64,000 nt of DNA from Candidatus Liptonbacteria bacterium. Lineage in GTDB: Bacteria; Patescibacteriota; Minisyncoccia; UBA6257; 2-01-FULL-56-20. The notes under the pieces are model-generated. The model was given only the letters and a program-made list of their open reading frames with translations. It had not been told where the DNA came from and did not search any database. Position numbers and translations under genes: made by a program. Each line of letters begins with the position of its first letter. Positions within the stretch are counted from its first letter, which is position 1. Of the stretch, positions 1 through 64,000 are shown piece by piece. The stretch lies in NCBI GenBank assembly GCA_016867315.1, contig VGJV01000001.1, positions 194,649 through 258,648 of the forward strand, given 5' to 3'.

Positions 1-590
1 TTTCGACCACTACGCATAAGACTCTTCGGGGACCTCGAGGAGCGATCATTATGTGCAAAGAGAAATTTGCGAAAGATATTGACCGAGCGGTATTCCCGGG
101 TGTTCAAGGAGGCCCGCATGATCACATCAACGCCGCCAAGGCAGTGGCCTTCGGAGAGGCGCTTAAGCCGGAATTTGTGCAATATGCCCAGCAGGTCATT
201 GCGAACGCTAGGGGCTTCGCGGCGGCGCTCATGAAGCGGGGATATCGGGTAATTTCGGGAGGCACAGACAACCACATCGTGCTCATCGATATGTTTGGCA
301 GCAAACAAATTACCGGTAAAGAAGCCGAACATGCTTTGGAACAGGTGAATATTTCCATTAATAAAAATATGATTCCGTACGATCCTCGAAAGCCCCTCGA
401 CCCTTCGGGAGTGCGCTTGGGAACTCCGGCAATAACTACGCGGGGGCTTAAAGAAAGTGACATGGAGACTGTGGCGGGATTCATTGACGAAACGCTTATC
501 AATCGAACGGACGAGGCGAAGCTCACCAGCATTCGTTCGCGCGTGACTCAGTTCGCGAGACAGTTTCCTGTGCCGGGGATAACGGCATAG
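1..590 (+). CDS. glyA: serine hydroxymethyltransferase, C-terminal portion (5' end lies upstream of window)
   Basis: Translation carries SHMT hallmark stretches '[28 protein letters not shown]' and '[15 protein letters not shown]'; reading frame stays open to the window edge. Confidence 0.85.
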
Positions 591-599
591 AATTTAGAA

Positions 600-1346
600 A
601 TTAGAACGTAGAAGAGGCGACGCTCACGATACTTTCACGCTTTTCTTCAAATACTGTAGGGATGTTCCTTGAGAAGTAAATTTGTGACGGTTGGATATCG
701 CGGAAACCCGAAACTCACGTTGCAAGCAAGGATCAAATAACCATACAGAACAGAGGAGGAGTATTATGTTGACTGCAACCGCAACTGCGCCGAGGGGTGT
801 CAATTCTGTTCGAGAGTCTCTCGACAACCCTACGTTAGAACACGTGCGAAGTTTCCCATTTAGGATGACCCATGGTTTTTCTCTTGATCGTTGTCCGCGA
901 TCCGGTTTTTTGCGATGGCATCCGGATTTGCACGACGCTAACTTTCCTGGCAGTGCTACGCATTGGGGGAAGACCTATGGCGCCGAAGTATATCGTCTGA
1001 AGGACGAGCTTACGCTGGAGATGCTCCTTCGTATGGCTATGGAGGGAGGACGGTTGTCTTTGGGAGCATGGACAAGCGCAAGGCTTTGCAGCCAATGTCG
1101 CGAACATCTTCCCAAGGATAACTGGGCAGTATGCGTAGGGGAAGAACACGAGCGAGGGACTCCGGGGTTCATATGGGTTCAGGAGGGAACGGGAGGTTGG
1201 GGACTCGCGCTTTTCAAATGGCGTGCTTCTTGGGCAAGGGGAGCTTACGCGATATTCTTTCACGAGCTTTAGGGAAGGAGGAAGGCTAGCCAAAGGGAAG
1301 CCCTCGGCGCGGGGATCATGCGTCGAGGGCGAATTTTATTTTTATT
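600..1346 (+). other. GC-rich non-coding block with mutually overlapping junk ORFs on both strands; candidate large structured RNA or long 3' region, closed by an intrinsic terminator
   Basis: ORFs 691..1272(+) and 835..1293(-) overlap each other and encode W/R/C-rich low-complexity peptides. Local GC is higher than in the neighbours. A stable hairpin plus T-run ends the block at 1300-1346. Confidence 0.25.
1300..1346 (+). terminator. rho-independent terminator (GCCCTCG...CGAGGGC stem then GAATTTTATTTTTATT)
   Basis: 7-bp GC stem with structured loop followed by a U-rich tract, 25 nt upstream of the folD start. Confidence 0.55.
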
Positions 1347-1370
1347 ACGAAGGAAGATATACTTCCCCCA

Positions 1371-2219
1371 TTGCGCATGGCTCAAATTCTTGATGGGAAA
1401 AAGATAGCTGGGGAGGTCCTTGTCCGGCTTAAGTCCAGACCAGTTCCAAAGCAGTTTTTCGCAGGAGTACTTATAGGCGATGATCCGGCCTCCGAAAGTT
1501 TTCAAAAACTCAAACAGGGGGTGGCACGGGAGCTCGGGATTGATTATGGGATCTCTAAACTTTCTCCGGAGCTGGGGGATGAAGGACTTCGCGAGGAGGT
1601 AGGACGGATGGCTGAGGAGAAGAATTGTGGAGGCGTGATTGTACAACTTCCTTTACCCGAAGGACTCAATCCGCATTATATTGTGAATGCGATTCCGGCG
1701 GAGAAAGATCCGGATGTGTTGGGAGAGCGAGCATTGGGAGCTTTTTATAATGGGAGCGGGGTTGCTGTCCATCCGGCGGCAGCTACGGTGTGGGAAATTT
1801 TGAAACAGACGAATTTCAACCTGGAGGGAAAAAAAGTAGCCATTGTGGGGCCGGGGACTCTTATTGGGAAGCCGGTGGCGGTATCGCTTTTAGGGAAGGT
1901 GAGTAATCTCTATGTTTTGGGAAGGGGGTCGGATATGAGTTTACTTAAAAATTGCGATCTTGTGATTTTGGGAGTAGGAAAGGCGGGACTTGTGACTCCC
2001 GATATGCTCAAAGAAGGAGTCGGAGTAATTGACTTTGGATACAGTCCCGGAGAAAAGTTGGGAGTGAATGGGAAACCGTTACTTCGTGGGGATTTTGATT
2101 CATCGGATGCAGCTCTTTGCGATGCGCGATTGGCGTTCTATACTCCTACGCCCGGAGGAACGGGGCCGATTCTTGTTTCCAAACTTTTTGAGAATTTTTA
2201 CGCCTTGAATTCGGAATAG
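1371..2219 (+). CDS. folD: bifunctional methylenetetrahydrofolate dehydrogenase/cyclohydrolase (ATG probably at 1377)
   Basis: Classic FolD C-terminal motif 'YTPTPGGTGPILVSKLFENF' and typical length. The track ORF begins with TTG at 1371, and an in-frame ATG at 1377 gives MAQILDGKK. Confidence 0.9.
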   Translation: MRMAQILDGKKIAGEVLVRLKSRPVPKQFFAGVLIGDDPASESFQKLKQGVARELGIDYGISKLSPELGDEGLREEVGRMAEEKNCGGVIVQLPLPEGLNPHYIVNAIPAEKDPDVLGERALGAFYNGSGVAVHPAAATVWEILKQTNFNLEGKKVAIVGPGTLIGKPVAVSLLGKVSNLYVLGRGSDMSLLKNCDLVILGVGKAGLVTPDMLKEGVGVIDFGYSPGEKLGVNGKPLLRGDFDSSDAALCDARLAFYTPTPGGTGPILVSKLFENFYALNSE

Positions 2220-2221
2220 TA

Positions 2222-3223
2222 ATGCAGCGAAAGAAATCCTCTCCTCTTTTAGGGAAAGTTTTGAAAAAGATCGCTCCAAAAATCGGAGCGCGAGTCATTT
2301 TAGAGCCTCGATGGAACATCGTGGGGCAAATTATTTTTAAGCGCGGACGAAAGCGATATTTCAGGTATTCCAGCTTGGATTTAAATCCGCTCGGGGCTTC
2401 GGAAATCTCGAACGATAAAGACTACGCGAATTTTTTTATGAAACGATTGGGGTATCCTACGGTACCGGGCGAAGCTTTTTTCTCTCCTCAATGGGCGGAA
2501 GCGATCGGTTCCCGCCGCACTTTTCAGGCTGCGTATCGCTATGCGCGGAAGTTAGGGTTCCCCGTGGTTGTGAAGCCCAACAGCGGTAGCCAAGGGCGAG
2601 GAGTGACGCTGGTATATAACAAGAAAGAATTTTATTCTGCGTTACGTGAGATATTTTTGAGAGATAGAGTGGTCTTAGTCCAAAAGCCCGTTTTGGGAAA
2701 TGATTATCGGGTGGTGGTTCTCAATGATAAGGTAATTTCTGCATACCAGCGTATTCCTTTGAATGTCATAGGTGATGGAGTGTGCACTATCCGACAATTA
2801 CTTTTGGTAAAACAGCGCAGTTTCGAAGCCTCGAGTCGTGATACCCAACTCAAACTTAATGACCAGCGCATTTCTAAAAAGCTTGCTCGTCAGCGTTTAT
2901 TTATGCGATCCATTCCTGCTAAAGGGAGACAAGTTTTTCTTTTAGACAATGCGAACCTTTCTACGGGAGGAGATTCAATCGATGTTACTCGGGAGATCCA
3001 TCCTGATTTTAAAAAGATCGCTGTCGCTCTTACTAAAGACATGGGACTTCGGCTTTGTGGGGTGGATCTTATGGTGCGGGGAGACATCCGTCAGCTGCCT
3101 GCTACTTATTGGATTCTTGAAATAAACGCAGCTCCAGGACTCGATCATTATGCAAAGAGTGGAAAAGCACAGGAAAAAATAGTAGAAGATCTCTACTTGC
3201 AGGTTCTTAAAAGTATGGAGTGA
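2222..3223 (+). CDS. ATP-grasp ligase, cyanophycin-synthetase G-domain-like / RimK-CofF-like
   Basis: Motifs 'PVVVKPNSGSQGRGVT', 'GNDYRVVVLNDKVISAYQRIPLNVIGDGVCTIRQLL' and 'DNANLSTGGDSIDVTREIHP' resemble the ATP-grasp domain of CphA/RimK-type amino-acid ligases (recalled family signatures). Confidence 0.6.
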   Translation: MQRKKSSPLLGKVLKKIAPKIGARVILEPRWNIVGQIIFKRGRKRYFRYSSLDLNPLGASEISNDKDYANFFMKRLGYPTVPGEAFFSPQWAEAIGSRRTFQAAYRYARKLGFPVVVKPNSGSQGRGVTLVYNKKEFYSALREIFLRDRVVLVQKPVLGNDYRVVVLNDKVISAYQRIPLNVIGDGVCTIRQLLLVKQRSFEASSRDTQLKLNDQRISKKLARQRLFMRSIPAKGRQVFLLDNANLSTGGDSIDVTREIHPDFKKIAVALTKDMGLRLCGVDLMVRGDIRQLPATYWILEINAAPGLDHYAKSGKAQEKIVEDLYLQVLKSME

Positions 3224-3225
3224 TG

Positions 3226-3936
3226 TTACTCCCTCTTTTTTCTTAATCGTGAAAAAAGAGGTTTATACATGTCCTCCTGGATGTTTATGGAACATTCCCG
3301 GCGATTTACTTTCTCGGCGAATTTTACCGGTGCATTTTGGATGAGTGCGAGAGGCTTTTTTTCATTCCCTTCCCCCATTGTTAATACTGCGGCGGTAGCT
3401 AAGCCATCCGCTATATTTGTCTGAGCAAATCTAAATCTTCTTCCAAAAATGTCTTTTGTGCCGCGGTAATCTTTAAGGCCTCGGAATCCGGCGTACCCGA
3501 GGGCCACTCCGGTAACGCCGAGTCGAAGGGGGATTGTGCGGCTATCGGTGATGAGTACCCCCCAATTTTTTATTTTGTAGCATCTTCGGAGCGCATCTCG
3601 AAGACGGCGGGCGGTTTTAAAGCTATCTTTGGGAAGCAAGATAAGCTTGCCGTTCGCGTTCGATTCATCTATTCCCGCTGAAGCCATCATCATTCCATCT
3701 TTTATTGTGAGCCATACGTGTTTAGTACGGATGGCCATTTCACTTTCTTTCCGAATGAGATCAGGTTTAGTTCTGGAATTTTTTATGGGCGCGGTTCGAT
3801 TTTCGGAGAGCGCCACAATTTTAGAAGTTACTACGAGTACCGAGTTTTCGGGGATTTTCTTTATATATTTTTTTATAAACGCGAGAAGGTTTTCGCCTTC
3901 TTTAAATATGTGAGTTTTTATTGGGTTTATGTGCAT
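3226..3936 (-). CDS. CofE-like protein (F420-0:gamma-glutamyl ligase family)
   Basis: N-terminal 'VLVVTSKIVALSENR' and 'ASAGIDESNANGKLILLPKD', plus a Gly-rich C-terminal region 'GVTGVALGYAGFRGLKDYRG', match my recollection of CofE/FbiB-N family motifs. Convergent with the ATP-grasp gene with a 2-nt gap. Confidence 0.45.
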   Translation of the reverse strand: MHINPIKTHIFKEGENLLAFIKKYIKKIPENSVLVVTSKIVALSENRTAPIKNSRTKPDLIRKESEMAIRTKHVWLTIKDGMMMASAGIDESNANGKLILLPKDSFKTARRLRDALRRCYKIKNWGVLITDSRTIPLRLGVTGVALGYAGFRGLKDYRGTKDIFGRRFRFAQTNIADGLATAAVLTMGEGNEKKPLALIQNAPVKFAEKVNRRECSINIQEDMYKPLFSRLRKKRE

Positions 3937-3981
3937 GAAAATGTGGAGGGCAACGATTGTTTTCCTGCCCTCCGTTGTACC

Positions 3982-4617
3982 TTATTTTTTGTTTCTCATC
4001 CATTTTTTTTCGATGAGATAGAGAATATCATCCGAGGTTTCTATTTCGAGATGTGAAGGAACGGTATACGTGAGGAGGGTTGTGCCTCGCGGTACCAAGC
4101 GACGGGCCGTGGAAAAGGGATACTTCGCGAAAAAATCATTCCGCGGCATTTCCTGTGCTCCTACTCTGTACCCGGCATGGATTACTGTGTTTCGATTTGT
4201 CATCAGGCCGACGTGTCCAATGAGAAGATTTCCCGCAGGGCGGCTTGAGAAAAGCCCCTCAGTGAAGACTATATCTTCTTCGCCCAGTTCGCTCTCCGCG
4301 ATGCCTTCTCCATACTCGAGCCATCGTAGAAAATCTTTTGGGAGCCATATTCCCCGAATTGCATACAGGTATTTGATGAAGGTGATGCAGTTCAAAATGT
4401 GGGGAGCATTGCTGAAATCTGTTTCTCGTGCATATTGCACTTTCCCGATTAAATGCCGCGCTTCGCCGAGGAGATTTACCTCAATGCGATGTAGGCCGGA
4501 ATTTCTGAGGATGCTTAGCGCATCCAGGTAGGGAATGTTAAGATTCGTGGAGTTTAGGTTTACCGCGCAGCGTCTTTCAGCGGATTGAGGCAATTGAGTG
4601 GCAATGAGATATTTCAC
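3982..4617 (-). CDS. hypothetical protein, co-oriented directly upstream of the CofE-like gene
   Basis: 211-aa ORF with plausible globular composition and no motif I can assign confidently. The antisense ORF 4070..4531 is judged spurious. Confidence 0.4.
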   Translation of the reverse strand: MKYLIATQLPQSAERRCAVNLNSTNLNIPYLDALSILRNSGLHRIEVNLLGEARHLIGKVQYARETDFSNAPHILNCITFIKYLYAIRGIWLPKDFLRWLEYGEGIAESELGEEDIVFTEGLFSSRPAGNLLIGHVGLMTNRNTVIHAGYRVGAQEMPRNDFFAKYPFSTARRLVPRGTTLLTYTVPSHLEIETSDDILYLIEKKWMRNKK

Positions 4618-4643
4618 AAGTTTCCTTTCTTTGTGGTTATGAA

Positions 4644-4675
4644 GAACAAAATTAAAACCGCCTCAGAAAGGCGGC
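4644..4675 (-). terminator. hairpin CCGCCTcagaaaGGCGG with T-run on the minus strand
   Basis: On the minus strand the sequence reads GCCGCCTTTCTGAGGCGG followed by TTTTTAATTTT, downstream of tRNA-Val and the EEP gene. Confidence 0.4.
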
Positions 4676-4780
4676 TCAATTAGAAATCAATGAGAGCCGC
4701 CTCTTACGTCGAGGTGTGCCTTGCAAAGCTAGACCAGGTGGAGCGAAAGCGAGTAATAAGCATGGGATTATTGTATCATG

Positions 4781-4852
4781 TGCGCCCTGTAGGATTTGAA
4801 CCTACGACCTATCGCGTGTAAAGCGACCGCTCTGCCGCTGAGCTAAGGGCGC
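4781..4852 (-). tRNA. tRNA-Val (anticodon TAC)
   Basis: The reverse complement folds as a cloverleaf: acceptor GCGCCCT/AGGGCGC, D-stem GCTC/GAGC, anticodon stem GTCGC/GCGAT with loop TTTACAC, T-arm GTAGG-TTCAAAT-CCTAC, discriminator A. Confidence 0.85.
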
Positions 4853-4879
4853 ATGCTGAATTGCGCATGCCGCCTCATA

Positions 4880-5692
4880 TTAATGGAATTCTAGTATAAG
4901 AGGCAAGTGGTCTGAAATTTCCACGTTTGGTACCTCGAATCGTTCCACGGCAACATCGTGGGATACTAAAATGTAATCTACTACTGCATCGAAATCCTTT
5001 TTGTTGAAATGCTTGGAAAGTCGACTCCTGGTGCGCTCAATCGAAAATTCTTCCACGAGATTGCGCATGTGTTCGGCCAGTAGTGCGAAGCTTTGCGTGT
5101 CGGGACGGAGGTTAAAGTCTCCGCAAATAATTTTAGGCTCTTTTTCTCCCTTGAGAAATTCAAGCACTTTCTCTGATTGAAGGAGCCGATCGGGGGTATC
5201 TCGATGGCCGAGAAAGTGCGGTTCTTTATGAAGTTTTGCCAGGGTCTCCGGAGGGTGGGCCAAGCCATGGAGGTTCGATATGGAGAAGGTTTTGGGGCCC
5301 ATGGCGATTCTCGTGCAGAGGAGCACGGAAGGTATTGTTTTGGTGTCTACCGCGCCATTGCGCTCGCGGTAAACGAAGGTTTCTTCGGTGGAGAGTACCT
5401 GAATGGACTTTCTTACAAACGTAGCCTGTCCGGCGGAGATATCAAAATCTACTTTGCCCTCGAAATCCCACCCATCTTGTTCGGCGGCGAAAAAACCTTC
5501 GAATTCAGGAAGAATTTGGGAAAATTCTCCAAACATATTCGTGCGGATGCCTCGACTCTCTGTCGCGTCCGAATTCGAGCGAAACATTTCCTGAAACAAA
5601 AAAAGATCCGTCGTCGGAGTTTCTTGCTTTATAAATTCGAGAAGCGGCTCGTAACACTTGCCGCCGAAGGTGTTTAGGGTAATAAGTCTCAT
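4880..5692 (-). CDS. endonuclease/exonuclease/phosphatase (EEP) family hydrolase
   Basis: C-terminal catalytic motif 'SDHLPLILEF' and an internal 'ICGDFNLRPDT' are typical of the EEP fold. Confidence 0.8.
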   Translation of the reverse strand: MRLITLNTFGGKCYEPLLEFIKQETPTTDLFLFQEMFRSNSDATESRGIRTNMFGEFSQILPEFEGFFAAEQDGWDFEGKVDFDISAGQATFVRKSIQVLSTEETFVYRERNGAVDTKTIPSVLLCTRIAMGPKTFSISNLHGLAHPPETLAKLHKEPHFLGHRDTPDRLLQSEKVLEFLKGEKEPKIICGDFNLRPDTQSFALLAEHMRNLVEEFSIERTRSRLSKHFNKKDFDAVVDYILVSHDVAVERFEVPNVEISDHLPLILEFH

Positions 5693-5781
5693 CCTGTTAG
5701 AAGCCGTGGTCGCACCGCAATAAAAAAGTTACACGAGGCATTTATTTTGAAGTAGAAACTGCGACCTGCTTCTCACGGGAC

Positions 5782-6183
5782 TCATTGAGTTTGTTCCCAT
5801 TTGGCTACGGCTGGATGAAAATCCACTTGATGCTCGGGGATTCCAAGTGCAATGCCATATTGTTTGGCTGCATCATATTCCGCTTGGCTTTTTCGATCAA
5901 CAAAGAAAACTTTATCACGAAATACTATGTAGTGATGGGTGGAATTTCTGAAATCGGCATACCATGCGTTATGCGTGTGATCGATTGACTGGCTGATTTT
6001 TTTCACACATTCTGCTGCGTGGGATTCAGGAATGAGCACTTCATGGAGCGTCCATTGTGAAACCCAGGGTGTTTTATGTTTGTCGGTGACTTGGCTTACT
6101 CGCGTACTTAAAATTTGCACTTCTTTGAGAATTGCTTTGTTCTCGAGAGATTCCTCGATTATCACGCCGCGGTAATCGGACAT
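5782..6183 (-). CDS. hypothetical protein
   Basis: 133-aa ORF with balanced composition and no assignable motif. Confidence 0.45.
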   Translation of the reverse strand: MSDYRGVIIEESLENKAILKEVQILSTRVSQVTDKHKTPWVSQWTLHEVLIPESHAAECVKKISQSIDHTHNAWYADFRNSTHHYIVFRDKVFFVDRKSQAEYDAAKQYGIALGIPEHQVDFHPAVAKWEQTQ

Positions 6184-6254
6184 AGTTATATTTTGCCCCG
6201 CCTTTGGCGGGACACAAGAGACTCTAACTCACTTCGTTCGAAGATTCTCTAGTG

Positions 6255-6325
6255 TCGGGCCGCCGAGATTTGAACTCGGACTAAATCTTCCCAAAAGACT
6301 CGTGCTGCCGTTACACTACGGCCCG
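6255..6325 (-). tRNA. tRNA-Pro (anticodon TGG)
   Basis: Reverse complement: acceptor CGGGCCG/CGGCCCG, D-stem GTGT/GCAC, anticodon stem AGTCT/AGATT with loop TTTGGGA, T-arm CCGAG-TTCAAAT-CTCGG, discriminator A. Confidence 0.8.
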
Positions 6326-6370
6326 TTGCCCTTCAAATTACGCTACTTTTCGGCTAGAATCAATGCGCTT

Positions 6371-6442
6371 GTCCTCGTAGTTCAACGGATAGAACTCCTG
6401 CCTTCTAAGCAGGTAATCGAGGTTCGATTCCTCGCGAGGACA
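6371..6442 (+). tRNA. tRNA-Arg (anticodon TCT)
   Basis: Acceptor GTCCTCG/CGAGGAC, D-stem GTTC/GAAC, anticodon stem CCTGC/GCAGG with loop CTTCTAA, T-arm CGAGG-TTCGATT-CCTCG, discriminator A. Confidence 0.85.
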
Positions 6443-6515
6443 CCGAGATTCTTAGGAAGTTAGGGGTCTATTGAAGGATTAATAAAAAATGTGTAAGCTG
6501 GGACTGCTATCGTAA

Positions 6516-6782
6516 GCCGCGGTAGCTCAGTGGCAGAGCATTCGCCTGAACTCTTCGGGCACCGATTCAGTAATGAGTCGGTAAAAACTGGGTGAATTCG
6601 GGGGAACTTCGCAAGAACAATCCCGAGCCAAGCTCCAAACTTGGAGAAGGTGTAGAGACTATCCCTTCGGGGAGTACTCTGAAAAATCAGAGGAAGCGCC
6701 CAGCTCCGCGCAAGCGGATGATGATATAGTCCAACTTCGCAGGAAGAGCGATTGGTCGTCAGTTCGATTCTGACCCGCGGCA
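6516..6782 (+). tRNA. tRNA-Phe (anticodon GAA) interrupted in the anticodon loop by a ~195-nt group I intron
   Basis: Exon 1 (6516-~6547): GCCGCGG-TA-GCTC-AGTGGCA-GAGC-A-TTCGC-CT. Exon 2 (~6743-6782): GAAGA-GCGAT-TGGTC-GTCAG-TTCGATT-CTGAC-CCGCGGC-A. Spliced anticodon loop is CTGAAGA. Acceptor, D, anticodon and T stems all pair. Confidence 0.7.
6548..6742 (+). ncRNA. group I self-splicing intron within tRNA-Phe
   Basis: Core elements are present: P-like GTGAATTCGGGGGAAC (6591-6607), Q-like AATCCCGAGCC (6619-6629), R 'GTAGAGACTA' (6652-6661) and S 'GATATAGTCC' (6723-6732) forming P7. The internal guide GGGC (6557-6560) pairs with exon GCCT, giving a U.G at the proposed 5' splice site. The candidate omega-G is at 6742. 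Exact exon boundaries are uncertain by a few nt. Confidence 0.65.
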
Positions 6783-6859
6783 CATTATATAAAGCAAAAC
6801 ACCTCCCCCGGGAGGTGTTTTGCTTTCCAGACTACTTGCTACCCGCTACGTGCTACTCG

Positions 6860-7957
6860 CTACTTCTTCAGTTTAAGCATTATCCGCTTTTCTTCCGGCT
6901 TCACGGCCTCTACCACGAATTTCTGCATGTCTCCTACGGGAAGTTTAGCTTTCATGGCATCTGCAGATTCGAATTCAGCGATGTGCACGGTGCCTTGAAT
7001 GCCCTGGCCCAAGTCGATAATCGCACCGAAGGGATTCAATTTATAAATTTTTCCTTCCACTTCTTCTCCTTTCTTGTAACGGTCGCCCAAAGTCGTCCAT
7101 GGGTCTTGCTGGAGCGCTTTCAAAGAGAGGAACACGCGGCCATCTTCGCGGATATCGATGATTTTTACTTTCACTGTTTCATCTACTTTAAGCACTTCTT
7201 TCGGATTATCTACTATATAGTGCGCGAGTTCGGAGATGTGGATCAGCCCTTCGAGCTGCGGTTCATCGACGAACCGGACGAATGCACCGAAGTCGGCGAT
7301 CCCCGTTACCAATCCCTGAATTTCGTCGCCCGCTTTGTATTTCTTCAAAAGTTCTTTTACGTTCCCGCTTACTACTTCACGTTCGGAAATAATGAACTTA
7401 TTGTGGCGCGGGTTTACGTCGATCACCTTTACCGTGAGCTCCTCGCCGATGAATTTCTTGAGTTCGTCAAATATTTTCTGGCGGTCGCCGTCTTCCACGC
7501 GCGGATAGTGCTCCTGAGAGAGTTGGGAGACAGGCAAAAAAGCTTTGAGATCGAGCAGGGTCGCGGTAAGGCCGCCGGCGTTCGCTCCTACAATTTTTAC
7601 TTTCACTAATTCTCCGGATTCCATGAGTTCTTTGGCTTGCTGCCAGAGCCGTTCTTTGCCGGCTTCGGCGAGGGAAAGCTCGATGTAGCCGTCTTCGGAT
7701 TCCAGGGTTTTGATTTTCGCGAGCACGGTGCCCCCGGGCTGAAGCTCTTTTACAATTTCTTTCGCATTCAAGAGTTCCACTCCCCATACGATACCCGTTC
7801 CGAATTTCCCTAAATCAAAAAACACCTTCCGGTCAGTTTTCCGGAGGAGTTTTACTTCCACCACGCTTCCTTCTTTAGGCCATTCGCCCGAAGGTATGGC
7901 CGCTTTCAAAGCGTCCAAGAGGGTGGTTTGCGAACTCTTTACTGAGGCATCTGCCAT
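6860..7957 (-). CDS. rpsA: 30S ribosomal protein S1 (four S1 domains)
   Basis: Repeated S1-domain signatures (for example 'GTVHIAEFE', 'GLIHISELA', 'GTGIVWGVEL'); 365 aa. The ORF 6752..7609(+) on the opposite strand is spurious. Confidence 0.85.
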   Translation of the reverse strand: MADASVKSSQTTLLDALKAAIPSGEWPKEGSVVEVKLLRKTDRKVFFDLGKFGTGIVWGVELLNAKEIVKELQPGGTVLAKIKTLESEDGYIELSLAEAGKERLWQQAKELMESGELVKVKIVGANAGGLTATLLDLKAFLPVSQLSQEHYPRVEDGDRQKIFDELKKFIGEELTVKVIDVNPRHNKFIISEREVVSGNVKELLKKYKAGDEIQGLVTGIADFGAFVRFVDEPQLEGLIHISELAHYIVDNPKEVLKVDETVKVKIIDIREDGRVFLSLKALQQDPWTTLGDRYKKGEEVEGKIYKLNPFGAIIDLGQGIQGTVHIAEFESADAMKAKLPVGDMQKFVVEAVKPEEKRIMLKLKK

Positions 7958-7989
7958 ACGTCCCCCGATTATAAAGATATTGAAAATAA

Positions 7990-8610
7990 ATGCAAATACG
8001 GCTGGAAATGCCCTTCGATCCTTGGTACAATGCCCCCGTGGTTATTACCTATTTAGGCGAAGGCTCATTCCGCCTCCAAAGCGGAGAAATTTCAATATTA
8101 ATAGACCCTACTTCGAATCGATTCAAGGGGGATTTGGTCTTGCGTACCGAAGCGGAATTTCCAAAGTCCGAGGCGGCGCCCGGGGCGCAAACGGAGATTT
8201 TGCATGCGGGAGAATTCGAATCCAAGGGTATTGAAGTGCAGGGAATTGTCTTAGGAGCGGATCATAAAGAGGGGAAAACGCACACGGGATACCTTGTGCG
8301 ATGGGAGGATCTTACTTTTGCATTTTTGGGGCCGCTCGCTCGGGTGCTTGATCCGGAGCTTTTGGAAAAATTTGACGATCCGGATGTGCTTTTTTTGCGG
8401 CTCGGGGCACGGTATCTCACTGAAGAAGCGGCGGAAAAAGTGGTCCGGCAAATTGAGCCCAAAGTGGTAATCCCGGCGTATGAAAAGTCTCCGCAAGCGT
8501 TTCTTAAAGAAATGGGAGAAGCGGGAGCGCTTGAGGAAAAGTTTGTGTTCCGCAAAAAGGATTTAGAGGCGATCGAGGGGACTAAAACAATCGCGCTCAA
8601 GGCGGCATAG
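7990..8610 (+). CDS. metallo-beta-lactamase-fold hydrolase-like protein
   Basis: N-terminal 'VVITYLGEGSFRLQSGEISILIDP' resembles the MBL-fold strand-1 signature; 206 aa. Assignment is tentative. Confidence 0.45.
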   Translation: MQIRLEMPFDPWYNAPVVITYLGEGSFRLQSGEISILIDPTSNRFKGDLVLRTEAEFPKSEAAPGAQTEILHAGEFESKGIEVQGIVLGADHKEGKTHTGYLVRWEDLTFAFLGPLARVLDPELLEKFDDPDVLFLRLGARYLTEEAAEKVVRQIEPKVVIPAYEKSPQAFLKEMGEAGALEEKFVFRKKDLEAIEGTKTIALKAA

Positions 8611-8613
8611 TAT

Positions 8614-8646
8614 ACAGCAAGTAGCAGGTAGCATGTAGCAAGTAGT
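8614..8646. repeat. short tandem repeat array (GTAGCA/AGCAAG units) upstream of small gene 8653..8964
   Basis: AGCAAGTAGCAGGTAGCATGTAGCAAGTAG. Confidence 0.5.
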
Positions 8647-8652
8647 ATAAAT

Positions 8653-8964
8653 ATGAACACCGACTTTTTAAAAAAGATTCAAGAAGCGGATCACGCGACG
8701 AAGAAGCAGGTGCTTTTTATTGCATCGGCTGTCGCGATGCTTCTTGTGGTTCTTGTCTGGTTGCTCTATTTTAATAATCTTGTAGCTTCCACGGCGGCAG
8801 AAATCTCTCCGCTTGCCGCAGAGGAGCCGCAAGAAGATCGTTCCTTTTGGGGAACGATGCATCGTGGGACCGCCGTGCTTTACGGGAATATAAAAGGAGG
8901 AGTTGAATGGTTGGGGCAGGCATTGCAGGCTCCTCGCGAATATATAGTGAAGCCTCCTCAGTAG
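8653..8964 (+). CDS. small single-TM membrane protein, hypothetical
   Basis: 103 aa with hydrophobic segment 'VLFIASAVAMLLVVLVWLLYF', flanked on both sides by TAGCA-type tandem repeats. Confidence 0.4.
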   Translation: MNTDFLKKIQEADHATKKQVLFIASAVAMLLVVLVWLLYFNNLVASTAAEISPLAAEEPQEDRSFWGTMHRGTAVLYGNIKGGVEWLGQALQAPREYIVKPPQ

Positions 8965-8996
8965 CTACATAGCAAAGAGCGAATAGCATATAGCGA
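8961..8996. repeat. short tandem repeat array (TAGCA-type) downstream of the small gene
   Basis: GTAGCTACATAGCAAAGAGCGAATAGCATATAGCGA. Confidence 0.5.
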
Positions 8997-9007
8997 AACC
9001 AAAATTT

Positions 9008-11452
9008 ATGTCGAACGTAGAAAAAAGAGAAATAACTAACGAATTAAGCGAGTCCTATCTCGACTATGCAATGTCGGTGATCGTGGCGCGTGCCCTTCCG
9101 GACGTGAGGGACGGATTGAAGCCTGTGCATCGTCGTGTGCTTTGGACAATGTGGTCCATTGGGCTCACGCATCTCGCGAAATTTAGGAAGTCGGCGAATG
9201 TGGTGGGAGAGACCATGGCCAAATACCATCCGCACGGAGATGTGGCGATTTACGACACCTTGGTGCGTATGGCCCAGGATTTCTCGCTCCGATACCCCTT
9301 GGTCAAAGGCCAAGGAAACTTCGGGTCGGTGGACGGCGATGCGGCCGCCGCTATGAGGTATACCGAATCTCGGCTTTCGAAGATCGCGGAGGAACTCCTG
9401 CTCGATATCGAAAAGGAAACGGTGGATTGGGCGCCGAACTACGATGCGACTCGGGAAGAACCAAAAGTATTTCCCGCCAAACTCCCGAACCTCCTGGTGA
9501 ACGGCACATTGGGAATCGCGGTTGGAATGGCGACGAGTATTCCGCCGCACAACCTGACCGAAGTGCTCGATGCCACGCTTCTGCTTGCCGATAAGCCTTC
9601 GGCGACGACTGAGGAACTTCTGGAGTTCGTCAAAGGCCCGGACTTTCCCACGGGAGGAGTGATGTACGACCGCGCCGCGATTCGCCAAGCCTATTCTACG
9701 GGTCGCGGGTCGGTCACGACGCGGGCCAAAGCGGAAGTCGTGGATCGGAAGAAGTCCGGCGAGAGCGGGCGTGGAGGACAAGATATCGTGATCACCGAAA
9801 TTCCCTATCAAGTGAACAAGTCGGAGTTAGTGAAGCAGATTGCGATACTTGTTACCGATAAAAAGGTAGAGGGCATCCGCGACCTTCGCGATGAATCCGG
9901 CCGGGAGGGGATGCGGATCGTGGTGGAGCTCAAAAACGATGCCGCGCCTCAGAAAGTGCTCAATCAACTTTATCGTCACTCCGATCTTCAGAAAGATTTT
10001 CACTTTAATATGATCGCGCTCCGCGACGGGATTCAGCCCGAACTTTTCTCTTTGAAAGAGATGCTTATGGCGTATCTTGAGCACCGCAAAGAAGTGGTAC
10101 GCCGGAGGACGCAATTTGATTTGAAACGAGCCGAAGAGCGGGCGCACATTTTGGAAGGGCTCGCGACAGCGCTCGACTCCATTGATAAGGTGATCTCGAC
10201 GATCCGGAAATCTAAGGACCGCGAAGATGCGCACGCGAATTTGATGAAACTTTTCAAACTTACGGATGTGCAGGCGACGGCAATTTTGGAAATGAAGCTG
10301 CAAACTTTGGCGGCGCTCGAACGGCAGAAGATCGAAGCCGAACTCAAAGAAAAGCGCGCGCTTATCAAAGAACTGAATCTTATCTTGAAGAGTCCGGCAC
10401 GAATTATGGGGGTGATCAAAGACGAGCTCAAAGACCTCAAAGAAAAGTATGGCGATCGGCGCCGCACGCAGGTGGTGGCCTCAGCCTTGAAGGCTATGAC
10501 CGATGAAGACCTCGTGCCTGAAGAGGATGCGATCGTGACTTTCTCTTCGAGCGGCTATGTGAAGCGCGTACCGCCGGATTCCTTCCGGATGCAGCGGCGT
10601 GGAGGCAAGGGGCTTATCGGGTCGGATGTCGCCGAAGAAGATTTTCTTTCCCATTTCTTCCACGCGAATACGCACGATAAAATTTTATTCTTTACCGATC
10701 GCGGGCGGGTATTCGAGACGCGGGCATATGAAATTCCCGCAGCGAGCCGGACGGCCAAAGGCAAAGCGATTCACAATTTCCTCGAGCTTCCCACGGATGA
10801 GAATATCAGCGCGATTGTGAATCTTCCTGCTAAAAGCTTAAAGCTTAACGCTCAAAGCTATTTATTTATGACCACTAAAGACGGGATGGTCAAGAAAACG
10901 CCTCTCAAAGATTTTGAAAATATTCGGCGCACCGGCATCATCGCCATCTCTTTGAAGAAAGGGGACATGCTCAAATGGGTGCGAGCTTCCACCGGGAACG
11001 ATCAAGTGATTCTGGTGACGGAACAAGGTCAATCCATTCGGTTTGCCGAATCTCAAGTGCGATCTATGGGGCGTGGCGCGGCAGGGGTGCGCGGGATTCG
11101 ATTGCGCAGCGGAGACTCGGTGGCGGGGTGTGACTTGGTGAAGAAGGGAGATACGGCACAACTTTTGGTCGTGATGGCAAACGGTTTTGGGAAACGCACG
11201 CCGCTCAAGGAATATAAAGTGCAGGGCCGCGGCGGATCGGGAATCAAGACGGCAAATGTGACGACCAAGACCGGGAAAGTGGTGGCGTCGCTCGTGATTG
11301 GAGAAGAGACTGAGCTTTTGGCACTTTCTGCTAAGGGGCAAGTGATTCGGACGGATTTAGGAAGTGTGCGTCAGACCGGCCGGTCTGCGCAGGGGGTGCG
11401 CATTATGAATATGAACCAGGGAGATAGGGTGGCGGGATTGGTGGTGATTTAG
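9008..11452 (+). CDS. gyrA: DNA gyrase subunit A
   Basis: N-terminal '[27 protein letters not shown]', an active-site tyrosine region, the GyrA-box 'QRRGGKG' and six C-terminal beta-pinwheel repeats; 814 aa. Confidence 0.95.
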
Positions 11453-11461
11453 CCATCTTGG

Positions 11462-11562
11462 GAATCCGCCCCTTCCTCCCTGCGGATTTACGGTCAGAAG
11501 GGGCGGATTCTCTGTGGGTCACCGAGCAGTAGGGCTATTGCGTTACGAGAATCCCCTCCCAT
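11462..11562. repeat. structured intergenic repeat element, copy E (14-bp perfect hairpin arms + conserved GCTAT..CGAGAATCCCC module)
   Basis: GAATCCGCCCCTTC...GAAGGGGCGGATTC hairpin (11462-11510), then GCTATTGCGTTACGAGAATCCCCTCC, related to copies at 27204, 28395, 36771, 42640, 57759 and 63128. Confidence 0.5.
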
Positions 11563-11613
11563 ACACTCCGTTACCGTAAGCCTTTTTATTTGGGGAGATG
11601 GTAGAATAAGGTT

Positions 11614-11910
11614 ATGACTTGGAAGAAATGGCCGTATTGGTTGCGAGGAGGGGTGATTGGGGGAGTGATTGCTCTTATTTCCTCAATACTGACGCATATT
11701 TGTGAATTTCAAGGCATAGGTCTTGATTGTGTCCTAGTGGGATTTCCTTGGTTAGTTCTCACCCCAATTTTTTTATGGCAGCTCCCGTTTTTTAACTTTG
11801 CGCTTATTACCTTATACCCTTTAACGATATTAATTGGTATCGGAATTTATTTTTTTCTCGGGTCTTTCGTAGGTAACATCATCGGATATATAAAAAAAAG
11901 AAAGTATTAA
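11614..11910 (+). CDS. small polytopic membrane protein, hypothetical
   Basis: 98 aa, almost entirely hydrophobic helices. Confidence 0.4.
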   Translation: MTWKKWPYWLRGGVIGGVIALISSILTHICEFQGIGLDCVLVGFPWLVLTPIFLWQLPFFNFALITLYPLTILIGIGIYFFLGSFVGNIIGYIKKRKY

Positions 11911-11915
11911 AACTG

Positions 11916-11962
11916 AAAGCCTTGTCTGCGGCGCAGACAAGGCTTCGTGATTTATTTCTTTT
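11916..11962. terminator. bidirectional intrinsic terminator between convergent genes
   Basis: AAAGCCTTGTCTGCG.GCGCAGACAAGGCTT near-perfect hairpin followed by TTTATTTCTTTTG, with an A-run on the 5' side. Confidence 0.6.
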
Positions 11963-11966
11963 GCGT

Positions 11967-14315
11967 TTAGGGGGTTGTAGCCCGATAAAATCGAGCAGGT
12001 GTGTTGGTTGTTAATGAGTCGGTGAATTGAACCGAGCCATTCATGTTTGCAAGCAGGGCAGTGGTGGTCCAGTCCACGAGATTTGATGAGGATTGTACCG
12101 TGTAGGTGTATCCTTGAGGTCCCCTGAGTTGGAGAATGGGCGTTCCATTTGTGAGTGTGCCTGTAAGGGAAAGCGAGAATGATTCTCGCAGTCCGCGGAA
12201 ACCAATTGCGACATTGGTGATGGTTACGCTTGAGCGGGCGTCCGAGAATGGATCGAGCCGGAAGCCCAACATGCGAATACCGTTTGTGGCGGTCTCGGGA
12301 ATCGGGAAAGAGTGCTTCTGTAATCCCGGAAGTGTTACTCTTTCGTCAAGCAATCCTATCACGTTTGTTCCCCAATAGATCGAAAGCAAACTCTCCGCTC
12401 TCTTTTCGCTTGTAAATGAAGCTTCGAAGGAGAGGAAGTTTATGACATTCGTTATCTCTATGGGTTTTGCAACCCATGCTGGTGAAGCAGTCGTGAGATG
12501 CATTCCTGTGCCGATGAGTTCCTTAATTCCTGTCGAACTTTGGATTAGGGATGTATCATTACCCCATTCAAATGTTGGGTTTGCGAACATGGGCGTCGTT
12601 TCGTTTGGGAGGGGTACGCAGGGGATATCCGACTTCCCTAATAGCATTGGTGATTTGTTGCCAGGAGGATATTGGTTCAATGCCTTTTTCCATCCTCCAG
12701 CTTCCTGACTTAAAGGAAAACCGAATCCCCTTGCGTCAGACCACTCCGGTTCTCTGATAGTGCGCTTGTAGAAGTCCACGGGCCAGTGATGACTACTCAC
12801 TATTGTTCCACATGTAGCACCTGCAATGCCTGCCACGGCAGAGTAGAATATCTGAACTAAATTTATGTTGTCATCTAGTCCAGTAACATCCACGTTGTAC
12901 GCCCCTTCAATGTATCCTTCCGTAGCAGAAAATATTTCACCACTTGTTTCAAGATCGTGAGCAAAATAATAATCTGACCAATCAGCCCGTTTCCCATACG
13001 TAGTCCTCCACTCATTATTAAGACCCATGAATGGGTCTAAAAAAGTGAGGTGAATTTTCACTTCGGATGAGAGGGAGGATTTTATAACATCCGAGGCCGT
13101 CTGTATTAAGGGCGCTCCTGCGCTGTAGGCAATTAAATGGACATTTTCCCACTTATTCATGAGAAGGCAGTCGCCGAGTATCACTCCTTCATCTCTAGAA
13201 TTGCGAATTGCTGTTGTTGGACTTGCTACCCAAGCTTTCTCTATCCACCTATAGGCGCAAACTTGCCAATTGTTAGCACCGCTTTTTCTCAGATAAGAGG
13301 TAATTTCATTGGTTATGGAATCTAGCCATGGGGAATCTGGAGGAGAGAAGGGACTTAGTAGTCGGTTAAGCCATCCATGTGTTACCACAATGAGGCCATC
13401 TTTCCCCGGGAGTTTCTCGGGGCAGTCGCCATACGTGGGTCGGATTGCTTGTGTTTGCTCCACTGTCCGCAGTTCCTCAGCAGAAATGCTGCGAGCGCGA
13501 TTCATCTCGAATACTCGGATGAATTCCGAGGCAGTGGCGAATGTGTCTGAGGGAGCTTGAATTGGATTTGATTTCGATCTGATTTCGGCGACAATGCCGA
13601 ATCTTGAGCGTAGCCAATAGAAGGTTCGTTGGTATTCCGTGGCAACACGCACAAATATTCCGTTGTCCTCGAAATCCATTTGAATTTCTTGTTCAGTGAG
13701 TTCGTTTACACGTAGTGCTTCGCCGGAATTTAATCCGGGTTGGGCAAGCGTGCCAAACGCATCGGCTTTGCTTGTGCGTTTCGAGATGATCCGAAGAGAG
13801 AGTCCAATCGGTTGATTAGGCTCATCTTGATTCAAAATCATTCTCACGTCGTATTGTGTTTCTGATTTCCATGCATCTCCGAATTTGATTGTTTCCGGAA
13901 AATCCACAATGGGGTTTACAAACGGTACGGAGTTGGAGCTCAACTTCGGATTGTAGAACCCGAAGAGCTGGCGACCTATGCCCGGAGTTTGAGCGATATA
14001 AAGCCAGGATTTCGAATTGTCGGCTGGATTTATTCTTCGTTCTGCGAGGGTAGCGCCAGGAATCGGAGTATTGCCGTCACTCACGGCTACGTAATCAAGT
14101 TGTAGGAGATTCGTAGGGCCCGAGGAGAAGTCCCAATGCTGGGGGCCTCCGGCGGTGCCTAATTTTCCCGCTACCGATACCTCGTTCGTGCTTGCATACG
14201 CGCGGGCATATTCTCCGATTTCACGGAATATGTCCTTAGAGGTGATGGTGATTTGCCCGTGTGCGGAAACAATTGTACCGACGATTGCGAGTAGTATCTG
14301 GAGTTTTCTTTTCAT
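11967..14315 (-). CDS. secreted alpha/beta-hydrolase (lipase/esterase-like) with C-terminal beta-sandwich sorting-like domain
   Basis: Signal peptide 'MKRKLQILLAIVGTIVSAHG'; central 'LIVVTHGW...VHLIAYSAGAPL' (a lipase-like A/GxSxG nucleophile elbow); C-terminal 'YTYTVQSSSNLVDWTT...RFYRATTP'. Confidence 0.45.
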   Translation of the reverse strand: MKRKLQILLAIVGTIVSAHGQITITSKDIFREIGEYARAYASTNEVSVAGKLGTAGGPQHWDFSSGPTNLLQLDYVAVSDGNTPIPGATLAERRINPADNSKSWLYIAQTPGIGRQLFGFYNPKLSSNSVPFVNPIVDFPETIKFGDAWKSETQYDVRMILNQDEPNQPIGLSLRIISKRTSKADAFGTLAQPGLNSGEALRVNELTEQEIQMDFEDNGIFVRVATEYQRTFYWLRSRFGIVAEIRSKSNPIQAPSDTFATASEFIRVFEMNRARSISAEELRTVEQTQAIRPTYGDCPEKLPGKDGLIVVTHGWLNRLLSPFSPPDSPWLDSITNEITSYLRKSGANNWQVCAYRWIEKAWVASPTTAIRNSRDEGVILGDCLLMNKWENVHLIAYSAGAPLIQTASDVIKSSLSSEVKIHLTFLDPFMGLNNEWRTTYGKRADWSDYYFAHDLETSGEIFSATEGYIEGAYNVDVTGLDDNINLVQIFYSAVAGIAGATCGTIVSSHHWPVDFYKRTIREPEWSDARGFGFPLSQEAGGWKKALNQYPPGNKSPMLLGKSDIPCVPLPNETTPMFANPTFEWGNDTSLIQSSTGIKELIGTGMHLTTASPAWVAKPIEITNVINFLSFEASFTSEKRAESLLSIYWGTNVIGLLDERVTLPGLQKHSFPIPETATNGIRMLGFRLDPFSDARSSVTITNVAIGFRGLRESFSLSLTGTLTNGTPILQLRGPQGYTYTVQSSSNLVDWTTTALLANMNGSVQFTDSLTTNTPARFYRATTP

Positions 14316-14514
14316 AACATTCAGAGCAATCTTTTTGAGTTTTAAATTTGTTGGTTAACCCTATTTGGAGCAGGGTTTATCTCTATAAGCAGAATACAAT
14401 GGAATTAAATTAGGTATCAAAATGTAAGCGGCCCTCCTTTGAGAAGATCTCTAGGGAGGGCCTGCTTATTTTCTGCTTTTGCTGCACTCGATTAAGGGTT
14501 TTCGGTTGGGGAGG

Positions 14515-15423
14515 TTAGTTCGGATACATCACTGATTGCACTGTGACTGTGATGGTGTTGGTTCCAAGGTTGTGGAAGGTAAACGCGTTTCCGATCACAT
14601 CTCTTTCCGCGCGGGCGGGCAGTTTTTCACTGCGCCCATTTGGAAAGAAAACGGCGACTTCGTCTGAATCGGTGGTGAGGACAATTCGACTGCTTCGATC
14701 GTCCACTTCCACTATGTCAGACTGGCCTTGCGGATCGATGGTTATTTCCTTCTTTCCCCTCAGTCCTACGCGGATCACGGTATTCGTGCTGCTGCCACCC
14801 ACGGTCCCTGCTCCTCCGCTTGTTCCTGATGCTGTATTTGTGGAAACTGTCGCCGTTTGACCGTTGATGCTCAACGAAAAGCGATTGTCGTTCACAAATA
14901 CGGTTGCGCCAGGTGTGCCCTGCACGGTGTAACTCACGTTTCCTGGTCCGGGACCTGGGATAACGGTCGGAGCGCTCGTGCTTCCGGGAGGCGGCGGGAT
15001 TGCCGCGGGTGGAGCCATATAGGTTGGTGCTGCTGAAGCTGGCGACGGAGTCGCGAGTTTCATGATAGCTGCCACAACGACGATGGTTCCCAGGATGGCG
15101 ATGAGCACCCATCCCCATGGAGGCATGACAGGAGTCGAGTTCGAAGGCGGCGCAGATGGTGTGTTGGGCATCACTGCTACCACAGCCGCAGGACCTGCGA
15201 CGGTGATTCCAAGCGCTGCAATTTGTACCATTGCATCGGCGTGATTTGCTGCGTTGATAGTGCCGCTCACGGGGGCGCCAGCCGAGTTCGTACCAGTGTA
15301 TGAGAAGGTATGCATAGCATTCAGAGTTTCGGACGTTTTGTTAACAAACAGTATGTAAAAGTGCTCTTTCCTTGTGAGCACCCGGTTTGGGAGGTTACCC
15401 CAAGGATTGGCATATATTAGCAT
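14515..15423 (-). CDS. hypothetical membrane-anchored protein (operon gene 4 of 4)
   Basis: TM segment 'WGWVLIAILGTIVVVAAIM' followed by a Pro-rich linker and a beta-rich domain; no domain recognised. Confidence 0.4.
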   Translation of the reverse strand: MLIYANPWGNLPNRVLTRKEHFYILFVNKTSETLNAMHTFSYTGTNSAGAPVSGTINAANHADAMVQIAALGITVAGPAAVVAVMPNTPSAPPSNSTPVMPPWGWVLIAILGTIVVVAAIMKLATPSPASAAPTYMAPPAAIPPPPGSTSAPTVIPGPGPGNVSYTVQGTPGATVFVNDNRFSLSINGQTATVSTNTASGTSGGAGTVGGSSTNTVIRVGLRGKKEITIDPQGQSDIVEVDDRSSRIVLTTDSDEVAVFFPNGRSEKLPARAERDVIGNAFTFHNLGTNTITVTVQSVMYPN

Positions 15424-15580
15424 ACTTCTCCTTTTAAGTCAATATCCCTTCGGCAAGCTCAGGGCAAGCCTAGGAGCATTGAAACGTAAGGGTTCGTGCG
15501 GATTATGTGTATAAAAAGGCAATGGCTTCTTCAGATTTTTCCAAAGAAGCCATTGTTTGAATTCGACTTCGCTACACTCG

Positions 15581-16510
15581 TTACTGGAATTGGATTCGGA
15601 TGATCACCGGTGTGGAGCCTGGGTTGTACCATCGCATACCGGTCGGGAGGTCCCTATCGGTTGAGCGATGGAGTGGGCCATCCTCTTGCGGAGCAGCCCA
15701 ACCCGTGGGAAAGTATTTCTGTACGCCTACGTTTCCATCCGGCTGTGCGTAGAATCCTGTTGCATCAGGTGGAGCCGCAAGCGTCTCCGTCCAATACCCA
15801 GGATGCACCGCCACCGCCGTCCACTTCGTTCCAGGATCCATCCTCCTCGTTAAGCTTCCGGTTGAATCCGGTCGCAGAACGATTGGTTCCACTCGGCCGA
15901 TGTTCTGGAACTTTGCATTGATCTTCCCCGGTCCTCCGAAGCACAGGATTACAGTGAATAGAATGGCGATGACCACCATCCCCGTCACCATTCCTGGTTT
16001 TCGGATTGTATGGAAGAATCCTGCAGCTCCAACCGATAGAATGATGACTGGTGTAAGCAGCCAGCTATTCGTGATCGGCACCAGCGCGAGATAGATCGAA
16101 GCTCCCAGACTTATCGCATAGGCTGTCGCTACCCACATCCACGCCTTAGTCAACAATCTCTTGCCGAGATCGAAGAACGAAAGCGCAGGAAGGAGGAGGG
16201 CATCTCGCAGTCTCACGATGTAGAGCATCAAGCCGAGGAGGCTTGATGCAAAGAACGCGACTGCGAGCCAGGCAATAAGTGTTCGCTGATCGAGGAGGGC
16301 CAGGGAAAAGATGGTGCCGAGATATGCCACCGCAAACCAGATAAACCTTTCGGCGTATCGGTTCGCGAGGAAGTTCGCTCGATCCCATCCTGCTTCTGCG
16401 ATGTCGATTGTGTCTCCGAACCTCATCGCGACTGGAGATCCCGGGTTACAGACTGTCGGGATCAATTCGCGAAGGAGTTGGAACAGGTGATTAATGAATG
16501 TTTGGTTCAT
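15581..16510 (-). CDS. hypothetical polytopic membrane protein (operon gene 3; start taken at internal Met, MNQTF)
   Basis: About five hydrophobic helices then a soluble C-terminal domain. The 4-nt overlap with the upstream gene suggests translational coupling. Confidence 0.4.
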   Translation of the reverse strand: MNQTFINHLFQLLRELIPTVCNPGSPVAMRFGDTIDIAEAGWDRANFLANRYAERFIWFAVAYLGTIFSLALLDQRTLIAWLAVAFFASSLLGLMLYIVRLRDALLLPALSFFDLGKRLLTKAWMWVATAYAISLGASIYLALVPITNSWLLTPVIILSVGAAGFFHTIRKPGMVTGMVVIAILFTVILCFGGPGKINAKFQNIGRVEPIVLRPDSTGSLTRRMDPGTKWTAVAVHPGYWTETLAAPPDATGFYAQPDGNVGVQKYFPTGWAAPQEDGPLHRSTDRDLPTGMRWYNPGSTPVIIRIQFQ

Positions 16511-17136
16511 CGTCGCACCGCTCCTTCCTGGGCCCAGAGGTGAGCTTTGAGGTTTTGCATCCCCGGATGCGCTCGTGTGCAAACGGCATCGACCCCGGGT
16601 TTCGCCCAGCTTCCCGCTTGTTGCGCTTTCGCTGCAACAAACGCGGCGCCCTGAGTAAACATGTCGTTGTGATGTGTCATGAGTTCCGCGAGGAACTCTT
16701 TGCCGGTGGGATCTGCGCGAAGAATGCGTTCAAGGCGGAGGAGTTTGTCTTTCCCTCCTTGTCCTGACCCATCTTTGCCTCCGGCAGTGACTCGTTTCAA
16801 GAGCTTTTCGATGGTATTCGCCATGTAGGGTTTCCCATCGATTGTGACGATGCCGTGTTTGGCATCTCGAAGCAGCTTGAGGATGTGACAGGTTTTATCT
16901 GTGAACCGATTGGCGACCCAGCCCAGATCATCCATTAAGGCTTCCGGTTCTTCCGGTTGCAGCCTTCTATGGAGTTCATGGCTCAAGCCGACGCCTAGCT
17001 TTTTCAGCTTTGAAGCGCCGGTGAGGTCGATTCGTTCTCCTGTCTCATGTGCGAGTACTCCCACTGCGAATTCCACTACGCTTTCTCCTGCTCCTTTAAG
17101 CAGCCCTTTTAGGCCACTCCAGATTTGATGCATCAT
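16507..17136 (-). CDS. hypothetical protein (operon gene 2; start at MMHQIW)
   Basis: Soluble, Gly/Lys-rich; no motif recognised. Confidence 0.4.
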   Translation of the reverse strand: MMHQIWSGLKGLLKGAGESVVEFAVGVLAHETGERIDLTGASKLKKLGVGLSHELHRRLQPEEPEALMDDLGWVANRFTDKTCHILKLLRDAKHGIVTIDGKPYMANTIEKLLKRVTAGGKDGSGQGGKDKLLRLERILRADPTGKEFLAELMTHHNDMFTQGAAFVAAKAQQAGSWAKPGVDAVCTRAHPGMQNLKAHLWAQEGAVRR

Positions 17137-17161
17137 AATTTTATTTTCAGATTGTTGAGGT

Positions 17162-17935
17162 TTAGATTGCGGCCGGGAGTATAGTGTGTTTTTGCAACTG
17201 TTTACCCGACCCCACTTGCACTTCGACATACCTTTCCTTTTCAGTGTTTGGAATCGTCACTTTAAGGGTTTTGGTGCCGTCGACGCCCGTGGTGAAGCTG
17301 CTGATTTTACCGCCATTAATGAATTTCCCGCGCCATCCAGGAAGAGGATTTCCGTGTTCATCGTCATATACGTAGACGATAATCTCGTAATTTCCTTCCG
17401 TTCCTACGATGTCCCACTCCACTTTCCCTGCGGATTTATGCGGAGTGTGATGGGCGGCGGCAATTTTCTTTTCGGCTTCAGCGATGTCTGCTTTGGATCG
17501 TGCGGCTTTTGCGAGGTGATCTTGTTTAACTGCTTCGACCTCCTCAGGACTTGCCGTCGTTCCCAACTTCGCTGCTGCGTGATCCGCTTTGGCTTTTTGC
17601 AACTTCGCCTCGGCGACCCGCGCTTCTTTTTCTTCTAGAAGCTCGGGTTTAGGAGGAGCAGGCGTGACGATTTTTCGACCCCACGTCATTCCTCCTACAC
17701 TCACACGGATGGGATACGCGGACCCAGCGTTCATAGAGGGACTGTCCCACGTCACTTTCACATTCCCGTTGGTGGGGATGCTTTGTGGGGCGCCTGTGTT
17801 GAACGAGATATCCACATGATTCGGAAGTTGCCCTCCTGGCCAACCTGTACCTAAGAGCTCGATTACTACTTGTGCGATGTAGTTACCGGTCGCGAGTTTT
17901 TGGGGAGTGCGAATCTCCACATTTAATCTAGGCAT
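17162..17935 (-). CDS. hypothetical protein with two beta-rich domains separated by a Lys/Ala/Glu-rich helical linker (operon gene 1)
   Basis: 257 aa; 'EEKEARVAEAKLQKAKADHAAAKL...' coiled-coil-like linker. Confidence 0.45.
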   Translation of the reverse strand: MPRLNVEIRTPQKLATGNYIAQVVIELLGTGWPGGQLPNHVDISFNTGAPQSIPTNGNVKVTWDSPSMNAGSAYPIRVSVGGMTWGRKIVTPAPPKPELLEEKEARVAEAKLQKAKADHAAAKLGTTASPEEVEAVKQDHLAKAARSKADIAEAEKKIAAAHHTPHKSAGKVEWDIVGTEGNYEIIVYVYDDEHGNPLPGWRGKFINGGKISSFTTGVDGTKTLKVTIPNTEKERYVEVQVGSGKQLQKHTILPAAI

Positions 17936-18175
17936 ACTGCCATCCTTTCTTTTCTATCTAATCTAAGTTGATATTGACTTTTCAATGAAACGAAACGATG
18001 GCAGTCCCACAATGAGTGCGGGATAGGCTCACTTCACAAACAGGTGAAGCGACCCTAGAACCCGCTCAAAGAGCAAGCTGCCACGTGGTTACATCTTACC
18101 ATAGATCTTCTTCAAAGTCAAGATGTGTACAGTAAGCATAATTACTAATTATTAATTACCAATTACAATGACTGC

Positions 18176-19450
18176 ATGCCTCTTTCGAAACGGCAACTTA
18201 TCATTATTGGAGTAGCTTTTGTGCTTGTCGTCGGCATCGGAGCTCTTTTTGTGTTCGGGGGCATGAAAAAGAAACTTCCCGAGGTGAGTTTGGTGGTGTG
18301 GGGGACGGAGAGTCCGGCCGTGTTCGAGCATCTCACTAAGCCGTACGAGAAGGTCCGCCGCAATGTGAAAATTACTTATGTAGAACTTTTGCCGGATCGA
18401 TATGAAGCCGCAATTCTCGAGGCGCTCGCGTCGGGGCAGGGGCCGGATGTGTTTATGATCGGGAATCGTGATCTTTTGTCCCAGCGCAATAAGTTGTTGC
18501 CTGCGCCGGTTACTACGTTTTCCCTAGCTCAGGTGCGGGAATTTTTCCCGACAGTCGTCGAAGATGATTTCGTGGACGGGGGATATGTGTATGCGCTCCC
18601 GCTTTCGATCGATACTTTGGCGCTTTTCTATAATAAAGATCTTTTGGATCGTGCGGCGATCACCACTCCGCCTGCTACTTGGGAAGAGTTGCTTTCAATA
18701 ATCGAACCCCTTCGCTCGATTGGCAGTCGGGGAGAACTCGGACGTGCAGCCGCGGCATTGGGGGGCACGATGCGGACGATTGTCACCGCGCCGGATATTC
18801 TCCAGCTGCTTTTTATGCAAAATGGGGTGCGGATGCTTTCGGAAGGAGGAGCGTCTGCGGCATTTGCGTCGGGAGAAGAAGTAGGGAGGGCGGTAAATGC
18901 GCTTCGATATTATTTACAATTTGCGGATGCAGGCAGTGCGGTCTATACCTGGAATGAAAGCCAGTCTCCTTCGCGCGAAGCCTTTGCAGCAGGGAAGGCG
19001 GCGATGATTCTCGACTATCAATCCATTTTGGGAGAAATGCGACGGCAGAGCCCGTTCTTGCGGATCGGAGTCGCGCCTGCGCCACAGTTAACTGCGGAGG
19101 CAATCGCGTTCCCGAAATATAAGGGGCTTACGGTATCGCGGCAGAGTTTCAAAGGAGATTGGGCATGGGATTTTGTGGTGCATGCGGCCACGAATCCCGG
19201 GGATTATCTGGTGGCTACCGGAGCGCCGCCGGCCTTGCGCAATGAAATTGCGCGGCGCTTGGGAGATCCGGAGCTCGACGTGTTCGCCCGGCAAGCTCTC
19301 ATTGCTCGATCGTGGCGGATGCCCGCGGAAAAAAATACAAACGCGATTTTTGATGAGATGCTGCGTACAGTGCTTTTGGGACAGGTACAACCCCGTATTG
19401 CGCTCGAGCGCGCGGAAGCAAAGGTGACGCAGTTATTGCAGGGCAGGTGA
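18176..19450 (+). CDS. extracellular solute-binding protein (ABC-transporter SBP family 1-like), orphan
   Basis: N-terminal signal anchor and 'LLPDRYEAAILEALASGQGPDVFMIGNRDL', typical of MalE-like SBPs. No permease or ATPase genes lie adjacent. Confidence 0.55.
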   Translation: MPLSKRQLIIIGVAFVLVVGIGALFVFGGMKKKLPEVSLVVWGTESPAVFEHLTKPYEKVRRNVKITYVELLPDRYEAAILEALASGQGPDVFMIGNRDLLSQRNKLLPAPVTTFSLAQVREFFPTVVEDDFVDGGYVYALPLSIDTLALFYNKDLLDRAAITTPPATWEELLSIIEPLRSIGSRGELGRAAAALGGTMRTIVTAPDILQLLFMQNGVRMLSEGGASAAFASGEEVGRAVNALRYYLQFADAGSAVYTWNESQSPSREAFAAGKAAMILDYQSILGEMRRQSPFLRIGVAPAPQLTAEAIAFPKYKGLTVSRQSFKGDWAWDFVVHAATNPGDYLVATGAPPALRNEIARRLGDPELDVFARQALIARSWRMPAEKNTNAIFDEMLRTVLLGQVQPRIALERAEAKVTQLLQGR

Positions 19451-19451
19451 T

Positions 19452-19479
19452 ACTTATAACTTATAACTTATGACTTATA
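19452..19479. repeat. 4 x heptamer tandem repeat ACTTATA(A/G) overlapping the start codon and -10-like boxes of paralog 1
   Basis: ACTTATAACTTATAACTTATGACTTATA. The ATG at 19470 lies inside unit 3, and TATAAC boxes lie 2 and 9 nt upstream. Confidence 0.6.
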
Positions 19480-20084
19480 ACGAGGGGCGTACGAAAAGAC
19501 TCGCGATTGTCATATTAGGATTGGCCTTTTTTTCACTTGCGTACTTCGCCCACGCGCTCGATCTGAATTATCTCGGGGCGGATGCGGTGAGGGAGCAGGT
19601 GGCGGCGCATCCGAGTTGGAAAACACCTGGGGTTTATGAGGCCACGCTTGGAGGAGATTCGGTGGATTTTATTCTGACGGATTCGCCTCCGGCGCAACCC
19701 AAGTCTTCGGCGCAGACAGGCACGAATAGAGGCTTAGGATTTCCTTACTGGCCTTCGGAACTATTACCACTATTGCCTTGCACAGGAACCAACTGCGTTA
19801 ATTTTTGCCAGCTCCTTACCTTTTTCCAGCGGTTGATTTATTTTGGAATGACTTTGGCGGTGGAAATCATTGCGCCGGTGTTTCTTATCTGGGGGATGTT
19901 CATGATTCTCATATCAGCGGGATCGAGTGAACGACTCGGTCAAGGCAAGACGATACTCACTACTACTATAGTAGGGGTAGTCCTTGCGCTTGGAGCGTTT
20001 CTTATCGTGAGCACTTTGCTTTGGCTTTTGGGGAACCCAGCAAGTGGAGGAGTGAGTTGGCCTAATGTCGCCTGCGTGATTTAA
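19470..20084 (+). CDS. paralog 1 of secreted two-TM small-protein family (VirB2/TrbC-pilin-like topology), with extended N-terminal domain
   Basis: Signal peptide, then ~110-aa Cys-containing region, then TM1-'SAGSSERLGQGKT'-TM2 shared with the three downstream paralogs. Confidence 0.5.
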   Translation: MTYNEGRTKRLAIVILGLAFFSLAYFAHALDLNYLGADAVREQVAAHPSWKTPGVYEATLGGDSVDFILTDSPPAQPKSSAQTGTNRGLGFPYWPSELLPLLPCTGTNCVNFCQLLTFFQRLIYFGMTLAVEIIAPVFLIWGMFMILISAGSSERLGQGKTILTTTIVGVVLALGAFLIVSTLLWLLGNPASGGVSWPNVACVI

Positions 20085-20091
20085 TTACCGT

Positions 20092-20442
20092 ATGTTCAAG
20101 AAAGCCCTACTTTGTTTGTTGCTGGTGTTGGGGTGGGTATCTATGGTTTCAGCCGATACGGGCAAACCGCCGAGCCGTACGTCGGTAAACTTGGTCAATC
20201 CTCTGGGGACGGATAATTTACAGGTAGCTTTGGAGCGGGCGGTCCCGCTTCTTATCGCGATTGCTGCACCTCTCGCCACCATTATGGTGCTTTATGGTGC
20301 GTTTCTCTTGATGACTTCGGCGGGTAATGAAGAGAAGATCAGTAAGGGAAGGGCGGCTATTTTTTGGGCGGCAGTTGGTTTTTTGGGAGTGCTCGTGGCG
20401 GGGTCTATCGTACCGGTGATTCGGAGCGTGTTCGGTAATTAG
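20092..20442 (+). CDS. paralog 2 of secreted two-TM small-protein family (VirB2/TrbC-like)
   Basis: SP 'MFKKALLCLLLVLGWVSMVSA', TM1, loop 'TSAGNEEKISKGRA', TM2 'AIFWAAVGFLGVLVAGSIV'. Confidence 0.55.
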   Translation: MFKKALLCLLLVLGWVSMVSADTGKPPSRTSVNLVNPLGTDNLQVALERAVPLLIAIAAPLATIMVLYGAFLLMTSAGNEEKISKGRAAIFWAAVGFLGVLVAGSIVPVIRSVFGN

Positions 20443-20458
20443 AATGCGGACTTTGTCT

Positions 20459-20743
20459 TTAGTGTAAATGCTTTTTTGCAAACGCGAACCCGGAACCTTG
20501 TTTTAAATATTTCTCGAAGGCGAGCGCTTTTGATTTGTCTTGAAAAGCGCAGTGCCATACCAGCTCAAAAGGCGCTTTGGTGCTTGAATAAGGTGAAGAA
20601 CCAGCATTGTGTTCTATAAGGCGCTTTTGCACATTTTCCGTGCAGCCTGTGTAATAGCTTCCGTCCTTAAGACTTTTCAGGATATAAACGCAATGCATAG
20701 AGAAATTATACTGCCCTACTTCGCTAAAGCTACGAAGGGCCAC
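20459..20743 (-). CDS. GIY-YIG nuclease superfamily protein (YhbQ/UPF0213-like)
   Basis: 'VYILKSLKDGSYYTGCTENVQKRLIEHN' is a canonical GIY-YIG motif; 94 aa; inserted antisense between paralogs 2 and 3. Confidence 0.7.
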   Translation of the reverse strand: MALRSFSEVGQYNFSMHCVYILKSLKDGSYYTGCTENVQKRLIEHNAGSSPYSSTKAPFELVWHCAFQDKSKALAFEKYLKQGSGFAFAKKHLH

Positions 20744-20860
20744 TGCTTCGCTTAACTTCAGTAGTATATATAGCTACTTGCACTGCGAAGCTTTAGCGAA
20801 GTAGTGGTTGTGGAAATCTGGAGTTGAACAATTTAGAAAAGAAGAGATATACTGAACTTA

Positions 20861-21337
20861 ATGAAAATATACCGGGGGTTGGGGGTATTTGGCGGGCTTA
20901 TTTTAGGAGGGCTGCCCTTTTTTGCATTTGCACAAACCGTCCAGCCTATCACCGTAAGGAACATTCAGGGGGTGGAGGGGCTTATCTATAAGGTGGTGGA
21001 TTGGGTATTTCTTTTCCTGATCGCGATCTCGATCCTCATGATCCTCGTCGCTGCATATTACTATATGACGGCGCAGGGGAATTCGGAGAAGGTTTCGAAG
21101 GGGCATAAAACGATTACCTGGGCGGCGGTGGGGATTATGGTAGCGCTGCTTGCGAAGGGGGTACCTGCGATTGTCAGGTCTATTTTTGCTGCTGATGGAG
21201 TTCCAGCTAATCAAGCCGGGGTGCAGACTGCTCCCCGATCCTCACCTTCTTCCCTCCCCCCTGCTCAACTCCCCGGAACGAGGCCCGCATTACCTCCTGC
21301 AGGATCATTGACTCCCGGGGCGCCGGCGGTGCAGTGA
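20861..21337 (+). CDS. paralog 3 of secreted two-TM small-protein family, with Pro-rich C-terminal tail
   Basis: SP, TM1, 'TAQGNSEKVSKGHK', TM2 'ITWAAVGIMVALLAKG', then a P/A/S-rich 45-aa tail. Confidence 0.55.
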   Translation: MKIYRGLGVFGGLILGGLPFFAFAQTVQPITVRNIQGVEGLIYKVVDWVFLFLIAISILMILVAAYYYMTAQGNSEKVSKGHKTITWAAVGIMVALLAKGVPAIVRSIFAADGVPANQAGVQTAPRSSPSSLPPAQLPGTRPALPPAGSLTPGAPAVQ

Positions 21338-21429
21338 GTTGAGAGAAGAGAACTCAGTATGCTACACTTCTTACGACGTATTTTCTCGAAAGGTCGAAGT
21401 GACGTGAATGAGTAAGAGAGACTAAACAC

Positions 21430-21810
21430 ATGGCGAAATTTACGAAATGGGCGGCTCCAGTGGTAAGCACGTTGCTCCCAATGATCACAATGGCACAGGG
21501 CTCGAACCCACGGCGGCCAGCGGGAGGATCTGAAGCTCCGGCTCCCATTACTACTTTGGGCGGAGCTTTCGATATTCTCTGTAACGTTTTGGGATGGATC
21601 TTCATCCTTCTTATCGTACTCGCGGTATTCTTCGTGATCGTGGCGGCATTCCGCTACTTGATGGCGGGAGGGGAGCCGGAGAAGGTGGGAGCTGCAAACC
21701 ACACGTTGATCTATGCAGCGGTCGCAGTGGTCGTTGCAATCATCGCGCGCGGTATCCCTATTATTATCGCGAACTTCTTCAACGTGGGAGTTGTAGGAAC
21801 AGTTTGTTAA
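21430..21810 (+). CDS. paralog 4 of secreted two-TM small-protein family
   Basis: SP 'MAKFTKWAAPVVSTLLPMITMAQG', TM1, 'MAGGEPEKVGAANH', TM2. Confidence 0.55.
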   Translation: MAKFTKWAAPVVSTLLPMITMAQGSNPRRPAGGSEAPAPITTLGGAFDILCNVLGWIFILLIVLAVFFVIVAAFRYLMAGGEPEKVGAANHTLIYAAVAVVVAIIARGIPIIIANFFNVGVVGTVC

Positions 21811-21830
21811 TCTTGACCTTTGGCTGATAA

Positions 21831-21860
21831 AAACCCTCCGTCATGGAGGGTTTTTGTTTA
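21831..21860 (+). terminator. intrinsic terminator after the paralog array
   Basis: AAACCCTCC-GTCAT-GGAGGG followed by TTTTTGTTT. Confidence 0.6.
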
Positions 21861-21896
21861 GAGGAAGCTGTGGTAGATATGTAGTGGTGTAGGAAT

Positions 21897-21979
21897 GCCG
21901 GGATGGTGAAATGGGAGACACGCAGCGCTTAGAACGCTGTATCCGCAAGGATATGGAGGTTCGATTCCTCCTCCCGGCA
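21897..21979 (+). tRNA. tRNA-Leu (anticodon TAG), type II with long variable arm
   Basis: Acceptor GCCGGGA/TCCCGGC, anticodon stem CAGCG/CGCTG with loop CTTAGAA, variable arm ATATCC-GCAA-GGATAT, T-arm GGAGG-TTCGATT-CCTCC, discriminator A. Confidence 0.85.
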
Positions 21980-22038
21980 CAAAAGGGGTACGGAGCGGGA
22001 CCCACAGTTGGTTATACTAGTTCAATGAATGTTTTAGG

Positions 22039-23058
22039 GTGGCGACTTTTATATGGAGTGGGTTTTTTGGCGCTTTTTTTTTGGTTCTTGGGATTGAGTT
22101 GGTGGCCCCTGGAGTTTTTACCATTACTCCCGTGGGAGAGTTGCCGCTTGAGGACTATGTAGCCATGGAAGCGGACCTGGTGCAGGTGCTCCAACAAGAA
22201 GGAGTGCGCCCTGCTCTTTTGGAACTCATTACCGCTGCTCAAGCCGACTCTCGGGTGATGAATTCGTGTCATTCTCTTGCGCATACTTTAGGGAGAGCTG
22301 CGCTCCGTTATGTGGGGGATTTTGGAGAGGCCTTCATGTATCAAGATGAGTTTTGCAATTCTGGTTTTATTCACGGCATACTCGAAGAACGATTTAGTGA
22401 TTCTTTGAATGTAGAAAAGGATATGAGAATGGCCTGCGAAAGCTCTTCGCCCAATATGTTTGAATATTGGCAGTGTCACCATGGAGTAGGACACGGGCTC
22501 ATGTTCTATTCGGAAAATGATCTTCCTGCGTCGCTCGATCTTTGTGATGCCTATTCAGTAGAAATGGCTCGATCTGCATGCAGGAACGGAGTTTTTATGG
22601 AGAACTTTAATGTAGATGGAAAGCTGCATCTATCTCAATATCTCAATCCTCACGACCCATTCGTTCCTTGTGCATCACTTCCTTATCAGGAAGAATGTTA
22701 TCTCTATGCTCCCATTTATATTTTAAGTTTGAATCGTGGAGCTTTGGAGATGGTAGTGCAATTTTGTGATCGTGCTCCTTCTCCTTTCGATGTAATGTGT
22801 GCGAGAGGAGCAGGATTCCAAATTTTGAAGCGTAATGTGCAGGAGGCCGCTTTTGTCCAGGAGTTGTGTATGCGCGCTTTTACTCAGGATCAAAGGAGTG
22901 GTTGTATCGAAGGGATGGTTAATTTTTATGTGCATCACTACGGAGGAAATACCAAGGAAGCCTTACATCTTTGTCGGGAAGTGCGCAGTCAATATTCTGC
23001 TCTCTGTCGCGCTCATGTGGATTTTCTGCGAGAGTACTACTCCTTAGAAGCTATCTAA
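22039..23058 (+). CDS. Cys/His-rich membrane-anchored hypothetical protein (N-terminus ambiguous around a T10 homopolymer)
   Basis: Repeated C..G/HG motifs (CHSLAHTLG, CNSGFIHG, CHHGVGHG, CRNGVF). Alternative in-frame N-termini exist in two frames either side of the T-run at about 22072-22082. Confidence 0.45.
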   Translation: MATFIWSGFFGAFFLVLGIELVAPGVFTITPVGELPLEDYVAMEADLVQVLQQEGVRPALLELITAAQADSRVMNSCHSLAHTLGRAALRYVGDFGEAFMYQDEFCNSGFIHGILEERFSDSLNVEKDMRMACESSSPNMFEYWQCHHGVGHGLMFYSENDLPASLDLCDAYSVEMARSACRNGVFMENFNVDGKLHLSQYLNPHDPFVPCASLPYQEECYLYAPIYILSLNRGALEMVVQFCDRAPSPFDVMCARGAGFQILKRNVQEAAFVQELCMRAFTQDQRSGCIEGMVNFYVHHYGGNTKEALHLCREVRSQYSALCRAHVDFLREYYSLEAI

Positions 23059-23065
23059 GAGTGTT

Positions 23066-23950
23066 TTATTTTCTTCTTCTGCCGTGAAAGGCTTTGTGCG
23101 CGTCGCGGAGTTCTTGATTCGTGAGGTGCGTGTAGATTTGCGTGGTCGAGATATTTGCATGTCCTAACAGCTCCTGTACGGAGCGGATGTCCGCCCCATT
23201 CATTAAAAGGTCGGTGGCAAAGGAATGGCGAATTTGGTGAGGGTGAATTCGCTTCGGGATCCCCGCTTCGATTGCACGTTGGGCGACCATTCGTTCGACG
23301 GCGCGGGGGGTGATCCGGCCTAAAGGGTTGCCCGTGCGGGTGAGACTTATAAAGAGGGCGGGATCTACATCACCGCGTTTTTCCAAATAATTTTTGATAG
23401 CTTTTCTTCCTTGCTCCGAAAAAAACACTACGCGCAGTTTGTCTCCTTTGCCTCGCACCGTGGTTTCGCCGCGTTCGAGATCTATCGTTCTATCGAGCGA
23501 GCAGAGTTCGGAGAGCCGGAGGCCAGTGGAGAAAAGAGTTTCCAGAATTGCGCGATCCCGGAGGCTTCTGAGAGATGTGCTTTTGGGGGCGTCTAAAAGA
23601 CGCTCAAGCTCTTTGTAATCTAATACTTCGATTTGCCGCGCTTGAGGTTTGGGGAGCTCTATTTTTTCAGGAGCGGTAACCTCATAATCCCGCTTTATTA
23701 AATATTTTAGGAAGTTGCGGATCGCGATTACGTAATAACTTTGCGTGATTTTTTTTATGTCTCTTCGGGCCAGAGTCAGGCGGAACTCCCGGATTTTGGT
23801 TTCGGTGAGGTCCCGGGGAGTTTTGGGAGTCGCGAATTTAAAAAATTCCCGTAGATGCCGCTCATAACTTTCCCGAGTCTTCGGAGAGCGATTTTTCTCG
23901 ATTTCGAGATAATTCAGATAGTCTTGAAGCAGTTTTTCGATCTCGGTCAT
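23066..23950 (-). CDS. tyrosine site-specific recombinase XerC/XerD-like (start taken at MTEIEK)
   Basis: C-terminal catalytic 'HQIRHSFATDLLMNGADIRSVQELLGHANISTTQIYTHL' with R..H..R..Y residues. The track ORF extends to 24154 but has an implausible leader. Confidence 0.85.
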   Translation of the reverse strand: MTEIEKLLQDYLNYLEIEKNRSPKTRESYERHLREFFKFATPKTPRDLTETKIREFRLTLARRDIKKITQSYYVIAIRNFLKYLIKRDYEVTAPEKIELPKPQARQIEVLDYKELERLLDAPKSTSLRSLRDRAILETLFSTGLRLSELCSLDRTIDLERGETTVRGKGDKLRVVFFSEQGRKAIKNYLEKRGDVDPALFISLTRTGNPLGRITPRAVERMVAQRAIEAGIPKRIHPHQIRHSFATDLLMNGADIRSVQELLGHANISTTQIYTHLTNQELRDAHKAFHGRRRK

Positions 23951-23996
23951 GGGGAGTCTGTTTGGACCCTTATATTTTACGACATTTAAGGAGAAT

Positions 23997-24031
23997 TTGC
24001 TCTTTCCCTCGTTTTCCCGTATAATCTCCCC
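23997..24031 (+). promoter_or_regulatory. sigma70-like promoter for a leaderless rpsO mRNA (-35 TTGCTC, 17-nt spacer, -10 TATAAT, ATG 7 nt downstream)
   Basis: TTGCTC at 23997-24002, TATAAT at 24020-24025, ATG at 24032; no Shine-Dalgarno sequence. Confidence 0.45.
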
Positions 24032-24298
24032 ATGCTTACGAAGCGGGTAAAAGCCCGAATTATTGGGGAGCATCAGGACCACGACAAAGATACCGGCTCT
24101 GCCACGGTGCAGGTGGCGGTACTTTCGCGGCAAATTGATGATCTCGCGACTCATTTAAAGAAACATCCTAAAGATAACCACTCTCGGCGCGGGCTTTTGA
24201 AGATGGTGAGCCAGCGGCGGAAACTTTTGGCATATCTCAAACGGCGTGAACTTTCGACGTACGAAAAAGTTATTAAGAAATTAGGTCTCAAGAAATAA
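24032..24298 (+). CDS. rpsO: 30S ribosomal protein S15
   Basis: 'DTGSATVQVAVLSRQIDDLATHLKKHPKDNHSRRGLLKMVSQRRKLLAYLKRRELSTYEKVIKKLGL' aligns along its whole length to S15. Confidence 0.9.
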   Translation: MLTKRVKARIIGEHQDHDKDTGSATVQVAVLSRQIDDLATHLKKHPKDNHSRRGLLKMVSQRRKLLAYLKRRELSTYEKVIKKLGLKK

Positions 24299-24422
24299 TT
24301 AATATTTATTAAATTAACGCGAGACTCTGCCGGGAACGAGCAGGGAATACGTGAGGGCGAATAAGAAAGTTTGTTCTTCCTCACCTGTTCCTCCTTCGGC
24401 CCGAGAGCGAAGTGAACCTCTT

Positions 24423-24995
24423 ATGGCAACAACCGATCATTACTCGAACCAGCAGCGTGTGGGCATTTTCATTGATGTCCAGAATTTGTATCATTCCGCG
24501 AAAAATCTTTACCGCGGCCGGGTGAATTATCGCGAGCTCGTGCGCCACTTGGTGGGGGATCGGCAACTTATCCGCACGTTGGGATACGTGGTGCGGAGTG
24601 AAGGGATCATCGACACTTTACCTTTAAAGGCTAATCGTCCCGATGTGCCCGAAGGCGCCCATCTTTCTTCGGAGGCGGCATTTTTCGAAGCGCTCGAAAA
24701 AGCAGGAATCGAATTGCGGCTTAAAGATATTCAAGTATACGCGGGAGGCTCTAAGAAGGCAGACTGGGATGTGGGGATGGCCGTGGACGCCATTCGCATG
24801 GCCTCGTTTCTCGATGTGATCATTTTGGTAACGGGAGACGGCGATTTTATTCCCCTCGTCGATTATTTGAAATGGGGGATGGGAAGACTTGTCGAGGTCG
24901 CCGCATTTCGTCGAAGCGCATCGTCCAAGTTGCAGGAGGCAGCGGATCGGTTTATCAACGTCGAAGAAATTCCCAAAATAATCATTCGTAAATAG
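24423..24995 (+). CDS. NYN-domain (LabA-like, PIN-like) ribonuclease-family protein
   Basis: 'VGIFIDVQNLYHSAKNLY...DVIILVTGDGDFIPLVDYLK' is the NYN/DUF88 signature. The track ORF starts at 24351; ATG 24423 is preferred. Confidence 0.65.
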   Translation: MATTDHYSNQQRVGIFIDVQNLYHSAKNLYRGRVNYRELVRHLVGDRQLIRTLGYVVRSEGIIDTLPLKANRPDVPEGAHLSSEAAFFEALEKAGIELRLKDIQVYAGGSKKADWDVGMAVDAIRMASFLDVIILVTGDGDFIPLVDYLKWGMGRLVEVAAFRRSASSKLQEAADRFINVEEIPKIIIRK

Positions 24996-25073
24996 CTTTT
25001 AGCTTCGAGCTTTAAGCTGTAAGTAAAGAGTCAAACACTTAAACCTAAAAACTAGAACCTTAAAGCTACTCAT

Positions 25074-27197
25074 ATGGCACTCAACAGAAAACAATATTCT
25101 ATAGAAGTAGGAGGGAAGCCTCTCGTTTTTGAATTATCTACGCTCGCGGAGCAGGCGAATTCTTCCGTGCTTGTCCGATATGGCGACACGGTGGTCTTGG
25201 TGACTGCAGTGATGTCCAGCGAAGATCAGCCCTTGGATTACATGCCGCTTACGGTGGATTATGAGGAGCGATTTTACGCCGCAGGGAAAATTATCGGCAG
25301 CCGTTTCGTGCGCCGAGAAGGCCGACCTTCCGAAGAGGCGATTCTCGCGGGGCGGCTTGTAGACCGCACTATCCGACCTCTTTTTGATGGACGGATGCGC
25401 CGCGCGGTGCAGATCGTTGTTACCGTGTTGGCATATGACGAAGAGAATGATCCGGAATTTTTGGGGTTGATGGGAGCGTCTTTGGCACTTTCACTCTCGG
25501 ATATTCCCTGGAATGGGCCTGTGGGGGGGGTGCGTATTGCCCAAATGAGTGACCGCTTTGTGGTGAATCCGATAAACTCCGAACTCAAAGCCGTACCGAC
25601 AACGTTCGAGACGTTCGTGGCGGGTTCTCGCGGGAAGATCAATATGATCGAGCTTGGCGGAATGGAAGCTTCAGAAGCTTCAGTGCTCGACTCATTTAAG
25701 CTGGCGCAGCAAGAAATTGACCGGTTGATTGAATTCCAAGCGGGAATAGTAAAGGAAATTGGAAAATCCAAAGCTTCAGTGCATCTTGCGGAAGTCGATC
25801 CTGCAGTGCGGGCGGCGGTAGACGCTTTTCTCGCCTCTCGTCTCGAAGCGGCGGTGTATCAGCCTACGAAGATGGAGCACTACGCGAAACTCGCGGAGCT
25901 CAAGGCAGCGCTTCATGCGCATATTGCAGAGACTATACCCGACGTGCATCACAAAGTGCTCGAAGAATTATTCGACGGAGCGGTGAACGATATTGTGCAT
26001 AAAAATATTTTGGAAAAAGAAAAGCGGCCGGACGGAAGGGGTTTGGATCAGCTGCGTCAGTTGGGCGGGGAAGTGGCTCTTTTGCCGCGCACGCATGGCT
26101 CCGCACTCTTCGTACGCGGGAACACTCAGGCTTTGGCGGTGACCACGCTTGCAGCTCCCGGAGCCGAGCAGCTTATCGAAACTATGGAGACGACGGGAAA
26201 GCGGCGCTTTATGCTCCACTACAACTTCCCGCATTTTTCGGTGGGAGAAACAGGACGCATGGGGAGTCCCGGCCGACGTGAAATCGGGCATGGGAATTTG
26301 GCGCGGAAAGCCGTAGAGTCTTTGATTCCCACGGAAGAAACGTTTCCGTATACGATCCGAGTAGTGTCCGAGATCCTTTCTTCAAACGGGTCTTCGTCTA
26401 TGGCTACGGTGTGTGCCTCTATTATGTCCCTCCTCGATGCCGGAGTGCCTTTGAAAAAGATGGCCGCGGGAATCGCTATGGGGCTCATGATGGAAGATAG
26501 CAAAGAGCAAATAGCCAATGGCGCATCGCCTAAGTTTAAAGTGCTTACGGACATCCAAGGTCCCGAGGATCATCATGGAGATATGGATTTCAAAGTGGCA
26601 GGGACCGACACGGGAATTACGGCCCTTCAGATGGATGTGAAAGTGGATGGGCTCACTCTCGAAATTCTTGAGAAGGCACTTTCCCAGGCTCGCAAAGCTC
26701 GCCTCGAAATTTTAAATGTCATGCAACAGGTTATTAAAGAGCCTCGGACGGCACTTTCGCCCCACGCTCCTGCGGTCATCCCCGTGAGAATCGATCCGGA
26801 GAAGATCGGCCTTTTGATCGGACCGGGAGGCAAAACCATCAACGGCATGATTAAGAAATTCGAGTTAGCAACGATTGACGTCGAAGACGACGGCCGAGTG
26901 TTTGTGGCGGGGCCGGTGCGGGCGAATGTAGAAGCCGCAGCGGTAGAAATCCGGGCCCTTACTCGCGAAATCAAAGTGGGAGAAATTGTGGAAGGCACGG
27001 TAATAAAAATTCTCGATTTTGGAGCGATTGTGGATTTGGGAGGAGGGAAAGACGGCATGATTCACGTTTCCGAACTTAAGAATGGGTTTGTAAAAACTGT
27101 TGCCGAAGTCCTCAAGGTTGGGGACTTCGTGCGTGCGAAAGTGATTCGAGCAGAGGACGACAGAATAGGGTTGTCTTTGAAGCAGCTCCAGGGCTAG
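25074..27197 (+). CDS. pnp: polyribonucleotide nucleotidyltransferase (PNPase)
   Basis: Two RNase-PH domains, then KH and S1 C-terminal domains ('IGPGGKTINGMIKKF', 'GTVIKILDFGAIVDLGGGKDGMIHVSEL'); 707 aa. Confidence 0.95.
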   Translation: MALNRKQYSIEVGGKPLVFELSTLAEQANSSVLVRYGDTVVLVTAVMSSEDQPLDYMPLTVDYEERFYAAGKIIGSRFVRREGRPSEEAILAGRLVDRTIRPLFDGRMRRAVQIVVTVLAYDEENDPEFLGLMGASLALSLSDIPWNGPVGGVRIAQMSDRFVVNPINSELKAVPTTFETFVAGSRGKINMIELGGMEASEASVLDSFKLAQQEIDRLIEFQAGIVKEIGKSKASVHLAEVDPAVRAAVDAFLASRLEAAVYQPTKMEHYAKLAELKAALHAHIAETIPDVHHKVLEELFDGAVNDIVHKNILEKEKRPDGRGLDQLRQLGGEVALLPRTHGSALFVRGNTQALAVTTLAAPGAEQLIETMETTGKRRFMLHYNFPHFSVGETGRMGSPGRREIGHGNLARKAVESLIPTEETFPYTIRVVSEILSSNGSSSMATVCASIMSLLDAGVPLKKMAAGIAMGLMMEDSKEQIANGASPKFKVLTDIQGPEDHHGDMDFKVAGTDTGITALQMDVKVDGLTLEILEKALSQARKARLEILNVMQQVIKEPRTALSPHAPAVIPVRIDPEKIGLLIGPGGKTINGMIKKFELATIDVEDDGRVFVAGPVRANVEAAAVEIRALTREIKVGEIVEGTVIKILDFGAIVDLGGGKDGMIHVSELKNGFVKTVAEVLKVGDFVRAKVIRAEDDRIGLSLKQLQG

Positions 27198-27203
27198 AAT
27201 TTT

Positions 27204-27303
27204 CCGCACTTCGCAGAGTACTGCGACCCGGGTTTTTCGTTCTCGAAAATCCCTCTTACTCCCGCCGTCGCGGTCCGTACGGTCGCAGTATCACTGCGAA
27301 TTG
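27204..27303. repeat. structured intergenic repeat element, copy D (composite)
   Basis: Inverted arms AGTACTGCGAC...GTCGCAGTA enclose 'CGTTCTCGAAAATCCCTC...CCGCCGTCGCGGTCCG', with a CACTGCGAA tail. Related to copies C and G. Confidence 0.45.
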
Positions 27304-27377
27304 CTTATTCTGGAGCTACTTAAATTTGGATTTTGTGATTTGAAATTAGCCAATTTTGCCTGTGGTAAAATTGACTT

Positions 27378-28364
27378 ATGGAACTCGGACCCCCATCTTC
27401 CTCAACTAACTCCAATTCGCCTATCCCGCCGTTAGTACCCACTCCGCCTGCGGAGGTTTTTATTCGCACTATGGCGTCCGATTTACAGTCTCTTCGCGCG
27501 AGTGGAGGAGTACGACCCAAATCGGAACGTATCGTATTATCCAAACCCGCCGAGAACGAGCAGCCTCGGATTTCGTGGCTGGCCTCAAAAAATATTGAAG
27601 TGAAATGGCTTTTTGTAGCAGGGGGCGCAATCCTCATGCTCGGAGCGCTCTTGGTGTATGGGTTTAACCGATTTTCGGTGCCTTTTCCTTTCGGAGGGGG
27701 ACTCTCCGGTGCAGTTGCTACTTCTACCGCTGCAGAGGAGGAACTCGCTTTTGCTACTTCTTCGGTGCCGCAGGAACGGCCTAGCCTCCAAAAAGGGATT
27801 TTTCGTAAACCTTTAGACAGGTCTGCGTCTTTTATTGCGGCGCAGGTGGCGCAAAATATTACTGAACTTAAAACTCCGGTACAGCGGTTGCGGGAAGCTT
27901 TAGAAGCTTTGCCTGCACCTTCGGCTTCCTCGACTCTCGTCGAGATGCTTCCTATAGGCGAAAGCGGCGAACCTGTTTCCCTTTCGGAATATTTTACACT
28001 TCTGGATTTGGATGTATTTAACTCCGGATTTCTCGCCACTCACTTTGAGGGGCGGTTTGGGATGTTTGTGTATCGGGATAAAAAAGGCTGGTGGCCGGGA
28101 TATGTATTGGCTTTGAAACCCGGCGAGAATTGGCTTTTCCTTAAAGAAGAAATGGCTGCGCTCGAAGAATCCCCCAATCTTTCTAACTTTTTCCTTACTG
28201 CTCCCGGGAGTCCCAAATCTAATTTCTTAGATGCCCGCATCGGAGATGTGTCGGCGCGAGAGATCCTTTGGGCAGATGGACGATTTATTTATGGCTGGTT
28301 CCGGGGATATTTAGTTTTGAGCACGTCGCAAGCAGGGTTGGAGGCGGTGTTGCCGCGATTGTAA
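27378..28364 (+). CDS. hypothetical single-TM membrane protein
   Basis: 328 aa; TM 'WLFVAGGAILMLGALLVYGF' then an extracytoplasmic domain; no motif recognised. Confidence 0.45.
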   Translation: MELGPPSSSTNSNSPIPPLVPTPPAEVFIRTMASDLQSLRASGGVRPKSERIVLSKPAENEQPRISWLASKNIEVKWLFVAGGAILMLGALLVYGFNRFSVPFPFGGGLSGAVATSTAAEEELAFATSSVPQERPSLQKGIFRKPLDRSASFIAAQVAQNITELKTPVQRLREALEALPAPSASSTLVEMLPIGESGEPVSLSEYFTLLDLDVFNSGFLATHFEGRFGMFVYRDKKGWWPGYVLALKPGENWLFLKEEMAALEESPNLSNFFLTAPGSPKSNFLDARIGDVSAREILWADGRFIYGWFRGYLVLSTSQAGLEAVLPRL

Positions 28365-28394
28365 GCCTCGGCGTAGGTTCACATGATTCGGGGA

Positions 28395-28460
28395 TGCGGT
28401 TTTCGGCTTGTTGCCGAAACCGCTATGCTCTCACGCCGCCGCGTTCCGAGAATCCCCTCA
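28395..28460. repeat. structured intergenic repeat element, copy A
   Basis: GCGGTTTTCGGCTTGTTGCCGAAACCGC hairpin, then TATGCTCTCACGCCGCCGCGTTCCGAGAATCCCCTC; 80-90% identical to copy B at 63128. Confidence 0.55.
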
Positions 28461-28481
28461 TCACGCGAACCTGACGCTTCT

Positions 28482-29516
28482 TTATTCTTCTTTTCCTGTT
28501 TCTTCTCCGACAGTCGCTCCTTCTTTTACTGCGTGGGCGGTTTTGGTTTTGATCGCGTTCAATAATTTTTTATCTTCCTTGAGCTTGGTGCGCACCGCAT
28601 CGAAACCGGTACCCAAGCGTTCGCCTTCGAAGGTGTAGCTTGCGCCTGATTTGGAGACAGTGCCATATCGCACGGCAGCGTTTAACACGTCTGCTTCGTA
28701 AGAAATTCCTTCGTTAAACATGATGTCGAATTCTGCGGTGCGGAAGGGAGGCGCCACTTTATTTTTCACTACTTTGGTTTTGACACGGCTGCCAATCACC
28801 GCTTCTCCTTTTTTGACTTGGGCGATGCGGCGGACATCAAGTCGAACCGAAGCGGCGAACTTGAGCGCCATTCCTCCGGGGGTGGTTTCGGGATTTCCAA
28901 ACATCACGCCGATTTTCATGCGCAATTGATTGATGAAGATCACGAGCGTTTGAGTTTGATTCGCGATGGCGGTGAGCTTTCGCAAGGCTTGCGCCATCAT
29001 ACGGGCTTGGCGGCCCACATGCTGGTCGCCCATTTCGCCTTCAAGCTCTGCGCGCGGGGTCAAGGCCGCGACAGAGTCTACAACTACCACCGAGATGATG
29101 CCTGAGCGCACGAGGCTTTCCAAAATATTCAGCGCTTCTTCGCCGTTGTCGGGTTGGGAAATTAAAAGATCATTTACCTTTACTCCTAGTCGGGCGGCAT
29201 ATTCCGGATCCATCGCATGTTCCGCGTCGATGAAGGCGGTTTTCCCTCCTTGTCGCTGAGCTTGCGCCACGACATTTAAAGCCAAAGTGGTTTTGCCGCT
29301 TGATTCCGGTCCGTAGATTTCTACAATGCGGCCGCGGGGCAGACCCCCTACTCCCAACGCGAGGTCAAGCGAAAAAGAGCCGGTGGGGACCACGGCCACG
29401 TCCACTTTTCGGGCTTCCCCTAACTTCATAATCGCTCCGTCGCCGAATTTATCGCGGAGCGTGGAGATTAAGTCCTCCAGCTCACCTCCTACTTCTTTGG
29501 TTTTCTTTGGGGTCAT
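28482..29516 (-). CDS. recA: recombinase RecA
   Basis: Walker A '[12 protein letters not shown]' and RecA signatures '[17 protein letters not shown]', 'AFIDAEHA'. Confidence 0.95.
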
Positions 29517-29630
29517 GGGTTTAAGTCTAGGGGAGTAGCTTTTAGTGTCAATCAGAGAGGAGGTGTGTACAAAAGTAGCGTGTATCAGTGTGATATACTA
29601 AAAGCAATAAATATTTCCGTGGGAAGCTTT

Positions 29631-30953
29631 ATGGAATATCTAAGCAGTAAGAATAAAAGTCTAAGAATTTTTACCTGCGGCGTGCTGGGAGTGATGCTCC
29701 TCCTCGCAAATTTTTCTTCGGTTTGGGCTCAAACTAAGGCGGAAATTGTAGATTGTTTCGATTACTACAAGTTCAATAGCGTGCAGGCGGATATTTCTTC
29801 CGCAAGTGCAGTATTGCCGGCGGGAGTGGAAGCCTCTTTTACCGCTACTTTCCATAATGAAAACCCTTATCCGATTGTAGGAGGTTCGCTTTATGTGAAA
29901 GTTTTTAAAAAACAAGCAGATGCTTCGGCGGGGCATCGCAATGCGGATTTGGTAGTGGATCAGTTTTTTGCGTTGGAAGGCATCGCACTCGATGCTCGCG
30001 CTACGCTTAAGAAGAGCTTCGCCTGGAAAGTGCCTGCACATGCCGAGACAGGAGAGTACTCTATCGCGAGTTTTTTTGTAACCAATAAAAAATTCAATTT
30101 ATTGGGACTTTCATTTACGGACGACGTGATTGGGAATTCTTTCGATTTTAAAATTGAGGGGACTACGGGTGGGAGTATTGTTTTCGATAAGAATGCGGTG
30201 ACTATGAACGGAGACGCGTACCGGTTTGCAGCTTTCCCTCCCAGATTTGGAAGTGAAAACATCGAAGTCCAAACAATTATCACAAACACTACTCGGAAAA
30301 CCCAGGAAGTGCCGGTTACATGGAAGCTTTACTACTGGGATGGGCTGGATTCGGAACGTTTGCTCACCGAGAAAAAAGAGATGTATGTGGTGCCAGCCGG
30401 GGGTACGCAGCCCGTCTCTTTCGTGATTACGCAGAACGAGCACTCTGTCTATTATTTAGTAGGAGAATTAGTTTATGAAGATACAAAATCAGTGATTGGG
30501 ATGCGTGCTGTGAGAACAGGGGTAAATAATACGCGGATCAATTTCCCTAGTCTTACGAAATATCCTTTGCGAGAGGGCGAAGCAAACTCAATTTTTTCTT
30601 GTGCGCATGCCACTGTGCAAGAAGATCCCTCCGCTTCCCTTAAGCTCAGTCTTAAAGACTCCTCCGGATATGTGATTCACTCTTCGGAGTATCGCGGGGC
30701 GATTACGGGAGATATGATGGGTCTGAAAAGCAATTTTGTGCCCGCTAAGCATTACGATAATGTAACGCTTTACGCCGAACTTTACCGCGGCTCGCAGCTT
30801 GTAGATTCGGCGGTGATGCCATACCAATGCGATGCAATTAATCCGAAATACTGTACGCCCCGGCCATATGTGCAACTATTACTATGGATACTTATTGCGG
30901 GGGTCATCGCGCTCGGGGTTGGGTTGATGGTAATTAATAGACGAAACGCATGA
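29631..30953 (+). CDS. secreted hypothetical protein with C-terminal TM anchor (start at MEYLSS)
   Basis: Signal peptide 'LRIFTCGVLGVMLLLANFSSVWAQ', a beta-rich body, and a C-terminal 'LLLWILIAGVIALGVGLMVINRRNA' anchor. Confidence 0.5.
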   Translation: MEYLSSKNKSLRIFTCGVLGVMLLLANFSSVWAQTKAEIVDCFDYYKFNSVQADISSASAVLPAGVEASFTATFHNENPYPIVGGSLYVKVFKKQADASAGHRNADLVVDQFFALEGIALDARATLKKSFAWKVPAHAETGEYSIASFFVTNKKFNLLGLSFTDDVIGNSFDFKIEGTTGGSIVFDKNAVTMNGDAYRFAAFPPRFGSENIEVQTIITNTTRKTQEVPVTWKLYYWDGLDSERLLTEKKEMYVVPAGGTQPVSFVITQNEHSVYYLVGELVYEDTKSVIGMRAVRTGVNNTRINFPSLTKYPLREGEANSIFSCAHATVQEDPSASLKLSLKDSSGYVIHSSEYRGAITGDMMGLKSNFVPAKHYDNVTLYAELYRGSQLVDSAVMPYQCDAINPKYCTPRPYVQLLLWILIAGVIALGVGLMVINRRNA

Positions 30954-32158
30954 ACTACAAACTCAGAATAATTTTGCCTATTTTGTTTGCTGCGATAGGG
31001 ATCAGTATTTCTGGGAACCATATTGCTGAGGCAAAGGATGCAATATGGAGTAAGACTTTTTCGAATAATTTTTATTACTACTCCGAGCGTTTCCCGATTG
31101 AGTCAGGAGGAAAAGGATTAGGGAATCCTAATGTGACGATACGCTACCATGCGTTGATCAAAAATGCGGCGGATGGAAAGTATGTGGCGGACGGGAGCAC
31201 GATTCCTGTTGGCACTAAGCTTTTGTTTGAACGCGTCTCTTCCGTGGACGAGGATATTACATGGAATGGAACAGGATATTCGAGTGATACTCCCTACGGA
31301 CATTTCATTCCAAATGCCGGAGGGCCCGTTGTTGATTGTAATCCAGGAGAGAAAATGGGAAGTGTCACATCACCCAATGGCTCTAAATTTGATCCTTACG
31401 TAGTATTTTCAGCTCATCCTCCGTCCCATTCAATTTCTCATGCGGGCACTGCTGTGCTTTCTTGTAATGCCGATAACACTGAGTGCACGGTAACTTCGCC
31501 GGGTACTATTCAGACTACGTTTAATATTCGAGATACAACAGGCAAGTTTTATTATCGCTATTACGACTATAGAAGCGGAAAAGTGGAGTCCAATAATTTT
31601 AAACTAATCCCGGGATGTTATGGCAACAATATTCCTATGTCCCTCACTCCTACAAAGAATGGCAATCCCGGCGCTCCCTTTATTATGAACATCCCTTCTC
31701 AGGCCATCTCTTATAAATTTAATGCAGTTCAGCCCAATAGAGCCCCAGCGAAACCTGTTTGTTCTACGAGTCCCGCGAATGGAACCGTAGATACTCAATA
31801 TACTATTAAAGCCCAGGCTTCGGATCCCGATGGAGACGGGCTTCGCTATGAATTTGCATTTGAGGGGAATACGCAGGCCACTGTGTACGTTCCCAGCACG
31901 GGATATGCACGGAGCGGGGCCGAGCAATCTATCCTGAAACAGTGGGCTTCGGAGGGAACGAAGAAAGTGCAGGTGCGAGCGATTGATGCAAGCGGTGCGC
32001 AATCAGAGTGGGGAGCATGCGATGTGTCGGTGGGAGCACGCGCGCGGCCTAAGGTGCAGCTTTTTATAGGGCCCTTGGGGAAGTGCGAGGCCGGGAAGGA
32101 AGTAACCGTTTTGAAGAATGAAAAAGTTTCCTTATGTTGGAAGGTGAATGTAGAATAA
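30950..32158 (+). CDS. secreted hypothetical protein
   Basis: Signal peptide 'MNYKLRIILPILFAAIGISISG'; the ATGA overlap with the upstream gene suggests translational coupling. Confidence 0.5.
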   Translation: MNYKLRIILPILFAAIGISISGNHIAEAKDAIWSKTFSNNFYYYSERFPIESGGKGLGNPNVTIRYHALIKNAADGKYVADGSTIPVGTKLLFERVSSVDEDITWNGTGYSSDTPYGHFIPNAGGPVVDCNPGEKMGSVTSPNGSKFDPYVVFSAHPPSHSISHAGTAVLSCNADNTECTVTSPGTIQTTFNIRDTTGKFYYRYYDYRSGKVESNNFKLIPGCYGNNIPMSLTPTKNGNPGAPFIMNIPSQAISYKFNAVQPNRAPAKPVCSTSPANGTVDTQYTIKAQASDPDGDGLRYEFAFEGNTQATVYVPSTGYARSGAEQSILKQWASEGTKKVQVRAIDASGAQSEWGACDVSVGARARPKVQLFIGPLGKCEAGKEVTVLKNEKVSLCWKVNVE

Positions 32159-34395
32159 TGCAAAGCAAAAAAAATTTAGTGGGGTTGTTTATCGCATTTT
32201 CATTGGTGTTTATTCCAGGGTTTTTTGTTGGAGTTAAGGCTCAATCTTCGCAGGTGTTCGACAAACCCGGAACATATACCTGGACTGTGCCGCAGGATGT
32301 GACTCAGATAAAAGTGAAAGTATGGGGTGCGGGAGGAGCAGGAGGATTGGGGCACCAGGCGGCCAATAAATATCTTCTACTACGTGCTGCGGGTGGTGGA
32401 GGAGGAGGGGGAGGTTATGCCGAGGGGGTTTTGAGCGTGACTCCTGGGATAACATACGAGGTGATAGTTGGGGCAGGAGGAGAGCCAGGCTTTACTCCTG
32501 ATGGTAGCAAAGGATTTTCCGTAGATCCCAAATACCTTTTACAAGGGGGATGGTATGCCAGTCCAGCAGGAAATAGCGAATTCCGTGTTAATTGGAAAAA
32601 TCAATGGTTTGCGGTAGGAGCCGGGGGCGGAGGAAGTGGAGGTTCAGCGCAATTAGGAACCGTAACCACAGGGGCTTTTTTGGGAATCGGAGCACCGGGA
32701 AAAGGGTGGGGGGGTACCGTATGGGCTCAGGGAGCGGGTAATGGAGGTTGGGATTCGAGACAACCTAATGATCCCCAAAAATTTCCCACGGGAGGGGGTG
32801 GAGGATCAGGTTATTTTATTGGTTATGCTCAAGGGCAAGTGGGAGGCATTTCTAAAACGGGTGCCAATGGAAGCGGAGTCCCTTTGACTTCAGGTAATGG
32901 CGGCGCAGGGGCCGAAGGTGGCGCCGGAGGGTTGGCTGGGAGCGGCCGAACTCCTGGGGGAGATGGGATAGCTCCTGGGGGCGGTGGCGGAGGATCTATG
33001 GAAGGAATGTACGACAATGGCTCCGTTTCCTACGAGCTGGCAGGAAGCGGGGCGGATGGGAAAGTAGTAATTGAGTATTTAACCAGCCAAGCTCCTGTGA
33101 CGCCTGCTTCACCTACTTTTGAATGCAGACCCGTCGCGGAGTCGGTGTCGGGAGATTTTCGCGGGAACCTGCCTTTGCCTGCCGGAAGCGCTACTTCGGG
33201 ACCGCTCTCGACGGATAAAAAATTTAAGATCGAGTGTTGGAACACGGCAGATCCGGAAGCTCCGCATATTTTCGATCAGGTGGAGGCAAAAGTAACTGGG
33301 CCGGACCTGGTGGCGACGACTCCTGTTGTCCAATGGGTAAGTGGTGGCAAAACTGGACAGGAAGGTCAAAATATTTTTGCAGAAGGAGCTACTCTTCGTT
33401 TCTCTTACGGGATTAAAAATGAGGGGAAGGCAACGGCTGGAGCATCCAAAATGAGTTGGAGGGCGGCCGAGACCACCATTCCAGATAAGGTAGAGAAGTT
33501 CGGAGTACTCCCGCCTTTAGTGGATACTCCGCAGCTCGCAATAGGAGGAGTGGCGCCGTTTGTTCGGGAAATCGCCGATGTTCGAGTCGGGGAGTTTGGA
33601 TTGGGAATTTGCGCGGATGAGGAAAAGAAAGTAGATGAATCAAACGAAACCAATAACTGCTCGGGTATTTTGAAACTTAAGGTGGTAAAGGTAGAAAAAA
33701 AGTCTTTTTGTGAAGAAAATCCTAATGATCCATCGTGCAAACCCGTGACAGGAGGGAAGTGGGATGGGTGGATCAAGATGTCCGGAAAAACTACCACGGG
33801 AGCTGATTATGGCGTGCGCTATGATCCGCAAACCACCCGATTCTGCGGGTACGCGTGGGGGGGCGCAGTCGTAGGGTGGGTGTCTTTTGGACCTTTGCCG
33901 GGGACTGCAACTGGATGTGATCAATCTCCGACTTTGTACCAATGGGCACGACTTTCAACTGTGGCTGATGCCAAAATACGGCCTGAGGTAAAGAAAATTG
34001 AACTTCCCAATCTTACAGAAAAAGACGCTCTAGTTTTTCCTTTGGCTTATCAATTAGGGGGGTGGGCTTGGTCTTCAAATATTGGTTGGATCAGTCTTTC
34101 TAATGCAAATCATGCAGGAACTGTTAATTATGGCGTGACAATGGATGTAAAGGGAGACGTTCAAGATAAAGCTTCTGGGCGTAGTTTAAAGGGGTGGGCT
34201 TGGTCTTCCAATATTGGTTGGATTAAGTTCGATGCGGCTCCATTCAACTTTTCAAGGCCAAATGGAGAAATGTATCCGGATGCGCCTCAGAAATCTGCAA
34301 CTACGAATATTAATACGAATATGATAGAGGGTTGGGCGCGAGTGTGTGCGGGAACTATAAAGGGAGATTGTAATAGTTCTAGTAGAGCTGATTAA
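32158..34395 (+). CDS. secreted glycine-rich protein (Gly_rich/PF12810-like N-terminal domain) with Trp-rich C-terminal repeats
   Basis: 'PGTYTWTVPQDVTQIKVKVWGAGGAGG' matches the glycine-rich-protein family signature as I recall it. Long poly-G tracts; C-terminal repeats 'GGWAWSSNIGWI' x2 and 'GYAWGGAVVGWVSF' are cell-wall-binding-repeat-like. The TAATG overlap with the upstream gene suggests coupling. Confidence 0.5.
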   Translation: MQSKKNLVGLFIAFSLVFIPGFFVGVKAQSSQVFDKPGTYTWTVPQDVTQIKVKVWGAGGAGGLGHQAANKYLLLRAAGGGGGGGGYAEGVLSVTPGITYEVIVGAGGEPGFTPDGSKGFSVDPKYLLQGGWYASPAGNSEFRVNWKNQWFAVGAGGGGSGGSAQLGTVTTGAFLGIGAPGKGWGGTVWAQGAGNGGWDSRQPNDPQKFPTGGGGGSGYFIGYAQGQVGGISKTGANGSGVPLTSGNGGAGAEGGAGGLAGSGRTPGGDGIAPGGGGGGSMEGMYDNGSVSYELAGSGADGKVVIEYLTSQAPVTPASPTFECRPVAESVSGDFRGNLPLPAGSATSGPLSTDKKFKIECWNTADPEAPHIFDQVEAKVTGPDLVATTPVVQWVSGGKTGQEGQNIFAEGATLRFSYGIKNEGKATAGASKMSWRAAETTIPDKVEKFGVLPPLVDTPQLAIGGVAPFVREIADVRVGEFGLGICADEEKKVDESNETNNCSGILKLKVVKVEKKSFCEENPNDPSCKPVTGGKWDGWIKMSGKTTTGADYGVRYDPQTTRFCGYAWGGAVVGWVSFGPLPGTATGCDQSPTLYQWARLSTVADAKIRPEVKKIELPNLTEKDALVFPLAYQLGGWAWSSNIGWISLSNANHAGTVNYGVTMDVKGDVQDKASGRSLKGWAWSSNIGWIKFDAAPFNFSRPNGEMYPDAPQKSATTNINTNMIEGWARVCAGTIKGDCNSSSRAD

Positions 34396-34471
34396 AAAGC
34401 GAAAGACCCAAATAGGTGTTTGGGTCTTCGTTGATTGGTTGTCTGCAAAAGTCTTTTAGGCACAACCGGGC

Positions 34472-35530
34472 CTATTCTCGGTATCGAGCGCGATAAAATC
34501 CGGGTTGTTCTGTCACGTCGTCACCTGTTAACACCGTTGATCCTTCATGCACAACGCTTGGGATTGTGATCCAGGATTTGAAGTCTGTTGTTTTTTCGAA
34601 AATAACATCTTCTTTGCTGTTGATGTTGTCTCCGAATGCACTAAGACTAATCCATGGACCACTCCACTCATTGGCGGGGTGATGTTGGGTGACGAGGAGT
34701 AATGGTTCTTGATCCGTTGCTGGAAGTTTGTTCCCAGCTCCTGTGTAATACCGGACAATGCTTTCGTCCGCTAATTCCATCGTGAGAACTCCTATGGACT
34801 TCTCAAGTATGGGTTTCGCAGGAAGGGCTACTAATCCAGTTTCGGGATCTACAGAAACCACGAATGGGCCGGGGATGAAGGCTTTTGGAGTTGCACTTTT
34901 CACTCCTAGTTGTTGGTAGTAGGGATTCGAGTCGTTAAACTTTTTTCCATCCCACCAACGCATTCGGCCGTTCACCGCTCCTGGTATCCGCATGAAGACG
35001 CTTTTCCCAAGTTTCATTTGGAGATCGTTTGCGACAGATTGTGACGGACGCCACATTTCATCGCTTCCTTTCTCTAAAGTGAAATTGAGGATGTCTTCGA
35101 AGAAAGTTGCTGCTCCGAAATAACTTAGCTCAGTCCAATTTACCCTGACGACGTAACGCGCGTTTTGGACACGCTGGATCGAGGCTAGGTATTTTCGAAT
35201 GCCTTTCTTTGCATGCTCGAGGAGTTGAGTTTCAGTCCAATCTCCTTGAGTGTTGATTTTTTGCAGGGCGGGATCTTCTATCCCTGTGTCCACTCCCCAT
35301 CCTTCTGAGGGTGGGGTGGGTCCCATGTCGTTCAGCGGGGCAGCATTCACGTTCTCGGTGATTTTCCGAGAAAGGAATATTGCTCGCGTGAAGCTCGCTC
35401 CTTGCTGCCGGAAGTAGGATGCATTTCCCACCTCCATCTTTTGAGGAGCTTGCGGTGCGTCAGTGGCGAAAGCCCTGACTAGCATGCAAGCAAAGCAGAA
35501 AAGAGTAGTTACTCCAGTCAGAGTTTTCAT
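34472..35530 (-). CDS. secreted hypothetical protein
   Basis: Signal peptide 'MKTLTGVTTLFCFACMLVRAFA'; 352 aa. Confidence 0.45.
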   Translation of the reverse strand: MKTLTGVTTLFCFACMLVRAFATDAPQAPQKMEVGNASYFRQQGASFTRAIFLSRKITENVNAAPLNDMGPTPPSEGWGVDTGIEDPALQKINTQGDWTETQLLEHAKKGIRKYLASIQRVQNARYVVRVNWTELSYFGAATFFEDILNFTLEKGSDEMWRPSQSVANDLQMKLGKSVFMRIPGAVNGRMRWWDGKKFNDSNPYYQQLGVKSATPKAFIPGPFVVSVDPETGLVALPAKPILEKSIGVLTMELADESIVRYYTGAGNKLPATDQEPLLLVTQHHPANEWSGPWISLSAFGDNINSKEDVIFEKTTDFKSWITIPSVVHEGSTVLTGDDVTEQPGFYRARYRE

Positions 35531-35792
35531 AAAGGTGAATCTTTCAATTCAGTCAAAGCAGTCCGGTATTTTCGAACGTAAATCTCTCCACCCGGAGAGC
35601 AGTTCGTTTTTCAAGGCGCACTTTGATTGCTTACATTATACCACGAAATTTGGGGTCCCGTCAATGTTCGATTGGCCCTTGGTATGTAAGGATTGGGGGT
35701 CGAAAAGTCCACAGAATATACACATTACCCCTTTCTTCTTAAAGAGGAATTATGCACAATTTTCCGATTTGCAGTGTGATACAATTTGAATA

Positions 35793-36386
35793 ATGACCGC
35801 TAAAGCTCGAGCCAGATTAGGAGTAATCGCAGGACTCGCACTTATTTTTGTTCTCGGTATTTTTCTTTGGAAGGAGGGATATTTCCATAATGCGCAGATG
35901 GTGCCTGCGGCTCTGGCTCAAGCGGGATCAGAGGGAGGAATTTGTGCAAAATCTACCACAGCAACTCCAAGTATATCTGTGGAAAGAAAACCTGATGGCA
36001 CCGCTGCTGTTTATTGGGCGGTGACAGGAGCTGGGGATTTTGCGCCCAAATTCCAAAATTGCAAAGTTAGTTTATATGATGAGAAAAGCGGAAGTTGTAT
36101 TCAGACTTCCACGAAAGCCCCCAGTGCTTCTTTTTTGCGATATTGTGATGCGCCGACGTTAGAGCAGGGAAAATGGAAATCTAATTGCAAGGTAAATGAT
36201 GATAGGGCGTATCATGTGCAGATTGCTTGTGTGTCCGAGATTGTGGGTGCCCAGAATTCTCAAGGGAAGCCGGTGGCCCCGGAAGATAGTTATAAAATGG
36301 TAATAGGAGCCCCATCTACTTCCACTTCCACGGATAAATTGCCGGAGCCGCCGCCGCCTGTGAAGCCGAGATACAGAGAGTTTTAG
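35793..36386 (+). CDS. hypothetical membrane-anchored/secreted protein
   Basis: N-terminal TM 'LGVIAGLALIFVLGIFLW', a Cys-containing ectodomain and a Pro-rich C-terminus. Confidence 0.4.
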   Translation: MTAKARARLGVIAGLALIFVLGIFLWKEGYFHNAQMVPAALAQAGSEGGICAKSTTATPSISVERKPDGTAAVYWAVTGAGDFAPKFQNCKVSLYDEKSGSCIQTSTKAPSASFLRYCDAPTLEQGKWKSNCKVNDDRAYHVQIACVSEIVGAQNSQGKPVAPEDSYKMVIGAPSTSTSTDKLPEPPPPVKPRYREF

Positions 36387-36449
36387 ATGGCGAGTAGCCA
36401 GTAGCACGGAGCGGGTAGTAAAAGGAATAACTAATAGAAAGACAAAATT

Positions 36450-36731
36450 ATGGCACGAGGGAAATCAACCACAAATCCAGAAACTGTTTGGCTCATCGTG
36501 GGATTGGGTGTTCTCGCGGCCTTTTTAGTGGTGATGCTCGCGCAGGTTTTATTTCCTTCACAAAGCATTGCGCCTTTGGGAAGGGTAACTGATATCGTGC
36601 CCGAACAGATGGATACGCTTTTCGGATTGGAGGCGGCGGCGAGTATGAGGCCATCGGCACCACCACTTACTGCGGCACAGGAAGTTACGCTTCGCTTACT
36701 CGAAGAGCGGGCGGGGATTCAGAGAAATTAA
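36450..36731 (+). CDS. small single-TM protein, hypothetical
   Basis: 93 aa; TM 'VWLIVGLGVLAAFLVVMLAQVLF'. Confidence 0.35.
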   Translation: MARGKSTTNPETVWLIVGLGVLAAFLVVMLAQVLFPSQSIAPLGRVTDIVPEQMDTLFGLEAAASMRPSAPPLTAAQEVTLRLLEERAGIQRN

Positions 36732-36770
36732 AACGGAAATGTTGCTCACCCTATTCCTTGCGGGGACGTT

Positions 36771-36840
36771 GTCTCCGACCGACTGTCGGAGCAACTATAC
36801 TCTCGGGCCGTCGCCCTGTGAGAACCCCCGCGCGGAACAG
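36771..36840. repeat. structured intergenic repeat element, copy F
   Basis: CTCCGACCGACTGTCGGAG hairpin, then CAACTATACTCTCGGGCCGTCGCCCTGTGAGAACCCCCGCG. Confidence 0.5.
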
Positions 36841-36880
36841 AGTTCGCATTTTCCACAGTTTAATTTGTTATACTGTAATT

Positions 36881-37801
36881 ATGATTTTTAAAAGAGCTGG
36901 GGTAGTCGGGATAGTGGGAGCCGCGGCATTTCTTTTGGGCTCGGGAGCGAGTTATCTTTTTGCGCAGACTACTGCGGGATGGACTGCGCCTACTGCCACT
37001 CCGCCAGGAGGAAATACGGAGGCGCCGGTGAATGTAGGACCTTTTCTTCAGCATAAGAATGGAGGGTTGAGTGTGGGGGGGAATGGGCAGCCACTCAATG
37101 CCAGTGGAACTTTGAGTGTGGTGGGGGATACAAAATTGGGCAAAGATTTGGAAGTTATCGGAAGAGTAAAAGTAGGGCAATCGCTCATAGCTCCGATCAT
37201 ATCTGCGGGACCGCTTTCGCCCGAAGCGCCGCTTTCGTCAGTGGCTTTGACTGTGGGAGGGAAGGTGCAGATTCGAGGAGGGAATCCTCAATCCGGGTAT
37301 GTACTTACTGCCACGGGAACAGATGGTACCACGGAGTGGAAGGCTGCTCCTATCACTAAAATTGTCCCCGGGAGCAACGTGACGGTTAGCCCGGCTTCCG
37401 GAATGGGAGAAGTGACTATTAATGCCATAGGAGGAGTAACCAAGCTGCGAGCGGGATCAAATATTTCTATCGATCAGGAAACTGGGGAAGTTACGGTGAG
37501 CGCTTCGTTTTCAGATAATACGCCTTCTTGGGTGAATAACATTCCATATCCGCCGGGAGGTGGGAAGATTCTGGTATCGAATTCAGAGGGGAGTGCGTCT
37601 TGGCAGGATCCGCTTTCGCTTCCAGAGCTGCGCCCGCGTGCTGCTACTGGCACTGTGTGTGGAGGAGGAACGGACGGGGCAGGGCAGGGATTGGGATCTT
37701 TACCTACTGTGTGGGGAAGTTGTGCATCTCAACGGACGCCGAATTGTGTAAATGCAACTTACCAGCGCGTAGGAGGCAGCGGATTTATTTGTGTGCGATA
37801 A
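36881..37801 (+). CDS. secreted beta-rich protein, possibly tail-fibre/adhesin-like (start at MIFKRAG)
   Basis: Signal peptide 'VVGIVGAAAFLLGSGASYLFAQ', repetitive G/V/T/S-rich beta strands and a Cys-rich C-terminus. The track ORF starts at 36758 inside repeat copy F, which is implausible. Confidence 0.4.
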   Translation: MIFKRAGVVGIVGAAAFLLGSGASYLFAQTTAGWTAPTATPPGGNTEAPVNVGPFLQHKNGGLSVGGNGQPLNASGTLSVVGDTKLGKDLEVIGRVKVGQSLIAPIISAGPLSPEAPLSSVALTVGGKVQIRGGNPQSGYVLTATGTDGTTEWKAAPITKIVPGSNVTVSPASGMGEVTINAIGGVTKLRAGSNISIDQETGEVTVSASFSDNTPSWVNNIPYPPGGGKILVSNSEGSASWQDPLSLPELRPRAATGTVCGGGTDGAGQGLGSLPTVWGSCASQRTPNCVNATYQRVGGSGFICVR

Positions 37802-37804
37802 TCG

Positions 37805-38461
37805 TTATTCTAAAGTACTGGTTGCAGTGCTGGGAGCAGTGTAAAGTATTTGCCTTACAACTTTCGAAGTGCCGCCGAGAAATCGGCGGCCTTCTATTTC
37901 TATGGTGTTCAAACCTTCGTGGAGTACTACGCGCTTTTCCCATTCTCCATCTTTTCCTACCGGAGTTTCTTCTTGATTTACTAATACTTTATCGCCATAG
38001 CGAAGGGAGCCGTGTACTACGATTTCCGGAGTCTCCGAGGGAGTAATTTCGCGTGGGGGATATTCCACGAGAAGAAGAGGGGTGCCGAATATGGCCGCAA
38101 AACGAGCTACGAGATACACGATGAGAATCAGAGCGATGCCCCCTATCCAGTACGGCGTGGCAGGGCTTTCTTTGAAGCGGTTTTTGGGAAGAGCGTCGGT
38201 GCTCCCGGAGGTTTTTACGGCACCTTCGGATTTAAGTTCGTTCCACCAGGCTTCGCCATCGAAATCGAGAACATTTCCTAATTTGTGGAGATAGCCATGT
38301 ACGTATGGAGCCGGGGGGAGAGCTTCAAAATTCCCGGCCATAAGGTGTTCCAAGTGAGCAATCGAAATGTTGGAGGTTTGGGAGAGTTTTTCCAAGTTCC
38401 AGCCCTTTTCCCGGAGGCGGTCATGGAGAAACTGGCCAAATTGTTGGGAATTTTCGTTCAT
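37805..38461 (-). CDS. RodZ-like protein (N-terminal HTH, TM, C-terminal domain)
   Basis: XRE-type HTH 'LREKGWNLEKLSQTSNISIAHLEHLMAGNFEALP', then TM 'WIGGIALILIVYLVARFAAIF'; architecture as in RodZ. Confidence 0.45.
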   Translation of the reverse strand: MNENSQQFGQFLHDRLREKGWNLEKLSQTSNISIAHLEHLMAGNFEALPPAPYVHGYLHKLGNVLDFDGEAWWNELKSEGAVKTSGSTDALPKNRFKESPATPYWIGGIALILIVYLVARFAAIFGTPLLLVEYPPREITPSETPEIVVHGSLRYGDKVLVNQEETPVGKDGEWEKRVVLHEGLNTIEIEGRRFLGGTSKVVRQILYTAPSTATSTLE

Positions 38462-38475
38462 AAACGTATTAGGTG

Positions 38476-38545
38476 AATAGGATTAGTAATTAGGTAATTG
38501 AGTAATTGGTAATTGGACTCGTAATAGTTAATGGATTACCTAATT
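38476..38545. repeat. tandem array of GTAATT(A/G)G octamer-like units (left flank of four-helix-bundle gene)
   Basis: TAGGATTAGTAATTAGGTAATTGAGTAATTGGTAATTGG ... GGATTACCTAATTACGAGG. Confidence 0.55.
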
Positions 38546-38908
38546 ACGAGGGTTAACCTGTTCTTTTGTTGTTCGGATGTAGTTGTTTAATTTGTGGTGG
38601 AGTGATTCTAACCCTTCAAGCAGTATTTTGTGTGTTTCCATCGGAATGCGTTTTCTTTCGAATAGTACATGTGTCCAGTAGATTGATTCAAGTAGCGAGC
38701 CACGTGCGTTATAGTTGAATTTATTTTTGTCGAGATAGTGGAAACGCCCGAATCCTTCAGCAATATTTGCTCCAATTGAGTCTATTGCGGAGATCCATTG
38801 ATCTCCCATTACCTTTTTGTCTTGCCAATTCAGTTTCTCATACTCTTCCCATATAAGTCTAGAAATCTCTCGAGAGAGTTTATATACCTCGAGATCCTCA
38901 AGTTTCAT
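38540..38908 (-). CDS. four-helix-bundle protein (23S rRNA intervening-sequence protein / Avd-like family)
   Basis: 'LEVYKLSREISRLIWE...DQWISAIDSIGANIAEGFGRF' matches the TIGR02436-type four-helix-bundle signature; 122 aa. Confidence 0.7.
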   Translation of the reverse strand: MKLEDLEVYKLSREISRLIWEEYEKLNWQDKKVMGDQWISAIDSIGANIAEGFGRFHYLDKNKFNYNARGSLLESIYWTHVLFERKRIPMETHKILLEGLESLHHKLNNYIRTTKEQVNPRN

Positions 38909-38942
38909 AATTACCCAATTACTAATTACTTAATTACGTAAT
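38908..38942. repeat. inverted-orientation array of CCAATTAC/TAATTAC units (right flank of four-helix-bundle gene)
   Basis: ATAATTACCCAATTACTAATTACTTAATTACGTAAT is the reverse complement of the left-flank units. Confidence 0.55.
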
Positions 38943-41078
38943 ACTTTCGTTATTCTGCGGAAACTTCTCAAAATAGACTTCGCGGGGCTTGGCGCCATCG
39001 CCGGGACCGATAAGTCCCTGAGCTTCCATGAGATCCAAGAGGCGGGCGGCGCGGGCATAACCAACCTTCAGCCTCCGCTGGAGGAGCGAGGCAGAGGCGC
39101 GTTTGGATTCAAATACTACCGCGGTAGCTTCGTCGAGCATTTCATCATCGTCCCCTTCTGTCGCGTAGGAGTCGAAATCTACGCTGTTGTCGATCGGGGC
39201 GCTCGGACCTTCTTTGGGGCCTACTTGAATGTCTGCCGGGGGCTCCACTTCGTTATTGTCTCGGATAAAATCGGCGACCGCATTAATTTCCGCTTCGGTT
39301 ACATAGCAACCCTGGATACGTTTAGGTTTCGAAAGTTCTGCAGAGACAAAGAGTAGATCGCCACCACCTAAAAGTTTTTCCGCACCGGAAGTATCGAGAA
39401 TAGTGCGAGAGTCAATCTGGCTTGCTACTTGGAGAGCGACTCGGCTCGTAATGTTCGCCTTGATAAGGCCGGTGATTACTTCTACTGAGGGCCGCTGGGT
39501 GGAGAGGACAAGGTGAATGCCTGTGGCTCGAGCCATTTGGGCGAGACGTACAATCGACCCTTCTACTTCTTTGCCGTAAGAAGTCATGAGGTCGGCAAGT
39601 TCATCTACGACGATTACCAGGTAAGGCAAGGCTTCTTCCTTATGAGAGTTGTTGTAGCTCTTGATGTCTCGGGAGCCTCCTTTGAGGAGCAGATCATAGC
39701 GGCGATCCATTTCGCTTATTGCCCATCGGAATACTCCTATCGCCTTTTTATTTTCAGTGATCACAGGGGAAATGAGGTGGGGAATATGCTCATAAATAGA
39801 AAGCTCCACTCGTTTCGGGTCGATCATAATCATTTTCAAGGTAGCAGGAGAGTTTTTGAAGAGGAGCGATAGAATAAGCGAATGGATAGTGACCGATTTT
39901 CCCGAACCTGTAGCTCCCGCAATCAAGAGGTGGGGCATCTTTTCGATATTTCCGAAGATGGGTTCGCCGGTTACATCTCTTCCGATTGCAAAAGAAAGCA
40001 TGCCTGAGGACTGGAAATCCGGATATCCCATGAGGCTGCTCAAACGGACAAGCGCAGCGGCTTTATTCGGTACCTCGATACCCACCAGAGATTTGCCGGG
40101 AATAGGAGCTTCGATGCGGATGGGATGGGCGGCGAGGGCTAAGGCGAGATCTTGGTTTAAGGCTACGATTCTCGAGAGTTTTACACCTTCTGCGGGTTTT
40201 AGGGTATAGCGGGTAACTTTAGGCCCAATGTTGATTTCGCCCATTTCGACGGAGATGCCGAACGATTCCAAGGTGCGTTTGATTATATTCGCATTGGCGC
40301 GAAGGTCGCCTGTAGTCGGTTTTTCGGTGCCGGAAGAAAGGAGGGAAAGGGGCGGAGGAGTGTAGTTTATATGCACCACTTGTTTTACAGGTTTGCCTTT
40401 GGGAGCGGGCATTCTCGCGGGTTCTGCGATCACAATGTCCGCATCCTCCTCATCTTCGGCATCAGCTTTAAGCTTTAAACTTTTAGCTTTAAGTTTTTCA
40501 TTCGAATCCTCATCCCTATTCTCATTTTCCTCCTCTTCTTCCGGTTCGATGATTGCATCCCCAACCTCGATCTCTTTTTTAGTTTTTGAACGGAAACGAG
40601 AAAAGTCCAAAGGGGCATTGAGGGCGATCAGGATTCCTACAATAAGGAATACGCTATTCAAAATAGTGGCGGCAAGATTTCCGAAAGGAACGCGTAACGA
40701 GCCGAAGAGAAGTCCCACCCATCCTCCCTTGCCTGGAAGGGCAATTTCAATAAGGCCGAGAAGGGTGAGAAAAGAAAGGCTGACTCCGATAGAGGTCGTC
40801 GTTACAATGCGCGGACCTTCTGCAAAAAGAAGAATTCCTGCGGCAAAGAGCAGCGTAGCCGGGAGGGCCACATATCCCGCGCCTAAAAGGGCTTCAAGGC
40901 CTTTATAAATGTAGATTCCCGCCGGGCCGGCTTTGCCAAATTGCGCGAGGACAAGCACCAATGCGAGACCGATAAATACGATCGCGACGATGCTTTTCTT
41001 GGTCGCGGAGTGGAGGCGTGATTCTTCGGAGAGGTTCCGTGGGAAGTCGTTGCCGTTGCGTTTGGAGCTTTTAGCCAT
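38934..41078 (-). CDS. ftsK: DNA translocase FtsK/SpoIIIE
   Basis: N-terminal TM helices, an acidic linker and a C-terminal motor with Walker A 'GATGSGKSVTIHSLILSLL' and 'LVIVVDELADLM'. Confidence 0.9.
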   Translation of the reverse strand: MAKSSKRNGNDFPRNLSEESRLHSATKKSIVAIVFIGLALVLVLAQFGKAGPAGIYIYKGLEALLGAGYVALPATLLFAAGILLFAEGPRIVTTTSIGVSLSFLTLLGLIEIALPGKGGWVGLLFGSLRVPFGNLAATILNSVFLIVGILIALNAPLDFSRFRSKTKKEIEVGDAIIEPEEEEENENRDEDSNEKLKAKSLKLKADAEDEEDADIVIAEPARMPAPKGKPVKQVVHINYTPPPLSLLSSGTEKPTTGDLRANANIIKRTLESFGISVEMGEINIGPKVTRYTLKPAEGVKLSRIVALNQDLALALAAHPIRIEAPIPGKSLVGIEVPNKAAALVRLSSLMGYPDFQSSGMLSFAIGRDVTGEPIFGNIEKMPHLLIAGATGSGKSVTIHSLILSLLFKNSPATLKMIMIDPKRVELSIYEHIPHLISPVITENKKAIGVFRWAISEMDRRYDLLLKGGSRDIKSYNNSHKEEALPYLVIVVDELADLMTSYGKEVEGSIVRLAQMARATGIHLVLSTQRPSVEVITGLIKANITSRVALQVASQIDSRTILDTSGAEKLLGGGDLLFVSAELSKPKRIQGCYVTEAEINAVADFIRDNNEVEPPADIQVGPKEGPSAPIDNSVDFDSYATEGDDDEMLDEATAVVFESKRASASLLQRRLKVGYARAARLLDLMEAQGLIGPGDGAKPREVYFEKFPQNNESIT

Positions 41079-41181
41079 GAGAAGTGGAAGCGCTTATATA
41101 TTACTATTCCTTTTTTGTCCGAGCTAGTCGTTCGCTTGGACTCATGCGGGGTTCATAGAGACTTGCGATATAATAGGGGGA

Positions 41182-42615
41182 ATGAAAGTAAATCCGCACA
41201 TATTCCGAGGGTATGATTTGCGCGGTTTGGTCGAGAAAGATCTAACTCCCGAAATCGTAGAACATATCGGAAAAGCTTTAGGCACGTATCTCAAGCGCCG
41301 GGGCATACGGGAACTGGTGGTAGGGCGGGATTCACGTGCGACGGGGCCCGCATATAGCGAGGCTCTTATTCGAGGACTTACTTGGACCGGGGCGGATGTC
41401 ATCGATATAGGGATGACGCTCGTGGGGACGTTTTATTGGGCTCAACACTTTTTAGGACGGCGTGGGGGGGCTTTTGTTTCGGCTTCGCATAATCCACCCG
41501 AATATAACGGGTTCAAATTTGCCAATGATTTTTCAGAGACGCTTGTAAGCGATGGCATGCAGGAGTTGCGGCGAATAGTGGAGGAAGAGGATTACGAGCA
41601 GGGGGAGGCTCCGGGGAAATTTTGCCTTCAAGATGTTCGAGAAGAATATTATGCGGATATTCTTTCGCGAGTGAAGCTTGAGGGAGCGCGGCGCGTAGTC
41701 GTGGATCCCACGGCTTCCACTGCCGGTGCGTTGGTCCCCGAGCTTTTGCGGCGCGCGGGATGCGAAGTAATTGAAAAAAACTGCGAAGTGGATTCTTCTT
41801 TCCCATTGGGGGTGGCCGACCCCACGGCAACAGACATTGCAGAGCGGTTGCGCGACGAGGTGCTTGAAGCGAACGCGGATATCGGATTTTCTTATGATGC
41901 TGATGGAGACAGGATCGGGATTGTCGATGAGAAGGGAGGGATCATATGGAACGATGTGCTCGTCGCCCTTTTTGCTCAAGATGTTCTTCAAGAACATCCG
42001 GGTGCGACGATCATGTATAACACGTTGTGTTCGAGGGTGGTGGAAGAAACTATCCGCAATGCCGGAGGGACGCCTTTCATGTGGAGGACGGGACATTCCT
42101 TCTTAAAGAAAAAGAATCAGGAAGTGGGGGCGGCATTTATCGGGGAGCTTTCCGGACATTTCTTTTTCTCCAAAGATTTTTATAACCACGATGATGGTAT
42201 GTATTCCACGATGCGGTTATTGCGCTATCTTACTCGGACGAACCAGACCCTCTCGGAGGCAGTAGCGAAGCTTCCTCAGTATGTTTCGAGTCCCGAGATA
42301 AAAGTGTTTTGCGCGGACGATAAAAAAGCCGAACTTGTCAAAAAAGCCAGTCCGCAACTTCGGAAAGACTTTCCCCAGGCGCAAGTCATCGATGATGAGC
42401 GAGCGGGGGACGGAATCCGCATGGATCTTCCAGATGCGATGCTTGTGGTGCGATATTCGCAGAACGGTCCCTATCTCACCATCAAATTCGAAGGTAAAAC
42501 CGAAGTGCAATATAACGAACTAAAAGGGTACCTTTCCCAATTTCTTAGAAGTTTTGGAGAGATTGATTGGAAGTCGAAGATCAATGTGAATGTAGAGGCG
42601 CTTGGGGTGGTCTAG
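41182..42615 (+). CDS. phosphoglucomutase/phosphomannomutase (alpha-D-phosphohexomutase family)
   Basis: Active-site 'SASHNPPEYNGFKF', metal-binding 'DADGDR' and sugar-binding 'GELSGH' motifs. Confidence 0.85.
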   Translation: MKVNPHIFRGYDLRGLVEKDLTPEIVEHIGKALGTYLKRRGIRELVVGRDSRATGPAYSEALIRGLTWTGADVIDIGMTLVGTFYWAQHFLGRRGGAFVSASHNPPEYNGFKFANDFSETLVSDGMQELRRIVEEEDYEQGEAPGKFCLQDVREEYYADILSRVKLEGARRVVVDPTASTAGALVPELLRRAGCEVIEKNCEVDSSFPLGVADPTATDIAERLRDEVLEANADIGFSYDADGDRIGIVDEKGGIIWNDVLVALFAQDVLQEHPGATIMYNTLCSRVVEETIRNAGGTPFMWRTGHSFLKKKNQEVGAAFIGELSGHFFFSKDFYNHDDGMYSTMRLLRYLTRTNQTLSEAVAKLPQYVSSPEIKVFCADDKKAELVKKASPQLRKDFPQAQVIDDERAGDGIRMDLPDAMLVVRYSQNGPYLTIKFEGKTEVQYNELKGYLSQFLRSFGEIDWKSKINVNVEALGVV

Positions 42616-42639
42616 ATTCGTACTGCATAATTCAGGGAC

Positions 42640-42700
42640 GCTGTCCGCGAGGGGCTCTCCCGGCAGCTATATTCTCGTGCTGTCGCACTGCGAAAATCCC
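42640..42700. repeat. structured intergenic repeat element, copy C
   Basis: CCCGGCAGCTATATTCTCGTGCTGTCGCACTGCGAAAATCCC. Confidence 0.5.
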
Positions 42701-42810
42701 TTCATTATGCAGTGCAAATTACCCTGATTTAATTGACGTATAGGTTCTTGGAGACTATAGTGGGGAGAACCAATTGATACTGCAATTCGGGTGGCAATTG
42801 GGCACTTACT

Positions 42811-43290
42811 ATGCCGGAGTTTTTGAACAGTTCGCTCGGGTTCAAGCTCTCGATACCCCAAGTGGTTCGAGAGATTGTTCGATTTATGCACGAAGATACC
42901 CGACGGAAATATAAAGTGATTATTGGCACAGACTCGGAGCGACTCCCGGGTCACAAGGCGGATTTTGTGAATGCGGTCGTGGTGCACCGCATTGGAAATG
43001 GCGGGCGATATTTCTGGAGAAGGCTTGAACACGGCTCCATTCACACGCTCCGCGATAGGATTATCAAGGAGGCGCTTATTTCTTTAGACATCGCGAAAGA
43101 ACTCTTGCAGGAACTCAAGAACGCTTCCGCTCCAGATTTCGATTTCGAAATTCACGTGGATGTAGGAGAGAACGGACCTACAAAACCCATGATTCAGGAG
43201 GTAGTAGGCATGATTCGCGCGAATAACTTCGAAGCTAAAACGAAGCCTGAAAGTTATGCGGCTTCTTCAGTAGCCGATAGGCATGTCTAA
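42811..43290 (+). CDS. RNase-H-like hypothetical protein (possibly DUF458/YkuK family)
   Basis: 'YKVIIGTDSER...ADFVNAVVVHRIGNGG' resembles the YkuK-type RNase H-like fold. Tentative. Confidence 0.35.
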   Translation: MPEFLNSSLGFKLSIPQVVREIVRFMHEDTRRKYKVIIGTDSERLPGHKADFVNAVVVHRIGNGGRYFWRRLEHGSIHTLRDRIIKEALISLDIAKELLQELKNASAPDFDFEIHVDVGENGPTKPMIQEVVGMIRANNFEAKTKPESYAASSVADRHV

Positions 43291-43874
43291 TGGACACCTT
43301 AGTTTTCGACATAGAGACTCAAAATTTTTTCACCGATCCCGGAGTGGGATGGGATAACTTTGAAGCGTTGAAAATTTCAGTAGTGGGAGTGTATTCCTAC
43401 GATACAAATAAGTATTTCTGTTTTGAAGAGAAGGAAATGCGCGCAGTGGCCGAGCTTTTTCAAGGGGCGAATCGAATCGTCGGATTTAGTATCAATCGCT
43501 ACGACGTGCCGGTGATGCAGGCCTATTTCAATCGTTTTAAAGAGGGGATCAAGCCGGATTTGTGGCAGAAAGAACGAGTGGATCTTCTTGCGGAGATAGA
43601 GATGGCAACCGGCTCGAGAATCAGTTTGAGTAAAGTGTGCGAAGCGAACTTAGGATCGGGAAAAGATAGGAAGGGTGCAGAAGCTCCCCAGCTTTATAGA
43701 GAAGGAAAAATCGCGGAGCTCAAGGAATATTGTTTGAAAGATGTGCGGCTTACCAAAGAAATTTATGACCTTTATCGCAAGCAGGGATTTCTTATGGTGC
43801 CGGAACGGGGGACCGGGAAGATGCAGAAAATCAGCTTTACTACGCTCGCAATTCCCAGTGCTCGGTTGCTCTAG
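43290..43874 (+). CDS. DEDD-type 3'-5' exonuclease (RNase H-like superfamily)
   Basis: Exo I motif 'LVFDIETQN' at the N-terminus and 'VGFSINRYDVPVM' (Exo II-like). The start overlaps the upstream stop (TAATG). Confidence 0.55.
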   Translation: MDTLVFDIETQNFFTDPGVGWDNFEALKISVVGVYSYDTNKYFCFEEKEMRAVAELFQGANRIVGFSINRYDVPVMQAYFNRFKEGIKPDLWQKERVDLLAEIEMATGSRISLSKVCEANLGSGKDRKGAEAPQLYREGKIAELKEYCLKDVRLTKEIYDLYRKQGFLMVPERGTGKMQKISFTTLAIPSARLL

Positions 43875-43912
43875 TTGAGTTCAAAGACAAGGTGCGTTAC
43901 TTTCTAATTGCT

Positions 43913-45202
43913 ATGAAGCGAATTTACTTAGATTTTGCGGCTACTACTCCGCTTGACCCGGCGGTGGGGCGGGCAATGGAGCCGTATTTATATGAAGAGT
44001 TTGGGAATCCAAGTTCACTCCATTCTTTCGGGCAGAAGGCGATTGCAGCAATTGATAAGGCGCGGGAGATGTTCGCTCGAGAGCTTAATGCCAATTTTCG
44101 AGAAATTATTTTTACCGGATCTGCGACCGAGGCCAACAATCTGGGGTTCAGAGGGGTTATAAAAGGAATCAGGAAACAGGAATTAGGAATTAGGCAAAAG
44201 AAATTCACTCCTCGTATCATTATTTCGGCGATCGAACATGAATCCATTCGAGAAACGGCGAAAGACCTGGAACGCGAAGGAGTGGAAGTGATCGAAATTC
44301 CGGTAAGTCGCGAGGGGTTGGTAGATGTTCAGAAATTGAAGAACGCACTTAATGAGCGGACGGTTTTGGTTTCGGTCATGTATGCAAATAACGAGATAGG
44401 GACAGTGCAGCCGATTTCTGCAATCGGCAAAATCATAACCGATTTTAGAAAGCAAATAGCGGATAGCAAAGAGCCAAGAGCGCCATTGGCTATTGGCCAT
44501 TGGCCAATTTTTCACACCGACGCCGCGCAGGCTTTTCAATTTCTGGATTGCGATGTCCAATTTCTTGGAGTGGACCTTATGACTCTTTCGGCGCATAAGA
44601 TTTACGGGCCGAAAGGAGTGGGCGCGCTCTACATGCGGCGAATTGTGAATAGTGAATTGCGAAGTGTGAATAATTCTCAACTCCCAACTCCCACTTCTCA
44701 ATTCTTGAGCCCTGTGATTACCGGGGGTGGACAGGAATTTGGTTTGCGTTCGGGTACCGAGAATGTGGCAGAGATTGTGGGATTTGGCCATGCGGCACGT
44801 CGCGCAGGAGAGCTGCGTGTTAGAGAAGGAGCGCGGCTTGGAGGATTGTGCGAAAAGTTATGGAAAGGAATTATCAAAAAATATCCTCGCGCTACTTTAA
44901 ATGGTGTTTCTGCAAAGCGCTTCACTCGACATTCATCCCTTGCATTGCCTAATATTCTTAGCGTGCGGTTTTCTGATCTGGAGGCCGAAGCGCTCCTTGT
45001 CCGGCTTGATATCATGGGGCTCGCCGCTTCCGCTGGACCTGCATGCAGCAGTCGTTCACTCGAAGTTTCTAACGTTCTCCAAGCAATTGGGCTTACTCCT
45101 AAGCAGGCGCGGGAAACTATACGGTTTAGCCTTGGCCGCACTACAAAGGAGAAAGATGTTGCGCACGCTCTTTCCCTTTTGACTCAGGTTTTTCGGAGAT
45201 AG
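43913..45202 (+). CDS. iscS: cysteine desulfurase (IscS/NifS family; start at MKRIYLD)
   Basis: 'IYLDFAATTPLDP', the PLP-lysine region 'SAHKIYGPKGVGALYMRR' and an active-site Cys loop 'SAGPACSS'. It carries lineage-specific insertions, including an in-frame heptamer-repeat-encoded 'GIRKQELGIRQKK'. Confidence 0.85.
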   Translation: MKRIYLDFAATTPLDPAVGRAMEPYLYEEFGNPSSLHSFGQKAIAAIDKAREMFARELNANFREIIFTGSATEANNLGFRGVIKGIRKQELGIRQKKFTPRIIISAIEHESIRETAKDLEREGVEVIEIPVSREGLVDVQKLKNALNERTVLVSVMYANNEIGTVQPISAIGKIITDFRKQIADSKEPRAPLAIGHWPIFHTDAAQAFQFLDCDVQFLGVDLMTLSAHKIYGPKGVGALYMRRIVNSELRSVNNSQLPTPTSQFLSPVITGGGQEFGLRSGTENVAEIVGFGHAARRAGELRVREGARLGGLCEKLWKGIIKKYPRATLNGVSAKRFTRHSSLALPNILSVRFSDLEAEALLVRLDIMGLAASAGPACSSRSLEVSNVLQAIGLTPKQARETIRFSLGRTTKEKDVAHALSLLTQVFRR

Positions 45203-45274
45203 CCATATTTTTTGCGAGGCTTAGGGAGGACGCTATATAATAGGAGTAAAGGTAAGAGTTATTTTATAAATACT

Positions 45275-46534
45275 ATGAAAAAATCTCTCTTTACATTTTT
45301 AGGTGGGTTCAGCGCCGCAGCGTTTTTCCTCTTTTTACTTTCGGGCCCTGCAGCGAGGGCGGGATTTTGGGGTGATCTCATGGGGAGCATTTCTTCATTT
45401 GTAGTTCCTGCGCCCAGTACGAGTACCCGACAGATTGTTCCTGCTCAAACTTCCCCTCAGACTTTATATCAGCCAGCATTGGACTATGAGCGCGCAGTCA
45501 TCGCTGCAGTGAAGCGTGCGGAGCCCGCAGTAGTTTCTATCACTATCACCAAGAATGTGCCTATTTTGGAGAACTGCCCCGTGAATCCGTTTGGAGACTT
45601 GCCCCCAGAATTCCAGCAATTTTTCGGAGGCTCCCCTCAATTTTTTGCTCCGTGTGAACGAGGAACTCATTTAGAGAATGTAGGAGGAGGAAGCGGTTTT
45701 ATCATCTCTGCAGATGGACTTATCGTTACCAACAAACATGTGGTGAGCGATTCCAAGGCTTCTTATACCGTATTTACCAATGATGGGAAAAAATATGAAG
45801 CTAAAGTACTCGCTCAAGACCCCGTGCAGGATCTCGCTCTTATAAAAATAGAAGCTCGAGGATTACCCACCGTTACTTTAGGGGATTCGGACGCAGTAGA
45901 GCTGGGACAGACGGCGATTGCAATCGGAAACGCTTTAGGGGAATTCCGCAATACGGTTTCGGTGGGAGTGATTTCCGGCCTTTCTCGGACGGTTACCGCG
46001 GCTGGAGGAGGATTAGTTGAAACAATTGCAGGAGTGTTGCAGACGGATGCCGCAATCAATCTGGGAAATTCTGGGGGGCCGCTTTTAAATCTTCGAGGAG
46101 AGGTCATTGGTATTAACACCGCCGTAGCTTCCGGAGCTCAAAATGTAGGTTTCGCGCTGCCTATCAATGCGGCGAAGCGGGCTATTACTTCGGTTCGGAC
46201 CACGGGGACCATTGAAACTCCTTTCCTCGGGGTGCGGTATATTTTGGTGACTCCCGAGCTTGCGAAGCGGCAGAATCTTCCTGTAGAATATGGCGCACTC
46301 GTGCGGGGAGCCCAAGAAGGGGTCGCCGTTATGGCGAATTCTCCTGCGGCACGGGCAGGGTTGCTTGCGGAAGATATCATTTTAGAGGTTGGGGGAGAGA
46401 AGATCGACAAGGATCACCCTCTTGCGGCGCTCATTGCGAAGCGTACGGTAGGAGAGAAAGTAGCCGTTAAGGTGCGTCGCGGAAATCAAACTCTTACCAT
46501 TACTGTTACCCTCACCGCGCGCCCGAAGCAGTAA
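45275..46534 (+). CDS. HtrA/DegP-family serine protease with PDZ domain (start at MKKSLF)
   Basis: Signal peptide, catalytic 'TNKHVV' (His), 'DLALIKI' (Asp) and 'GNSGGPLLN' (Ser), plus a C-terminal PDZ domain 'ALVRGAQEGVAVMANSPAARAGL'. Confidence 0.85.
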   Translation: MKKSLFTFLGGFSAAAFFLFLLSGPAARAGFWGDLMGSISSFVVPAPSTSTRQIVPAQTSPQTLYQPALDYERAVIAAVKRAEPAVVSITITKNVPILENCPVNPFGDLPPEFQQFFGGSPQFFAPCERGTHLENVGGGSGFIISADGLIVTNKHVVSDSKASYTVFTNDGKKYEAKVLAQDPVQDLALIKIEARGLPTVTLGDSDAVELGQTAIAIGNALGEFRNTVSVGVISGLSRTVTAAGGGLVETIAGVLQTDAAINLGNSGGPLLNLRGEVIGINTAVASGAQNVGFALPINAAKRAITSVRTTGTIETPFLGVRYILVTPELAKRQNLPVEYGALVRGAQEGVAVMANSPAARAGLLAEDIILEVGGEKIDKDHPLAALIAKRTVGEKVAVKVRRGNQTLTITVTLTARPKQ

Positions 46535-46554
46535 AATAGACTATTATATAGATA

Positions 46555-49194
46555 ATGCCTCACTTTCATCGATTTACTATAAAAGCCCAGGAGGCGTTAC
46601 AGAACGCCCAGGAGCTGGCGGGGAGAAAGAATCATGGAGAATTAAAAGTACTCCATCTTTTAGCATCTTTGCTCGAGGATCAGTCGTCGCTTGTGGTGCC
46701 GGTGCTTACGCGATTGGGAGTCAATCTCGAAAAACTTCAGGAGCAAATTGATCTGGAGCTTGATAGGATTCCCAAAATTGTGGGAAATTCCAATGTTGGC
46801 CAGCTCTATCTTTCGCATGAAATTATGAGGGTGCTTGATCAGGCCGCCAAAGTAGCTGCGCAGCAGAAGGATGAGTTTGTCTCCTGCGAGCATCTTCTCC
46901 TTGCAATTCTTGATGTGCCGGCAGCGGCGAAATCGGTGTTGGAGCAGTTCGGGGTACGGCGGGAGGCGGCGTTTCGTATCCTCGCGCAGCTTCGCGGTTC
47001 TGTGCGTGTGACGGATGAAACCCCCGAGAGTAAATTTCAGGTACTCGAGAAGTATGCGATCAATCTTACTGAGAAAGCTCGGGCGGGGGAGCTCGATCCA
47101 GTGATCGGCCGGGAAGAAGAATTGCGCCGTGTTATGCAGGTGCTGTCGCGGCGTACAAAAAATAACCCCGTGCTTATCGGAGAACCCGGCGTAGGCAAGA
47201 CCGCAATTGTAGAAGGCTTGGCTCAGCAGATTGTGCATGGGGATGTACCCGAGCCTTTGAAGGGCAAAGAAATTCTTATGTTGGATCTTGGTGCGCTCAT
47301 CGCCGGGACGAAATTCCGTGGAGAATTTGAAGACCGGCTCAAAGCTTTTATGAAAGAAATCAAGAATGCGAGCGGGAAACTCATCCTTTTCATAGATGAA
47401 ATTCATGCGATTGTAGGCGCAGGAGCGGCAGAAGGAGCGGTGGATGCGTCGAACCTCTTAAAGCCAGCGCTTGCGCGAGGGGAACTGCATGCGATAGGAG
47501 CTACTACTATCCGAGAATACCAACGGTATATCGAGAAAGATCCTGCGCTTGAGCGGCGATTCCAGCCTATCATTGTGGAGGAGCCTTCACTCGAAGATAG
47601 TGTTGCAATTCTCCGCGGGCTTAAAGAGAAATACGAGATGCATCACGGACTGCGTATCAGCGATGAGGCAATCGTCGAGGCGGTGCAACTTTCTTCACGT
47701 TATATTACGGATCGATTTCTGCCGGATAAGGCCGTAGATTTGATAGATGAGGCGGCAGCGGCACGGCGATTAGAATCGGAGAGTCTGCCGAAAGAGATTG
47801 ATTCGGTTCGGAGAGAAATTACGCGGCTTGAAGTAGAGCGGCAGGCTTTGACGCGCGAGGAGAAAAATCCCGTTCGCCTAAAAGAAATAGACTCCGCACT
47901 CAAAAATCTTAAGGATAAGAACGATGAGCTTTCGGCGCGATGGCACACCGAGAAAATAAAGTTTGAAACTTTGCACGAATTACGCCGAAAGATCGATACA
48001 TTGCGGCGTGAGGCAGAAGTAGCGGAGCGAGAGGGGAATTTGGAGCGCGTGGCTCAAATTATTTATGGCGAGCTACCTCAGGCGGAAAAGGACTATTCTT
48101 TATTTGAGAAAAAGCATTTTAGCGGGATAAAGCGTCGAAAAAAACTCGAGGGCCCTGAGGAGCGTTTTCTTAAGGAGGCAGTCGATAAGGAAGATGTGGC
48201 TGCGGTAGTATCGGTGTGGACTGGGATTCCCATCACCCGCATGCTTGAATCCGAAAGTACAAAACTCACCAAAATCGAAGATTCCCTTCGGGAGAGAGTA
48301 GTGGGACAAACTGAAGCAATTGAGGCGGTGGCGAATGCCTTACGCCGTGCGCGCGCGGGGCTTTCGGATGTTCACCGGCCATTGGGGTCTTTCATGTTTC
48401 TGGGGCCTACGGGGGTAGGGAAGACCGAGCTTGCTCGGGCTTTGGCGGAGTTTATGTTTAACGACGAGAAAGCTTTGGTACGAATTGATATGTCGGAATA
48501 TATGGAGCGGCATGCAGTGAGCCGGCTTATCGGATCGCCTCCCGGGTATGTGGGACATGAGGAAGGGGGGCAACTTACTGAGATTCTTCGCCATCGGCCT
48601 TACAGCCTCATCCTTTTTGACGAAATAGAAAAGGCTCATCCGGAGGTATTCAACCTTTTGCTTCAGATTTTGGACAACGGGAGGCTGACGGATGCCAAGG
48701 GGAAAACGGTGAATTTTAAAAATGCGATCATTATCATGACTTCCAATGTGGGAAGTGAGTATCTCCGCGCGATGTCTTCGCTGGGCTTTTCTGCCGGGAA
48801 AGAGACCCATGTGCAAGAAGAGGGGACCTATAAGGGGAAAGTGCTGGGGGCCCTTCGGGAAAGTTTCCGGCCAGAGTTTTTGAACCGAATCGATGAAATA
48901 ATCATTTTCAATCCTCTTACCAGAGCGGATATAGAACAAATCGTCGATATTCAGATTAGTCTTCTCGAAAAGCGGCTTCAAGAGAATAATATTACTATTA
49001 AGGTAGACGCTGCGGCGCGAGAATATCTTTCCCGAGAGGGATTTAGTGCGGAGTTCGGCGCGCGACCTTTAAAGCGGTTACTCCAAAAAGTGATTCTCGA
49101 TAAGTTGGCAGATAAGATTATTCGAGGCGAGATTAAAGATGGAGATAAAGTTAAAGTCCACTTTAAGTCAAATTCCTTGGTGGTTGGCGTGTAA
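46555..49194 (+). CDS. clpB: ATP-dependent chaperone ClpB
   Basis: Clp N-domain, NBD1 '[15 protein letters not shown]', the long coiled-coil M-domain and NBD2 '[17 protein letters not shown]' with the 'GARPLKR' sensor; 879 aa. Confidence 0.95.
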
Positions 49195-49867
49195 GGCGAT
49201 TTTTATCGCGCTTTCTTGGTTTATCTTCCCTTTTTGGCTATTTTTTTTAGTCGCTAATTATTTTTATTGGCTTCCTTTTTTTGCAGCAGGAGTATTTTTA
49301 GTTCCCTTTGTGCTTACTCTTTTGCTTTCAGCTGTAGGGGAGCCTACGGGTTGGCTTTTGGCGGGCATAGGGAGTCTTTTTTTCCTGATACTTGGAGCTA
49401 AAGAGCTCGCCTTTATTCATCGCGCTCGGGTATACGAAGTGCTTTCAGTGGTGCTTCTTTTTTTGGGGTGTCTTCAGATTGCTTCTTTTATCCAAGGGAA
49501 GGACCAGATTGGATTACCATTCATATATCTTGCCGTGGCATTCATATTTTTCTTGCTTCGGGACAGCGCTTTCCGGTATGAGAGATCTCACCGGGGAGAT
49601 GCGGCGATACCTCAATTTCCTGGAAAGCAGCAGTTTCTGGAAAGTGCACTTCCCGCATTTCTTTTTTTTGGATACGGAAGTATTGTGAGCGGATTTCCTT
49701 TGGAAGTCTTACCCAAAAGCGCAGTACTTTTTGCAGGGGCTATCGCTTTTTTCTTCCTTACGCCTTTTGAGGGTCATCAACTTCCACTTGAAAAACTCGG
49801 GCGTTATTTGGGGATACTTACTGCAGCGATTATAATCATCTTTATTACTTCAAGTTGGACTCTTTAG
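49139..49867 (+). CDS. hypothetical polytopic membrane protein (start may lie downstream of 49139)
   Basis: About seven hydrophobic helices. The annotated ATG overlaps the clpB 3' end by 56 nt in another frame. Confidence 0.4.
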   Translation: MEIKLKSTLSQIPWWLACKAIFIALSWFIFPFWLFFLVANYFYWLPFFAAGVFLVPFVLTLLLSAVGEPTGWLLAGIGSLFFLILGAKELAFIHRARVYEVLSVVLLFLGCLQIASFIQGKDQIGLPFIYLAVAFIFFLLRDSAFRYERSHRGDAAIPQFPGKQQFLESALPAFLFFGYGSIVSGFPLEVLPKSAVLFAGAIAFFFLTPFEGHQLPLEKLGRYLGILTAAIIIIFITSSWTL

Positions 49868-49912
49868 ACCTTCTCATTGTTTCTTCAGTTTGAACCTCGT
49901 ATTCTTGTATCT

Positions 49913-50677
49913 ATGAAAGCTATTATACTTGCGGCGGGTTATGCTACGCGGCTTTATCCGCTTACTCTCTCTCAGCCCAAACCTTTACTTTCCATTGCGG
50001 GTAGGCCAATGATTGATTATACGCTCGATTCTTTGCGGGAAATGAAGGGGTTAGACGGAGTAGTAGTGGTTTCTAACGCCAAGTTTGTGGCGAATTTTCA
50101 AGAATGGGCTGCGGTTAAGAAAAAAGAAGGATTTCCTTTTGCTATTTCTATCTTGAATGATGGATCTACCGAAGATGCAAATAAAAAAGGGGCAATTGGA
50201 GATCTTTTTTTTGCCTTGGAGCAAGCCCAAATCAATGATGATCTGATAGTAATTGCCGGAGATAACCTTTTTACGGAGAGTGTCGGAGCGTTTGCGGAAT
50301 TTGCCCGTACTCGGAAAACACCAGTCCTTGCCGTTTATGATGTGAAGAGTCTGGAGGCGGCAAAGAAATTTAGCGTGTTTACTTTAGCTTCCGATGGGCA
50401 CATTGTGGATTTTGAAGAAAAGCCCCAAGCTCCCAAAAGTACGCTTATAGGAATTGCCCTTTACTATTACCCCCAAGAAACCTTAGCGCTCATTCGGCAA
50501 TATGTGGCGGAGGGGAACAATCCGGATCAGCCCGGGAGACTTATTCAGTGGCTTTACCCCAAAGTTTCAGTTTATACGTGGGCGGTGCCGGGTGTGTGGT
50601 ATGACATTGGGTCCAAGGAGACTTTGGAGGAAGCTGAAAAGACGTTTTCGGCAGTTCCTCGAGTAAAGCCTGCTTAG
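49913..50677 (+). CDS. sugar-phosphate nucleotidyltransferase (start at MKAIILAAG)
   Basis: N-terminal 'MKAIILAAGYATRLYPLTLSQPKPLL' is the G1P-nucleotidyltransferase signature. Confidence 0.8.
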   Translation: MKAIILAAGYATRLYPLTLSQPKPLLSIAGRPMIDYTLDSLREMKGLDGVVVVSNAKFVANFQEWAAVKKKEGFPFAISILNDGSTEDANKKGAIGDLFFALEQAQINDDLIVIAGDNLFTESVGAFAEFARTRKTPVLAVYDVKSLEAAKKFSVFTLASDGHIVDFEEKPQAPKSTLIGIALYYYPQETLALIRQYVAEGNNPDQPGRLIQWLYPKVSVYTWAVPGVWYDIGSKETLEEAEKTFSAVPRVKPA

Positions 50678-50720
50678 CTCGGTTGACAAAGAAATTGCCG
50701 AAGAATATATTTTCGGCAAT

Positions 50721-51410
50721 ATGCGAGAAGAAGAAGCAGCCAAAGTGGTTGCCAAAAAATCTTATGAGGTGAGCTACGCTCTTTGCCGGGTAGCTTCCAG
50801 AGTTAAGCCTTCTATTTCGGCAAAGCTGGAGGAATGCGCTTTCTCTATTATAGAGTCGGCAAGTGCTTTAAATATTGCCGGAATAAGGAACTCTCTTAAT
50901 CTGGCAAAAAACTATGTTCGTATTGGAGCAGATTCCAATCTTTTGCATAAATCCAACGCAGATTTACTTCTCAGTGAAATTCTGAGGTTTGATTCTGTAT
51001 TGTCGACTTTAGAGGCCTTAAACTTTTCCGCCAAAGCAAATTTAGGCGGTGTATTTTCTTCTTCCCCTAGCCCTGCTCCTGAGCCTACCTATAAAAGAAA
51101 GGAATCTTCCTTATCTACGGAAAAAAAAGAGGAATCACCTAACGAATCGGAAAGACACAGTGCCGGAGAGCGGCAATCGGCAATACTTGGTTTTGTTGGA
51201 AAGACCGGCAATTGCCGGATGAAAGATTTGATGGAACAATTCCCTTCTACGAGTGAGCGAACGTTACGCTATGATCTTCAGGGTCTTGTAGAGCAAGGGG
51301 CTTTGGAGCGTGTGGGGGAGGGAGGACCCGGTACTTTTTATAGGCTTAAATCCCCCAGTATTCCGCTTTCCAGTGGATCGGACAATACCACTCCGCTTTT
51401 GGGAGAGTAA
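50721..51410 (+). CDS. hypothetical protein with C-terminal winged-HTH-like region
   Basis: N-terminal helical domain, a Ser/Glu-rich linker and C-terminal 'RMKDLMEQFPSTSERTLRYDLQGLVEQGALERVG' (DeoR-like wHTH). Confidence 0.4.
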   Translation: MREEEAAKVVAKKSYEVSYALCRVASRVKPSISAKLEECAFSIIESASALNIAGIRNSLNLAKNYVRIGADSNLLHKSNADLLLSEILRFDSVLSTLEALNFSAKANLGGVFSSSPSPAPEPTYKRKESSLSTEKKEESPNESERHSAGERQSAILGFVGKTGNCRMKDLMEQFPSTSERTLRYDLQGLVEQGALERVGEGGPGTFYRLKSPSIPLSSGSDNTTPLLGE

Positions 51411-51627
51411 CCTTTAAAAAAGGCCTTCGTTTTAAAGAATAGCTGCAGCTATTGGCCTTTGGGCAAAGTTGTGGTAAGGTAGTAGCACGTTGGTTCAGGT
51501 TCTGGCCCTTTATTTATGGGGGTTCAGGACGTGAGGCTGAACCAGATAAGGATTGGGGGGAAGAAGCGTTTGGGGCGGTTTTAGGCGCCCATTACTTCTT
51601 GTATCCATATCCTTTCCACGTTTCAGC

Positions 51628-51655
51628 CTCGCTCGCAAGCGAGTTTTTTTATTTT
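51628..51655 (+). terminator. intrinsic terminator (CTCGCT-CGCA-AGCGAG + T7AT4)
   Basis: Perfect 6-bp stem with tetraloop followed by TTTTTTTATTTT, about 220 nt downstream of the preceding CDS. Confidence 0.55.
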
Positions 51656-51888
51656 AGTAAACGTAAGTTCTCTCGCGGTCACTCCTATCCACTCAACCTC
51701 ACGGGTGGAGAGGGTCGAAGTGATCGATAGGGAGCTTTCCCGAGTTCGAAAGGTCGACGGCCTCAATATCCAATCAGTACACACTTAGAATAATTTGGTC
51801 GATAACTTAATTTACCTCTAAGTGGGTTACTTTTGGTAATTGGTCGATAAAACAAGAAACGAAAGTCGAAATAAAAGTAATTATCTAA

Positions 51889-54800
51889 ATGAGTACATTC
51901 GGTAAGAAGTTTGTTTCAGTAGCGCTTATGGCGACCGTAGCAGTATGGGCGTCAGGAGCGCTTCTTTTTGTGCCGGTGGCAAATGCACAATCTTCGGCTG
52001 ATCTTCAGGCGCAGATTGCAGCGCTTTTGGCACAAATCGCCCAACTTCAAGCCCAGCTCAACACTGGTTCGAGTGTTTCTGCTCCTTCCACCACGTTTAC
52101 CCGCGACCTCACCGTGGGAAGCACTGGTGCGGACGTAAAAGCGCTCCAACAGTGGTTGAATGCTAACGGCTACAGAATTGCGGCGAGCGGAGCTGGGTCC
52201 CCTGGAAATGAAACCACCTACTTCGGGCCTGCCACGAAAGCGGCAGTAGCGAAGTATCAAGCTGCAAAAGGCATTTCGCCCGCTGCAGGGTCTTTCGGTC
52301 CTAAGACTCGAGCTTCTCTTTCGGCAGTAGCGGGAACTCCGTCGACGCCAAGCACGCCGTCGACTCCTTCTACTCCTTCAACGCCAGCGCCTGCGTCGGG
52401 ACTTATGGTGAGCTTGTCTCCCTCTAGCCCGGCTGCGGGATCCTTGATCTCGTCTTCGAACAGTGCAGCGGCTCGCGTCCCTGTGCTTGCAGTGAATCTC
52501 ACGGCCGGCACGGCGAGCGGTGTGACTGTTACGGGACTTAAATTCAAGAAAACTGGCGTGCTCTCGGACAGCTCTATTTCCGGAGCTTACATCGAAGAGA
52601 ACGGCAAAGTATTGGCTCAATACACCTCGATCTCGGGTGGCGTAATCAGCTTCCCTGGATTGGCGATTAACCTCGCTGCGGGGCAGACCAAGACTTTGAC
52701 CCTTTCGATTGACCCGGCTCAGGGTTTGTCTGCGGGTAACACCGTGGGATTTGCTATGACGATGGCTTCGGACGTAACGGCTGTTGACGCCACTGGCTCA
52801 GCAGTAACTCCGTCCGGCAGCTTCCCGGTTAATGGCAACACCTTCACGGTAACCTCCGTTTCGAATCCCTCGATCGCGACTCTTACGATAGCGTCGAGCT
52901 CGATCGGAACGACGGTATACGCTGGCACCAAAAATGTCATCGTAGGTGCCTGGAGCTTCACTGGCGCGAACAGCAAAGTGTGGCTCAAGGGACTCAACTT
53001 CAAGGTTATTGGATCGGCGTCTAAAACCGATATCCAAAACGTGAAGCTTTACGTGAATGGTTCGCAGGTAGGCTCTACCCTTCCCTCGGTATCGGCGGAT
53101 GGGACGGCGTACTTCGACCTCACGGTGGCTCCGGCTACCTTGAACACGGGCGCGAACAACGTCCAAGTCTACGCGGACGTAATGGGATCTCCGAACTTCA
53201 CGTTCCAATTTGAGATCTTGAACGCGTACGACGTATTGGCGGTAGACTCGCAGTACAATGTGCCGATCACGGCGGTTTCGAACACTGGAACCCAGGTTAC
53301 GATCAACGCCGGAACGGTAACGGTAACTGCAGCTTCCGACACTCCGACGGGTAACATCGCGAAAGGGCAGACGAACGTCACCCTCGCGAAGTTCAGCGTG
53401 TACGCGGCGGGTGAACCTGTAAAAGTAAAGTGGCTCACCTTCCAGTTGGCGTTTACGGGCAACCAATCCGCTACGTCCACCATTGACACGTACATCAAGA
53501 ACGTGCACTTGGATGACGACGCGGGAGGCCAAGTGGGATCTACGATCACCTCTTTGGCTACGTCCGTAACCTGTACGGATGCGACGTATTCCGCAGCAAC
53601 CTCGACGGCTACGAACTGTTTCGGATCGTCTGGTTCTCCCATCAACTACATCATTCCGGCGAACACCACTCGGGTGCTCTCGCTCAAGGGTGATATCCAG
53701 AACAATGCGGGAACTGACTTCGGAACGATCAAGGCTTCGCTCGTTGCCGGATCGAGCAGCAACGTGCAGGGTATGATTTCCAGTGCGACTGCAAACACCG
53801 GAGCGGCTTCGGGAAGCGCATTGAGCTTGTCCTCGAGCGCCCTCACGGTGGCTCAGAACACTGGGGTAGGAACGCAGACGGTTTCGAAGGGAGCTGCGAA
53901 CGTACGAATCGGTTCGTACGCATTCACTGCTTCTTCGGCTGAAGGTGTTACCGTATCTAACCTTACCGTTACTATGGGAGCGGCTGGTTCCGACTTCCAG
54001 AACTTGAAGGTGAAGATTGGCAATAGCCAATTCGGCTCGACGCAAGCCACGCTTGCGAACAGCGGCGCTTACTCGTACTCGGGAACGCCGTTTACCGTGC
54101 CTGCGGGTGGAACGACCTACGTGGATGTGTACGCCGACGTACTTTCTTCGGCGAGCGCTGCCACGAAGGCCACTATCACCACTCTTAGCGGTTGTTCCGG
54201 TTCAGGAGCGACGTCTCTCACGGCTATCTCCTGTACTTCCACGAGCGGACAAAGCGTAGTCGTAGCGGGTCAGTCCACTGTGACTGTCGCGCTTGACAAT
54301 GCGCTTTCGCCTGCGGCTGGACAGATCGTGATGGGCTCCACTGGAGTATCCCTCGCGGCCTGGAGGCTCACGGAGACCACCAACATTGAAGCCATTAAGA
54401 TCACCGATCTTAACATCTTCCAACAGGTGGCTTCGTCGACGACTGTAAAAGCCGGGTTCTCGAACCTCAAGCTTTACAAGTCGACGGATTTGACGACCCC
54501 GCTTGCGACCGGAGGAGTAGCGAACACTTCGATCGCTACCTCGACGCCGGGTATGGGATACTACTACAAGTTCAACTTTGGAACGCCCGTAGTAGTACCG
54601 CAATCCGGATCGGTAACGCTCGTCTTGAAGGGAGACGTTTCGTCCTACATCTCTTCGGGTGCTACGGACAACACGACTCACGTCTTCAAGATCGCGACTT
54701 CGACGGACACTGCGAACGACTCGTTGCCTGAAACTATCGTGGCGCTGGGTTCGACCTCGAACAACAGTTCCTCGATAACCTTGAGCTCCCCGAACGGAAA

Positions 54801-55353
54801 CACCTTGACGGTGCTCCGCTCGAAACTCACGGTAACGGCAGCGGGTTTGGGCAGCGCTTCGAATCGTAACAAGACCAACCCAGATGACTTGGGTACCATT
54901 ACCTTTACTGCGGACAGTGCAGGAGCGACTGCGCTTAACACTGTAATCGTGACCTTCAGCGGCACGGCGCCTTCTATCTCCACCTTCTTGGATGGAGTGG
55001 ATCTCCTTGACGCGAACGGTGTATCGGTAACGAACACCTCAGGTGTATCTGTGGCTACGTCTTCGCAATGTACGGGAACCAACACCTGTACGAAGACTTG
55101 GAGCCTTGGAGCGACCACCAACGGCTGGCAGATTTCGGCTGGCAACTCGTACACCTTCAAGTTACGGGTTGACTCCACGAAGACTCTGGCTGGGGCGGCA
55201 AACGTAACGCAGACTTTGACGGCTCGAATCAACGCGACCACGGATGTTGCGTACACTGACGGACTTGACTCCGCAGCGAACAGCAACATTAACCTTCCGT
55301 CGAACGTGGTTCCGATTCCGATCAACTCCATCTCGTTCGCTTCCGGATCCTAG
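51889..55353 (+). CDS. large secreted surface protein with PG_binding_1-like domain and long low-complexity beta-rich repeats
   Basis: Signal peptide, coiled 'LQAQIAALLAQIAQLQAQL', a peptidoglycan-binding-like 'GADVKALQQWLNANGY...YFGPATKAAVAKYQAAKGI', a (PST)5 linker, then about 950 aa of T/S/G/A/V/N-rich repeats. The large antisense ORF 52798..54045 is spurious. Confidence 0.55.
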   Translation: MSTFGKKFVSVALMATVAVWASGALLFVPVANAQSSADLQAQIAALLAQIAQLQAQLNTGSSVSAPSTTFTRDLTVGSTGADVKALQQWLNANGYRIAASGAGSPGNETTYFGPATKAAVAKYQAAKGISPAAGSFGPKTRASLSAVAGTPSTPSTPSTPSTPSTPAPASGLMVSLSPSSPAAGSLISSSNSAAARVPVLAVNLTAGTASGVTVTGLKFKKTGVLSDSSISGAYIEENGKVLAQYTSISGGVISFPGLAINLAAGQTKTLTLSIDPAQGLSAGNTVGFAMTMASDVTAVDATGSAVTPSGSFPVNGNTFTVTSVSNPSIATLTIASSSIGTTVYAGTKNVIVGAWSFTGANSKVWLKGLNFKVIGSASKTDIQNVKLYVNGSQVGSTLPSVSADGTAYFDLTVAPATLNTGANNVQVYADVMGSPNFTFQFEILNAYDVLAVDSQYNVPITAVSNTGTQVTINAGTVTVTAASDTPTGNIAKGQTNVTLAKFSVYAAGEPVKVKWLTFQLAFTGNQSATSTIDTYIKNVHLDDDAGGQVGSTITSLATSVTCTDATYSAATSTATNCFGSSGSPINYIIPANTTRVLSLKGDIQNNAGTDFGTIKASLVAGSSSNVQGMISSATANTGAASGSALSLSSSALTVAQNTGVGTQTVSKGAANVRIGSYAFTASSAEGVTVSNLTVTMGAAGSDFQNLKVKIGNSQFGSTQATLANSGAYSYSGTPFTVPAGGTTYVDVYADVLSSASAATKATITTLSGCSGSGATSLTAISCTSTSGQSVVVAGQSTVTVALDNALSPAAGQIVMGSTGVSLAAWRLTETTNIEAIKITDLNIFQQVASSTTVKAGFSNLKLYKSTDLTTPLATGGVANTSIATSTPGMGYYYKFNFGTPVVVPQSGSVTLVLKGDVSSYISSGATDNTTHVFKIATSTDTANDSLPETIVALGSTSNNSSSITLSSPNGNTLTVLRSKLTVTAAGLGSASNRNKTNPDDLGTITFTADSAGATALNTVIVTFSGTAPSISTFLDGVDLLDANGVSVTNTSGVSVATSSQCTGTNTCTKTWSLGATTNGWQISAGNSYTFKLRVDSTKTLAGAANVTQTLTARINATTDVAYTDGLDSAANSNINLPSNVVPIPINSISFASGS

Positions 55354-55407
55354 TCTGACTCGAACCAGTTATCCTCCTCTGCTTCGCAGATCGGGATTGA
55401 ACTGGAA

Positions 55408-55441
55408 GAAACCGCCCCTCTTCGGAGGGGCGGTTTTGTTC
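55408..55441 (+). terminator. intrinsic terminator (CCGCCCCTC-TTCG-GAGGGGCGG + TTTTGTT)
   Basis: 9-bp GC-rich stem with UUCG tetraloop and a U-tract. Confidence 0.65.
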
Positions 55442-55501
55442 CTAGAATCGTATGCTCGAATCATTTTGTTTTATAAGAATTTTTCCGGTAGGATAAACCT
55501 C

Positions 55502-57742
55502 ATGTCTACGAGCGCCTTGCTTCGGGTGGTAAAATCTCTTTTCTACCTTACGGTGGTGGGGGTGCCTCTCTTCTATATTGCGAGGACAGTATACCCCTAC
55601 GGGTTGGCAAAAAGTTTATTTTTCCAGATTGTGGTGGAGCTGCTTTTGGCTGCATGGTTACTTTTGGCATACTATGACAGGCGATTTCGACTTTCTTGGA
55701 CTCCTTTAACTGTGGGATTGGCAGGGTTTGCCGTTTTTTTGCTTCTCACTACTTTTATGGGCGTGGATCCCTGGCGCAGTTTCTGGTCCACTCAGGAACG
55801 AGCCCTTGGAGTTTTCACCATGCTTCATGTTTTGGGATTCGTAGCAGTCACCAGCTCCCTTTTTCGCGTCATACGGCATGAGCCCTTTTTCTATGCCTCG
55901 TTGGGGACGTCCCTTGCTATTTCTCTCCTCGCTTTTCTTCAGCTTTCTATTCCTCACCTCCTTCTTCCCAGCGAGTCTGTGCAGGCGCGGCCAGGAAGTA
56001 CGTTTGGCAATCCTTCGTTCCTCGCCGGGTATCTCACTTTCAACATTTTTCTCGCGCTTTATCTTTTACTCAATTGGATTCGGAAGCGAAGAGAGGGGGA
56101 AGTTTTTTCCCGCTTGGCGCCCTGGTTTTTACTTGTAGTGCTTGCGGCAGATGGATTGGTGTTATTTCTTACGGAAACGCGGGGAGATATTTTGGGAATT
56201 GTTGCGGGTGTTATCCTGCTCCTTATTCTTTTTGCGATCGAACCTCCGCGGATCAAAGGCTTTAGCGAACGACGCCTCTATGTGATTATTTTAGGGGTAT
56301 TAGTTGTGTTAGGGGCATTTTTCTGGATTACTCGGAGCAATTCTTTGTGGGGGAAGGTGCCCGGACTGGGGAGATTTCAAGAAATCTCTCTTCAGGGTGA
56401 ATCTTTAGTTCCGCGGTTGATTGCGCTGGAGGCCGCGTGGAAAGGGTTTAAGGAGAAGCCTTTTTTGGGGTGGGGTTGGGATAATTTTAATATTGTATTT
56501 AATAAATTTTATGACCCTCGGGTGTTGCAGGTTAGCTACCAAGAAACTAGATTTGATAAGCCGCATAACTTTGTTCTCGAGTATCTGGTAGTGGGAGGGG
56601 CTTTGCTTGCTCTCGCCTACCTTTGTGTATTCGCAGCTTTTTTTCTCCAGGCGCGTCGCATTTTCGATAGGCTTTTGGGGAATGTTTTTATTGCAGCGGC
56701 GGGGGCATATATTGTCCGCAATATCTTTATTTTTGAGACGCTGGGCCCTTTGCTCATGTGGGGGCTTTTCTTAGGAGTTATTGATGCTTTATATGTGTCT
56801 CAGAAAAAGGAATTTAGCGTCCCATCCCCGCGAAGCATTTCTTGGGGAGCTCTGGGTTTGGTTTTCCTGCCCGCCGTGCTTCTCTTGTATTTTATAAATA
56901 TTCGGTCCATACAGGCTTCCAATCATCAATTTTGGGGATTTAATTATTTCCTCCATGGGAAGCCCCTCGCGGCAATTCAAAGTTTTAAGAGAGGTTTAGA
57001 GATGTGGAGTCCTTATGGGTGGAACTTGAAACGGGATTATGCGTCGGTAGTAACGGAAGCGTATTTCTATAATCCCGGTCTTATTCCCGACAAGGAGGCG
57101 CGAGAGGCACTACGGGCGATGGAAGAGGCAGTGCAAGAACATCCATTGGATGCTTATTACCACTATGCCTTGGTGGATATGTATAATCAGGTTTCGAATA
57201 TTGACCCTGAAACGCTGCTTCCGGCGGCGGAGCGCGCAGCAGCAACTGCGCTTGTACTCAGTCCGCGGCGACAAGAGGTGTATTTTTCACTCGCCAAGAC
57301 CAAATCTCTTCAGGGAGACAACGAGGCGGCCTTGCAATTGCTTAAAGAAGCCCTTTCCTTTGATCCTAAGGTAGCAGATGCGCACTTTTATTACGGACTA
57401 GTCGCGTACGCTCTCAAAGATCATGAAACCGGGTATCGGGAGATACAAGAGGCTTTGAGCATGGGTAGGAAATGGAAAAAGTATCATGAGCCGCGCGTAG
57501 TCGGAAACTTTTTCGCGGATTCAGGACATCTCGATGAGGCAATCTCTTTATTTGAAACGGCAATTGCCATGGAGCCGAATGACTTAGAGGCGCGAACAAA
57601 ACTTGGAGTGGCTTACTTTATTAAAGGGGAGAAAGGGAAAGCTAAAGAACAGCTAGAAATCGTGAGTAAGCAGTTCGATTTTCGCACAAGCCCCTCCTAT
57701 GCCTCCATGAAGCCAATATTGGAGGCGTTAGGGATACGGTAG
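55502..57742 (+). CDS. O-antigen ligase/polymerase-like (Wzy_C) membrane protein with C-terminal TPR repeats (start at MSTSALL)
   Basis: About 10-12 TM helices with a large periplasmic loop, followed by TPR-like repeats ('ALQLLKEALSFDPKVADAHFYYGLVAYAL', 'AISLFETAIAMEPNDLEARTKLGVAYF'). Confidence 0.6.
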   Translation: MSTSALLRVVKSLFYLTVVGVPLFYIARTVYPYGLAKSLFFQIVVELLLAAWLLLAYYDRRFRLSWTPLTVGLAGFAVFLLLTTFMGVDPWRSFWSTQERALGVFTMLHVLGFVAVTSSLFRVIRHEPFFYASLGTSLAISLLAFLQLSIPHLLLPSESVQARPGSTFGNPSFLAGYLTFNIFLALYLLLNWIRKRREGEVFSRLAPWFLLVVLAADGLVLFLTETRGDILGIVAGVILLLILFAIEPPRIKGFSERRLYVIILGVLVVLGAFFWITRSNSLWGKVPGLGRFQEISLQGESLVPRLIALEAAWKGFKEKPFLGWGWDNFNIVFNKFYDPRVLQVSYQETRFDKPHNFVLEYLVVGGALLALAYLCVFAAFFLQARRIFDRLLGNVFIAAAGAYIVRNIFIFETLGPLLMWGLFLGVIDALYVSQKKEFSVPSPRSISWGALGLVFLPAVLLLYFINIRSIQASNHQFWGFNYFLHGKPLAAIQSFKRGLEMWSPYGWNLKRDYASVVTEAYFYNPGLIPDKEAREALRAMEEAVQEHPLDAYYHYALVDMYNQVSNIDPETLLPAAERAAATALVLSPRRQEVYFSLAKTKSLQGDNEAALQLLKEALSFDPKVADAHFYYGLVAYALKDHETGYREIQEALSMGRKWKKYHEPRVVGNFFADSGHLDEAISLFETAIAMEPNDLEARTKLGVAYFIKGEKGKAKEQLEIVSKQFDFRTSPSYASMKPILEALGIR

Positions 57743-57758
57743 TTCCTCGAGTTTATTA

Positions 57759-57905
57759 TCTCGGACACGGGTACTTTTCTACTGAAAAGTACCTCTCACT
57801 CGCACCGCCGTGTCGGTCCGAGGTACTAAACTCTGCGTCGACCAGATAAGTTTTTTATAGAAAAATGTATGCCGTCGCGGTCCGGATAGCCGAATATGGA
57901 GAAAG
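57759..57905. repeat. structured intergenic repeat element, copy G (nested hairpins)
   Basis: CTCGGACACGG...GGTACTTTTC-tact-GAAAAGTACC...CCGTGTCGGTCCGAG, then 'GCCGTCGCGGTCCGGATAGCCGAATA' resembling the core of copy D. Confidence 0.45.
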
Positions 57906-58064
57906 GTTATAAGGTGGTAGGGATTGCGCCACATTCCATATATTTTGAGAAATTGAGTCAATCCACAGGCAGAGGCGCGAATTTCCCTTGATTTTGCTAC
58001 ACTAGTTGGTACAGTAAATGAAACCCTACGGGGAAAAGGTCGGTGAGTTTCGAGAATCATTTTT

Positions 58065-58340
58065 ATGACTAAAGACGGATTGGTGGAAGCAGTAATGAAG
58101 GCTGCGGAAATTGAGACCAAGGCAGCAGCGCATCGTGCAGTAGAAGCAGTATTCGACACCATCACGAAATCCTTGGGTCGGGGCGAAGATGTGGCGATCA
58201 CGGGTTTCGGCACGTTCCGCGTAGCGAAACGGGCTGCTCGACAGGGACGGAACCCCAAAACCGGGGAAACCATCCAAATTCCGGCCTCGGTGAAACCGAA
58301 GTTCCGCGCCGGAAAGATGCTCAAAGAAGCAGTAAAATAG
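58065..58340 (+). CDS. hup: DNA-binding protein HU
   Basis: 'GFGTFRVAKRAARQGRNPKTGETIQIPASVKPKFRAGKMLKEAV' is the HU/IHF arm signature. Confidence 0.9.
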   Translation: MTKDGLVEAVMKAAEIETKAAAHRAVEAVFDTITKSLGRGEDVAITGFGTFRVAKRAARQGRNPKTGETIQIPASVKPKFRAGKMLKEAVK

Positions 58341-58360
58341 TTTTTATAGTTTTGAATAAA

Positions 58361-58392
58361 ATACCGCCTGTGAGGGGCGGTATTTTATTTTT
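58361..58392. terminator. bidirectional intrinsic terminator between hup and the convergent minus-strand operon
   Basis: ATACCGCC-TGTGAGG-GGCGGTAT followed by TTTATTTTTT, with an A-run on the 5' side. Confidence 0.6.
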
Positions 58393-59134
58393 TCTCTTTG
58401 CCGTGGGGAAGGAGGCTATTGATTGTATCACTCAATTCGATAAAGGAATGATAGGTTTTGGCGAGGGCTTCGAGAGAAAGCTTAATTGAGTTTGCAGGAT
58501 CCAAACCATTTAGGAATGCGTTCCGGGCTTTTCCATGAAAGTCCACGGCGGTTCGGTAGCTGCGGTCTGCGTCTTCCAGAAGAGTTTGGATTTCGTCTAG
58601 GTGGTCCACGATTCTTAGGAGCTGTACGCTTCTCTTCAGTTCTTCCAGGCGGCGGTTGGCGATGGTTAAGAATTCTTCATTGTTGGTCCACGTGATAAAA
58701 GCACGAATTTTCGTTTGCTGGGGAGCGAATGTATTTGTTCTCCATTCTCGAGCATTGGCGGCGATATCTTTTGCGGAACGGAGGCCGGCATTGGAGATGC
58801 TTTCTTTTCGATCTTCGTAGTATTGTGCAGCAGCTTCGAGCGAGGCCATAAAGTTAGTTCTCACCGCCTGCATATTCGCTTCCTTTACCTCGGTGCGTTC
58901 TAGCGCGGTGCGATCGGTACGAACTTCCTCCTCGAGGCATTCCAACACATTTCGGAGGAGGGCTTTCCTCGTTTGCAGTTCCGTGTGTACGGAATCGGAG
59001 ATTTTTGATTTTTGAAGTGCGGAAAAGGATTGAGTTTCTAGTGTGCAGCCCGGGGTTTCGGTTTTGGCGTGAACTGCTCCTCCAAAAGAAAGGAAGATTA
59101 TCGCGCATGAAAAGAATAGGGAAAGGCGTCGCAT
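58385..59134 (-). CDS. secreted alpha-helical hypothetical protein (third gene of sigma/anti-sigma operon)
   Basis: Signal peptide 'MRRLSLFFSCAIIFLSFGGAVHA'; helical repeats; no motif recognised. Confidence 0.45.
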   Translation of the reverse strand: MRRLSLFFSCAIIFLSFGGAVHAKTETPGCTLETQSFSALQKSKISDSVHTELQTRKALLRNVLECLEEEVRTDRTALERTEVKEANMQAVRTNFMASLEAAAQYYEDRKESISNAGLRSAKDIAANAREWRTNTFAPQQTKIRAFITWTNNEEFLTIANRRLEELKRSVQLLRIVDHLDEIQTLLEDADRSYRTAVDFHGKARNAFLNGLDPANSIKLSLEALAKTYHSFIELSDTINSLLPHGKEKK

Positions 59135-59138
59135 GGGT

Positions 59139-59654
59139 TTATTTCGCTAATTCTTCTAGGGCTTCATCAATCGAGAGAGTGGAGGCCTCTGTGGTTTCAA
59201 GGGTGGAGCTGGAAGTGGGGATCTCTTCTGTGGAGGAAAGGGGAGCGACCGCAGGGGCTTCTATTGGTTTTTTGAGCGGGGCCGATTTCAATTCCGGGAC
59301 GGGCATTGCCACGGAAGATGTGGATTCTTGGTAACGGAGGTTTGCGAGTTGAATTTGAATATCTATGGCTTCGGCTTCAGCGTGAAGTGCGGCGAGGTCG
59401 AGACGAGCAATTCCCAGAGGCGAGAAAGATTTCCAAATGGAGAAACCTGCAAATATTAAAAAGAGGCAGAGGCCCGCAAGAGCCAAGGAAGCTGCAGATT
59501 CAATATTTCCCATAAACCATCCCCACACCGCCCTTGCCGGAGGTTCGGAAGGAGTAGCGCGCAACACCACGCTTCGAGAGCGCATTTGGTAGTGCGAATC
59601 AGGTTCTATGTTGCGTAATTTTTTTAGCGTAGAAATAAGATTCATGGAATTCAA
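59139..59654 (-). CDS. membrane protein, putative anti-sigma factor
   Basis: Single TM 'LALAGLCLFLIFAGFSIW'. The start overlaps the sigma gene stop (ATGA), positioned as anti-sigma factors usually are. Confidence 0.4.
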   Translation of the reverse strand: MNSMNLISTLKKLRNIEPDSHYQMRSRSVVLRATPSEPPARAVWGWFMGNIESAASLALAGLCLFLIFAGFSIWKSFSPLGIARLDLAALHAEAEAIDIQIQLANLRYQESTSSVAMPVPELKSAPLKKPIEAPAVAPLSSTEEIPTSSSTLETTEASTLSIDEALEELAK

Positions 59655-60181
59655 CTTATTAATCCTTGGAGGGCTTTCATTGCCCGATGTTGCATAAGCT
59701 TTACCGCTCCTTCTGTTTTCCCCAGGGCTGCAGCGGTTTCTTTGAGCGAAAGTTCTTCGATAAAGCGCATAATAATCACATCTTGATATTCCGGTTTTAG
59801 CTGTGTAAGTGCGCGTCTCACTCTTTCCATCTCCAGCTTTTCCTCAAGGGCTAAGGAAGCTACGGCGGGAGCTACGAAATATTCGGGATCCACCTCTTCT
59901 ATCGAGGTATTCGTTTTTTTCGTTCGGTAATGATCTATCACGCGGTTTCGAGCGATTTGATACAACCAGCTCGAAAAAGGGAAACCGAAGTCGCGATAAT
60001 TCCGGATGTTTTGCCAGGCACTCATGAACACTTCATGGGTGAGGTCTTCGGCTTCCTCACGATGGCCGACTTTAAACAATACAAACCGGTAAATTTTCGG
60101 TTGATACCTGTCGTAGAGTTGGCCAAAAGCCGAAGCCTCACCCCCGACGGCGCTTTCAATTATTTGGCGCTCATCCATCAT
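59651..60181 (-). CDS. RNA polymerase sigma factor, ECF (sigma-70 family group 4)
   Basis: Region 2 'YQPKIYRFVLFKVGHREEAEDLTHEVFMSAW...SSWLYQIARNRVIDHYR' and region 4 'RFIEELSLKETAAALGKTEGAVKLMQHRAMKAL'. Confidence 0.85.
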   Translation of the reverse strand: MMDERQIIESAVGGEASAFGQLYDRYQPKIYRFVLFKVGHREEAEDLTHEVFMSAWQNIRNYRDFGFPFSSWLYQIARNRVIDHYRTKKTNTSIEEVDPEYFVAPAVASLALEEKLEMERVRRALTQLKPEYQDVIIMRFIEELSLKETAAALGKTEGAVKLMQHRAMKALQGLIS

Positions 60182-60316
60182 AGAAAACGAATAAGGGCGT
60201 CGTTGGTTACATAATCACCAAGAACGCCTTACCCGCCAATATAATACGATTTCTCACTTTTCTCGTCAAAAATCCGTGTAATTGCAGGAAAGAGTTTTCT
60301 CATATAGGATGGGGGG

Positions 60317-60793
60317 GTGTCGGACTCTCACTCAAAGGAAATTGTTACTTGGCAAGCTCCCGAGTTTGAATATCGGCATAAAGGAGTGTCGTGGTATTGG
60401 ATTACCATCATCTGCGCAGTGCTTCTCGTGGCGATCGCAGTGTGGCAACGCAATTTCCTCTTCGGATTGTTCGTCGTGATCGCTGAAATACTGGTGCTTA
60501 CTTGGGGAGCCCGGAATCCTTCGCTCATTACCTTTAAGGCCTTTGAGAAGGAATTGATTATTAATGAGCGAGAGCGATATCCTTGGGGGGATTTTCAAAG
60601 TTTTACTCCCGAGGAGATAGAAGGGGGGTCTTCTGTAATACTCCGATTTCGCAGACGTATACGCCCTCCGATTCGGATTTTTGTGCCTCAAGATAAGATG
60701 GAAGGATTTTTGCAATGTATTACTCCTTGGTGTGCGCAAACCGATGAACCTAGTTCTTTTGTAGATGCACTCGAAGAAATTTTCAGGTTTTAA
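60317..60793 (+). CDS. hypothetical membrane protein
   Basis: Two TM helices near the N-terminus and a conserved-looking C-terminal domain; no motif recognised. Confidence 0.4.
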   Translation: MSDSHSKEIVTWQAPEFEYRHKGVSWYWITIICAVLLVAIAVWQRNFLFGLFVVIAEILVLTWGARNPSLITFKAFEKELIINERERYPWGDFQSFTPEEIEGGSSVILRFRRRIRPPIRIFVPQDKMEGFLQCITPWCAQTDEPSSFVDALEEIFRF

Positions 60794-60811
60794 GCGAAAG
60801 GTTTACATTAA

Positions 60812-60883
60812 GTCCCCATAGCTCAACGGATAGAGCGTATCCCTGCGGAGGATAAGATAGAGGTTCAATTCCTCTTGGGGACA
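60812..60883 (+). tRNA. tRNA-Arg (anticodon read as GCG)
   Basis: Acceptor GTCCCCA/TGGGGAC, D-stem GCTC/GAGC, anticodon stem TATCC/GGATA with loop CTGCGGA, T-arm AGAGG-TTCAATT-CCTCT, discriminator A. Confidence 0.7.
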
Positions 60884-60886
60884 CAG

Positions 60887-60932
60887 AGATAGAAAGTAGA
60901 AAATAGAAAATAGAAAGTAGAAAATAGTAGAA
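60887..60932. repeat. tandem AGAAAATAGAAAGT-type repeat array immediately upstream of a leaderless promoter
   Basis: AGATAGAAAGTAGAAAATAGAAAATAGAAAGTAGAAAATAGTAGAAG, followed by TATAAT (60945-60950) and ATG at 60957. Confidence 0.5.
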
Positions 60933-60956
60933 GACACGAATTGGTATAATTCTTAT

Positions 60957-61211
60957 ATGCAAAAGCGCGGTTTACTTATTGGGGGTTTGCTCGTGATCGT
61001 GGCATTGGGGGTGATTGTTTTCTTCTCTCGTCCGGAGCAATCTTCTCCCGCGCCCACGTGGACTCCGCCGGTTTCCAATCCACCTTCTGCCGAAGTGCAA
61101 GTTCTTCCTGCTTCGAATCCCCCCTCTTCTTCTACCTTCCGAGGGCCAGTGGGTGCCCCCTATATCGAAGGACCTAAAGAACAGCCGCCTACGGGAGCTC
61201 CCGCTCGATAG
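60957..61211 (+). CDS. small membrane-anchored Pro-rich protein, hypothetical
   Basis: TM 'GLLIGGLLVIVALGVIVFF', then a P/S-rich tail; leaderless (TATAAT 6 nt upstream). Confidence 0.3.
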   Translation: MQKRGLLIGGLLVIVALGVIVFFSRPEQSSPAPTWTPPVSNPPSAEVQVLPASNPPSSSTFRGPVGAPYIEGPKEQPPTGAPAR

Positions 61212-61225
61212 AAGTAGAACCTGTT

Positions 61226-61915
61226 TTGGGTTATAATGTCCTAGTGGACACAGGTTCGGATCTTTCGGAACGTATACTTTCTCTTAGGAGAAATCGAAAA
61301 AGCTATAACGAAATAGCTCAAGCTCTTGGCATTTCTAAAAGCACTGTTTCTTATTGGCTTGCAGAGAATCCTGAATCTAAAAAAATAAAGAGTTTCCTTA
61401 TGGCTGAAAATAGGGAAAGGAGTCGCTATAGGATTCAAAAGGTTATCCAATCTTCTCGAGAGAAATGGGAAAAGGTTCGAGAATTAGGGAGAAAGGAAGC
61501 TCATAATTCTTTCAATACGTTTTTGGAGAACCCTATCTTTCTTGTGGGACTTTCGTTCTATTGGGGGGAAGGAGATAGTAAGCCTAAAAACCCTTTGCGA
61601 ATTTCCAATACCGATCCTCGAATGGTACATTTATACATCCGTTTTCTAAAAGAGATTCTTTCTATTTCATCAGATAAAATAAAACTTGGACTTATTCTTT
61701 ACCCGGACATTTCCGAGGTGAGCGCAAGAGAATTTTGGTTAAGAGCTACGGGTTTGGATCAGAATAATTTTTTTAAAACTCAATATATTCGCGGTCGGCA
61801 TCCTACTAAAAGACTTTCTCAGGGGATTTGTATGATAGTAACAAGGAGTATTAAGGAAAAAGCCAAAGTTTTGGAGTGGATTGATATTTTCTATAATCAA
61901 TTTAGAATGGTTTAG
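61226..61915 (+). CDS. HTH-domain protein with possible LAGLIDADG-like motif (homing-endonuclease-like), wedged between two tRNA genes
   Basis: N-terminal HTH 'SYNEIAQALGISKSTVSYWL' and central 'IFLVGLSFYWGEGDSKPKN', reminiscent of LAGLIDADG 'LAGFxDGDGS'. Ends 3 nt before tRNA-Gly. Confidence 0.35.
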   Translation: MGYNVLVDTGSDLSERILSLRRNRKSYNEIAQALGISKSTVSYWLAENPESKKIKSFLMAENRERSRYRIQKVIQSSREKWEKVRELGRKEAHNSFNTFLENPIFLVGLSFYWGEGDSKPKNPLRISNTDPRMVHLYIRFLKEILSISSDKIKLGLILYPDISEVSAREFWLRATGLDQNNFFKTQYIRGRHPTKRLSQGICMIVTRSIKEKAKVLEWIDIFYNQFRMV

Positions 61916-61918
61916 CCT

Positions 61919-61989
61919 GCGGGATTCGTATAGTGGCAGTACATTACCTTGCCAAGGTAAAGGCGCGAGTTCGATTCTCGTATCCCGCT
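61919..61989 (+). tRNA. tRNA-Gly (anticodon GCC)
   Basis: Acceptor GCGGGAT/ATCCCGC, D-stem GTAT/GTAC (with G.U), anticodon stem TTACC/GGTAA with loop TTGCCAA, T-arm, discriminator U. Confidence 0.8.
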
Positions 61990-61993
61990 CTAG

Positions 61994-62392
61994 ATGGAAC
62001 CCACATCTGTAGTGCATAAGGCTTTGATTATTCCTATAAATAAGGAAGGGAAGATTTTTATACAAGATAGGCGGGGATACAAAAAGCCGGACTGGGGATT
62101 TTTCGGCGGCAGTATTGAACAAGGGGAGACTCCGCTTGAAGCTGTACTCCGGGAAACCCATGAAGAATTAGATATTGAGTTGCGCCCAGAGACCCTTTTG
62201 TTTTTAGGTGTATTTTATGCAGCGTGGAATGATCTCGAGAGGCATATCTATTTATTTAAAACTGACAAAGAGCAATTCACTGTGAAAGAAGAAAATGGGG
62301 GATGTTGGCTGACGCTCGAGGAGGCGAGGGATCGAATGGACAGTAAGGAACGCTTTGACGAGATAGCTCGAAAGATCAAAACGGTTCTTTAG
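61994..62392 (+). CDS. NUDIX hydrolase
   Basis: Nudix box 'GGSIEQGETPLEAVLRETHEELDIEL'. Confidence 0.8.
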   Translation: MEPTSVVHKALIIPINKEGKIFIQDRRGYKKPDWGFFGGSIEQGETPLEAVLRETHEELDIELRPETLLFLGVFYAAWNDLERHIYLFKTDKEQFTVKEENGGCWLTLEEARDRMDSKERFDEIARKIKTVL

Positions 62393-62396
62393 GGGT

Positions 62397-63092
62397 TCAT
62401 GCCTTCGCGGCGGCAATGGCAAGAATCTGGCGTGCTCCGTTTTCACGGAGTACTTTCGCGGCTTCGAAGAAGGTAGCCCCTGAAGTAGTGACATCATCCA
62501 GAAGAAGGATTTTGGATTTAGGGAGAAGATCAGGATTTATTACTCTAAATGCTTCTCGGACATTCTCGCGGCGCAGTTCCCATTTTTCCAGCTGACTTTG
62601 AGGATCGGAGTGTTTTATACGCACCAGTACATTTTCAAGAATAGGAATTTGTATGTGTGTCTGAAGCGAGCGAGCGAGAAGCGCTGATTGGTTATAGCCT
62701 CTTTCCCGCTCTCTTTTAGAGGAGAGAGGTATGGGGAGAATAGTGAACGCAGAGAGTTGAAGCGGAACATTTTGAAGGTACTTCGCGAGAAGCGATCCTA
62801 AAACTTCTGCGGCCGCGTGTGCGTGACGGAATTTGAGGCCTTGGATAAGCGCTCGGATGTGGGGGTCTGAATAGTGAGAGGCCGCGCCCAATATATAAGG
62901 GAAGCTTTTGTGGCAGATTCTTTTTTCTTCGGGGATTCGCGCTAAGCATTCTCCGCATCGCAATGTTTGTTCGAGAGAAATAGAAGAGAAACAGGAGAGA
63001 CAAAGGGCATCTTTCGCGGAGGAAATCGCGGTATTGCAGGAGAGACAGCGAGGAGGAAAGAAGAGGTCGAGGAGCGGCTCAAGCATGTTCAT
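62397..63092 (-). CDS. comF: ComF-family protein (double zinc-ribbon + phosphoribosyltransferase domain)
   Basis: N-terminal 'CLSCNTAIS...CLSCFSS...CGEC' zinc ribbons and C-terminal PRTase 'ILLLDDVTTSGATFFEAAKVLRENGA'. Confidence 0.75.
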   Translation of the reverse strand: MNMLEPLLDLFFPPRCLSCNTAISSAKDALCLSCFSSISLEQTLRCGECLARIPEEKRICHKSFPYILGAASHYSDPHIRALIQGLKFRHAHAAAEVLGSLLAKYLQNVPLQLSAFTILPIPLSSKRERERGYNQSALLARSLQTHIQIPILENVLVRIKHSDPQSQLEKWELRRENVREAFRVINPDLLPKSKILLLDDVTTSGATFFEAAKVLRENGARQILAIAAAKA

Positions 63093-63127
63093 AGTATAGC
63101 AACGCTCGTCCTATTCCTCGCGGAGAC

Positions 63128-63190
63128 GCGGTTTCCGACTTGCTGCCGGAACCGCTATGCTCTCGTGCCGCCGCACTGCGAGAATCTCCG
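63128..63190. repeat. structured intergenic repeat element, copy B
   Basis: GCGGTTTCCGACTTGCTGCCGGAACCGC hairpin, then TATGCTCTCGTGCCGCCGCACTGCGAGAATCTCC. Confidence 0.55.
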
Positions 63191-63267
63191 CAAGAAACAA
63201 GACTTCGCTCTCCCACTGCATTATATGGAGCTCCCTTCTTTTTGGAGCTTGGCCGCTCCTTTCATTG

Positions 63268-63310
63268 GGATTTTTTTAGAAATTAGGAATTAGAGCTTAG
63301 AAATTAGGGT
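63268..63310. repeat. tandem AGAAATTAGG/AGGAATTAG-type repeat array upstream of pilM
   Basis: TTAGAAATTAGGAATTAGAGCTTAGAAATTAGGG. The same heptamer family occurs at 590-618 and in-frame inside iscS (44150-44200). Confidence 0.5.
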
Positions 63311-63321
63311 ATACTGTGGGT

Positions 63322-64000
63322 ATGTGGAACGTGTTCGAGAATTTGAAGCAAGCTACTTTCCCGATCTATCTCGGAGTAGACATTGGCACGACTTCGATCA
63401 AGGCGGTCGAGGTGAAGCAGGGAGAAAAACTTCCTGAACTTTTGAATTATGGAATGCTTGAACTGGGGGGATATCTTCTCCGGGCAAATAACGCGCTTCA
63501 GACGAGCACGCTCAAAATTTTTGAGGAAGAAGTCGCGGAGCTTCTCAAGGTGCTTATGGCTAAAATGAAGCTTCGCGCCAAGGAGGTGGTGGCCTCAATT
63601 CCGGCATTCGCCGCGTTTACTACGGTGCTCGATTTTCCCGCGATGACTCCGGAGGAGCTGAAGAAAACGATCGCCTTTCAGGCGAAAGAATACATTCCTC
63701 AGCCACTTTCCGAAGTGGCAATCGATTGGCTTAAAGTAGGGGAGTTTGAGGATAAAGGATACAAACATGACCAGATTCTTATTATTTCCGTGCCTCGGGA
63801 GCAGATTAAGCGGTATCAGCGCCTTTTTGGGATGGCGGGGCTTACCCTTCGGGCGCTTGAAATTGAGAGTTTGAGTTTGGCGCGGATTCTCACGATGGGG
63901 GATCCCACCCCCACTATCATTGCGGATATTGGGAGTCGGTCTACAAGCATCGCGTTTGCGGCCCGAGGAGAGCTTCGGTATGTCGGCCAGAGCGATTTTG
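63322..64000 (+). CDS. pilM: type IV pilus assembly protein PilM (3' end beyond window)
   Basis: 'IYLGVDIGTTSIKAVEV' actin-like ATPase N-terminus and later 'ADIGSRSTSIAFA'; frame open to the window edge. Confidence 0.8.
   Translation, partial: MWNVFENLKQATFPIYLGVDIGTTSIKAVEVKQGEKLPELLNYGMLELGGYLLRANNALQTSTLKIFEEEVAELLKVLMAKMKLRAKEVVASIPAFAAFTTVLDFPAMTPEELKKTIAFQAKEYIPQPLSEVAIDWLKVGEFEDKGYKHDQILIISVPREQIKRYQRLFGMAGLTLRALEIESLSLARILTMGDPTPTIIADIGSRSTSIAFAARGELRYVGQSDF

Follow-up and report, generated by a model that had tools for sequence, protein, structure and literature searches.

Which molecule do a CofE-like ligase and an ATP-grasp ligase act on when their genes converge beside the one-carbon genes glyA and folD in a reduced genome, that of a Candidatus Liptonbacteria (Patescibacteria) MAG? 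An earlier note on this DNA, the 64-kb stretch that was analysed and that we refer to as the window, had suggested a possible non-canonical glutamylation system, working perhaps on folate and not on F420. The question is of some consequence since folate polyglutamylation governs both retention of the cofactor and its affinity for enzymes, and the Patescibacteria (CPR), a large and mostly uncultured share of bacterial diversity, rely on scavenged cofactors. As described below, the 'F420 ligase-like' gene most likely encodes FolC2, an alternative folate-glutamylating enzyme, and the ATP-grasp ligase and a neighboring peptidase are conserved partners that probably modify or trim the folate tail, a role so far undescribed. 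The features of the region are the following, with positions counted from the first nucleotide of the window:

51 to 590, forward strand: 3' part of glyA (serine hydroxymethyltransferase; PF00464 SHMT, E=2.3e-55, profile positions 259-399)
1371 to 2219, forward strand: folD (methylene-THF dehydrogenase / methenyl-THF cyclohydrolase; PF02882 and PF00763)
2222 to 3223, forward strand: stand-alone ATP-grasp carboxylate-amine ligase, CphA-G-domain/GshF-like (333 aa; NCBIfam, PDB, AF2 model)
3217 to 3232, no strand assigned: short hairpin over both stop codons, 6-bp stem with T-runs on either strand (consensus scan)
3226 to 3936, reverse strand: CofE-family (COG1478) gamma-glutamyl ligase, FolC2-like (236 aa; PF01996, TIGR04132)
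3945 to 3973, reverse strand: GC-rich 8-bp hairpin, GGAGGGCA...TGCCCTCC (sequence reading)
3982 to 4617, reverse strand: NlpC/P60-family Cys-His-His peptidase/amidase (211 aa; PF00877)
4655 to 4677, reverse strand: terminator-like hairpin, 10-bp stem followed by a T-run (scan and sequence reading)

The three ORFs, 2222..3223 on the forward strand and 3226..3936 and 3982..4617 on the reverse, are all present where the earlier note had placed them. The glyA gene starts upstream of the window; on the parent contig it is complete (416 aa) and is preceded on the same strand by genes for a dUTPase and a dCMP deaminase. The folD product scores ∼130 bits against the FolD equivalog models, under their strict cut-offs, and the folD stop codon (TAG 2217-2219) is followed 2 nt further on by the ATG of the ATP-grasp gene. 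The ligase pair had been described as lying directly beside glyA-folD, which is correct for folD, 2 nt away, but glyA and folD are themselves parted by an ORF of 168-193 aa and a strong terminator-like hairpin. The two ligase genes are indeed tail to tail, with stops 2 nt apart (TGA 3221-3223; reverse-strand TAA 3226-3228). The hairpin over these stops is a possible weak bidirectional terminator; as the number of terminator-like sites found here (11) lies within the range given by shuffled sequences (8.4 ± 3.2) it is weak evidence, and promoter and terminator scans of the region, neither of which showed enrichment over shuffles, are used descriptively only. The hairpin at 3945..3973 sits in the 45-nt spacer that leads from the peptidase gene to the CofE-like gene and might be an attenuator or a processing site, while that at 4655..4677, between tRNA-Val and the peptidase gene, forms the upstream boundary of the peptidase/CofE-like unit. 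The peptidase gene has a GTG start with a AAAGGAAA Shine-Dalgarno-like motif. Beyond glyA and folD the 64-kb window holds no FolC, DHFR, ThyA, Vut_1, 5-FCL, FolB or c2 gene.

The product of 3226..3936 belongs to the CofE family, as had been claimed, matching PF01996 (F420_ligase) with 138.7 bits (E=2.6e-40, cut-off 25). Yet of all NCBIfam models the best is TIGR04132 (FolC2), named 'putative folate metabolism gamma-glutamate ligase', at 218.6 bits and over the full length (protein 1-232 aligned to model 1-238 of 241), against 128.8 bits for the CofE model TIGR01916, under its equivalog cut-off of 180.65. Because the TIGR04132 cut-off of 350 is not reached we take the protein to represent a distinct CPR subfamily, homologues of which occur across Patescibacteria at ∼70% identity. 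The core motifs GIDxSN, TD(S/T) and MGEG are kept. By contrast, the residues with which Af-CofE contacts the deazaflavin are not: F92 is replaced by H73 in the window protein (Tyr in the family consensus), G153-C155 by T134-I135-P136, and a further contact, R234, falls past the alignable region.

In 80 related genomes the CofE-like gene follows putative vitamin transporters, DHFR-like reductases, FolB, ThyA, DHFR and GlyA, and in none of them F420 genes. Counting neighbors within 3 kb in the 51 genome loci with full flanks we obtain folate and dTMP genes at 38, with the Vut_1 transporter (21), membrane protein c2 (9) and RibD_C/DHFR-like proteins (6) most frequent and FolB, DHFR, ThyA and dCMP deaminase rarer (3 each). 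Operons of the Vut_1 / DHFR-like / CofE-like type fit the transport, reduction and glutamylation logic of intact-folate salvage (PMC1971073). A point against a folate reading is that a model for transporters of queuosine precursors (TIGR00697) matches the commonest neighbor, Vut_1, at 142.7 bits. The idea that c2 is a divergent Vut_1 or an ECF-FolT was rejected (hhalign probability 0.2%, no meaningful PDB match). Over 160 related loci the theme of the neighborhood is folate and thymidylate, and FolC and the CofE-like gene never share a locus (0/160); physical clustering with folate genes involves folD and glyA in the window and 5-FCL and others elsewhere. The sampled loci are phylogenetically related, so that raw counts overstate their independence.

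The proposal that the CofE-family ligase works on folate and not on F420 is thus well supported, both by the best profile and by the neighborhood in 160 loci, and the protein is very probably a FolC2-type enzyme that adds glutamate to folate. Its novelty does not stand: CofE-family FolC2 (Chlamydia CT611) was predicted in 2007, when it was also found to rescue a folC mutant of E. coli (PMC1971073; PMC4161248), so a folate role for a CofE-like protein is not in itself new, and some JGI records already label the CPR homologues DHFS/FPGS. In the mechanism we envisage the enzyme would use a nucleoside triphosphate to activate the glutamate of folate at its gamma-carboxylate and then join L-glutamate to it, in parallel with the reaction of CofE on F420, and the polyglutamylated folate would stay in the cell and be favored by GlyA, FolD and ThyA.

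The ATP-grasp protein (2222..3223) matches several ATP-grasp families in a Pfam search (RimK, E=7.6e-15) and had been likened both to the cyanophycin synthetase G domain and to CofF. The first likeness is borne out, with 177 bits to the G region of cyanophycin synthetase and 155 to the C-terminal domain of GshAB; the second is not, since TIGR04443 (CofF) gives 27.0 bits against a cut-off of 300. RimK fares little better (TIGR00768, 64.4 bits, cut-off 143.4; RimK structures at TM ∼0.5 and E ∼1e-12 at most), and on these scores orthology to CofF or RimK was rejected. Because the protein is not of CofF/RimK type the earlier framing as a CofE + CofF pair fails on homology, and it survives as an analogy, in that the tail would be worked on by a second ligase. 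A sequence search of the PDB returns 3LN7 (GshF) first (E=7e-34), followed by CphA1 (1e-30), and the AF2 model (pLDDT 84.5) superimposes on TeCphA1 7WAE with a TM of 0.72 and also matches the GshF fold. This, then, is a free-standing protein related both to the G domain of cyanophycin synthetase and to the glutathione-synthetase domain of GshF, at just 23-29% identity to characterized relatives. The PGAP label 'cyanophycin synthetase' is an over-annotation: the match, of 171-177 bits, covers only model positions ∼208-471, the full-length cut-off of 850 is not reached, and the 333 residues include no CphA N domain and no M domain. Catalytic residues known from the CphA1 G domain are conserved here as K118, R163, R177, N245, D282, E300 and G306, but the two that recognize Asp or primer, R458 and H267, are not kept, with an invariant D308 at the position of the first and Q124 at that of the second. 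An exhaustive profile search, distant relatives included, found no case in which the ATP-grasp protein is fused to a peptidase or an enzyme of folate metabolism; where relatives are longer they consist of ATP-grasp modules in tandem, some of them with an acylphosphatase, and so offer no 'Rosetta-stone' support.

An independent set of 34 ATP-grasp-anchored loci with full flanks (3-kb radius) places the CofE-like gene near the ATP-grasp gene at 18 and canonical FolC at 4, never both, so that one or other is linked in 22/34. The FolC partner is a true FolC, with 304.7 bits to TIGR01499 (cut-off 162.65) and ∼49 bits to cyanophycin synthetase. The linkage of ATP-grasp and ligase holds across 7 or more gene orders, one of them with a toxin-antitoxin insertion, and in both orientations. 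A truncated 5-formyl-THF cyclo-ligase (5-FCL) lies directly downstream of the ATP-grasp gene in 12 loci, 5-FCL is found between the two ligase genes in many, and in L089 and L132 the ATP-grasp gene divergently adjoins folD. Among 150 neighbors F420_ligase and 5-FTHF_cyc-lig are the two commonest Pfam families; FolK and FolP are absent from the 25 commonest families, and there is no enrichment of Mur or PG genes. Seen from the other side the ATP-grasp gene is near the CofE-like gene in just 9 of the 51 CofE-anchored loci (16-18%), implying that FolC2 can do without it in cis. A literature search for Patescibacteria folate together with ATP-grasp, or for FolC2/COG1478 together with ATP-grasp, returned nothing relevant.

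The gene at 3982..4617, previously called hypothetical, encodes an NlpC/P60-family peptidase (PF00877, 25.0 bits, cut-off 23; one homologue reaches 45.1 bits) with a Cys-His-His triad, C77, H135 and H147, that is invariant in 12 homologues. The structure model is of low confidence (pLDDT 66) and matches Spr/MepS, LytE and CwlO; no N-terminal hydrophobic segment, wall-binding domain or further Pfam domain was seen by inspection. Local HMM searches recovered the gene in 9 of the 160 related loci, distributed among four or more lineages in the tree of ATP-grasp proteins and in each case with both ligases present (9/9), and it also occurs in L161-L166. A wider homologue search gave only 3 proteins, being word-seeded and insensitive for a fast-evolving protein. 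Enzymes of this family cleave gamma-glutamyl peptides, their known substrates being those of peptidoglycan, which, like the low confidence of the model, weighs against a role on folate tails.

On balance we regard the locus as probably part of a module for folate salvage and for retention or tail modification in a CPR bacterium, with a FolC2-type enzyme, a predicted folate-tail ligase and a predicted tail-trimming amidase. The ATP-grasp enzyme probably acts on folate or its tail. Its chemistry can be proposed more tentatively, by analogy, as an alpha-linked ligation on the folate glutamyl tail, because the G domain of CphA1 and the ATP-grasp module of GshF both work beside side-chain ligases (the M domain and GshA, respectively). 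Co-transcribed with folD, it would convert a free alpha-carboxylate of the tail to an acyl phosphate and couple this with an amine or amino acid, leaving an alpha-linked cap or branch. In CphA1 the Arg at the position of D308 binds the alpha-carboxylate of the incoming aspartate; its replacement by an invariant Asp implies that the added residue need not be glutamate and may be positively charged, and fits poorly with a simple 'alpha-glutamate cap' analogy. From the sequence the residue could possibly be basic. The peptidase may, again tentatively, hydrolyze a tail amide, either gamma-glutamyl bonds or the product of the ATP-grasp enzyme, in which case the ligase/amidase couple would set the length or modification of the tail. 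The most specific combination of these steps, a Patescibacteria folate derivative so far unknown in which the ATP-grasp enzyme places a non-glutamate alpha-cap or branch on a FolC2 or FolC tail and a cytoplasmic NlpC/P60 amidase reverses it, is doubtful; if true it would constitute a new system of cofactor-tail editing, with the ATP-grasp enzyme and a FolC-type ligase resembling an unfused cyanophycin-synthetase G+M architecture.

It is unlikely that the ATP-grasp enzyme serves folate metabolism through some other reaction, such as a DHFS-like step, the making or re-use of p-aminobenzoyl-glutamate, or formation of a formyl phosphate (Fhs/PurT-like). The tight coupling to folD in the window and its adjacency in L089 and L132, the 5-FCL-like gene, always directly downstream, the presence at some loci of FolB, which hints at partial pterin chemistry, and the general ability of ATP-grasp enzymes to make acyl phosphates of many carboxylates would all be consistent with such a role. 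However, the closest relatives (the CphA1/2 G domain and GshF) all ligate an amino acid to a peptide alpha-carboxylate, PurT/PurK-type families are absent among the close matches, and FolK and FolP are missing from the top 25 neighbor families. Moreover, the enzyme also partners canonical FolC, which is typically DHFS/FPGS-capable, and the co-occurring peptidase suggests peptide-bond chemistry.

Distinctly unlikely is a reading in which the products of the three genes synthesize and trim a small free gamma/alpha peptide or poly-amino acid (gamma-Glu-X-Y, something like glutathione, or an oligomer akin to cyanophycin or polyglutamate) and the folate neighbors reflect co-regulation only. A side-chain ligase with a CphA-G/GshF-like ATP-grasp module is the architecture of cyanophycin and glutathione synthetases, the PGAP name points the same way, and NlpC/P60 enzymes cut gamma-glutamyl peptides; a small poly-amino acid was also the second option offered by the earlier note. 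Set against this are the transporter, DHFR-like reductase, FolB, ThyA and DHFR around the CofE-like gene, the identity of the alternative partner as a true FolC (304.7 vs ∼49 bits), the many loci in which a 5-FCL gene separates the two ligase genes, and the loss of the CphA N and M domains and of R458 and H267.

That the ATP-grasp and NlpC/P60 proteins are unrelated to the CofE-like enzyme, serving for example the synthesis or recycling of cell-wall peptides and adjacent through gene packing or inherited order, is quite improbable. The structural matches of the peptidase are peptidoglycan DL-endopeptidases, the ATP-grasp protein is distantly related to Ddl-type ligases, its gene is present in only 16-18% of the loci anchored on CofE, and the sampled loci share kinship; but the linkage survives at least 7 gene orders, both orientations and the swap from a CofE-type to a FolC-type partner, the peptidase occurs exclusively with both ligases (9/9) and on inspection shows neither a signal peptide nor a domain for binding the cell wall, and Mur/PG genes are not enriched nearby. 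Finally, a genuine F420 tail system, in which CofE would add gamma-glutamates and a CofF-like enzyme an alpha-glutamate cap to F420 that is salvaged or made, has in its favor membership in PF01996 and the known CofE/CofF pairing, and is barely credible, being rejected on profile scores (CofE 128.8 bits, below both its cut-off of 180.65 and the FolC2 score; CofF 27 bits against 300), on chromophore-contact residues that are not conserved, and on gene context, with no F420 genes (cofC/D/G/H) at any of the 160 related loci, in the window or in its flanks on the parent contig, as the earlier note had remarked for this region, and no mention of CPR/Patescibacteria in an F420 review's list of F420-carrying phyla.

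If the folate-tail reading is true, thousands of CPR proteins annotated as 'coenzyme F420-0:L-glutamate ligase' are folate enzymes from which F420 should not be inferred, and thousands of 'cyanophycin synthetase' annotations denote a distinct folate-linked ligase family from which cyanophycin storage should not be inferred. It would also supply the first sequence for a class of enzymes adding alpha-linked residues to folate tails, and the module would nominate candidates for a folate/pterin importer (the Vut_1 subgroup and membrane protein c2) and for a bacterial folate-tail hydrolase. We know of no gene established for the activity in E. coli that forms alpha-carboxyl-linked folylpolyglutamate. 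E. coli folates carry alpha-linked distal glutamates (PMC1971073), and Ferone et al. (1986), as cited there, describe an E. coli enzyme preparation, distinct from FolC, that forms such linkages; the ATP-grasp family, if it acts as proposed, would offer a way into this long-standing finding that bacterial folates contain alpha-linked glutamates.

Of the known systems, FolC2 of Chlamydia trachomatis (CT611; COG1478) is likewise a member of the CofE family whose gene lies among folate genes in a reduced genome, where it replaces FolC. The chlamydial context is a de novo folBKPA cluster, whereas that in CPR is one of salvage (transporter, DHFR-like, 5-FCL, ThyA), and the type found in the window often comes with the ATP-grasp protein and sometimes with NlpC/P60, neither of which the chlamydial cluster descriptions mention (PMC1971073; PMC4161248). 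CofE + CofF of archaeal F420, and MptN, provide the logic of a gamma-glutamyl ligase that builds a cofactor tail and an ATP-grasp enzyme that adds an alpha-linked residue; here the proposed cofactor is folate and the ATP-grasp protein is not of RimK/CofF/MptN type (27-64 bits, TM ∼0.5). For the pairing of ATP-grasp with NlpC/P60 there is precedent in glutathionylspermidine/trypanothione synthetase-amidase, in which an ATP-grasp C:N ligase and a papain-like (CHAP) Cys-His amidase work on the same amide and regulate the level of product, albeit with the activities fused and directed at glutathione/spermidine, while in our case the genes are separate and the likeness is one of proposed function. 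In GshF the partner domain makes a gamma-glutamyl peptide, to whose alpha-carboxylate the ATP-grasp module attaches an amino acid (PMC9427784); the window protein differs from GshF/GshAB in having no fused GshA domain or glutathione context and in its P-loop and pocket residues (Q124, D308). The closest relatives of the ATP-grasp protein in structure and sequence are CphA1/CphA2 (E ∼1e-30, TM 0.72). Unlike CphA1 the window protein stands alone (333 aa), with D308 for R458 and Q124 for H267, has a separate FolC2 or FolC as partner, and is found in a context of folate and not of nitrogen storage; CphA1 residues K261, R309, R323, N394, D431, E450 and G456 are nevertheless kept, and the combination of an alpha-carboxylate ATP-grasp enzyme with a FolC/Mur-type side-chain ligase mirrors the G and M domains of cyanophycin synthetase.

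The earlier note had read a CofE-like gene and a CphA/RimK-type ligase gene beside glyA and folD as a possible non-canonical (poly)glutamylation system. As a whole that observation is confirmed in sequence, with the claimed open reading frames present in the window at the coordinates given, and what is added here is a conserved, mis-annotated ATP-grasp partner and an occasional peptidase which, with the CofE-like ligase, would form a variant of folate-tail metabolism whose mechanism is concrete and testable.

Features of the window
51..590: glyA, 3' part
691/766-1272, + strand: ORF of 168-193 aa between glyA and folD, no Pfam match
1300-1330: strong terminator-like hairpin past that ORF, 12 bp, 9 of them GC
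1371..2219, + strand: folD (PF00763 and PF02882), TAG stop at 2217-2219
2222..3223, + strand: ATP-grasp gene, 333 aa, ATG at 2222, 2 bases past the folD stop, TGA at 3221-3223
3226..3936, - strand: CofE-family gene, 236 aa, stop at 3226-3228
3945-3973, - strand: hairpin in the 45-nt spacer between peptidase and CofE-like genes, 8-bp GC-rich stem GGAGGGCA/TGCCCTCC, 13-nt loop, then ACATTTTC
3982..4617, - strand: NlpC/P60 ORF, 211 aa, GTG start, Shine-Dalgarno-like AAAGGAAA, upstream of the CofE-like gene
4655-4677: terminator-like hairpin between tRNA-Val and the peptidase ORF

As read from the sequence, the ATP-grasp and CofE-like genes are convergent, 2 nt separating their stops. On the parent contig a + strand operon (dCMP deaminase, dUTPase, glyA, a 168-aa unknown, folD, ATP-grasp) converges on genes for an EEP-family protein, the NlpC/P60 protein and the CofE-like protein. 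The ORF between glyA and folD is called as a gene on that contig and is missing from the related genome L161, where glyA adjoins folD; it may be a lineage-specific insertion. The hairpin at 3945-3973 immediately precedes the CofE-like start codon; roles as an attenuator, as a processing site or in masking the ribosome-binding site are conceivable. Elsewhere in the window (6516-6783, + strand) a group I intron of 195 nt (6538-6753 in Rfam RF00028, 50.9 bits) splits the anticodon loop of a tRNA-Phe(GAA) gene; this tRNA gene was missed by the default tRNA scan and detected by aragorn with introns allowed.

The assignment of the 3226..3936 product to the CofE family holds (PF01996, 138.7 bits), and its best curated NCBIfam model is TIGR04132, 'putative folate metabolism gamma-glutamate ligase', aligned end to end at 218.6 bits, as compared with 128.8 bits for CofE proper (TIGR01916). 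Because both scores fall under the equivalog cut-offs (350 and 180.65, respectively), the protein belongs to a separate subfamily, nearer to FolC2, the CofE-family (COG1478) replacement for FolC, than to CofE. Relative to Archaeoglobus CofE (2G9I/7ULD, E=3e-20) it keeps the core motifs GIDxSN (D90), TD(S/T) (D131-S132) and MGEG (E189), residues that Nocek et al. are said to have described in 2007 as metal ligands. The contacts of CofE to the F420 chromophore, F92, G153-C155 and R234 (PMC10861534), are not kept: F92 becomes H73 (Tyr in the family) and G153-C155 becomes T134-I135-P136, while for R234 the C-terminal segment is unalignable. Across CPR lineages (Liptonbacteria, Taylorbacteria, Kerfeldbacteria, Uhrbacteria, Portnoybacteria and others) the family, with 4801 matches, is about 70% identical; in a few JGI records it already bears the name 'dihydrofolate synthase / folylpolyglutamate synthase'. 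In Chlamydia the COG1478 homologue CT611 (FolC2) is encoded in a cluster of folate genes, and its expression rescues an E. coli folC mutant (PMC1971073, PMC4161248). These findings support a FolC2-type identity for the CofE-like protein, which would add a member to a kind of enzyme already described; the folate reading suggested earlier is supported by TIGR04132 as best model and by DHFR, ThyA and FolB neighbours in related loci.

The genomic context of the CofE-like gene was established in 80 species-representative genomes by calling and clustering ORFs and identifying the clusters by profile; neighbours were counted up to a distance of 3 kb in the 51 loci that extend 3 kb or more to each side.

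Genes within 3 kb of the CofE-like gene (loci of 51)
Vut_1, 'putative vitamin uptake transporter' (PF02592): 21
c2, conserved 242-aa membrane protein without family: 9
ATP-grasp: 9
RibD_C/DHFR-like reductase: 6
FolB: 3
DHFR: 3
ThyA: 3
dCMP deaminase: 3

At least one of these occurs in 38 of the 51 loci, and no F420 genes were seen among the neighbours in the 80 genomes; CPR is never mentioned in an F420 review's list of phyla with F420 genes. Only in the closest relatives (L001, L002, L161) does the CofE-like gene directly adjoin folD and glyA. Four loci (L016, L031, L056, L079; about 6.8-8.7 kb) have operons of Vut_1, DHFR-like and CofE-like genes, a combination of transport, reduction and glutamylation that follows the logic of 'intact folate salvage' (PMC1971073). 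The Vut_1/YhhQ-type transporter, the commonest upstream neighbour (21/51), scores above the cut-off of TIGR00697, 'queuosine precursor transporter', so that a pterin or 7-deazapurine-type compound other than folate is formally still conceivable as substrate; DHFR, ThyA, 5-formyl-THF cyclo-ligase (5-FCL), FolD, GlyA and FolB, however, all indicate folate. What this Vut_1 subgroup imports may be folate or pterins and not preQ0.

The c2 protein (L013:6762-7490; also L005, L019, L029, L034, L060 and others) is multi-pass and matches nothing in Pfam, NCBIfam or the PDB; comparison with Vut_1 shows no relationship (hhalign probability 0.2%). Its gene is located between the ATP-grasp and CofE-like genes; c2 appears to substitute for Vut_1 and is a candidate novel folate/pterin transporter. 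A NUDIX hydrolase (cluster k30) beside the CofE-like gene in four loci (L112, L146, L147, L158) could be a FolQ-like pyrophosphatase, or unrelated.

As for the ATP-grasp protein, the proposed resemblance to the cyanophycin synthetase G-domain is its best profile match (177 bits), followed by the GshAB C-terminal domain (155) and N-acetylglutaminylglutamine synthetase (106); a CofF/RimK-type identity, also proposed, is ruled out at only 27 and 64 bits. PDB searches return GshAB (3LN7, E about 1e-34 to 1e-37) and CphA1/CphA2 (1e-30 to 1e-35), with Ddl and RimK far behind, and whole-length superposition of the AlphaFold model (pLDDT 84.5) gives predicted similarities of TM 0.72 to TeCphA1 and 0.67 to GshAB versus only about 0.46-0.51 to Ddl, RimK and ArgX. 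The family (3374 matches, about 70% identity across CPR) comprises more than 140 clusters, at 50% identity, of stand-alone proteins about 330 aa long, and no fusions to folate enzymes were found among its relatives.

Conserved linkage marks the ATP-grasp protein as a partner of folate glutamyl ligases. In a second sample of 80 independent ATP-grasp-anchored metagenomic loci, 34 extend 3 kb or more to each side; within that distance of the ATP-grasp gene 18 of these carry a CofE-like gene, 4 a canonical FolC (TIGR01499, 304.7 bits vs a cut-off of 162.65) and none both. Over all 160 CofE-like- and ATP-grasp-anchored loci true FolC occurs in six, always adjoining the ATP-grasp gene and never with a CofE-like gene. 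Among 150 ATP-grasp neighbours (at most 2 genes away) F420_ligase (22) and 5-FTHF_cyc-lig (9) are the most frequent Pfam families. A 5-FCL of reduced length (PF01812, 53 bits; TIGR02727, 59 bits) is the next gene downstream of the ATP-grasp gene in all 12 of its occurrences, and no such gene was found in CofE-like loci lacking the ATP-grasp. Linkage to the CofE-like gene is kept in convergent and tandem arrangements, with a 5-FCL, c2 or DHFR-like gene in between, and with the peptidase on either side. A rough NJ tree built from the ATP-grasps has those with a CofE-like partner scattered throughout, and those paired with FolC fall into a single clade, with at least one case apart from it. In a genome of about 1 Mb the expected chance of two genes lying within 3 kb of each other is below about 1%, but since the loci are related the diversity of gene arrangements is the stronger evidence. 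No literature was found linking this ATP-grasp family, or its trio with the CofE-like protein and peptidase, with folate.

The 5-FCL-family protein itself (L087-L157, e.g. L089:3671-4138) is truncated to about 155 aa, matches only the profile's C-terminal third and may not be a complete 5-FCL but a partner protein that binds folate. In L161 (and L162) a PhD/YefM-ParE toxin-antitoxin pair sits exactly between the CofE-like and ATP-grasp genes (L161:11495-12008); in L161, a close relative, the remaining arrangement is undisturbed.

Residue roles were taken from TeCphA1 (PMC9427784) and mapped through a HMMER alignment with 7WAC; that this entry keeps native numbering is shown by K261 and H267, which lie within KPLDGNHGRG.

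TeCphA1 residues, roles and ATP-grasp counterparts
K261, phosphate-binding Lys: K118
R309, acyl-phosphate stabilising: R163
D431 and E450, Mg ligands: D282 and E300
G456, oxyanion: G306
R323 and N394, large-loop ANLSTGG and substrate contacts: R177 and N245
R458, binds the incoming Asp's alpha-carboxylate: D308, invariant in 'APGLDHY'
H267, P-loop: Q124

All conserved catalytic positions are invariant or nearly so among 35 family members, and from this conservation acyl-phosphate/amide-forming catalysis is predicted to be intact. The catalytic residues are thus common to CphA1 and the window protein, whereas R458 is replaced by D308 and H267 by Q124. The incoming-substrate pocket would accordingly resemble neither that of CphA1 nor that of GshF, and D308 argues against assuming glutamate as the added group. 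In CphA1 and GshF the ligase adds an amino acid to the alpha-carboxylate and a partner module, the MurE/FolC-like M domain or GshA, respectively, handles the residue's side-chain carboxylate (PMC9427784). By analogy, the ATP-grasp beside FolC2 or FolC would most likely act on the free alpha-carboxylate of a tail glutamate; CofF and MptN are precedents for alpha-linked additions to cofactor tails, and alpha-linked distal glutamates are known in E. coli folates (PMC1971073).

Public names mislead for two very abundant CPR families (window 2222-3223 and 3226-3936): the 333-aa ATP-grasp is 'cyanophycin synthetase' (PGAP) and the FolC2-like protein 'coenzyme F420-0:L-glutamate ligase'. CPR metabolic reconstructions trusting both would wrongly deduce cyanophycin and F420.

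The 3982..4617 gene, previously called hypothetical, is of NlpC/P60 type (PF00877, 25.0 bits vs a threshold of 23), with a clear match in a homologue (45 bits) and invariant Cys, His and His in 12 homologues, of a long (204-231 aa) or short (about 147-167 aa, one copy cut by a contig end) form. The protein is fast-evolving, a word-seeded search giving only 3 matches, and its low-confidence model (pLDDT 66, built from 3 sequences) suggests similarity to the DL-endopeptidases Spr/MepS, LytE and CwlO (E about 1e-4 to 1e-5). It occurs in 9 of the 160 loci, each of which has both ligases, spread over at least 4 lineages of the ATP-grasp tree, and it is also present in the window's own relatives; inspection of the sequence gave no sign of a signal peptide. 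Peptides containing gamma-glutamyl bonds are substrates of the NlpC/P60 family. On this ground, and on the precedent of trypanothione/glutathionylspermidine synthetase-amidase, where a papain-like Cys-His amidase reverses the reaction of an ATP-grasp ligase (PMC2427367), we propose with low to moderate confidence that the peptidase would be a tail-trimming or de-capping amidase.

Follow-up and report, generated by a model that had tools for sequence, protein, structure and literature searches.

In a Patescibacteria (CPR) bacterium, a tRNA-Phe(GAA) gene is interrupted within its anticodon loop, and the question raised by this locus is whether the insert is a working group I intron and, if so, how an RNA with so few parts would find its splice sites. 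The window, which is the whole 64-kb stretch of DNA that was analysed, lies on a 126-kb contig from a freshwater metagenome. The covariance model, the reconstruction of the exons, the covariation among homologues, and the intron-less alleles with the exact junction all concur, and the group I reading is therefore upheld. It is very likely that this chromosomal tRNA-Phe(GAA) gene carries a genuine and functional group I intron of the class "Phe.2Ug", which is inserted between U33 and G34.

A split tRNA-Phe gene and its intron-less counterparts

The tRNA-Phe(GAA) gene occupies positions 6516–6782 on the plus strand (as do all features below for which no other strand is given) and is split after U33, giving a 267-nt pre-tRNA. 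Exon 1 (6516–6547, 32 nt, 3' end U33) contains the acceptor 5' strand, the D arm, the anticodon-stem 5' strand UUCGC (6541–6545), C32, and U33. The group I intron follows at 6548–6742 (195 nt, 3'-terminal G), and exon 2 (6743–6782, 40 nt, 5' end GAAGA) contains the anticodon GAA (6743–6745), G37, A38, the anticodon-stem 3' strand GCGAU, the variable loop, the T arm, the acceptor 3' strand, and A73; CCA is not encoded. Exon 1 was delimited by ARAGORN on the spliced and unspliced sequences and by intron-less homologues, exon 2 by ARAGORN and intron-less homologues, and the intron by Rfam RF00028, ARAGORN, and homologous tRNA-Phe introns. A preliminary description of this DNA had proposed that a group I intron, about 195 nt long, interrupts the anticodon loop at exactly these coordinates, and it was right in both respects. 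Run on the intact window with its intron option (-i), ARAGORN reports tRNA-Phe(gaa) i(34,195), and the spliced exons form a clean 72-nt cloverleaf tRNA-Phe(GAA) (73 bases in ARAGORN, with the next C), in agreement with the canonical tRNA reconstructed earlier. The Rfam check suggested in that description was run, and the group I fold was not rejected: the RF00028 Intron_gpI covariance model matches at 6538–6753 over its full length (model positions 1–253) with 50.9 bits (E = 5e-10 in a 64-kb search), which passes the gathering score of 50 by a margin of 0.9 bit. The split gene is detected neither by default ARAGORN nor by the Rfam tRNA model, so genomes of this kind would score as lacking tRNA-Phe with default tRNA finders. 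No second tRNA-Phe gene was found by ARAGORN (intron option) within the 64-kb window.

GAA and a G occur at each of the two intron borders, so that several cuts would yield an identical product, and the borders 6548–6742 were fixed by the group I rule that a U precedes the 5' site and a G is the last intron base. The junction itself can be examined in other genomes. We used the 24-nt ligated sequence AGCATTCGCCTGAAGAGCGATTGG, which is absent from the window itself, as a query against a metagenome collection, and the exact junction was found uninterrupted in 31 contigs. These contigs carry uninterrupted tRNA-Phe genes, with one possible exception (L159) in which the 5' half has no match. The 31 contigs confirm the junction, and G6742, the last base of the intron, is the omega-G for which the preliminary description had named a candidate. 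Seven of the intron-less tRNAs are identical to the joined exons of the window at 71 of 72 positions, and two contigs (L153 and L173) are intron-less at the syntenic rpsA–gyrA locus, where the neighbouring S1-protein (rpsA-like) and gyrA genes show 64–75% DNA identity. Orthologous loci thus encode, intron-free, precisely the tRNA predicted here, which is the strongest support for the junction that can be had short of RNA evidence. The same 267-nt pre-tRNA is present in three further assemblies, two of them from Logan runs and one from a second JGI sample; with the window's contig counted, four assemblies contain the identical sequence, and an assembly artefact is ruled out.

It is also evident that intron-plus and intron-minus alleles occur on two T-stem backgrounds. 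With GUCAG/CUGAC, the intron is present in the window and absent from L161 and others; with GGGGG/CCCUC, it is present in L053 and absent from L157. These present/absent alleles on both backgrounds imply that the intron has been gained or lost repeatedly.

A tRNA-Arg(UCU) gene (6371–6444) lies 71 nt upstream of tRNA-Phe on the same strand, with a promoter-like site at 6332–6360 on its 5' side, from which it is likely that the two tRNAs are co-transcribed. Directly 3' of tRNA-Phe, a perfect hairpin of about 16 bp (6791–6826, assigned to neither strand) was read from the sequence. It sits between the convergent tRNA-Phe and S1-protein (rpsA-like) genes and is probably a two-way terminator; its Rfam matches are weak and confined to terminator hairpins that belong to other families, and it was missed by a simple terminator scan.

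Core helices and covariation among tRNA-Phe introns

Free-energy folding of the 267-nt precursor recovers P1, P2, P3, and P8 and misfolds P4–P6 and P7.1/P7.2, and P7 cannot be drawn by this approach. Since the free-energy fold is wrong in the core, covariance-model alignment and comparative data were used instead. For the comparison, we scanned species-representative genomes with a core pattern taken from the window intron. At least 119 loci were found, of which at least 102, the window included, were placed in split tRNA genes by intron-aware ARAGORN. The commonest host among the matches listed is tRNA-Phe(GAA) after U33, with at least 52 calls including the window, followed by Asn(GUU) (at least 17) and Thr(UGU) (at least 14), although these host proportions are biased toward the window intron's own kind because the scan pattern was modelled on that intron. 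Besides the window intron, at least 51 distinct introns thus occupy the U33/G34 site of tRNA-Phe genes, mostly in Patescibacteria MAGs. The Phe hosts listed are nearly all Patescibacteria, among them Parcubacteria/Paceibacterota, Saccharibacteria, Doudnabacteria, Magasanikbacteria, Uhrbacteria, and Gracilibacteria, and all 52 listed calls are of type 2 with U-1 and omega-G. The nearest relatives of the window intron among the matches listed are three introns of 202–203 nt (L053, L108, and L115); one of the source MAGs is assigned to Patescibacteria, and the other two have no label beyond "bacterium". An RNAalifold consensus of the 52 distinct Phe introns listed shows pair-keeping double changes in 29 of its 42 predicted pairs, covering P2, the outer pairs of P3, P5, P6a, and P7.1.

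Every helix of the window intron was checked base by base, and the pair counts that follow come from that check. P1 (6544–6560) joins GCCU and, across the splice site, GAA (6544–6550) to UUCGGGC (6554–6560) with 7/7 pairs; its exon strand GCCU (6544–6547) is the last four bases of exon 1 and its loop is CUC (6551–6553). The U.G pair at the splice site described previously is present as the wobble U6547.G6557 inside P1. All 52 Phe introns listed have a P1 of 6–9 bp with this U.G, and among them the P1 guide co-varies with the exon (GCCU/GGGC, GCCCU/GGGGC, GGACU/GGUCC, and GGUCU/GGACC). The P10 guide segment CUCUUC (6551–6556) complements GAAGAG (6743–6748) at the start of exon 2 with 6/6 pairs, in which UUC pairs with the GAA anticodon, and a potential P10 of 4–6 bp is found in 50/52 of the Phe introns listed. 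P2 (6562–6581) has 8/8 pairs and a GUAA tetraloop (6570–6573); all seven of its predicted pairs are changed on both sides in 15–30 of the 52 sequences, and the loop is G.AA in every one of them. P3 is formed by the 5' strand CUGGGUG (6588–6594) and the 3' strand CGCCCAG (6697–6703) with 7/7 pairs. The base check and the covariation both support it, the two outer pairs alternating between UA/CG and CG/UA among the Phe introns listed.

P4 (6598–6603/6621–6626, UCGGGG : UCCCGA) corresponds to the P and Q elements of the preliminary description and encloses a minimal P5 of 3 bp (6608–6610/6615–6617) with a GCAA loop. Among the Phe introns listed, P4 is almost invariant and P5 shows compensatory changes. 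P6 (6627–6629/6649–6651) is followed by P6a (6633–6637/6642–6646), for which all six consensus pairs are changed on both sides in 10–33 of the 52 sequences. The R element with the 5' strand of P7 (GTAGAGACTA, 6652–6661) comprises G6655, the bulged A6656, and GACUA (6657–6661), and the P7 strand pairs with 6727–6732 (G, bulged A, and GACUA against UAGUCC). J8/7 and the S element with the 3' strand of P7 span 6719–6732 (UGAUGAUA UAGUCC), the S element itself being GATATAGTCC (6723–6732). The R and S strings are therefore where the preliminary description had placed them, and they are invariant in 52/52 of the Phe introns listed, but both were demanded by the scan pattern. By analogy with the general architecture of group I introns, G6657–C6731 is presumed to be the guanosine-binding pair. 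A 35-nt insert (6662–6696) with two hairpins, P7.1 (6662–6665/6670–6673, UUCG loop) and P7.2 (6677–6682/6687–6692), parts P7 from the 3' strand of P3; most Phe introns listed have a single covarying hairpin with a conserved loop at this place. P8 (6705–6718) has 5 bp and a GCAA loop, and each of the 52 has a hairpin of 3–8 bp at this position, for which 39 different sequences of the 5' strand occur. The covariation, the P1 guide that tracks the exon, and a P8 kept with 39 different strands indicate that the fold is under selection across the Phe introns.

Could the insert nevertheless be a decayed relic that no longer splices, the locus being a tRNA-Phe pseudogene? An Rfam score barely at the threshold and the absence of P9 would fit such a relic. 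However, the window intron retains intact all core elements that do not vary among the 52 listed Phe introns, and the differences from the close relatives are paired changes: CUCCA/UGGAG versus CCCCA/UGGGG in P6a, both strands of P7.2 with pairing still possible, and paired changes in the T stem of the tRNA as well. The identical sequence in four assemblies and the lack of another tRNA-Phe gene within the window also speak against decay. We thus regard a non-splicing relic as very improbable, and these sequence comparisons suggest that the intron is probably functional.

A short 3' tail that can pair with the second exon

The intron is stripped down: P5 has only 3 bp and the P9 hairpin is absent. 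The near-minimal size noted at the outset holds, since 195 nt is the shortest length among the Phe introns listed (the others range from 202 to 260 nt) and is 10 nt below the Azoarcus intron of 205 nt, which splices efficiently alone (PMC13168695). The difference from the nearest relatives listed lies in shorter L6 (by 5–6 nt) and L7.2 loops. It may be that an RNA with a 3-bp P5 and without an L9–P5 contact is too unstable to splice unaided at physiological magnesium. In that case, the locus would still hold a true group I intron, one that has lost its stabilising periphery and whose folding and splicing in the cell rely on a protein or chaperone. The smallest size of the 52 listed, the minimal P5, the missing P9/L9, and the trimmed L6 and L7.2 loops are consistent with such dependence, and assisted splicing of group I introns is well known (e.g., CYT-18; reviewed in PMC3984707). 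On the other hand, GNRA loops on L2, L5, and L8 and the P7.1/P7.2 hairpins are kept, the Azoarcus intron is efficient unaided at 205 nt, and no candidate cofactor gene adjoins the tRNA. Taken together, these observations make dependence on a protein rather unlikely, if by no means negligible.

Only ten bases follow P7, the 3' tail AACUUCGCAG (6733–6742), which ends with the omega-G. Within this tail, UUCGC (6736–6740) is a copy of the 5' strand of the anticodon stem and can pair with GCGAU (6748–6752, tRNA positions 39–43). This tail–exon helix has 4 bp here; U.U at positions 27–43 is mismatched, as it also is in the tRNA itself. The last helix of the Rfam model was aligned onto this tail–exon hairpin. 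To see how general the arrangement is, we considered the 24 Phe introns listed that have short tails (8–15 nt). In 22/24, the tail complements positions 39–43 at 4–5 of 5 bases, and in 2/24 the complement is absent; in 21 of the short-tail introns it is located 2–4 nt before the omega-G. The complement tracks the type of the tRNA stem (GACGC, UCGCC, CAGCC, and UUCGC). Often the tail is unlike the exon strand and pairing is kept via G.U, as for UAGCU or UGGCC against GGCUG. The mean score of the complement is 4.3, versus 3.05 for shuffled tails, and none of 5000 shuffles was as good. When the eight stem types were permuted as a stricter test, the support was weak (p ~0.035), because few stem types are independent.

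The other 28 Phe introns listed have tails of 27–35 nt, nearly all with a P9 hairpin with a GNRA loop as judged by eye, and most of their hosts have A37 (seven have G37). Mimicry of the exon by the tail was therefore rejected as a general trait: Thr.2Ug, Asn.4Ug, Leu.3Ug, and A37-type Phe introns have an ordinary P9. As a replacement of P9 specific to one subclass, however, tail–exon pairing is plausible on the present sequences. We tentatively propose, while holding it to be somewhat doubtful, that the window intron and the other short-tail introns are natural P9-less group I ribozymes, in which the tail would mimic the 5' strand of the anticodon stem and pair with tRNA positions 39–43, so that the 3' splice site would be shown in a look-alike of the anticodon stem-loop and GAA would be read by the guide UUC in P10.

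With a chemistry borrowed from known group I introns and laid upon the anatomy shown above, splicing might proceed in the following manner. The gene would be transcribed, probably jointly with tRNA-Arg(UCU). P1 would need G30 and C31 of the anticodon stem; the intron tail, by occupying the 3' strand of the stem, would leave the real 5' strand free for P1 and would present the 3' splice site in the stem-loop look-alike. P1, with its U33.G wobble, would arise from pairing between G30–U33 and the guide GGGC, and a free guanosine bound at the P7 pair G6657–C6731 would attack after U33. The guide CUCUUC would then pair with GAAGAG of exon 2, anticodon included, to form P10, and the omega-G at 6742 would move into the guanosine site. 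The exons would finally be joined into mature tRNA-Phe, with the true anticodon stem re-forming after ligation.

A part played by the tRNA in splicing has a precedent. The tRNA-Leu(UAA) intron of Anabaena (cyanobacterial/plastid, IC3) is likewise a group I intron in an anticodon loop, and its splicing reportedly depends on pairing of the anticodon stem (Zaug, McEvoy & Cech 1993, as cited in PMC3984707), which indicates that the reaction involves the tRNA stem. In tRNA-Leu(UAA) the two exons pair with each other, whereas in the window intron its own tail is proposed to stand in place of the 5' strand. The two also differ in host, insertion site (U34/A35 in tRNA-Leu), and subgroup.

Known classes, mobility, and consequences

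Many features place the window intron among known families. A score above the gathering cutoff, a P1 with U.G and an internal guide, an omega-G with P10, and the P3–P8 core were all found, as in members of RF00028. The tRNA-Phe(GAA) host, the insertion after the second anticodon-loop base U33, the U-1, and the omega-G are those of Phe.2Ug. According to Williams 2020 (bioRxiv 10.1101/2020.01.27.920355), 5292 split tRNA genes were mapped, the number of classes was raised from 4 to 21, and metagenomic assemblies of unnamed phyla were second only to cyanobacteria in frequency; the seed alignment of the same source contains an intron named Mba55.Phe.2Ug. Lui et al. 2021 also remarked on group I introns in some CPR tRNAs (PMC8172020). 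The preliminary description had presented the tRNA-Phe host as a novelty, and this cannot be maintained, both because Phe.2Ug is listed by Williams 2020 and because tRNA-Phe is the commonest host among the matches listed. The class is widespread and is on record already, from computation alone, and the window intron adds a member to it; we found no splicing experiment on Phe.2Ug introns in the literature. The window intron and Mba55.Phe.2Ug are identical at 154 positions, which is 77% of the length of the shorter one. They have the same host tRNA, the same site after U33, U-1, and omega-G, and they share the core strings AAACUGGGUGAAUUCGGGG, AAUCCCGAGCC, GGUGUAGAGACUA, AAGCGCCCAG, and GAUAGUCC, an insert between P7 and the 3' strand of P3, and a short 3' tail. 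By contrast, the window intron is about 40 nt shorter, with shorter P5, P6, and P8, and carries two small hairpins after P7 where Mba55.Phe.2Ug has one with the conserved loop UGAGUCCCAACAAUAA.

The tRNA-Ile(CAU) intron of Azoarcus sp. BH72 (IC3), which serves as the model of a compact group I ribozyme, resembles the window intron in being bacterial, of about 200 nt, without an ORF, and located in an anticodon loop. The two have the P3–P8 core (GAGCCAAGC...GAAGGUGUAGAGACUA...AUAGUCC) and GNRA tetraloops in common, and their global alignment is poor outside the core. They differ in the host tRNA and the position in the loop. In Azoarcus the 3' strand of P3 follows P7 directly, P5 is longer, and a real P9 with a GAAA loop is present, whereas the window intron has P7.1/P7.2, lacks P9, and has a tail that can pair with the 3' exon. 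An IC3 intron is defined by a P3 3' strand directly after P7, without P7.1/P7.2, and by the presence of a P9 hairpin. Membership of IC3 was therefore rejected for the window intron, which has the 35-nt insert between P7 and P3 and only 10 nt, without P9, after P7. In Williams 2020, IC3 is the subgroup given for the classical bacterial tRNA introns, and the four classes so listed have the 3' strand of P3 directly after P7 in the alignment (bioRxiv 10.1101/2020.01.27.920355). P7.1/P7.2 are among the features by which group I introns are classified (reviewed in PMC3984707). The introns of subgroup IA in phages (e.g., T4 td and Twort) have these extra helices between P7 and the 3' strand of P3, as the window intron does; unlike it, they are larger, interrupt protein-coding hosts, and often contain endonuclease ORFs. 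A link of P7.1/P7.2 to subgroup IA was reportedly drawn by Michel and Westhof in 1990. Apart from P7.1/P7.2, the core of the window intron looks more like that of the IC3 tRNA introns.

The preliminary description had also pointed to a homing-endonuclease-like gene at 61226–61915 as a hint of mobile-intron biology. This ORF (229 aa) lies 55 kb from the intron and matches only helix-turn-helix families, over its first ~50 residues (Pfam, PHROGs, and NCBIfam). Of its 79 homologues, those with an annotation are described as HTH, regulator-like, or hypothetical proteins, and the small number with an organism name come from Patescibacteria. The structure model is confident (pLDDT 93.2) and has a C-terminal alpha/beta domain, for which the fold search gave no PDB match at E <= 0.001 and neither LAGLIDADG nor a nuclease among the top hits. 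After the three family libraries, a PDB sequence search, the homologues, and the structure model with its fold search, the assignment as a homing endonuclease was rejected as unsupported, and the ORF gives no support for mobile-intron biology. Active homing driven by this ORF is also difficult to reconcile with the introns themselves, as there is no ORF inside the 195-nt intron and no room for one in any of the 52 Phe introns listed (195–260 nt). Despite the intron-plus and intron-minus alleles of nearly one tRNA on two T-stem backgrounds and the related introns with ORFs on viral contigs, both of which homing could explain, we consider it the least credible of the readings weighed here.

The general picture of group I introns is unchanged by this locus, and its remaining interest would lie in the very small size and in the P9-less, putatively exon-pairing tail. 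At 195 nt, without P9 and with a minimal P5, the intron is a candidate model ribozyme smaller than that of Azoarcus, and its relatives of 202–203 nt reveal which loops were trimmed. If the P9-less reading is true, it would be the smallest in hand among natural self-splicing group I introns, with a mode of choosing the 3' splice site that has not been described before and a new way of settling the competition between P1 and the anticodon stem. For the organism, if this is the sole tRNA-Phe gene, all protein synthesis of the cell depends on the working of the intron ribozyme. A tRNA-Phe gene that is missed also affects how complete the small genomes of Patescibacteria are estimated to be and which functions they are claimed to lack. 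Furthermore, the intron-plus and intron-minus alleles of near-identical tRNAs constitute a natural system for the study of gain and loss of ORF-less introns.

Two kinds of intron in tRNA-Phe genes

The tRNA-Phe introns among the matches listed for the core pattern (a search pattern modelled on the window intron and run on species-representative genomes; loci L036-L150) are of two kinds, distinguished by the P9 hairpin and by the tail, that is, the bases between P7 and the 3′ splice site. Among these matches, introns of the first kind have a real P9 with a GNRA loop and tails of 27-35 nt, and their hosts are mostly A37 tRNAs (loop CUGAAAA), with G37 in seven. Introns of the second kind, among the same matches, have a short tail without P9 and are hosted by G37 tRNAs (loop CUGAAGA); G37 is unusual in bacterial tRNA-Phe. 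The window intron (6548-6742), with its G37 host and short, P9-less tail, is of the second kind, and such a tail is predicted to pair with the 3′ exon. Introns of the Patescibacteria-like type are also found in tRNA-Phe of MAGs labelled “uncultured Gammaproteobacteria” (L038, L040, L067, L086, L131, L144 and L150), and these labels look doubtful.

In the window, the tRNA-Phe and S1-protein genes converge, and the interval separating them contains a perfect hairpin of ~16 bp (AAAGCAAAACACCUCC...GGAGGUGUUUUGCUUU; 6791-6826), which is probably a two-way terminator; a simple terminator scan of the window did not call it.

The intron core at other loci and on viral contigs

The tRNA-Asn(GUU) introns at L050, L084, L087, L103, L113 and L145, members of the window intron's family, measure 543-580 nt versus the usual ~220 nt and are long enough for a small ORF. 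Intron-aware ARAGORN found no split tRNA at L033, L034, L035, L037, L045, L046, L075, L106, L117, L136 and L141. Among the matches listed, the core-pattern loci lacking such a call include Staphylococcus canis, Neobacillus niacini, several Lewinellaceae/Saprospiraceae and other Bacteroidota MAGs, a Helicobacteraceae MAG and one Methanosarcinaceae-labelled (archaeal) MAG, the last of which is possibly mis-binned.

The core of the window intron, followed by a tRNA T arm, is also present on 25 IMG/VR viral contigs (L007-L031; for example, L007:6522-6650 and L014:924-1061). Ten split tRNA genes were called on these contigs by intron-aware ARAGORN (Thr, Asn, Gln, Arg and one dubious Phe). On several other contigs, coding-like sequence reaches right to the core, which suggests ORFs inside the introns. 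According to a 2014 review, the phage introns known at that time were all in protein-coding genes (PMC3984707).

The 229-aa ORF, and gain or loss of the intron

The preliminary description saw a hint of mobile-intron biology in a possibly homing-endonuclease-like gene (61226-61915). This ORF of 229 aa, on the + strand, is flanked by tRNA-Arg(GCG) (60812-60884) and tRNA-Gly(GCC) (61919-61990) and is not recognisable as a homing endonuclease. The protein starts with an HTH at its N-terminus, its C-terminal part forms a conserved alpha/beta domain, and a PDB search with its confident structure model (pLDDT 93) gave no match at E <= 0.001. Its 79 homologues are apparently all in Patescibacteria-type genomes.

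Two metagenome contigs (L153 and L173) are 64-75% identical to window positions 1-11450 and syntenic with this region (gyrA, S1 protein, tRNA cluster); in both, a tRNA-Phe without an intron occupies the corresponding place. Because alleles with and without the intron are found on both T-stem variants of tRNA-Phe, the intron was gained or lost more than once.

Follow-up and report, generated by a model that had tools for sequence, protein, structure and literature searches.

A structured three-way-junction repeat family at gene ends in Candidatus Liptonbacteria and related Parcubacteria

The 64,000-nucleotide stretch of Candidatus Liptonbacteria DNA analysed in this study (the window) harbors a real family of repeats, represented by four strong copies, one divergent copy and one marginal copy. 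The family is a small non-coding DNA repeat with a core of 75-80 nt that was previously uncatalogued and, as far as seen, is restricted to some Parcubacteria, which belong to the CPR bacteria. The initial annotation had described a structured intergenic repeat family in this region, and this description was supported. The family is probably best read as a lineage-restricted, mobile REP/MITE-like structured repeat that caps hairpins at gene ends.

Copies in the window and their common fold

The pattern GCTATRYTCTCGNGCCGNCGC, searched with up to three mismatches, gave four matches in the window against 0.02 expected, which placed the conserved module of the initial annotation far above chance. 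With covariance models, the four strong copies scored 80-95 bits (E ~1e-21 to 1e-28). The best pair of copies (28389-28460 and 63121-63192, copies C and G) shared 82% identity over 72 nt, a value close to the earlier figure of about 85% over 60 nt. Rfam 15 returned no match at the elements at gathering thresholds, and a search of 27150-28500 (copies B and C) with E up to 10 gave only noise of 13-15 bits. The literature was also searched for a CPR element of such a kind, and nothing relevant was found. Public gene calls leave the element stretches uncalled. Further copies are present beyond the window, and no copy, inside or outside it, lies within credible coding sequence.

All copies fold into a three-way junction that is closed by stem P1 and bears two hairpins, the variable P2 and the conserved P3. 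P2 is free in sequence and carries a conserved one-base bulge, an extrahelical base. P3 is preceded by a CTAT(R) junction, which reads ATAG on the other strand, and has the consensus CTCTC-nnGC-[CGnC]-GCnn-(3-nt bulge)-GAGA. A separate subtype built around CCGCCGTCGCGGTCCG had been proposed for copies D and G; the sequence marks no such subtype but is an allele of P3, the hairpin common to all copies, and it also occurs in the Harrisonbacteria copies. The covariance check suggested for the hairpins was positive: compensatory changes on both sides were found in 20 of 24 pairs (13 copies, four genomes). In the same 13 copies 95% of the cells in paired positions were paired, whereas slid controls reached 37-56%, and none of 500 shuffles attained the observed values. 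P1 and P2 covary strongly, which shows selection for the fold. Such selection is not obviously needed by purely selfish DNA, an observation that stands against a purely selfish nature. The wobble cells (13 G-U against 3 A-C) favor folding of the form on the C-rich strand, which according to the energies is also the better RNA fold in three of the four window copies compared; moreover, copies D and G have outer stems that are fully paired only on this strand. Known motifs were compared by eye, and hammerhead, twister-type, K-turn, purine-riboswitch-like and ssoA CS-6 structures were rejected because their conserved nucleotides misfit.

Seven copies had been proposed, of which four are strong. 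Copy C (28384..28463, core 28388-28461, plus strand; 88-95 bits) carries, beyond a 2x2 loop, the short outer stem TGAT/ATCA and is flanked by the convergent stops of the gene at 27378..28364(+) and of recA(-) at 28482 (Pfam RecA match). Copy D (36744..36847, core 36760-36833, plus strand; 83-92 bits) starts 12 nt past the stop of a small ORF (36450..36731), and the gene downstream of it has its true start at 36881. As had been claimed, a copy was swallowed by the ORF caller here, in ORF 36758..37801, and the JGI gene call starts at 36881. Copy E (42616..42719, core 42632-42705, plus strand; 80-91 bits) directly abuts the pgm stop at 42615 (Pfam PGM match) and has outer arms that form the inverted repeat ACTGCATAAT/ATTATGCAGT. 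Copy G (63104..63208, core 63120-63193, plus strand; 89-95 bits) is situated in a divergent region, with the start of comF(-) at 63092 and that of the pilM operon(+) at ~63322; an identical copy G is carried by L021 and L032, and copies D and G have extended flanks in common (75% identity over 105 nt, blastn).

The proposed site at 27204 corresponds to copy B (27206..27304, core 27220-27291, plus strand), a divergent member with 26 bits in R1 and 51-53 bits in R2/R3, which starts 8 nt past the pnp stop (27197). Its P1 is long (ACTGCGACC/GGTCGCAGT plus TTCGCAG/CTGCGAA), its P2 is GGGTTTTTCG/CGAAAATCCC, its P3 is CCGC[CGTC]GCGG and its fold z-score is -7.6. Extra outer arms at 27177-27191 and 27310-27324 extend this copy, the left one within the pnp coding end. 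The site at 57759 was recovered as copy F (57749..57833, core ~57759-57825, plus strand), which is marginal and divergent (17 bits, E 0.002-0.013) and shows the same architecture as the family, with a long P1, a P2 of GGGTACTTTTC/GAAAAGTACC, a P3 of CAC[CGCC]GTG and a fold z-score of -7.6. It starts 6 nt past the stop (57742) of a Wzy_C/TPR gene, shares a 14-nt identity with copy B and has an extra fragment, GCCGTCGCGGTCCG, nearby at 57871-57884. The remaining site (11462..11562, plus strand) had no covariance-model match, and as a full member it was rejected, being recovered by none of the models. It comprises a 14-bp perfect hairpin (11462-11475 with 11497-11510) unrelated to the family, followed by GCTATTGC..GTTACGAGAATCCCCTC, which matches the 3' end of copy C with an apparent 12-nt deletion in P3 (19 nt in common, E ~0.005). 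This site is at best a decayed relic of the family.

Five of the six window copies start 0-19 nt past a stop codon. The statement that all sites lie just downstream of genes held for six of the seven originally listed, including copy F and the 11462 relic, and failed for the copy at 63128, which occupies the divergent comF/pilM region.

Distribution, empty sites and flanking DNA

Copy number and distribution were based on ~286 kb of sequence. The carriers are this Candidatus Liptonbacteria genome, a second Liptonbacteria genome and two Harrisonbacteria-like genomes. A pattern scan of genomes gave 20 loci, most of them chance matches, with real ones only in JAHFLF01 and CAZXKC01; the scan of metagenomes gave a single match, from the same organism. 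The one match of the viral scan was rejected as chance, since it lay within a coding ORF and its structure was broken. A more distant Liptonbacteria genome has a copy at the 3' end of recA, where its orientation relative to recA is reversed.

The distribution is patchy: some sites have gained the family, and relatives lack it at these sites. The gap between ftsX and the fn3 gene measures 258 nt with a copy in JAHFLF01 and 1 nt in two relatives, and the gap between the fn3 and His_Phos genes is 160 nt with a copy as compared with an overlap or 19 nt in relatives. Furthermore, five related genomes, searched over 21 kb each and including the three closest (RecA 89-93% identical), contained no credible match, L037 and L038 giving 13-18 bits only. 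Six same-species assemblies were identical and displayed no presence/absence polymorphism. Alignment of the intergenic regions at pnp and at recA with those of relatives (RecA 91-93% identical) yielded no insertion boundaries, as this intergenic DNA was not alignable.

Beneath the core lies an additional, copy-specific basal stem made from the local flank, and this stem can take in the last codons and the stop codon of the adjoining gene. In Harrisonbacteria, three cores that are 92-97% identical to each other lie within perfect arms of 19-24 bp; these arms are unrelated between the copies and have no match elsewhere in the fetched sequence. The arms include native coding sequence, namely the ends of ftsX (..YLRV*) and of pnp. 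Target-site duplications had been suggested as a check, and direct reading of the flanks of 12 copies revealed no direct duplication and inverted repeats instead. Likewise, no terminal inverted repeat is conserved across the copies: every locus has outer arms of its own, and P1 covaries.

Orientation of the copies and competing explanations

All window copies are in one orientation. Overall, the G-rich strand carries the same form in 13 of 14 copies (binomial p 0.0009 against 0.5), and two genomes hold both orientations, each following the local skew. The strand bias is confounded with gene direction, with p ~0.02-0.15 under gene-driven nulls. These data could reflect a replication-linked single-stranded DNA element, either mobilized by a Y1 HUH enzyme in the manner of IS200/IS605 or REP elements or acting as a host signal such as a priming site; under this explanation, orientation would be locked to replication direction because of mobilization at the fork or because of the host single-strand signal. 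In its favor are the adherence of the copies to the local skew, the fact that only 65% of the window genes lie on that G-rich strand, the conserved extrahelical base of P2, and a copy at L035:12737-12810 that agrees with the skew although it is antisense to the minus-strand genes on either side. Exactly such a bias, toward the lagging-strand template, has been described for IS200/IS605 elements (PMC5027513). However, apart from the confounding with gene direction, the L039 copy is an exception that follows the recA strand and not the GC skew, no HUH gene was seen in the sequence in view, and the sequences of P1 and P2 vary between copies. Moreover, the wobble counts and energies favor the C-rich form and not the strand exposed as lagging-strand template, and this explanation was judged improbable.

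Somewhat better placed, although still unlikely, is a host cis-acting RNA element of the 3' UTR, that is, a stabilizer, processing site or non-canonical terminator that is selected, vertically inherited and non-mobile. It agrees with the heavy covariation in every stem, with the 11 of 14 copies that lie in the same form, in sense, directly past a stop codon, with the L039 copy that tracks the recA strand rather than GC skew, and with the two Liptonbacteria genomes that each carry a copy at the 3' end of recA. By contrast, the orthologous sites of the closest relatives are empty, cores with 92-97% identity occur in unrelated arms within one genome, two copies lie in divergent promoter regions, another is antisense inside a minus-strand gene pair, and the antisense strand folds better. 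The terminator reading of the initial annotation fared poorly, as the U-tract, the defining feature of intrinsic terminators, is missing, and canonical terminators with A-tract, stem and T-tract are found at 6791-6826 and 58355-58389. No T-run directly past the stem was seen in the 3' flanks read, a terminator scan of window copies B-E called a weak inner hairpin of copy B and nothing else, and promoter and terminator scans revealed neither enrichment nor a consistent site in the cores. Far less credible is a role of the copies as independent small RNA genes with C-rich-strand transcripts that act in trans. The better fold of this form in three of four window copies, its G-U pairs and the full pairing of the D and G outer stems on this strand alone would suit such genes, but no conserved promoter-like motif lies upstream on the C-rich strand, the basal stems differ from copy to copy and run into coding ends, and close relatives lack copies. 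Chance similarity or ordinary terminator hairpins, to which GC-rich hairpins at gene ends might point, have practically no probability left: they were already refuted by the pattern excess (four matches against 0.02 expected), the model scores of 80-95 bits, the compensatory changes and the missing U-tracts.

For the preferred reading of a mobile REP/MITE-like repeat, we infer that the family behaves like a selfish or mobile element or one that has proliferated recently. The element would colonize the few free nucleotides past stop codons, entering either by insertion into a hairpin apex or in combination with an inverted flank duplication. After its placement, it would be expected to provide the neighboring transcript or transcripts with a very stable terminal stem-loop. 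By analogy with REPs, which affect mRNA 3' ends, it would probably block 3' exonucleases or serve as a processing or terminator-like site. With regard to mobility, the contrary observations are the lack of a transposase in the window, of a direct duplication, of a conserved terminal inverted repeat and of strain polymorphism. In particular, Pfam searches of ~30 window proteins and the precomputed Pfam matches for the flanking loci revealed no transposase, HUH nuclease or reverse transcriptase.

A broader proposal is put forward only tentatively, and on balance is rather doubtful: the family may belong to an undescribed class of hairpin-apex elements, comprising several small-core families, with a mechanism unlike cut-and-paste, copy-and-paste and peel-and-paste. 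Besides the three-way junction of 77 nt, the members may include a GCAGGGATACCTTTTACTGC type of 30-46 nt and a GGGCTCACC..GCGGAT type of 18-25 nt. Their cores may lie at the center of long perfect palindromes, the arms of which may repeat the local flank, gene 3' ends included, in inverted form. If true, such a class would imply a mobilization or repair process that targets the tips of hairpins or cruciforms or that creates inverted target duplications, and the mechanism may be replication-coupled.

Relation to known elements and significance

The description of the family as REP/MITE-like holds broadly, and departs from the sequence at four features: no GTAG-headed palindrome, inverted doublet, conserved terminal inverted repeat or direct target duplication is present. 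Like REPs and REPINs, the family is short, non-coding, multi-copy, intergenic and lineage-specific, usually lies just past stop codons and forms stable stem-loops. However, REPs are simple imperfect palindromes of 20-40 nt with a GTAG-type head, whereas the family is a three-way junction of 74-80 nt with CTAT(R). REPs also often occur as inverted doublets (REPIN/BIME), whereas all 14 copies of the family are single and set in copy-specific outer stems. In addition, REPs are linked to a RAYT (Y1 HUH) gene, none of which was seen in the window proteins or in the Pfam of the flanking loci. MITEs such as Correia, ERIC and RUP resemble the family in being small, non-autonomous-looking and intergenic with long hairpins; they differ in having conserved terminal inverted repeats and direct target-site duplications, whereas the only shared terminal repeat of the family is the covarying P1 of 5-7 bp.

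23S rRNA intervening sequences are extra sequence at a helix apex, in rRNA helices, and long stems of this kind are natural RNase III substrates. They are similar to the family as apex-of-helix sequence, but the family is intergenic DNA at the ends of protein genes. Intrinsic terminators share with it GC-rich stem-loops near stop codons; unlike them, the family has no U-tract, a branched apex and stems of 20-30 bp overall, and it coexists with canonical terminators. IS200/IS605 ends and their ORF-less derivatives are likewise a structured single strand with a bulged hairpin base and without terminal inverted repeats or duplications, and their orientation correlates with replication direction (PMC5027513), a correlation that in the family is confounded with gene direction. 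In contrast to these elements, the family lacks separate left and right ends, no conserved tetranucleotide target was identified, the flanks share no conserved motif, no TnpA (Y1) was found in the sequence in view, and the better-folding strand is apparently not exposed on the lagging-strand template. Integron attC sites, with outer RYYYAAC / GTTRRRY and a variable center, were rejected, the layout being the opposite one of a conserved center and variable outer arms; a cassette array was also rejected, as the neighbors are housekeeping genes.

CPR bacteria possess very small, tightly packed genomes, the non-coding DNA of which is little known. The repeat is absent from Rfam and has compensatory changes in 20 of 24 pairs, which shows that these genomes carry RNA/DNA structures, selfish or exapted, at gene ends. 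ORF callers may absorb copies, as in ORF 36758, and the covariance-model alignment provides a ready marker for comparative and transcriptomic work. The perfect stems, which differ between copies and are formed from native coding ends, suggest an unusual route by which palindromes are made or colonized. If confirmed, this possible mechanism would bear on transcript ends, genome stability and mobile DNA in these organisms.

Copies in the window and their fold

A search of the window for the module GCTATRYTCTCGNGCCGNCGC with up to three mismatches gave 4 matches on the plus strand against 0.02 expected from shuffles, and this family ranked top among the direct repeats of the window, which confirmed the conserved module described in the initial annotation. 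Of the seven copies proposed there, C (28388-28461), D (36760-36833), E (42632-42705) and G (63120-63193) were strong, scoring 90-95 bits with the first covariance model, which was built from these same four. Copy B (core 27220-27291) was divergent, with 26 bits (E 1e-4) in the four-copy model and 51-53 bits in broader models, and copy F (57759-57825) was marginal, with only 17 bits (E 0.002-0.013) in the broader models. The site at 11462 was recovered by none of the covariance models used; it had 19 nt in common with the 3' end of the copy at 28388 (E about 0.005), and its sequence looks like that of a relic with P3, the conserved hairpin, deleted. The best pairs were 28389-28460 with 63121-63192 (82% identity over 72 nt) and 36744-36847 with 63104-63208 (75% over 105 nt).

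The copies folded individually as a three-way junction. Written on the plus strand, the closing stem P1 reads, for example, GGGGA/TCCCC, AGGGA/TCCCT, GGAGA/TCTCC or ACTGCGACC/GGTCGCAGT; P2 is a hairpin that varies freely in sequence but keeps a conserved one-base bulge; CTAT(R) lies between P2 and P3; and P3 reads CTCTC-nnGC-[CGnC]-GCnn-(3-nt bulge)-GAGA before returning to P1. Covariation was found: when 13 copies drawn from four genomes were compared, 95% of cells were paired and 20 of 24 pairs had changes on both sides, in model-fitted alignments whose counts lean toward structure. None of 500 shuffles reached these values, and slid controls were 37-56% paired. With four copies analysed independently in MAFFT/RNAalifold, 12 of 24 pairs were already compensatory. 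The separate subtype suggested for copies D and G was not upheld, as its motif CCGCCGTCGCGGTCCG is one P3 allele plus the bulge and was found also in Harrisonbacteria copies.

Distribution among genomes

The RecA encoded in the window is identical to a protein assigned by name to Candidatus Liptonbacteria. When 185,579 species genomes were scanned with the pattern, which is exact and would overlook diverged forms, true relatives were found only in the Candidatus Harrisonbacteria MAG JAHFLF01 and the MAG CAZXKC01, so the family is not confined to the window. The window's own organism was the sole match in a metagenome pattern scan, and no Rfam family matched the repeat. CAZXKC01 (CAZXKC010000006.1, locus L034, with loci L015 and L017) is titled Candidatus Saccharibacteria; its FtsX is 81% identical to that of JAHFLF01 and gene order is conserved, and on these sequences the label looks wrong. 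Because CAZXKC01 groups with the Harrisonbacteria MAG in both respects, the family is so far restricted to Parcubacteria. In total, 13 robust copies were found in four genomes (about 286 kb of Parcubacteria sequence). Five further genomes, at 21 kb each, gave no credible copy, with matches of only 13-18 bits in loci L037 and L038; the three closest relatives (RecA 89-93% identical) are among them.

Position, strand and possible effect on transcripts

The statement that all copies sit just downstream of genes held for five, which follow plus-strand stops: E by 0 nt (pgm), F by 6 nt (a Wzy_C/TPR gene), B by 8 nt (pnp), D by 12 nt (a 93-aa ORF) and C by 19 nt (27378..28364), C also ending 18 nt short of the opposite-strand recA stop. 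Copy G was the exception, between the divergent starts of comF (minus) and the pilM operon (plus). Opposite 58065-58340 (plus), where the public call is a 91-aa HU-like protein, a 181-aa minus-strand ORF at 57779-58324 is probably spurious.

The copies may follow either gene sense or replication. All window copies shared one orientation, and the same form lay on the G-rich strand in 13 of 14 copies (binomial p 0.0009 against 0.5), a bias for which gene direction is a confounder, since 65% of the genes in the window lie on the G-rich strand. JAHFLF01 and CAZXKC01 each carried both orientations, every one matching local skew. The gene-sense rule held for 11 of 14 copies, failing for two that lie between divergent genes and for one that is antisense to the pair of minus-strand genes around it; the replication rule held for 13 of 14, the exception being a copy at the recA end of a more distant Liptonbacteria genome (L039), flipped relative to copy C. 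The C-rich-strand form had the lower predicted RNA energy in three of four window copies (copy C about equal) and the lower predicted DNA energy in all three tested; it had 13 G-U against 3 A-C cells, 8 of the 13 from one junction-proximal pair, and the outer stems of D and G paired fully on this strand only. This predicted preference mildly contradicts the sense-3'-UTR and lagging-template models alike.

Of the terminator role also proposed, the ordinary form found no support: no U-tract followed the stems in the 3' flanks examined, promoter and terminator scans gave no enrichment, and canonical bidirectional terminators occur elsewhere in the window (6791-6826, 58355-58389), so the repeats are not the ordinary terminators of this genome. 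We infer a REP-like consequence at transcript ends, where a very stable branched stem-loop might impede 3' exonucleases or serve as a site of RNase III cleavage. RNase III requires roughly 20 bp of stem, and the outer stems attain roughly 20 bp.

Other features were also met. An Rfam group I intron match (6538-6753, plus; 50.9 bits against a 50-bit threshold) lies next to tRNA-Arg(TCT) (6371-6444) and tRNA-Pro (6254-6325), and ARAGORN found no split tRNA around it. AT-rich runs of 7-nt period (TAGAAAT/TAGGAAT-like) recur between genes in several genomes of Parcubacteria (window 593-612, 44164-44205, 60891-60934 and 63275-63305; L035 about 11037-11066; L024 about 11215-11245), one example lying 3' of a tRNA and another upstream of the pilM operon; a part as promoter signals or in DNA curvature is possible.

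Gain at sites and relation to known elements

In JAHFLF01, the convergent ftsX/fn3 gap is 258 nt with a copy against 1 nt in two relatives, and fn3 and His_Phos, separated by 160 nt that hold a copy, overlap or lie 19 nt apart in the relatives. Three of the JAHFLF01 cores are 92-97% identical, each flanked by its own perfect inverted repeat of 19-24 bp, unique in the data examined; since near-identical cores sit in different perfect arms, compensatory drift is ruled out as their source. The left arm at the ftsX site is the native ftsX 3' end, encoding ..YLRV* (..YLKV* in the relatives' homologue), and the right arm repeats it exactly in inverted orientation; in copy B, the outermost left arm lies inside the pnp coding end. 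Accordingly, either existing hairpins receive the core at their tips or an inverted flank copy is made along with the core. 'Empty' perfect hairpins formed from gene ends also occur, such as L035:11068-11114 at the fn3 stop.

Long perfect palindromes (arms 13-31 bp, spacers 0-46 nt) abound in the Harrisonbacteria-like genomes (L005 2607-2656 and 3310-3341; L006 1457-1536 and 4010-4047; L035 5090-5157, 6671-6746 and 11068-11114, the last formed from the fn3 coding 3' end; L015 5528-5599), some holding other small conserved centres of the GCAGGGATACCTTTTACTGC and GGGCTCACC..GCGGAT types. Other long inverted repeats in the window (20716-20804, 38486-38547 and 17936-18005; spacers 57, 36 and 32 nt, arms 13-25 nt) lack the three-way-junction core.

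The check for target-site duplications, made for a mobile-element reading, revealed neither direct duplication nor a conserved terminal repeat at the copies, and no transposase was in view among the window proteins or the annotation of flanking loci. Reverse-transcriptase genes are present in relatives (L038 130-1516, RVT_1 beside a bAvd-like gene, DGR-like; L034 4815-5891, RVT_1 alone), and the window has a PF05635 gene (23S rRNA IVS protein/Avd-like) at 38540-38908.

The REP/MITE-like designation was right in part. REP/REPINs, MITEs and IS200/IS605-derived elements are among the closest known kinds, but defining features of each were tested for and lacking; the repeat behaves like a REP-type intergenic repeat, yet belongs to none of these families. 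There is a minority chance that its copy-specific inverted flanks could reveal a new mobilisation mechanism.
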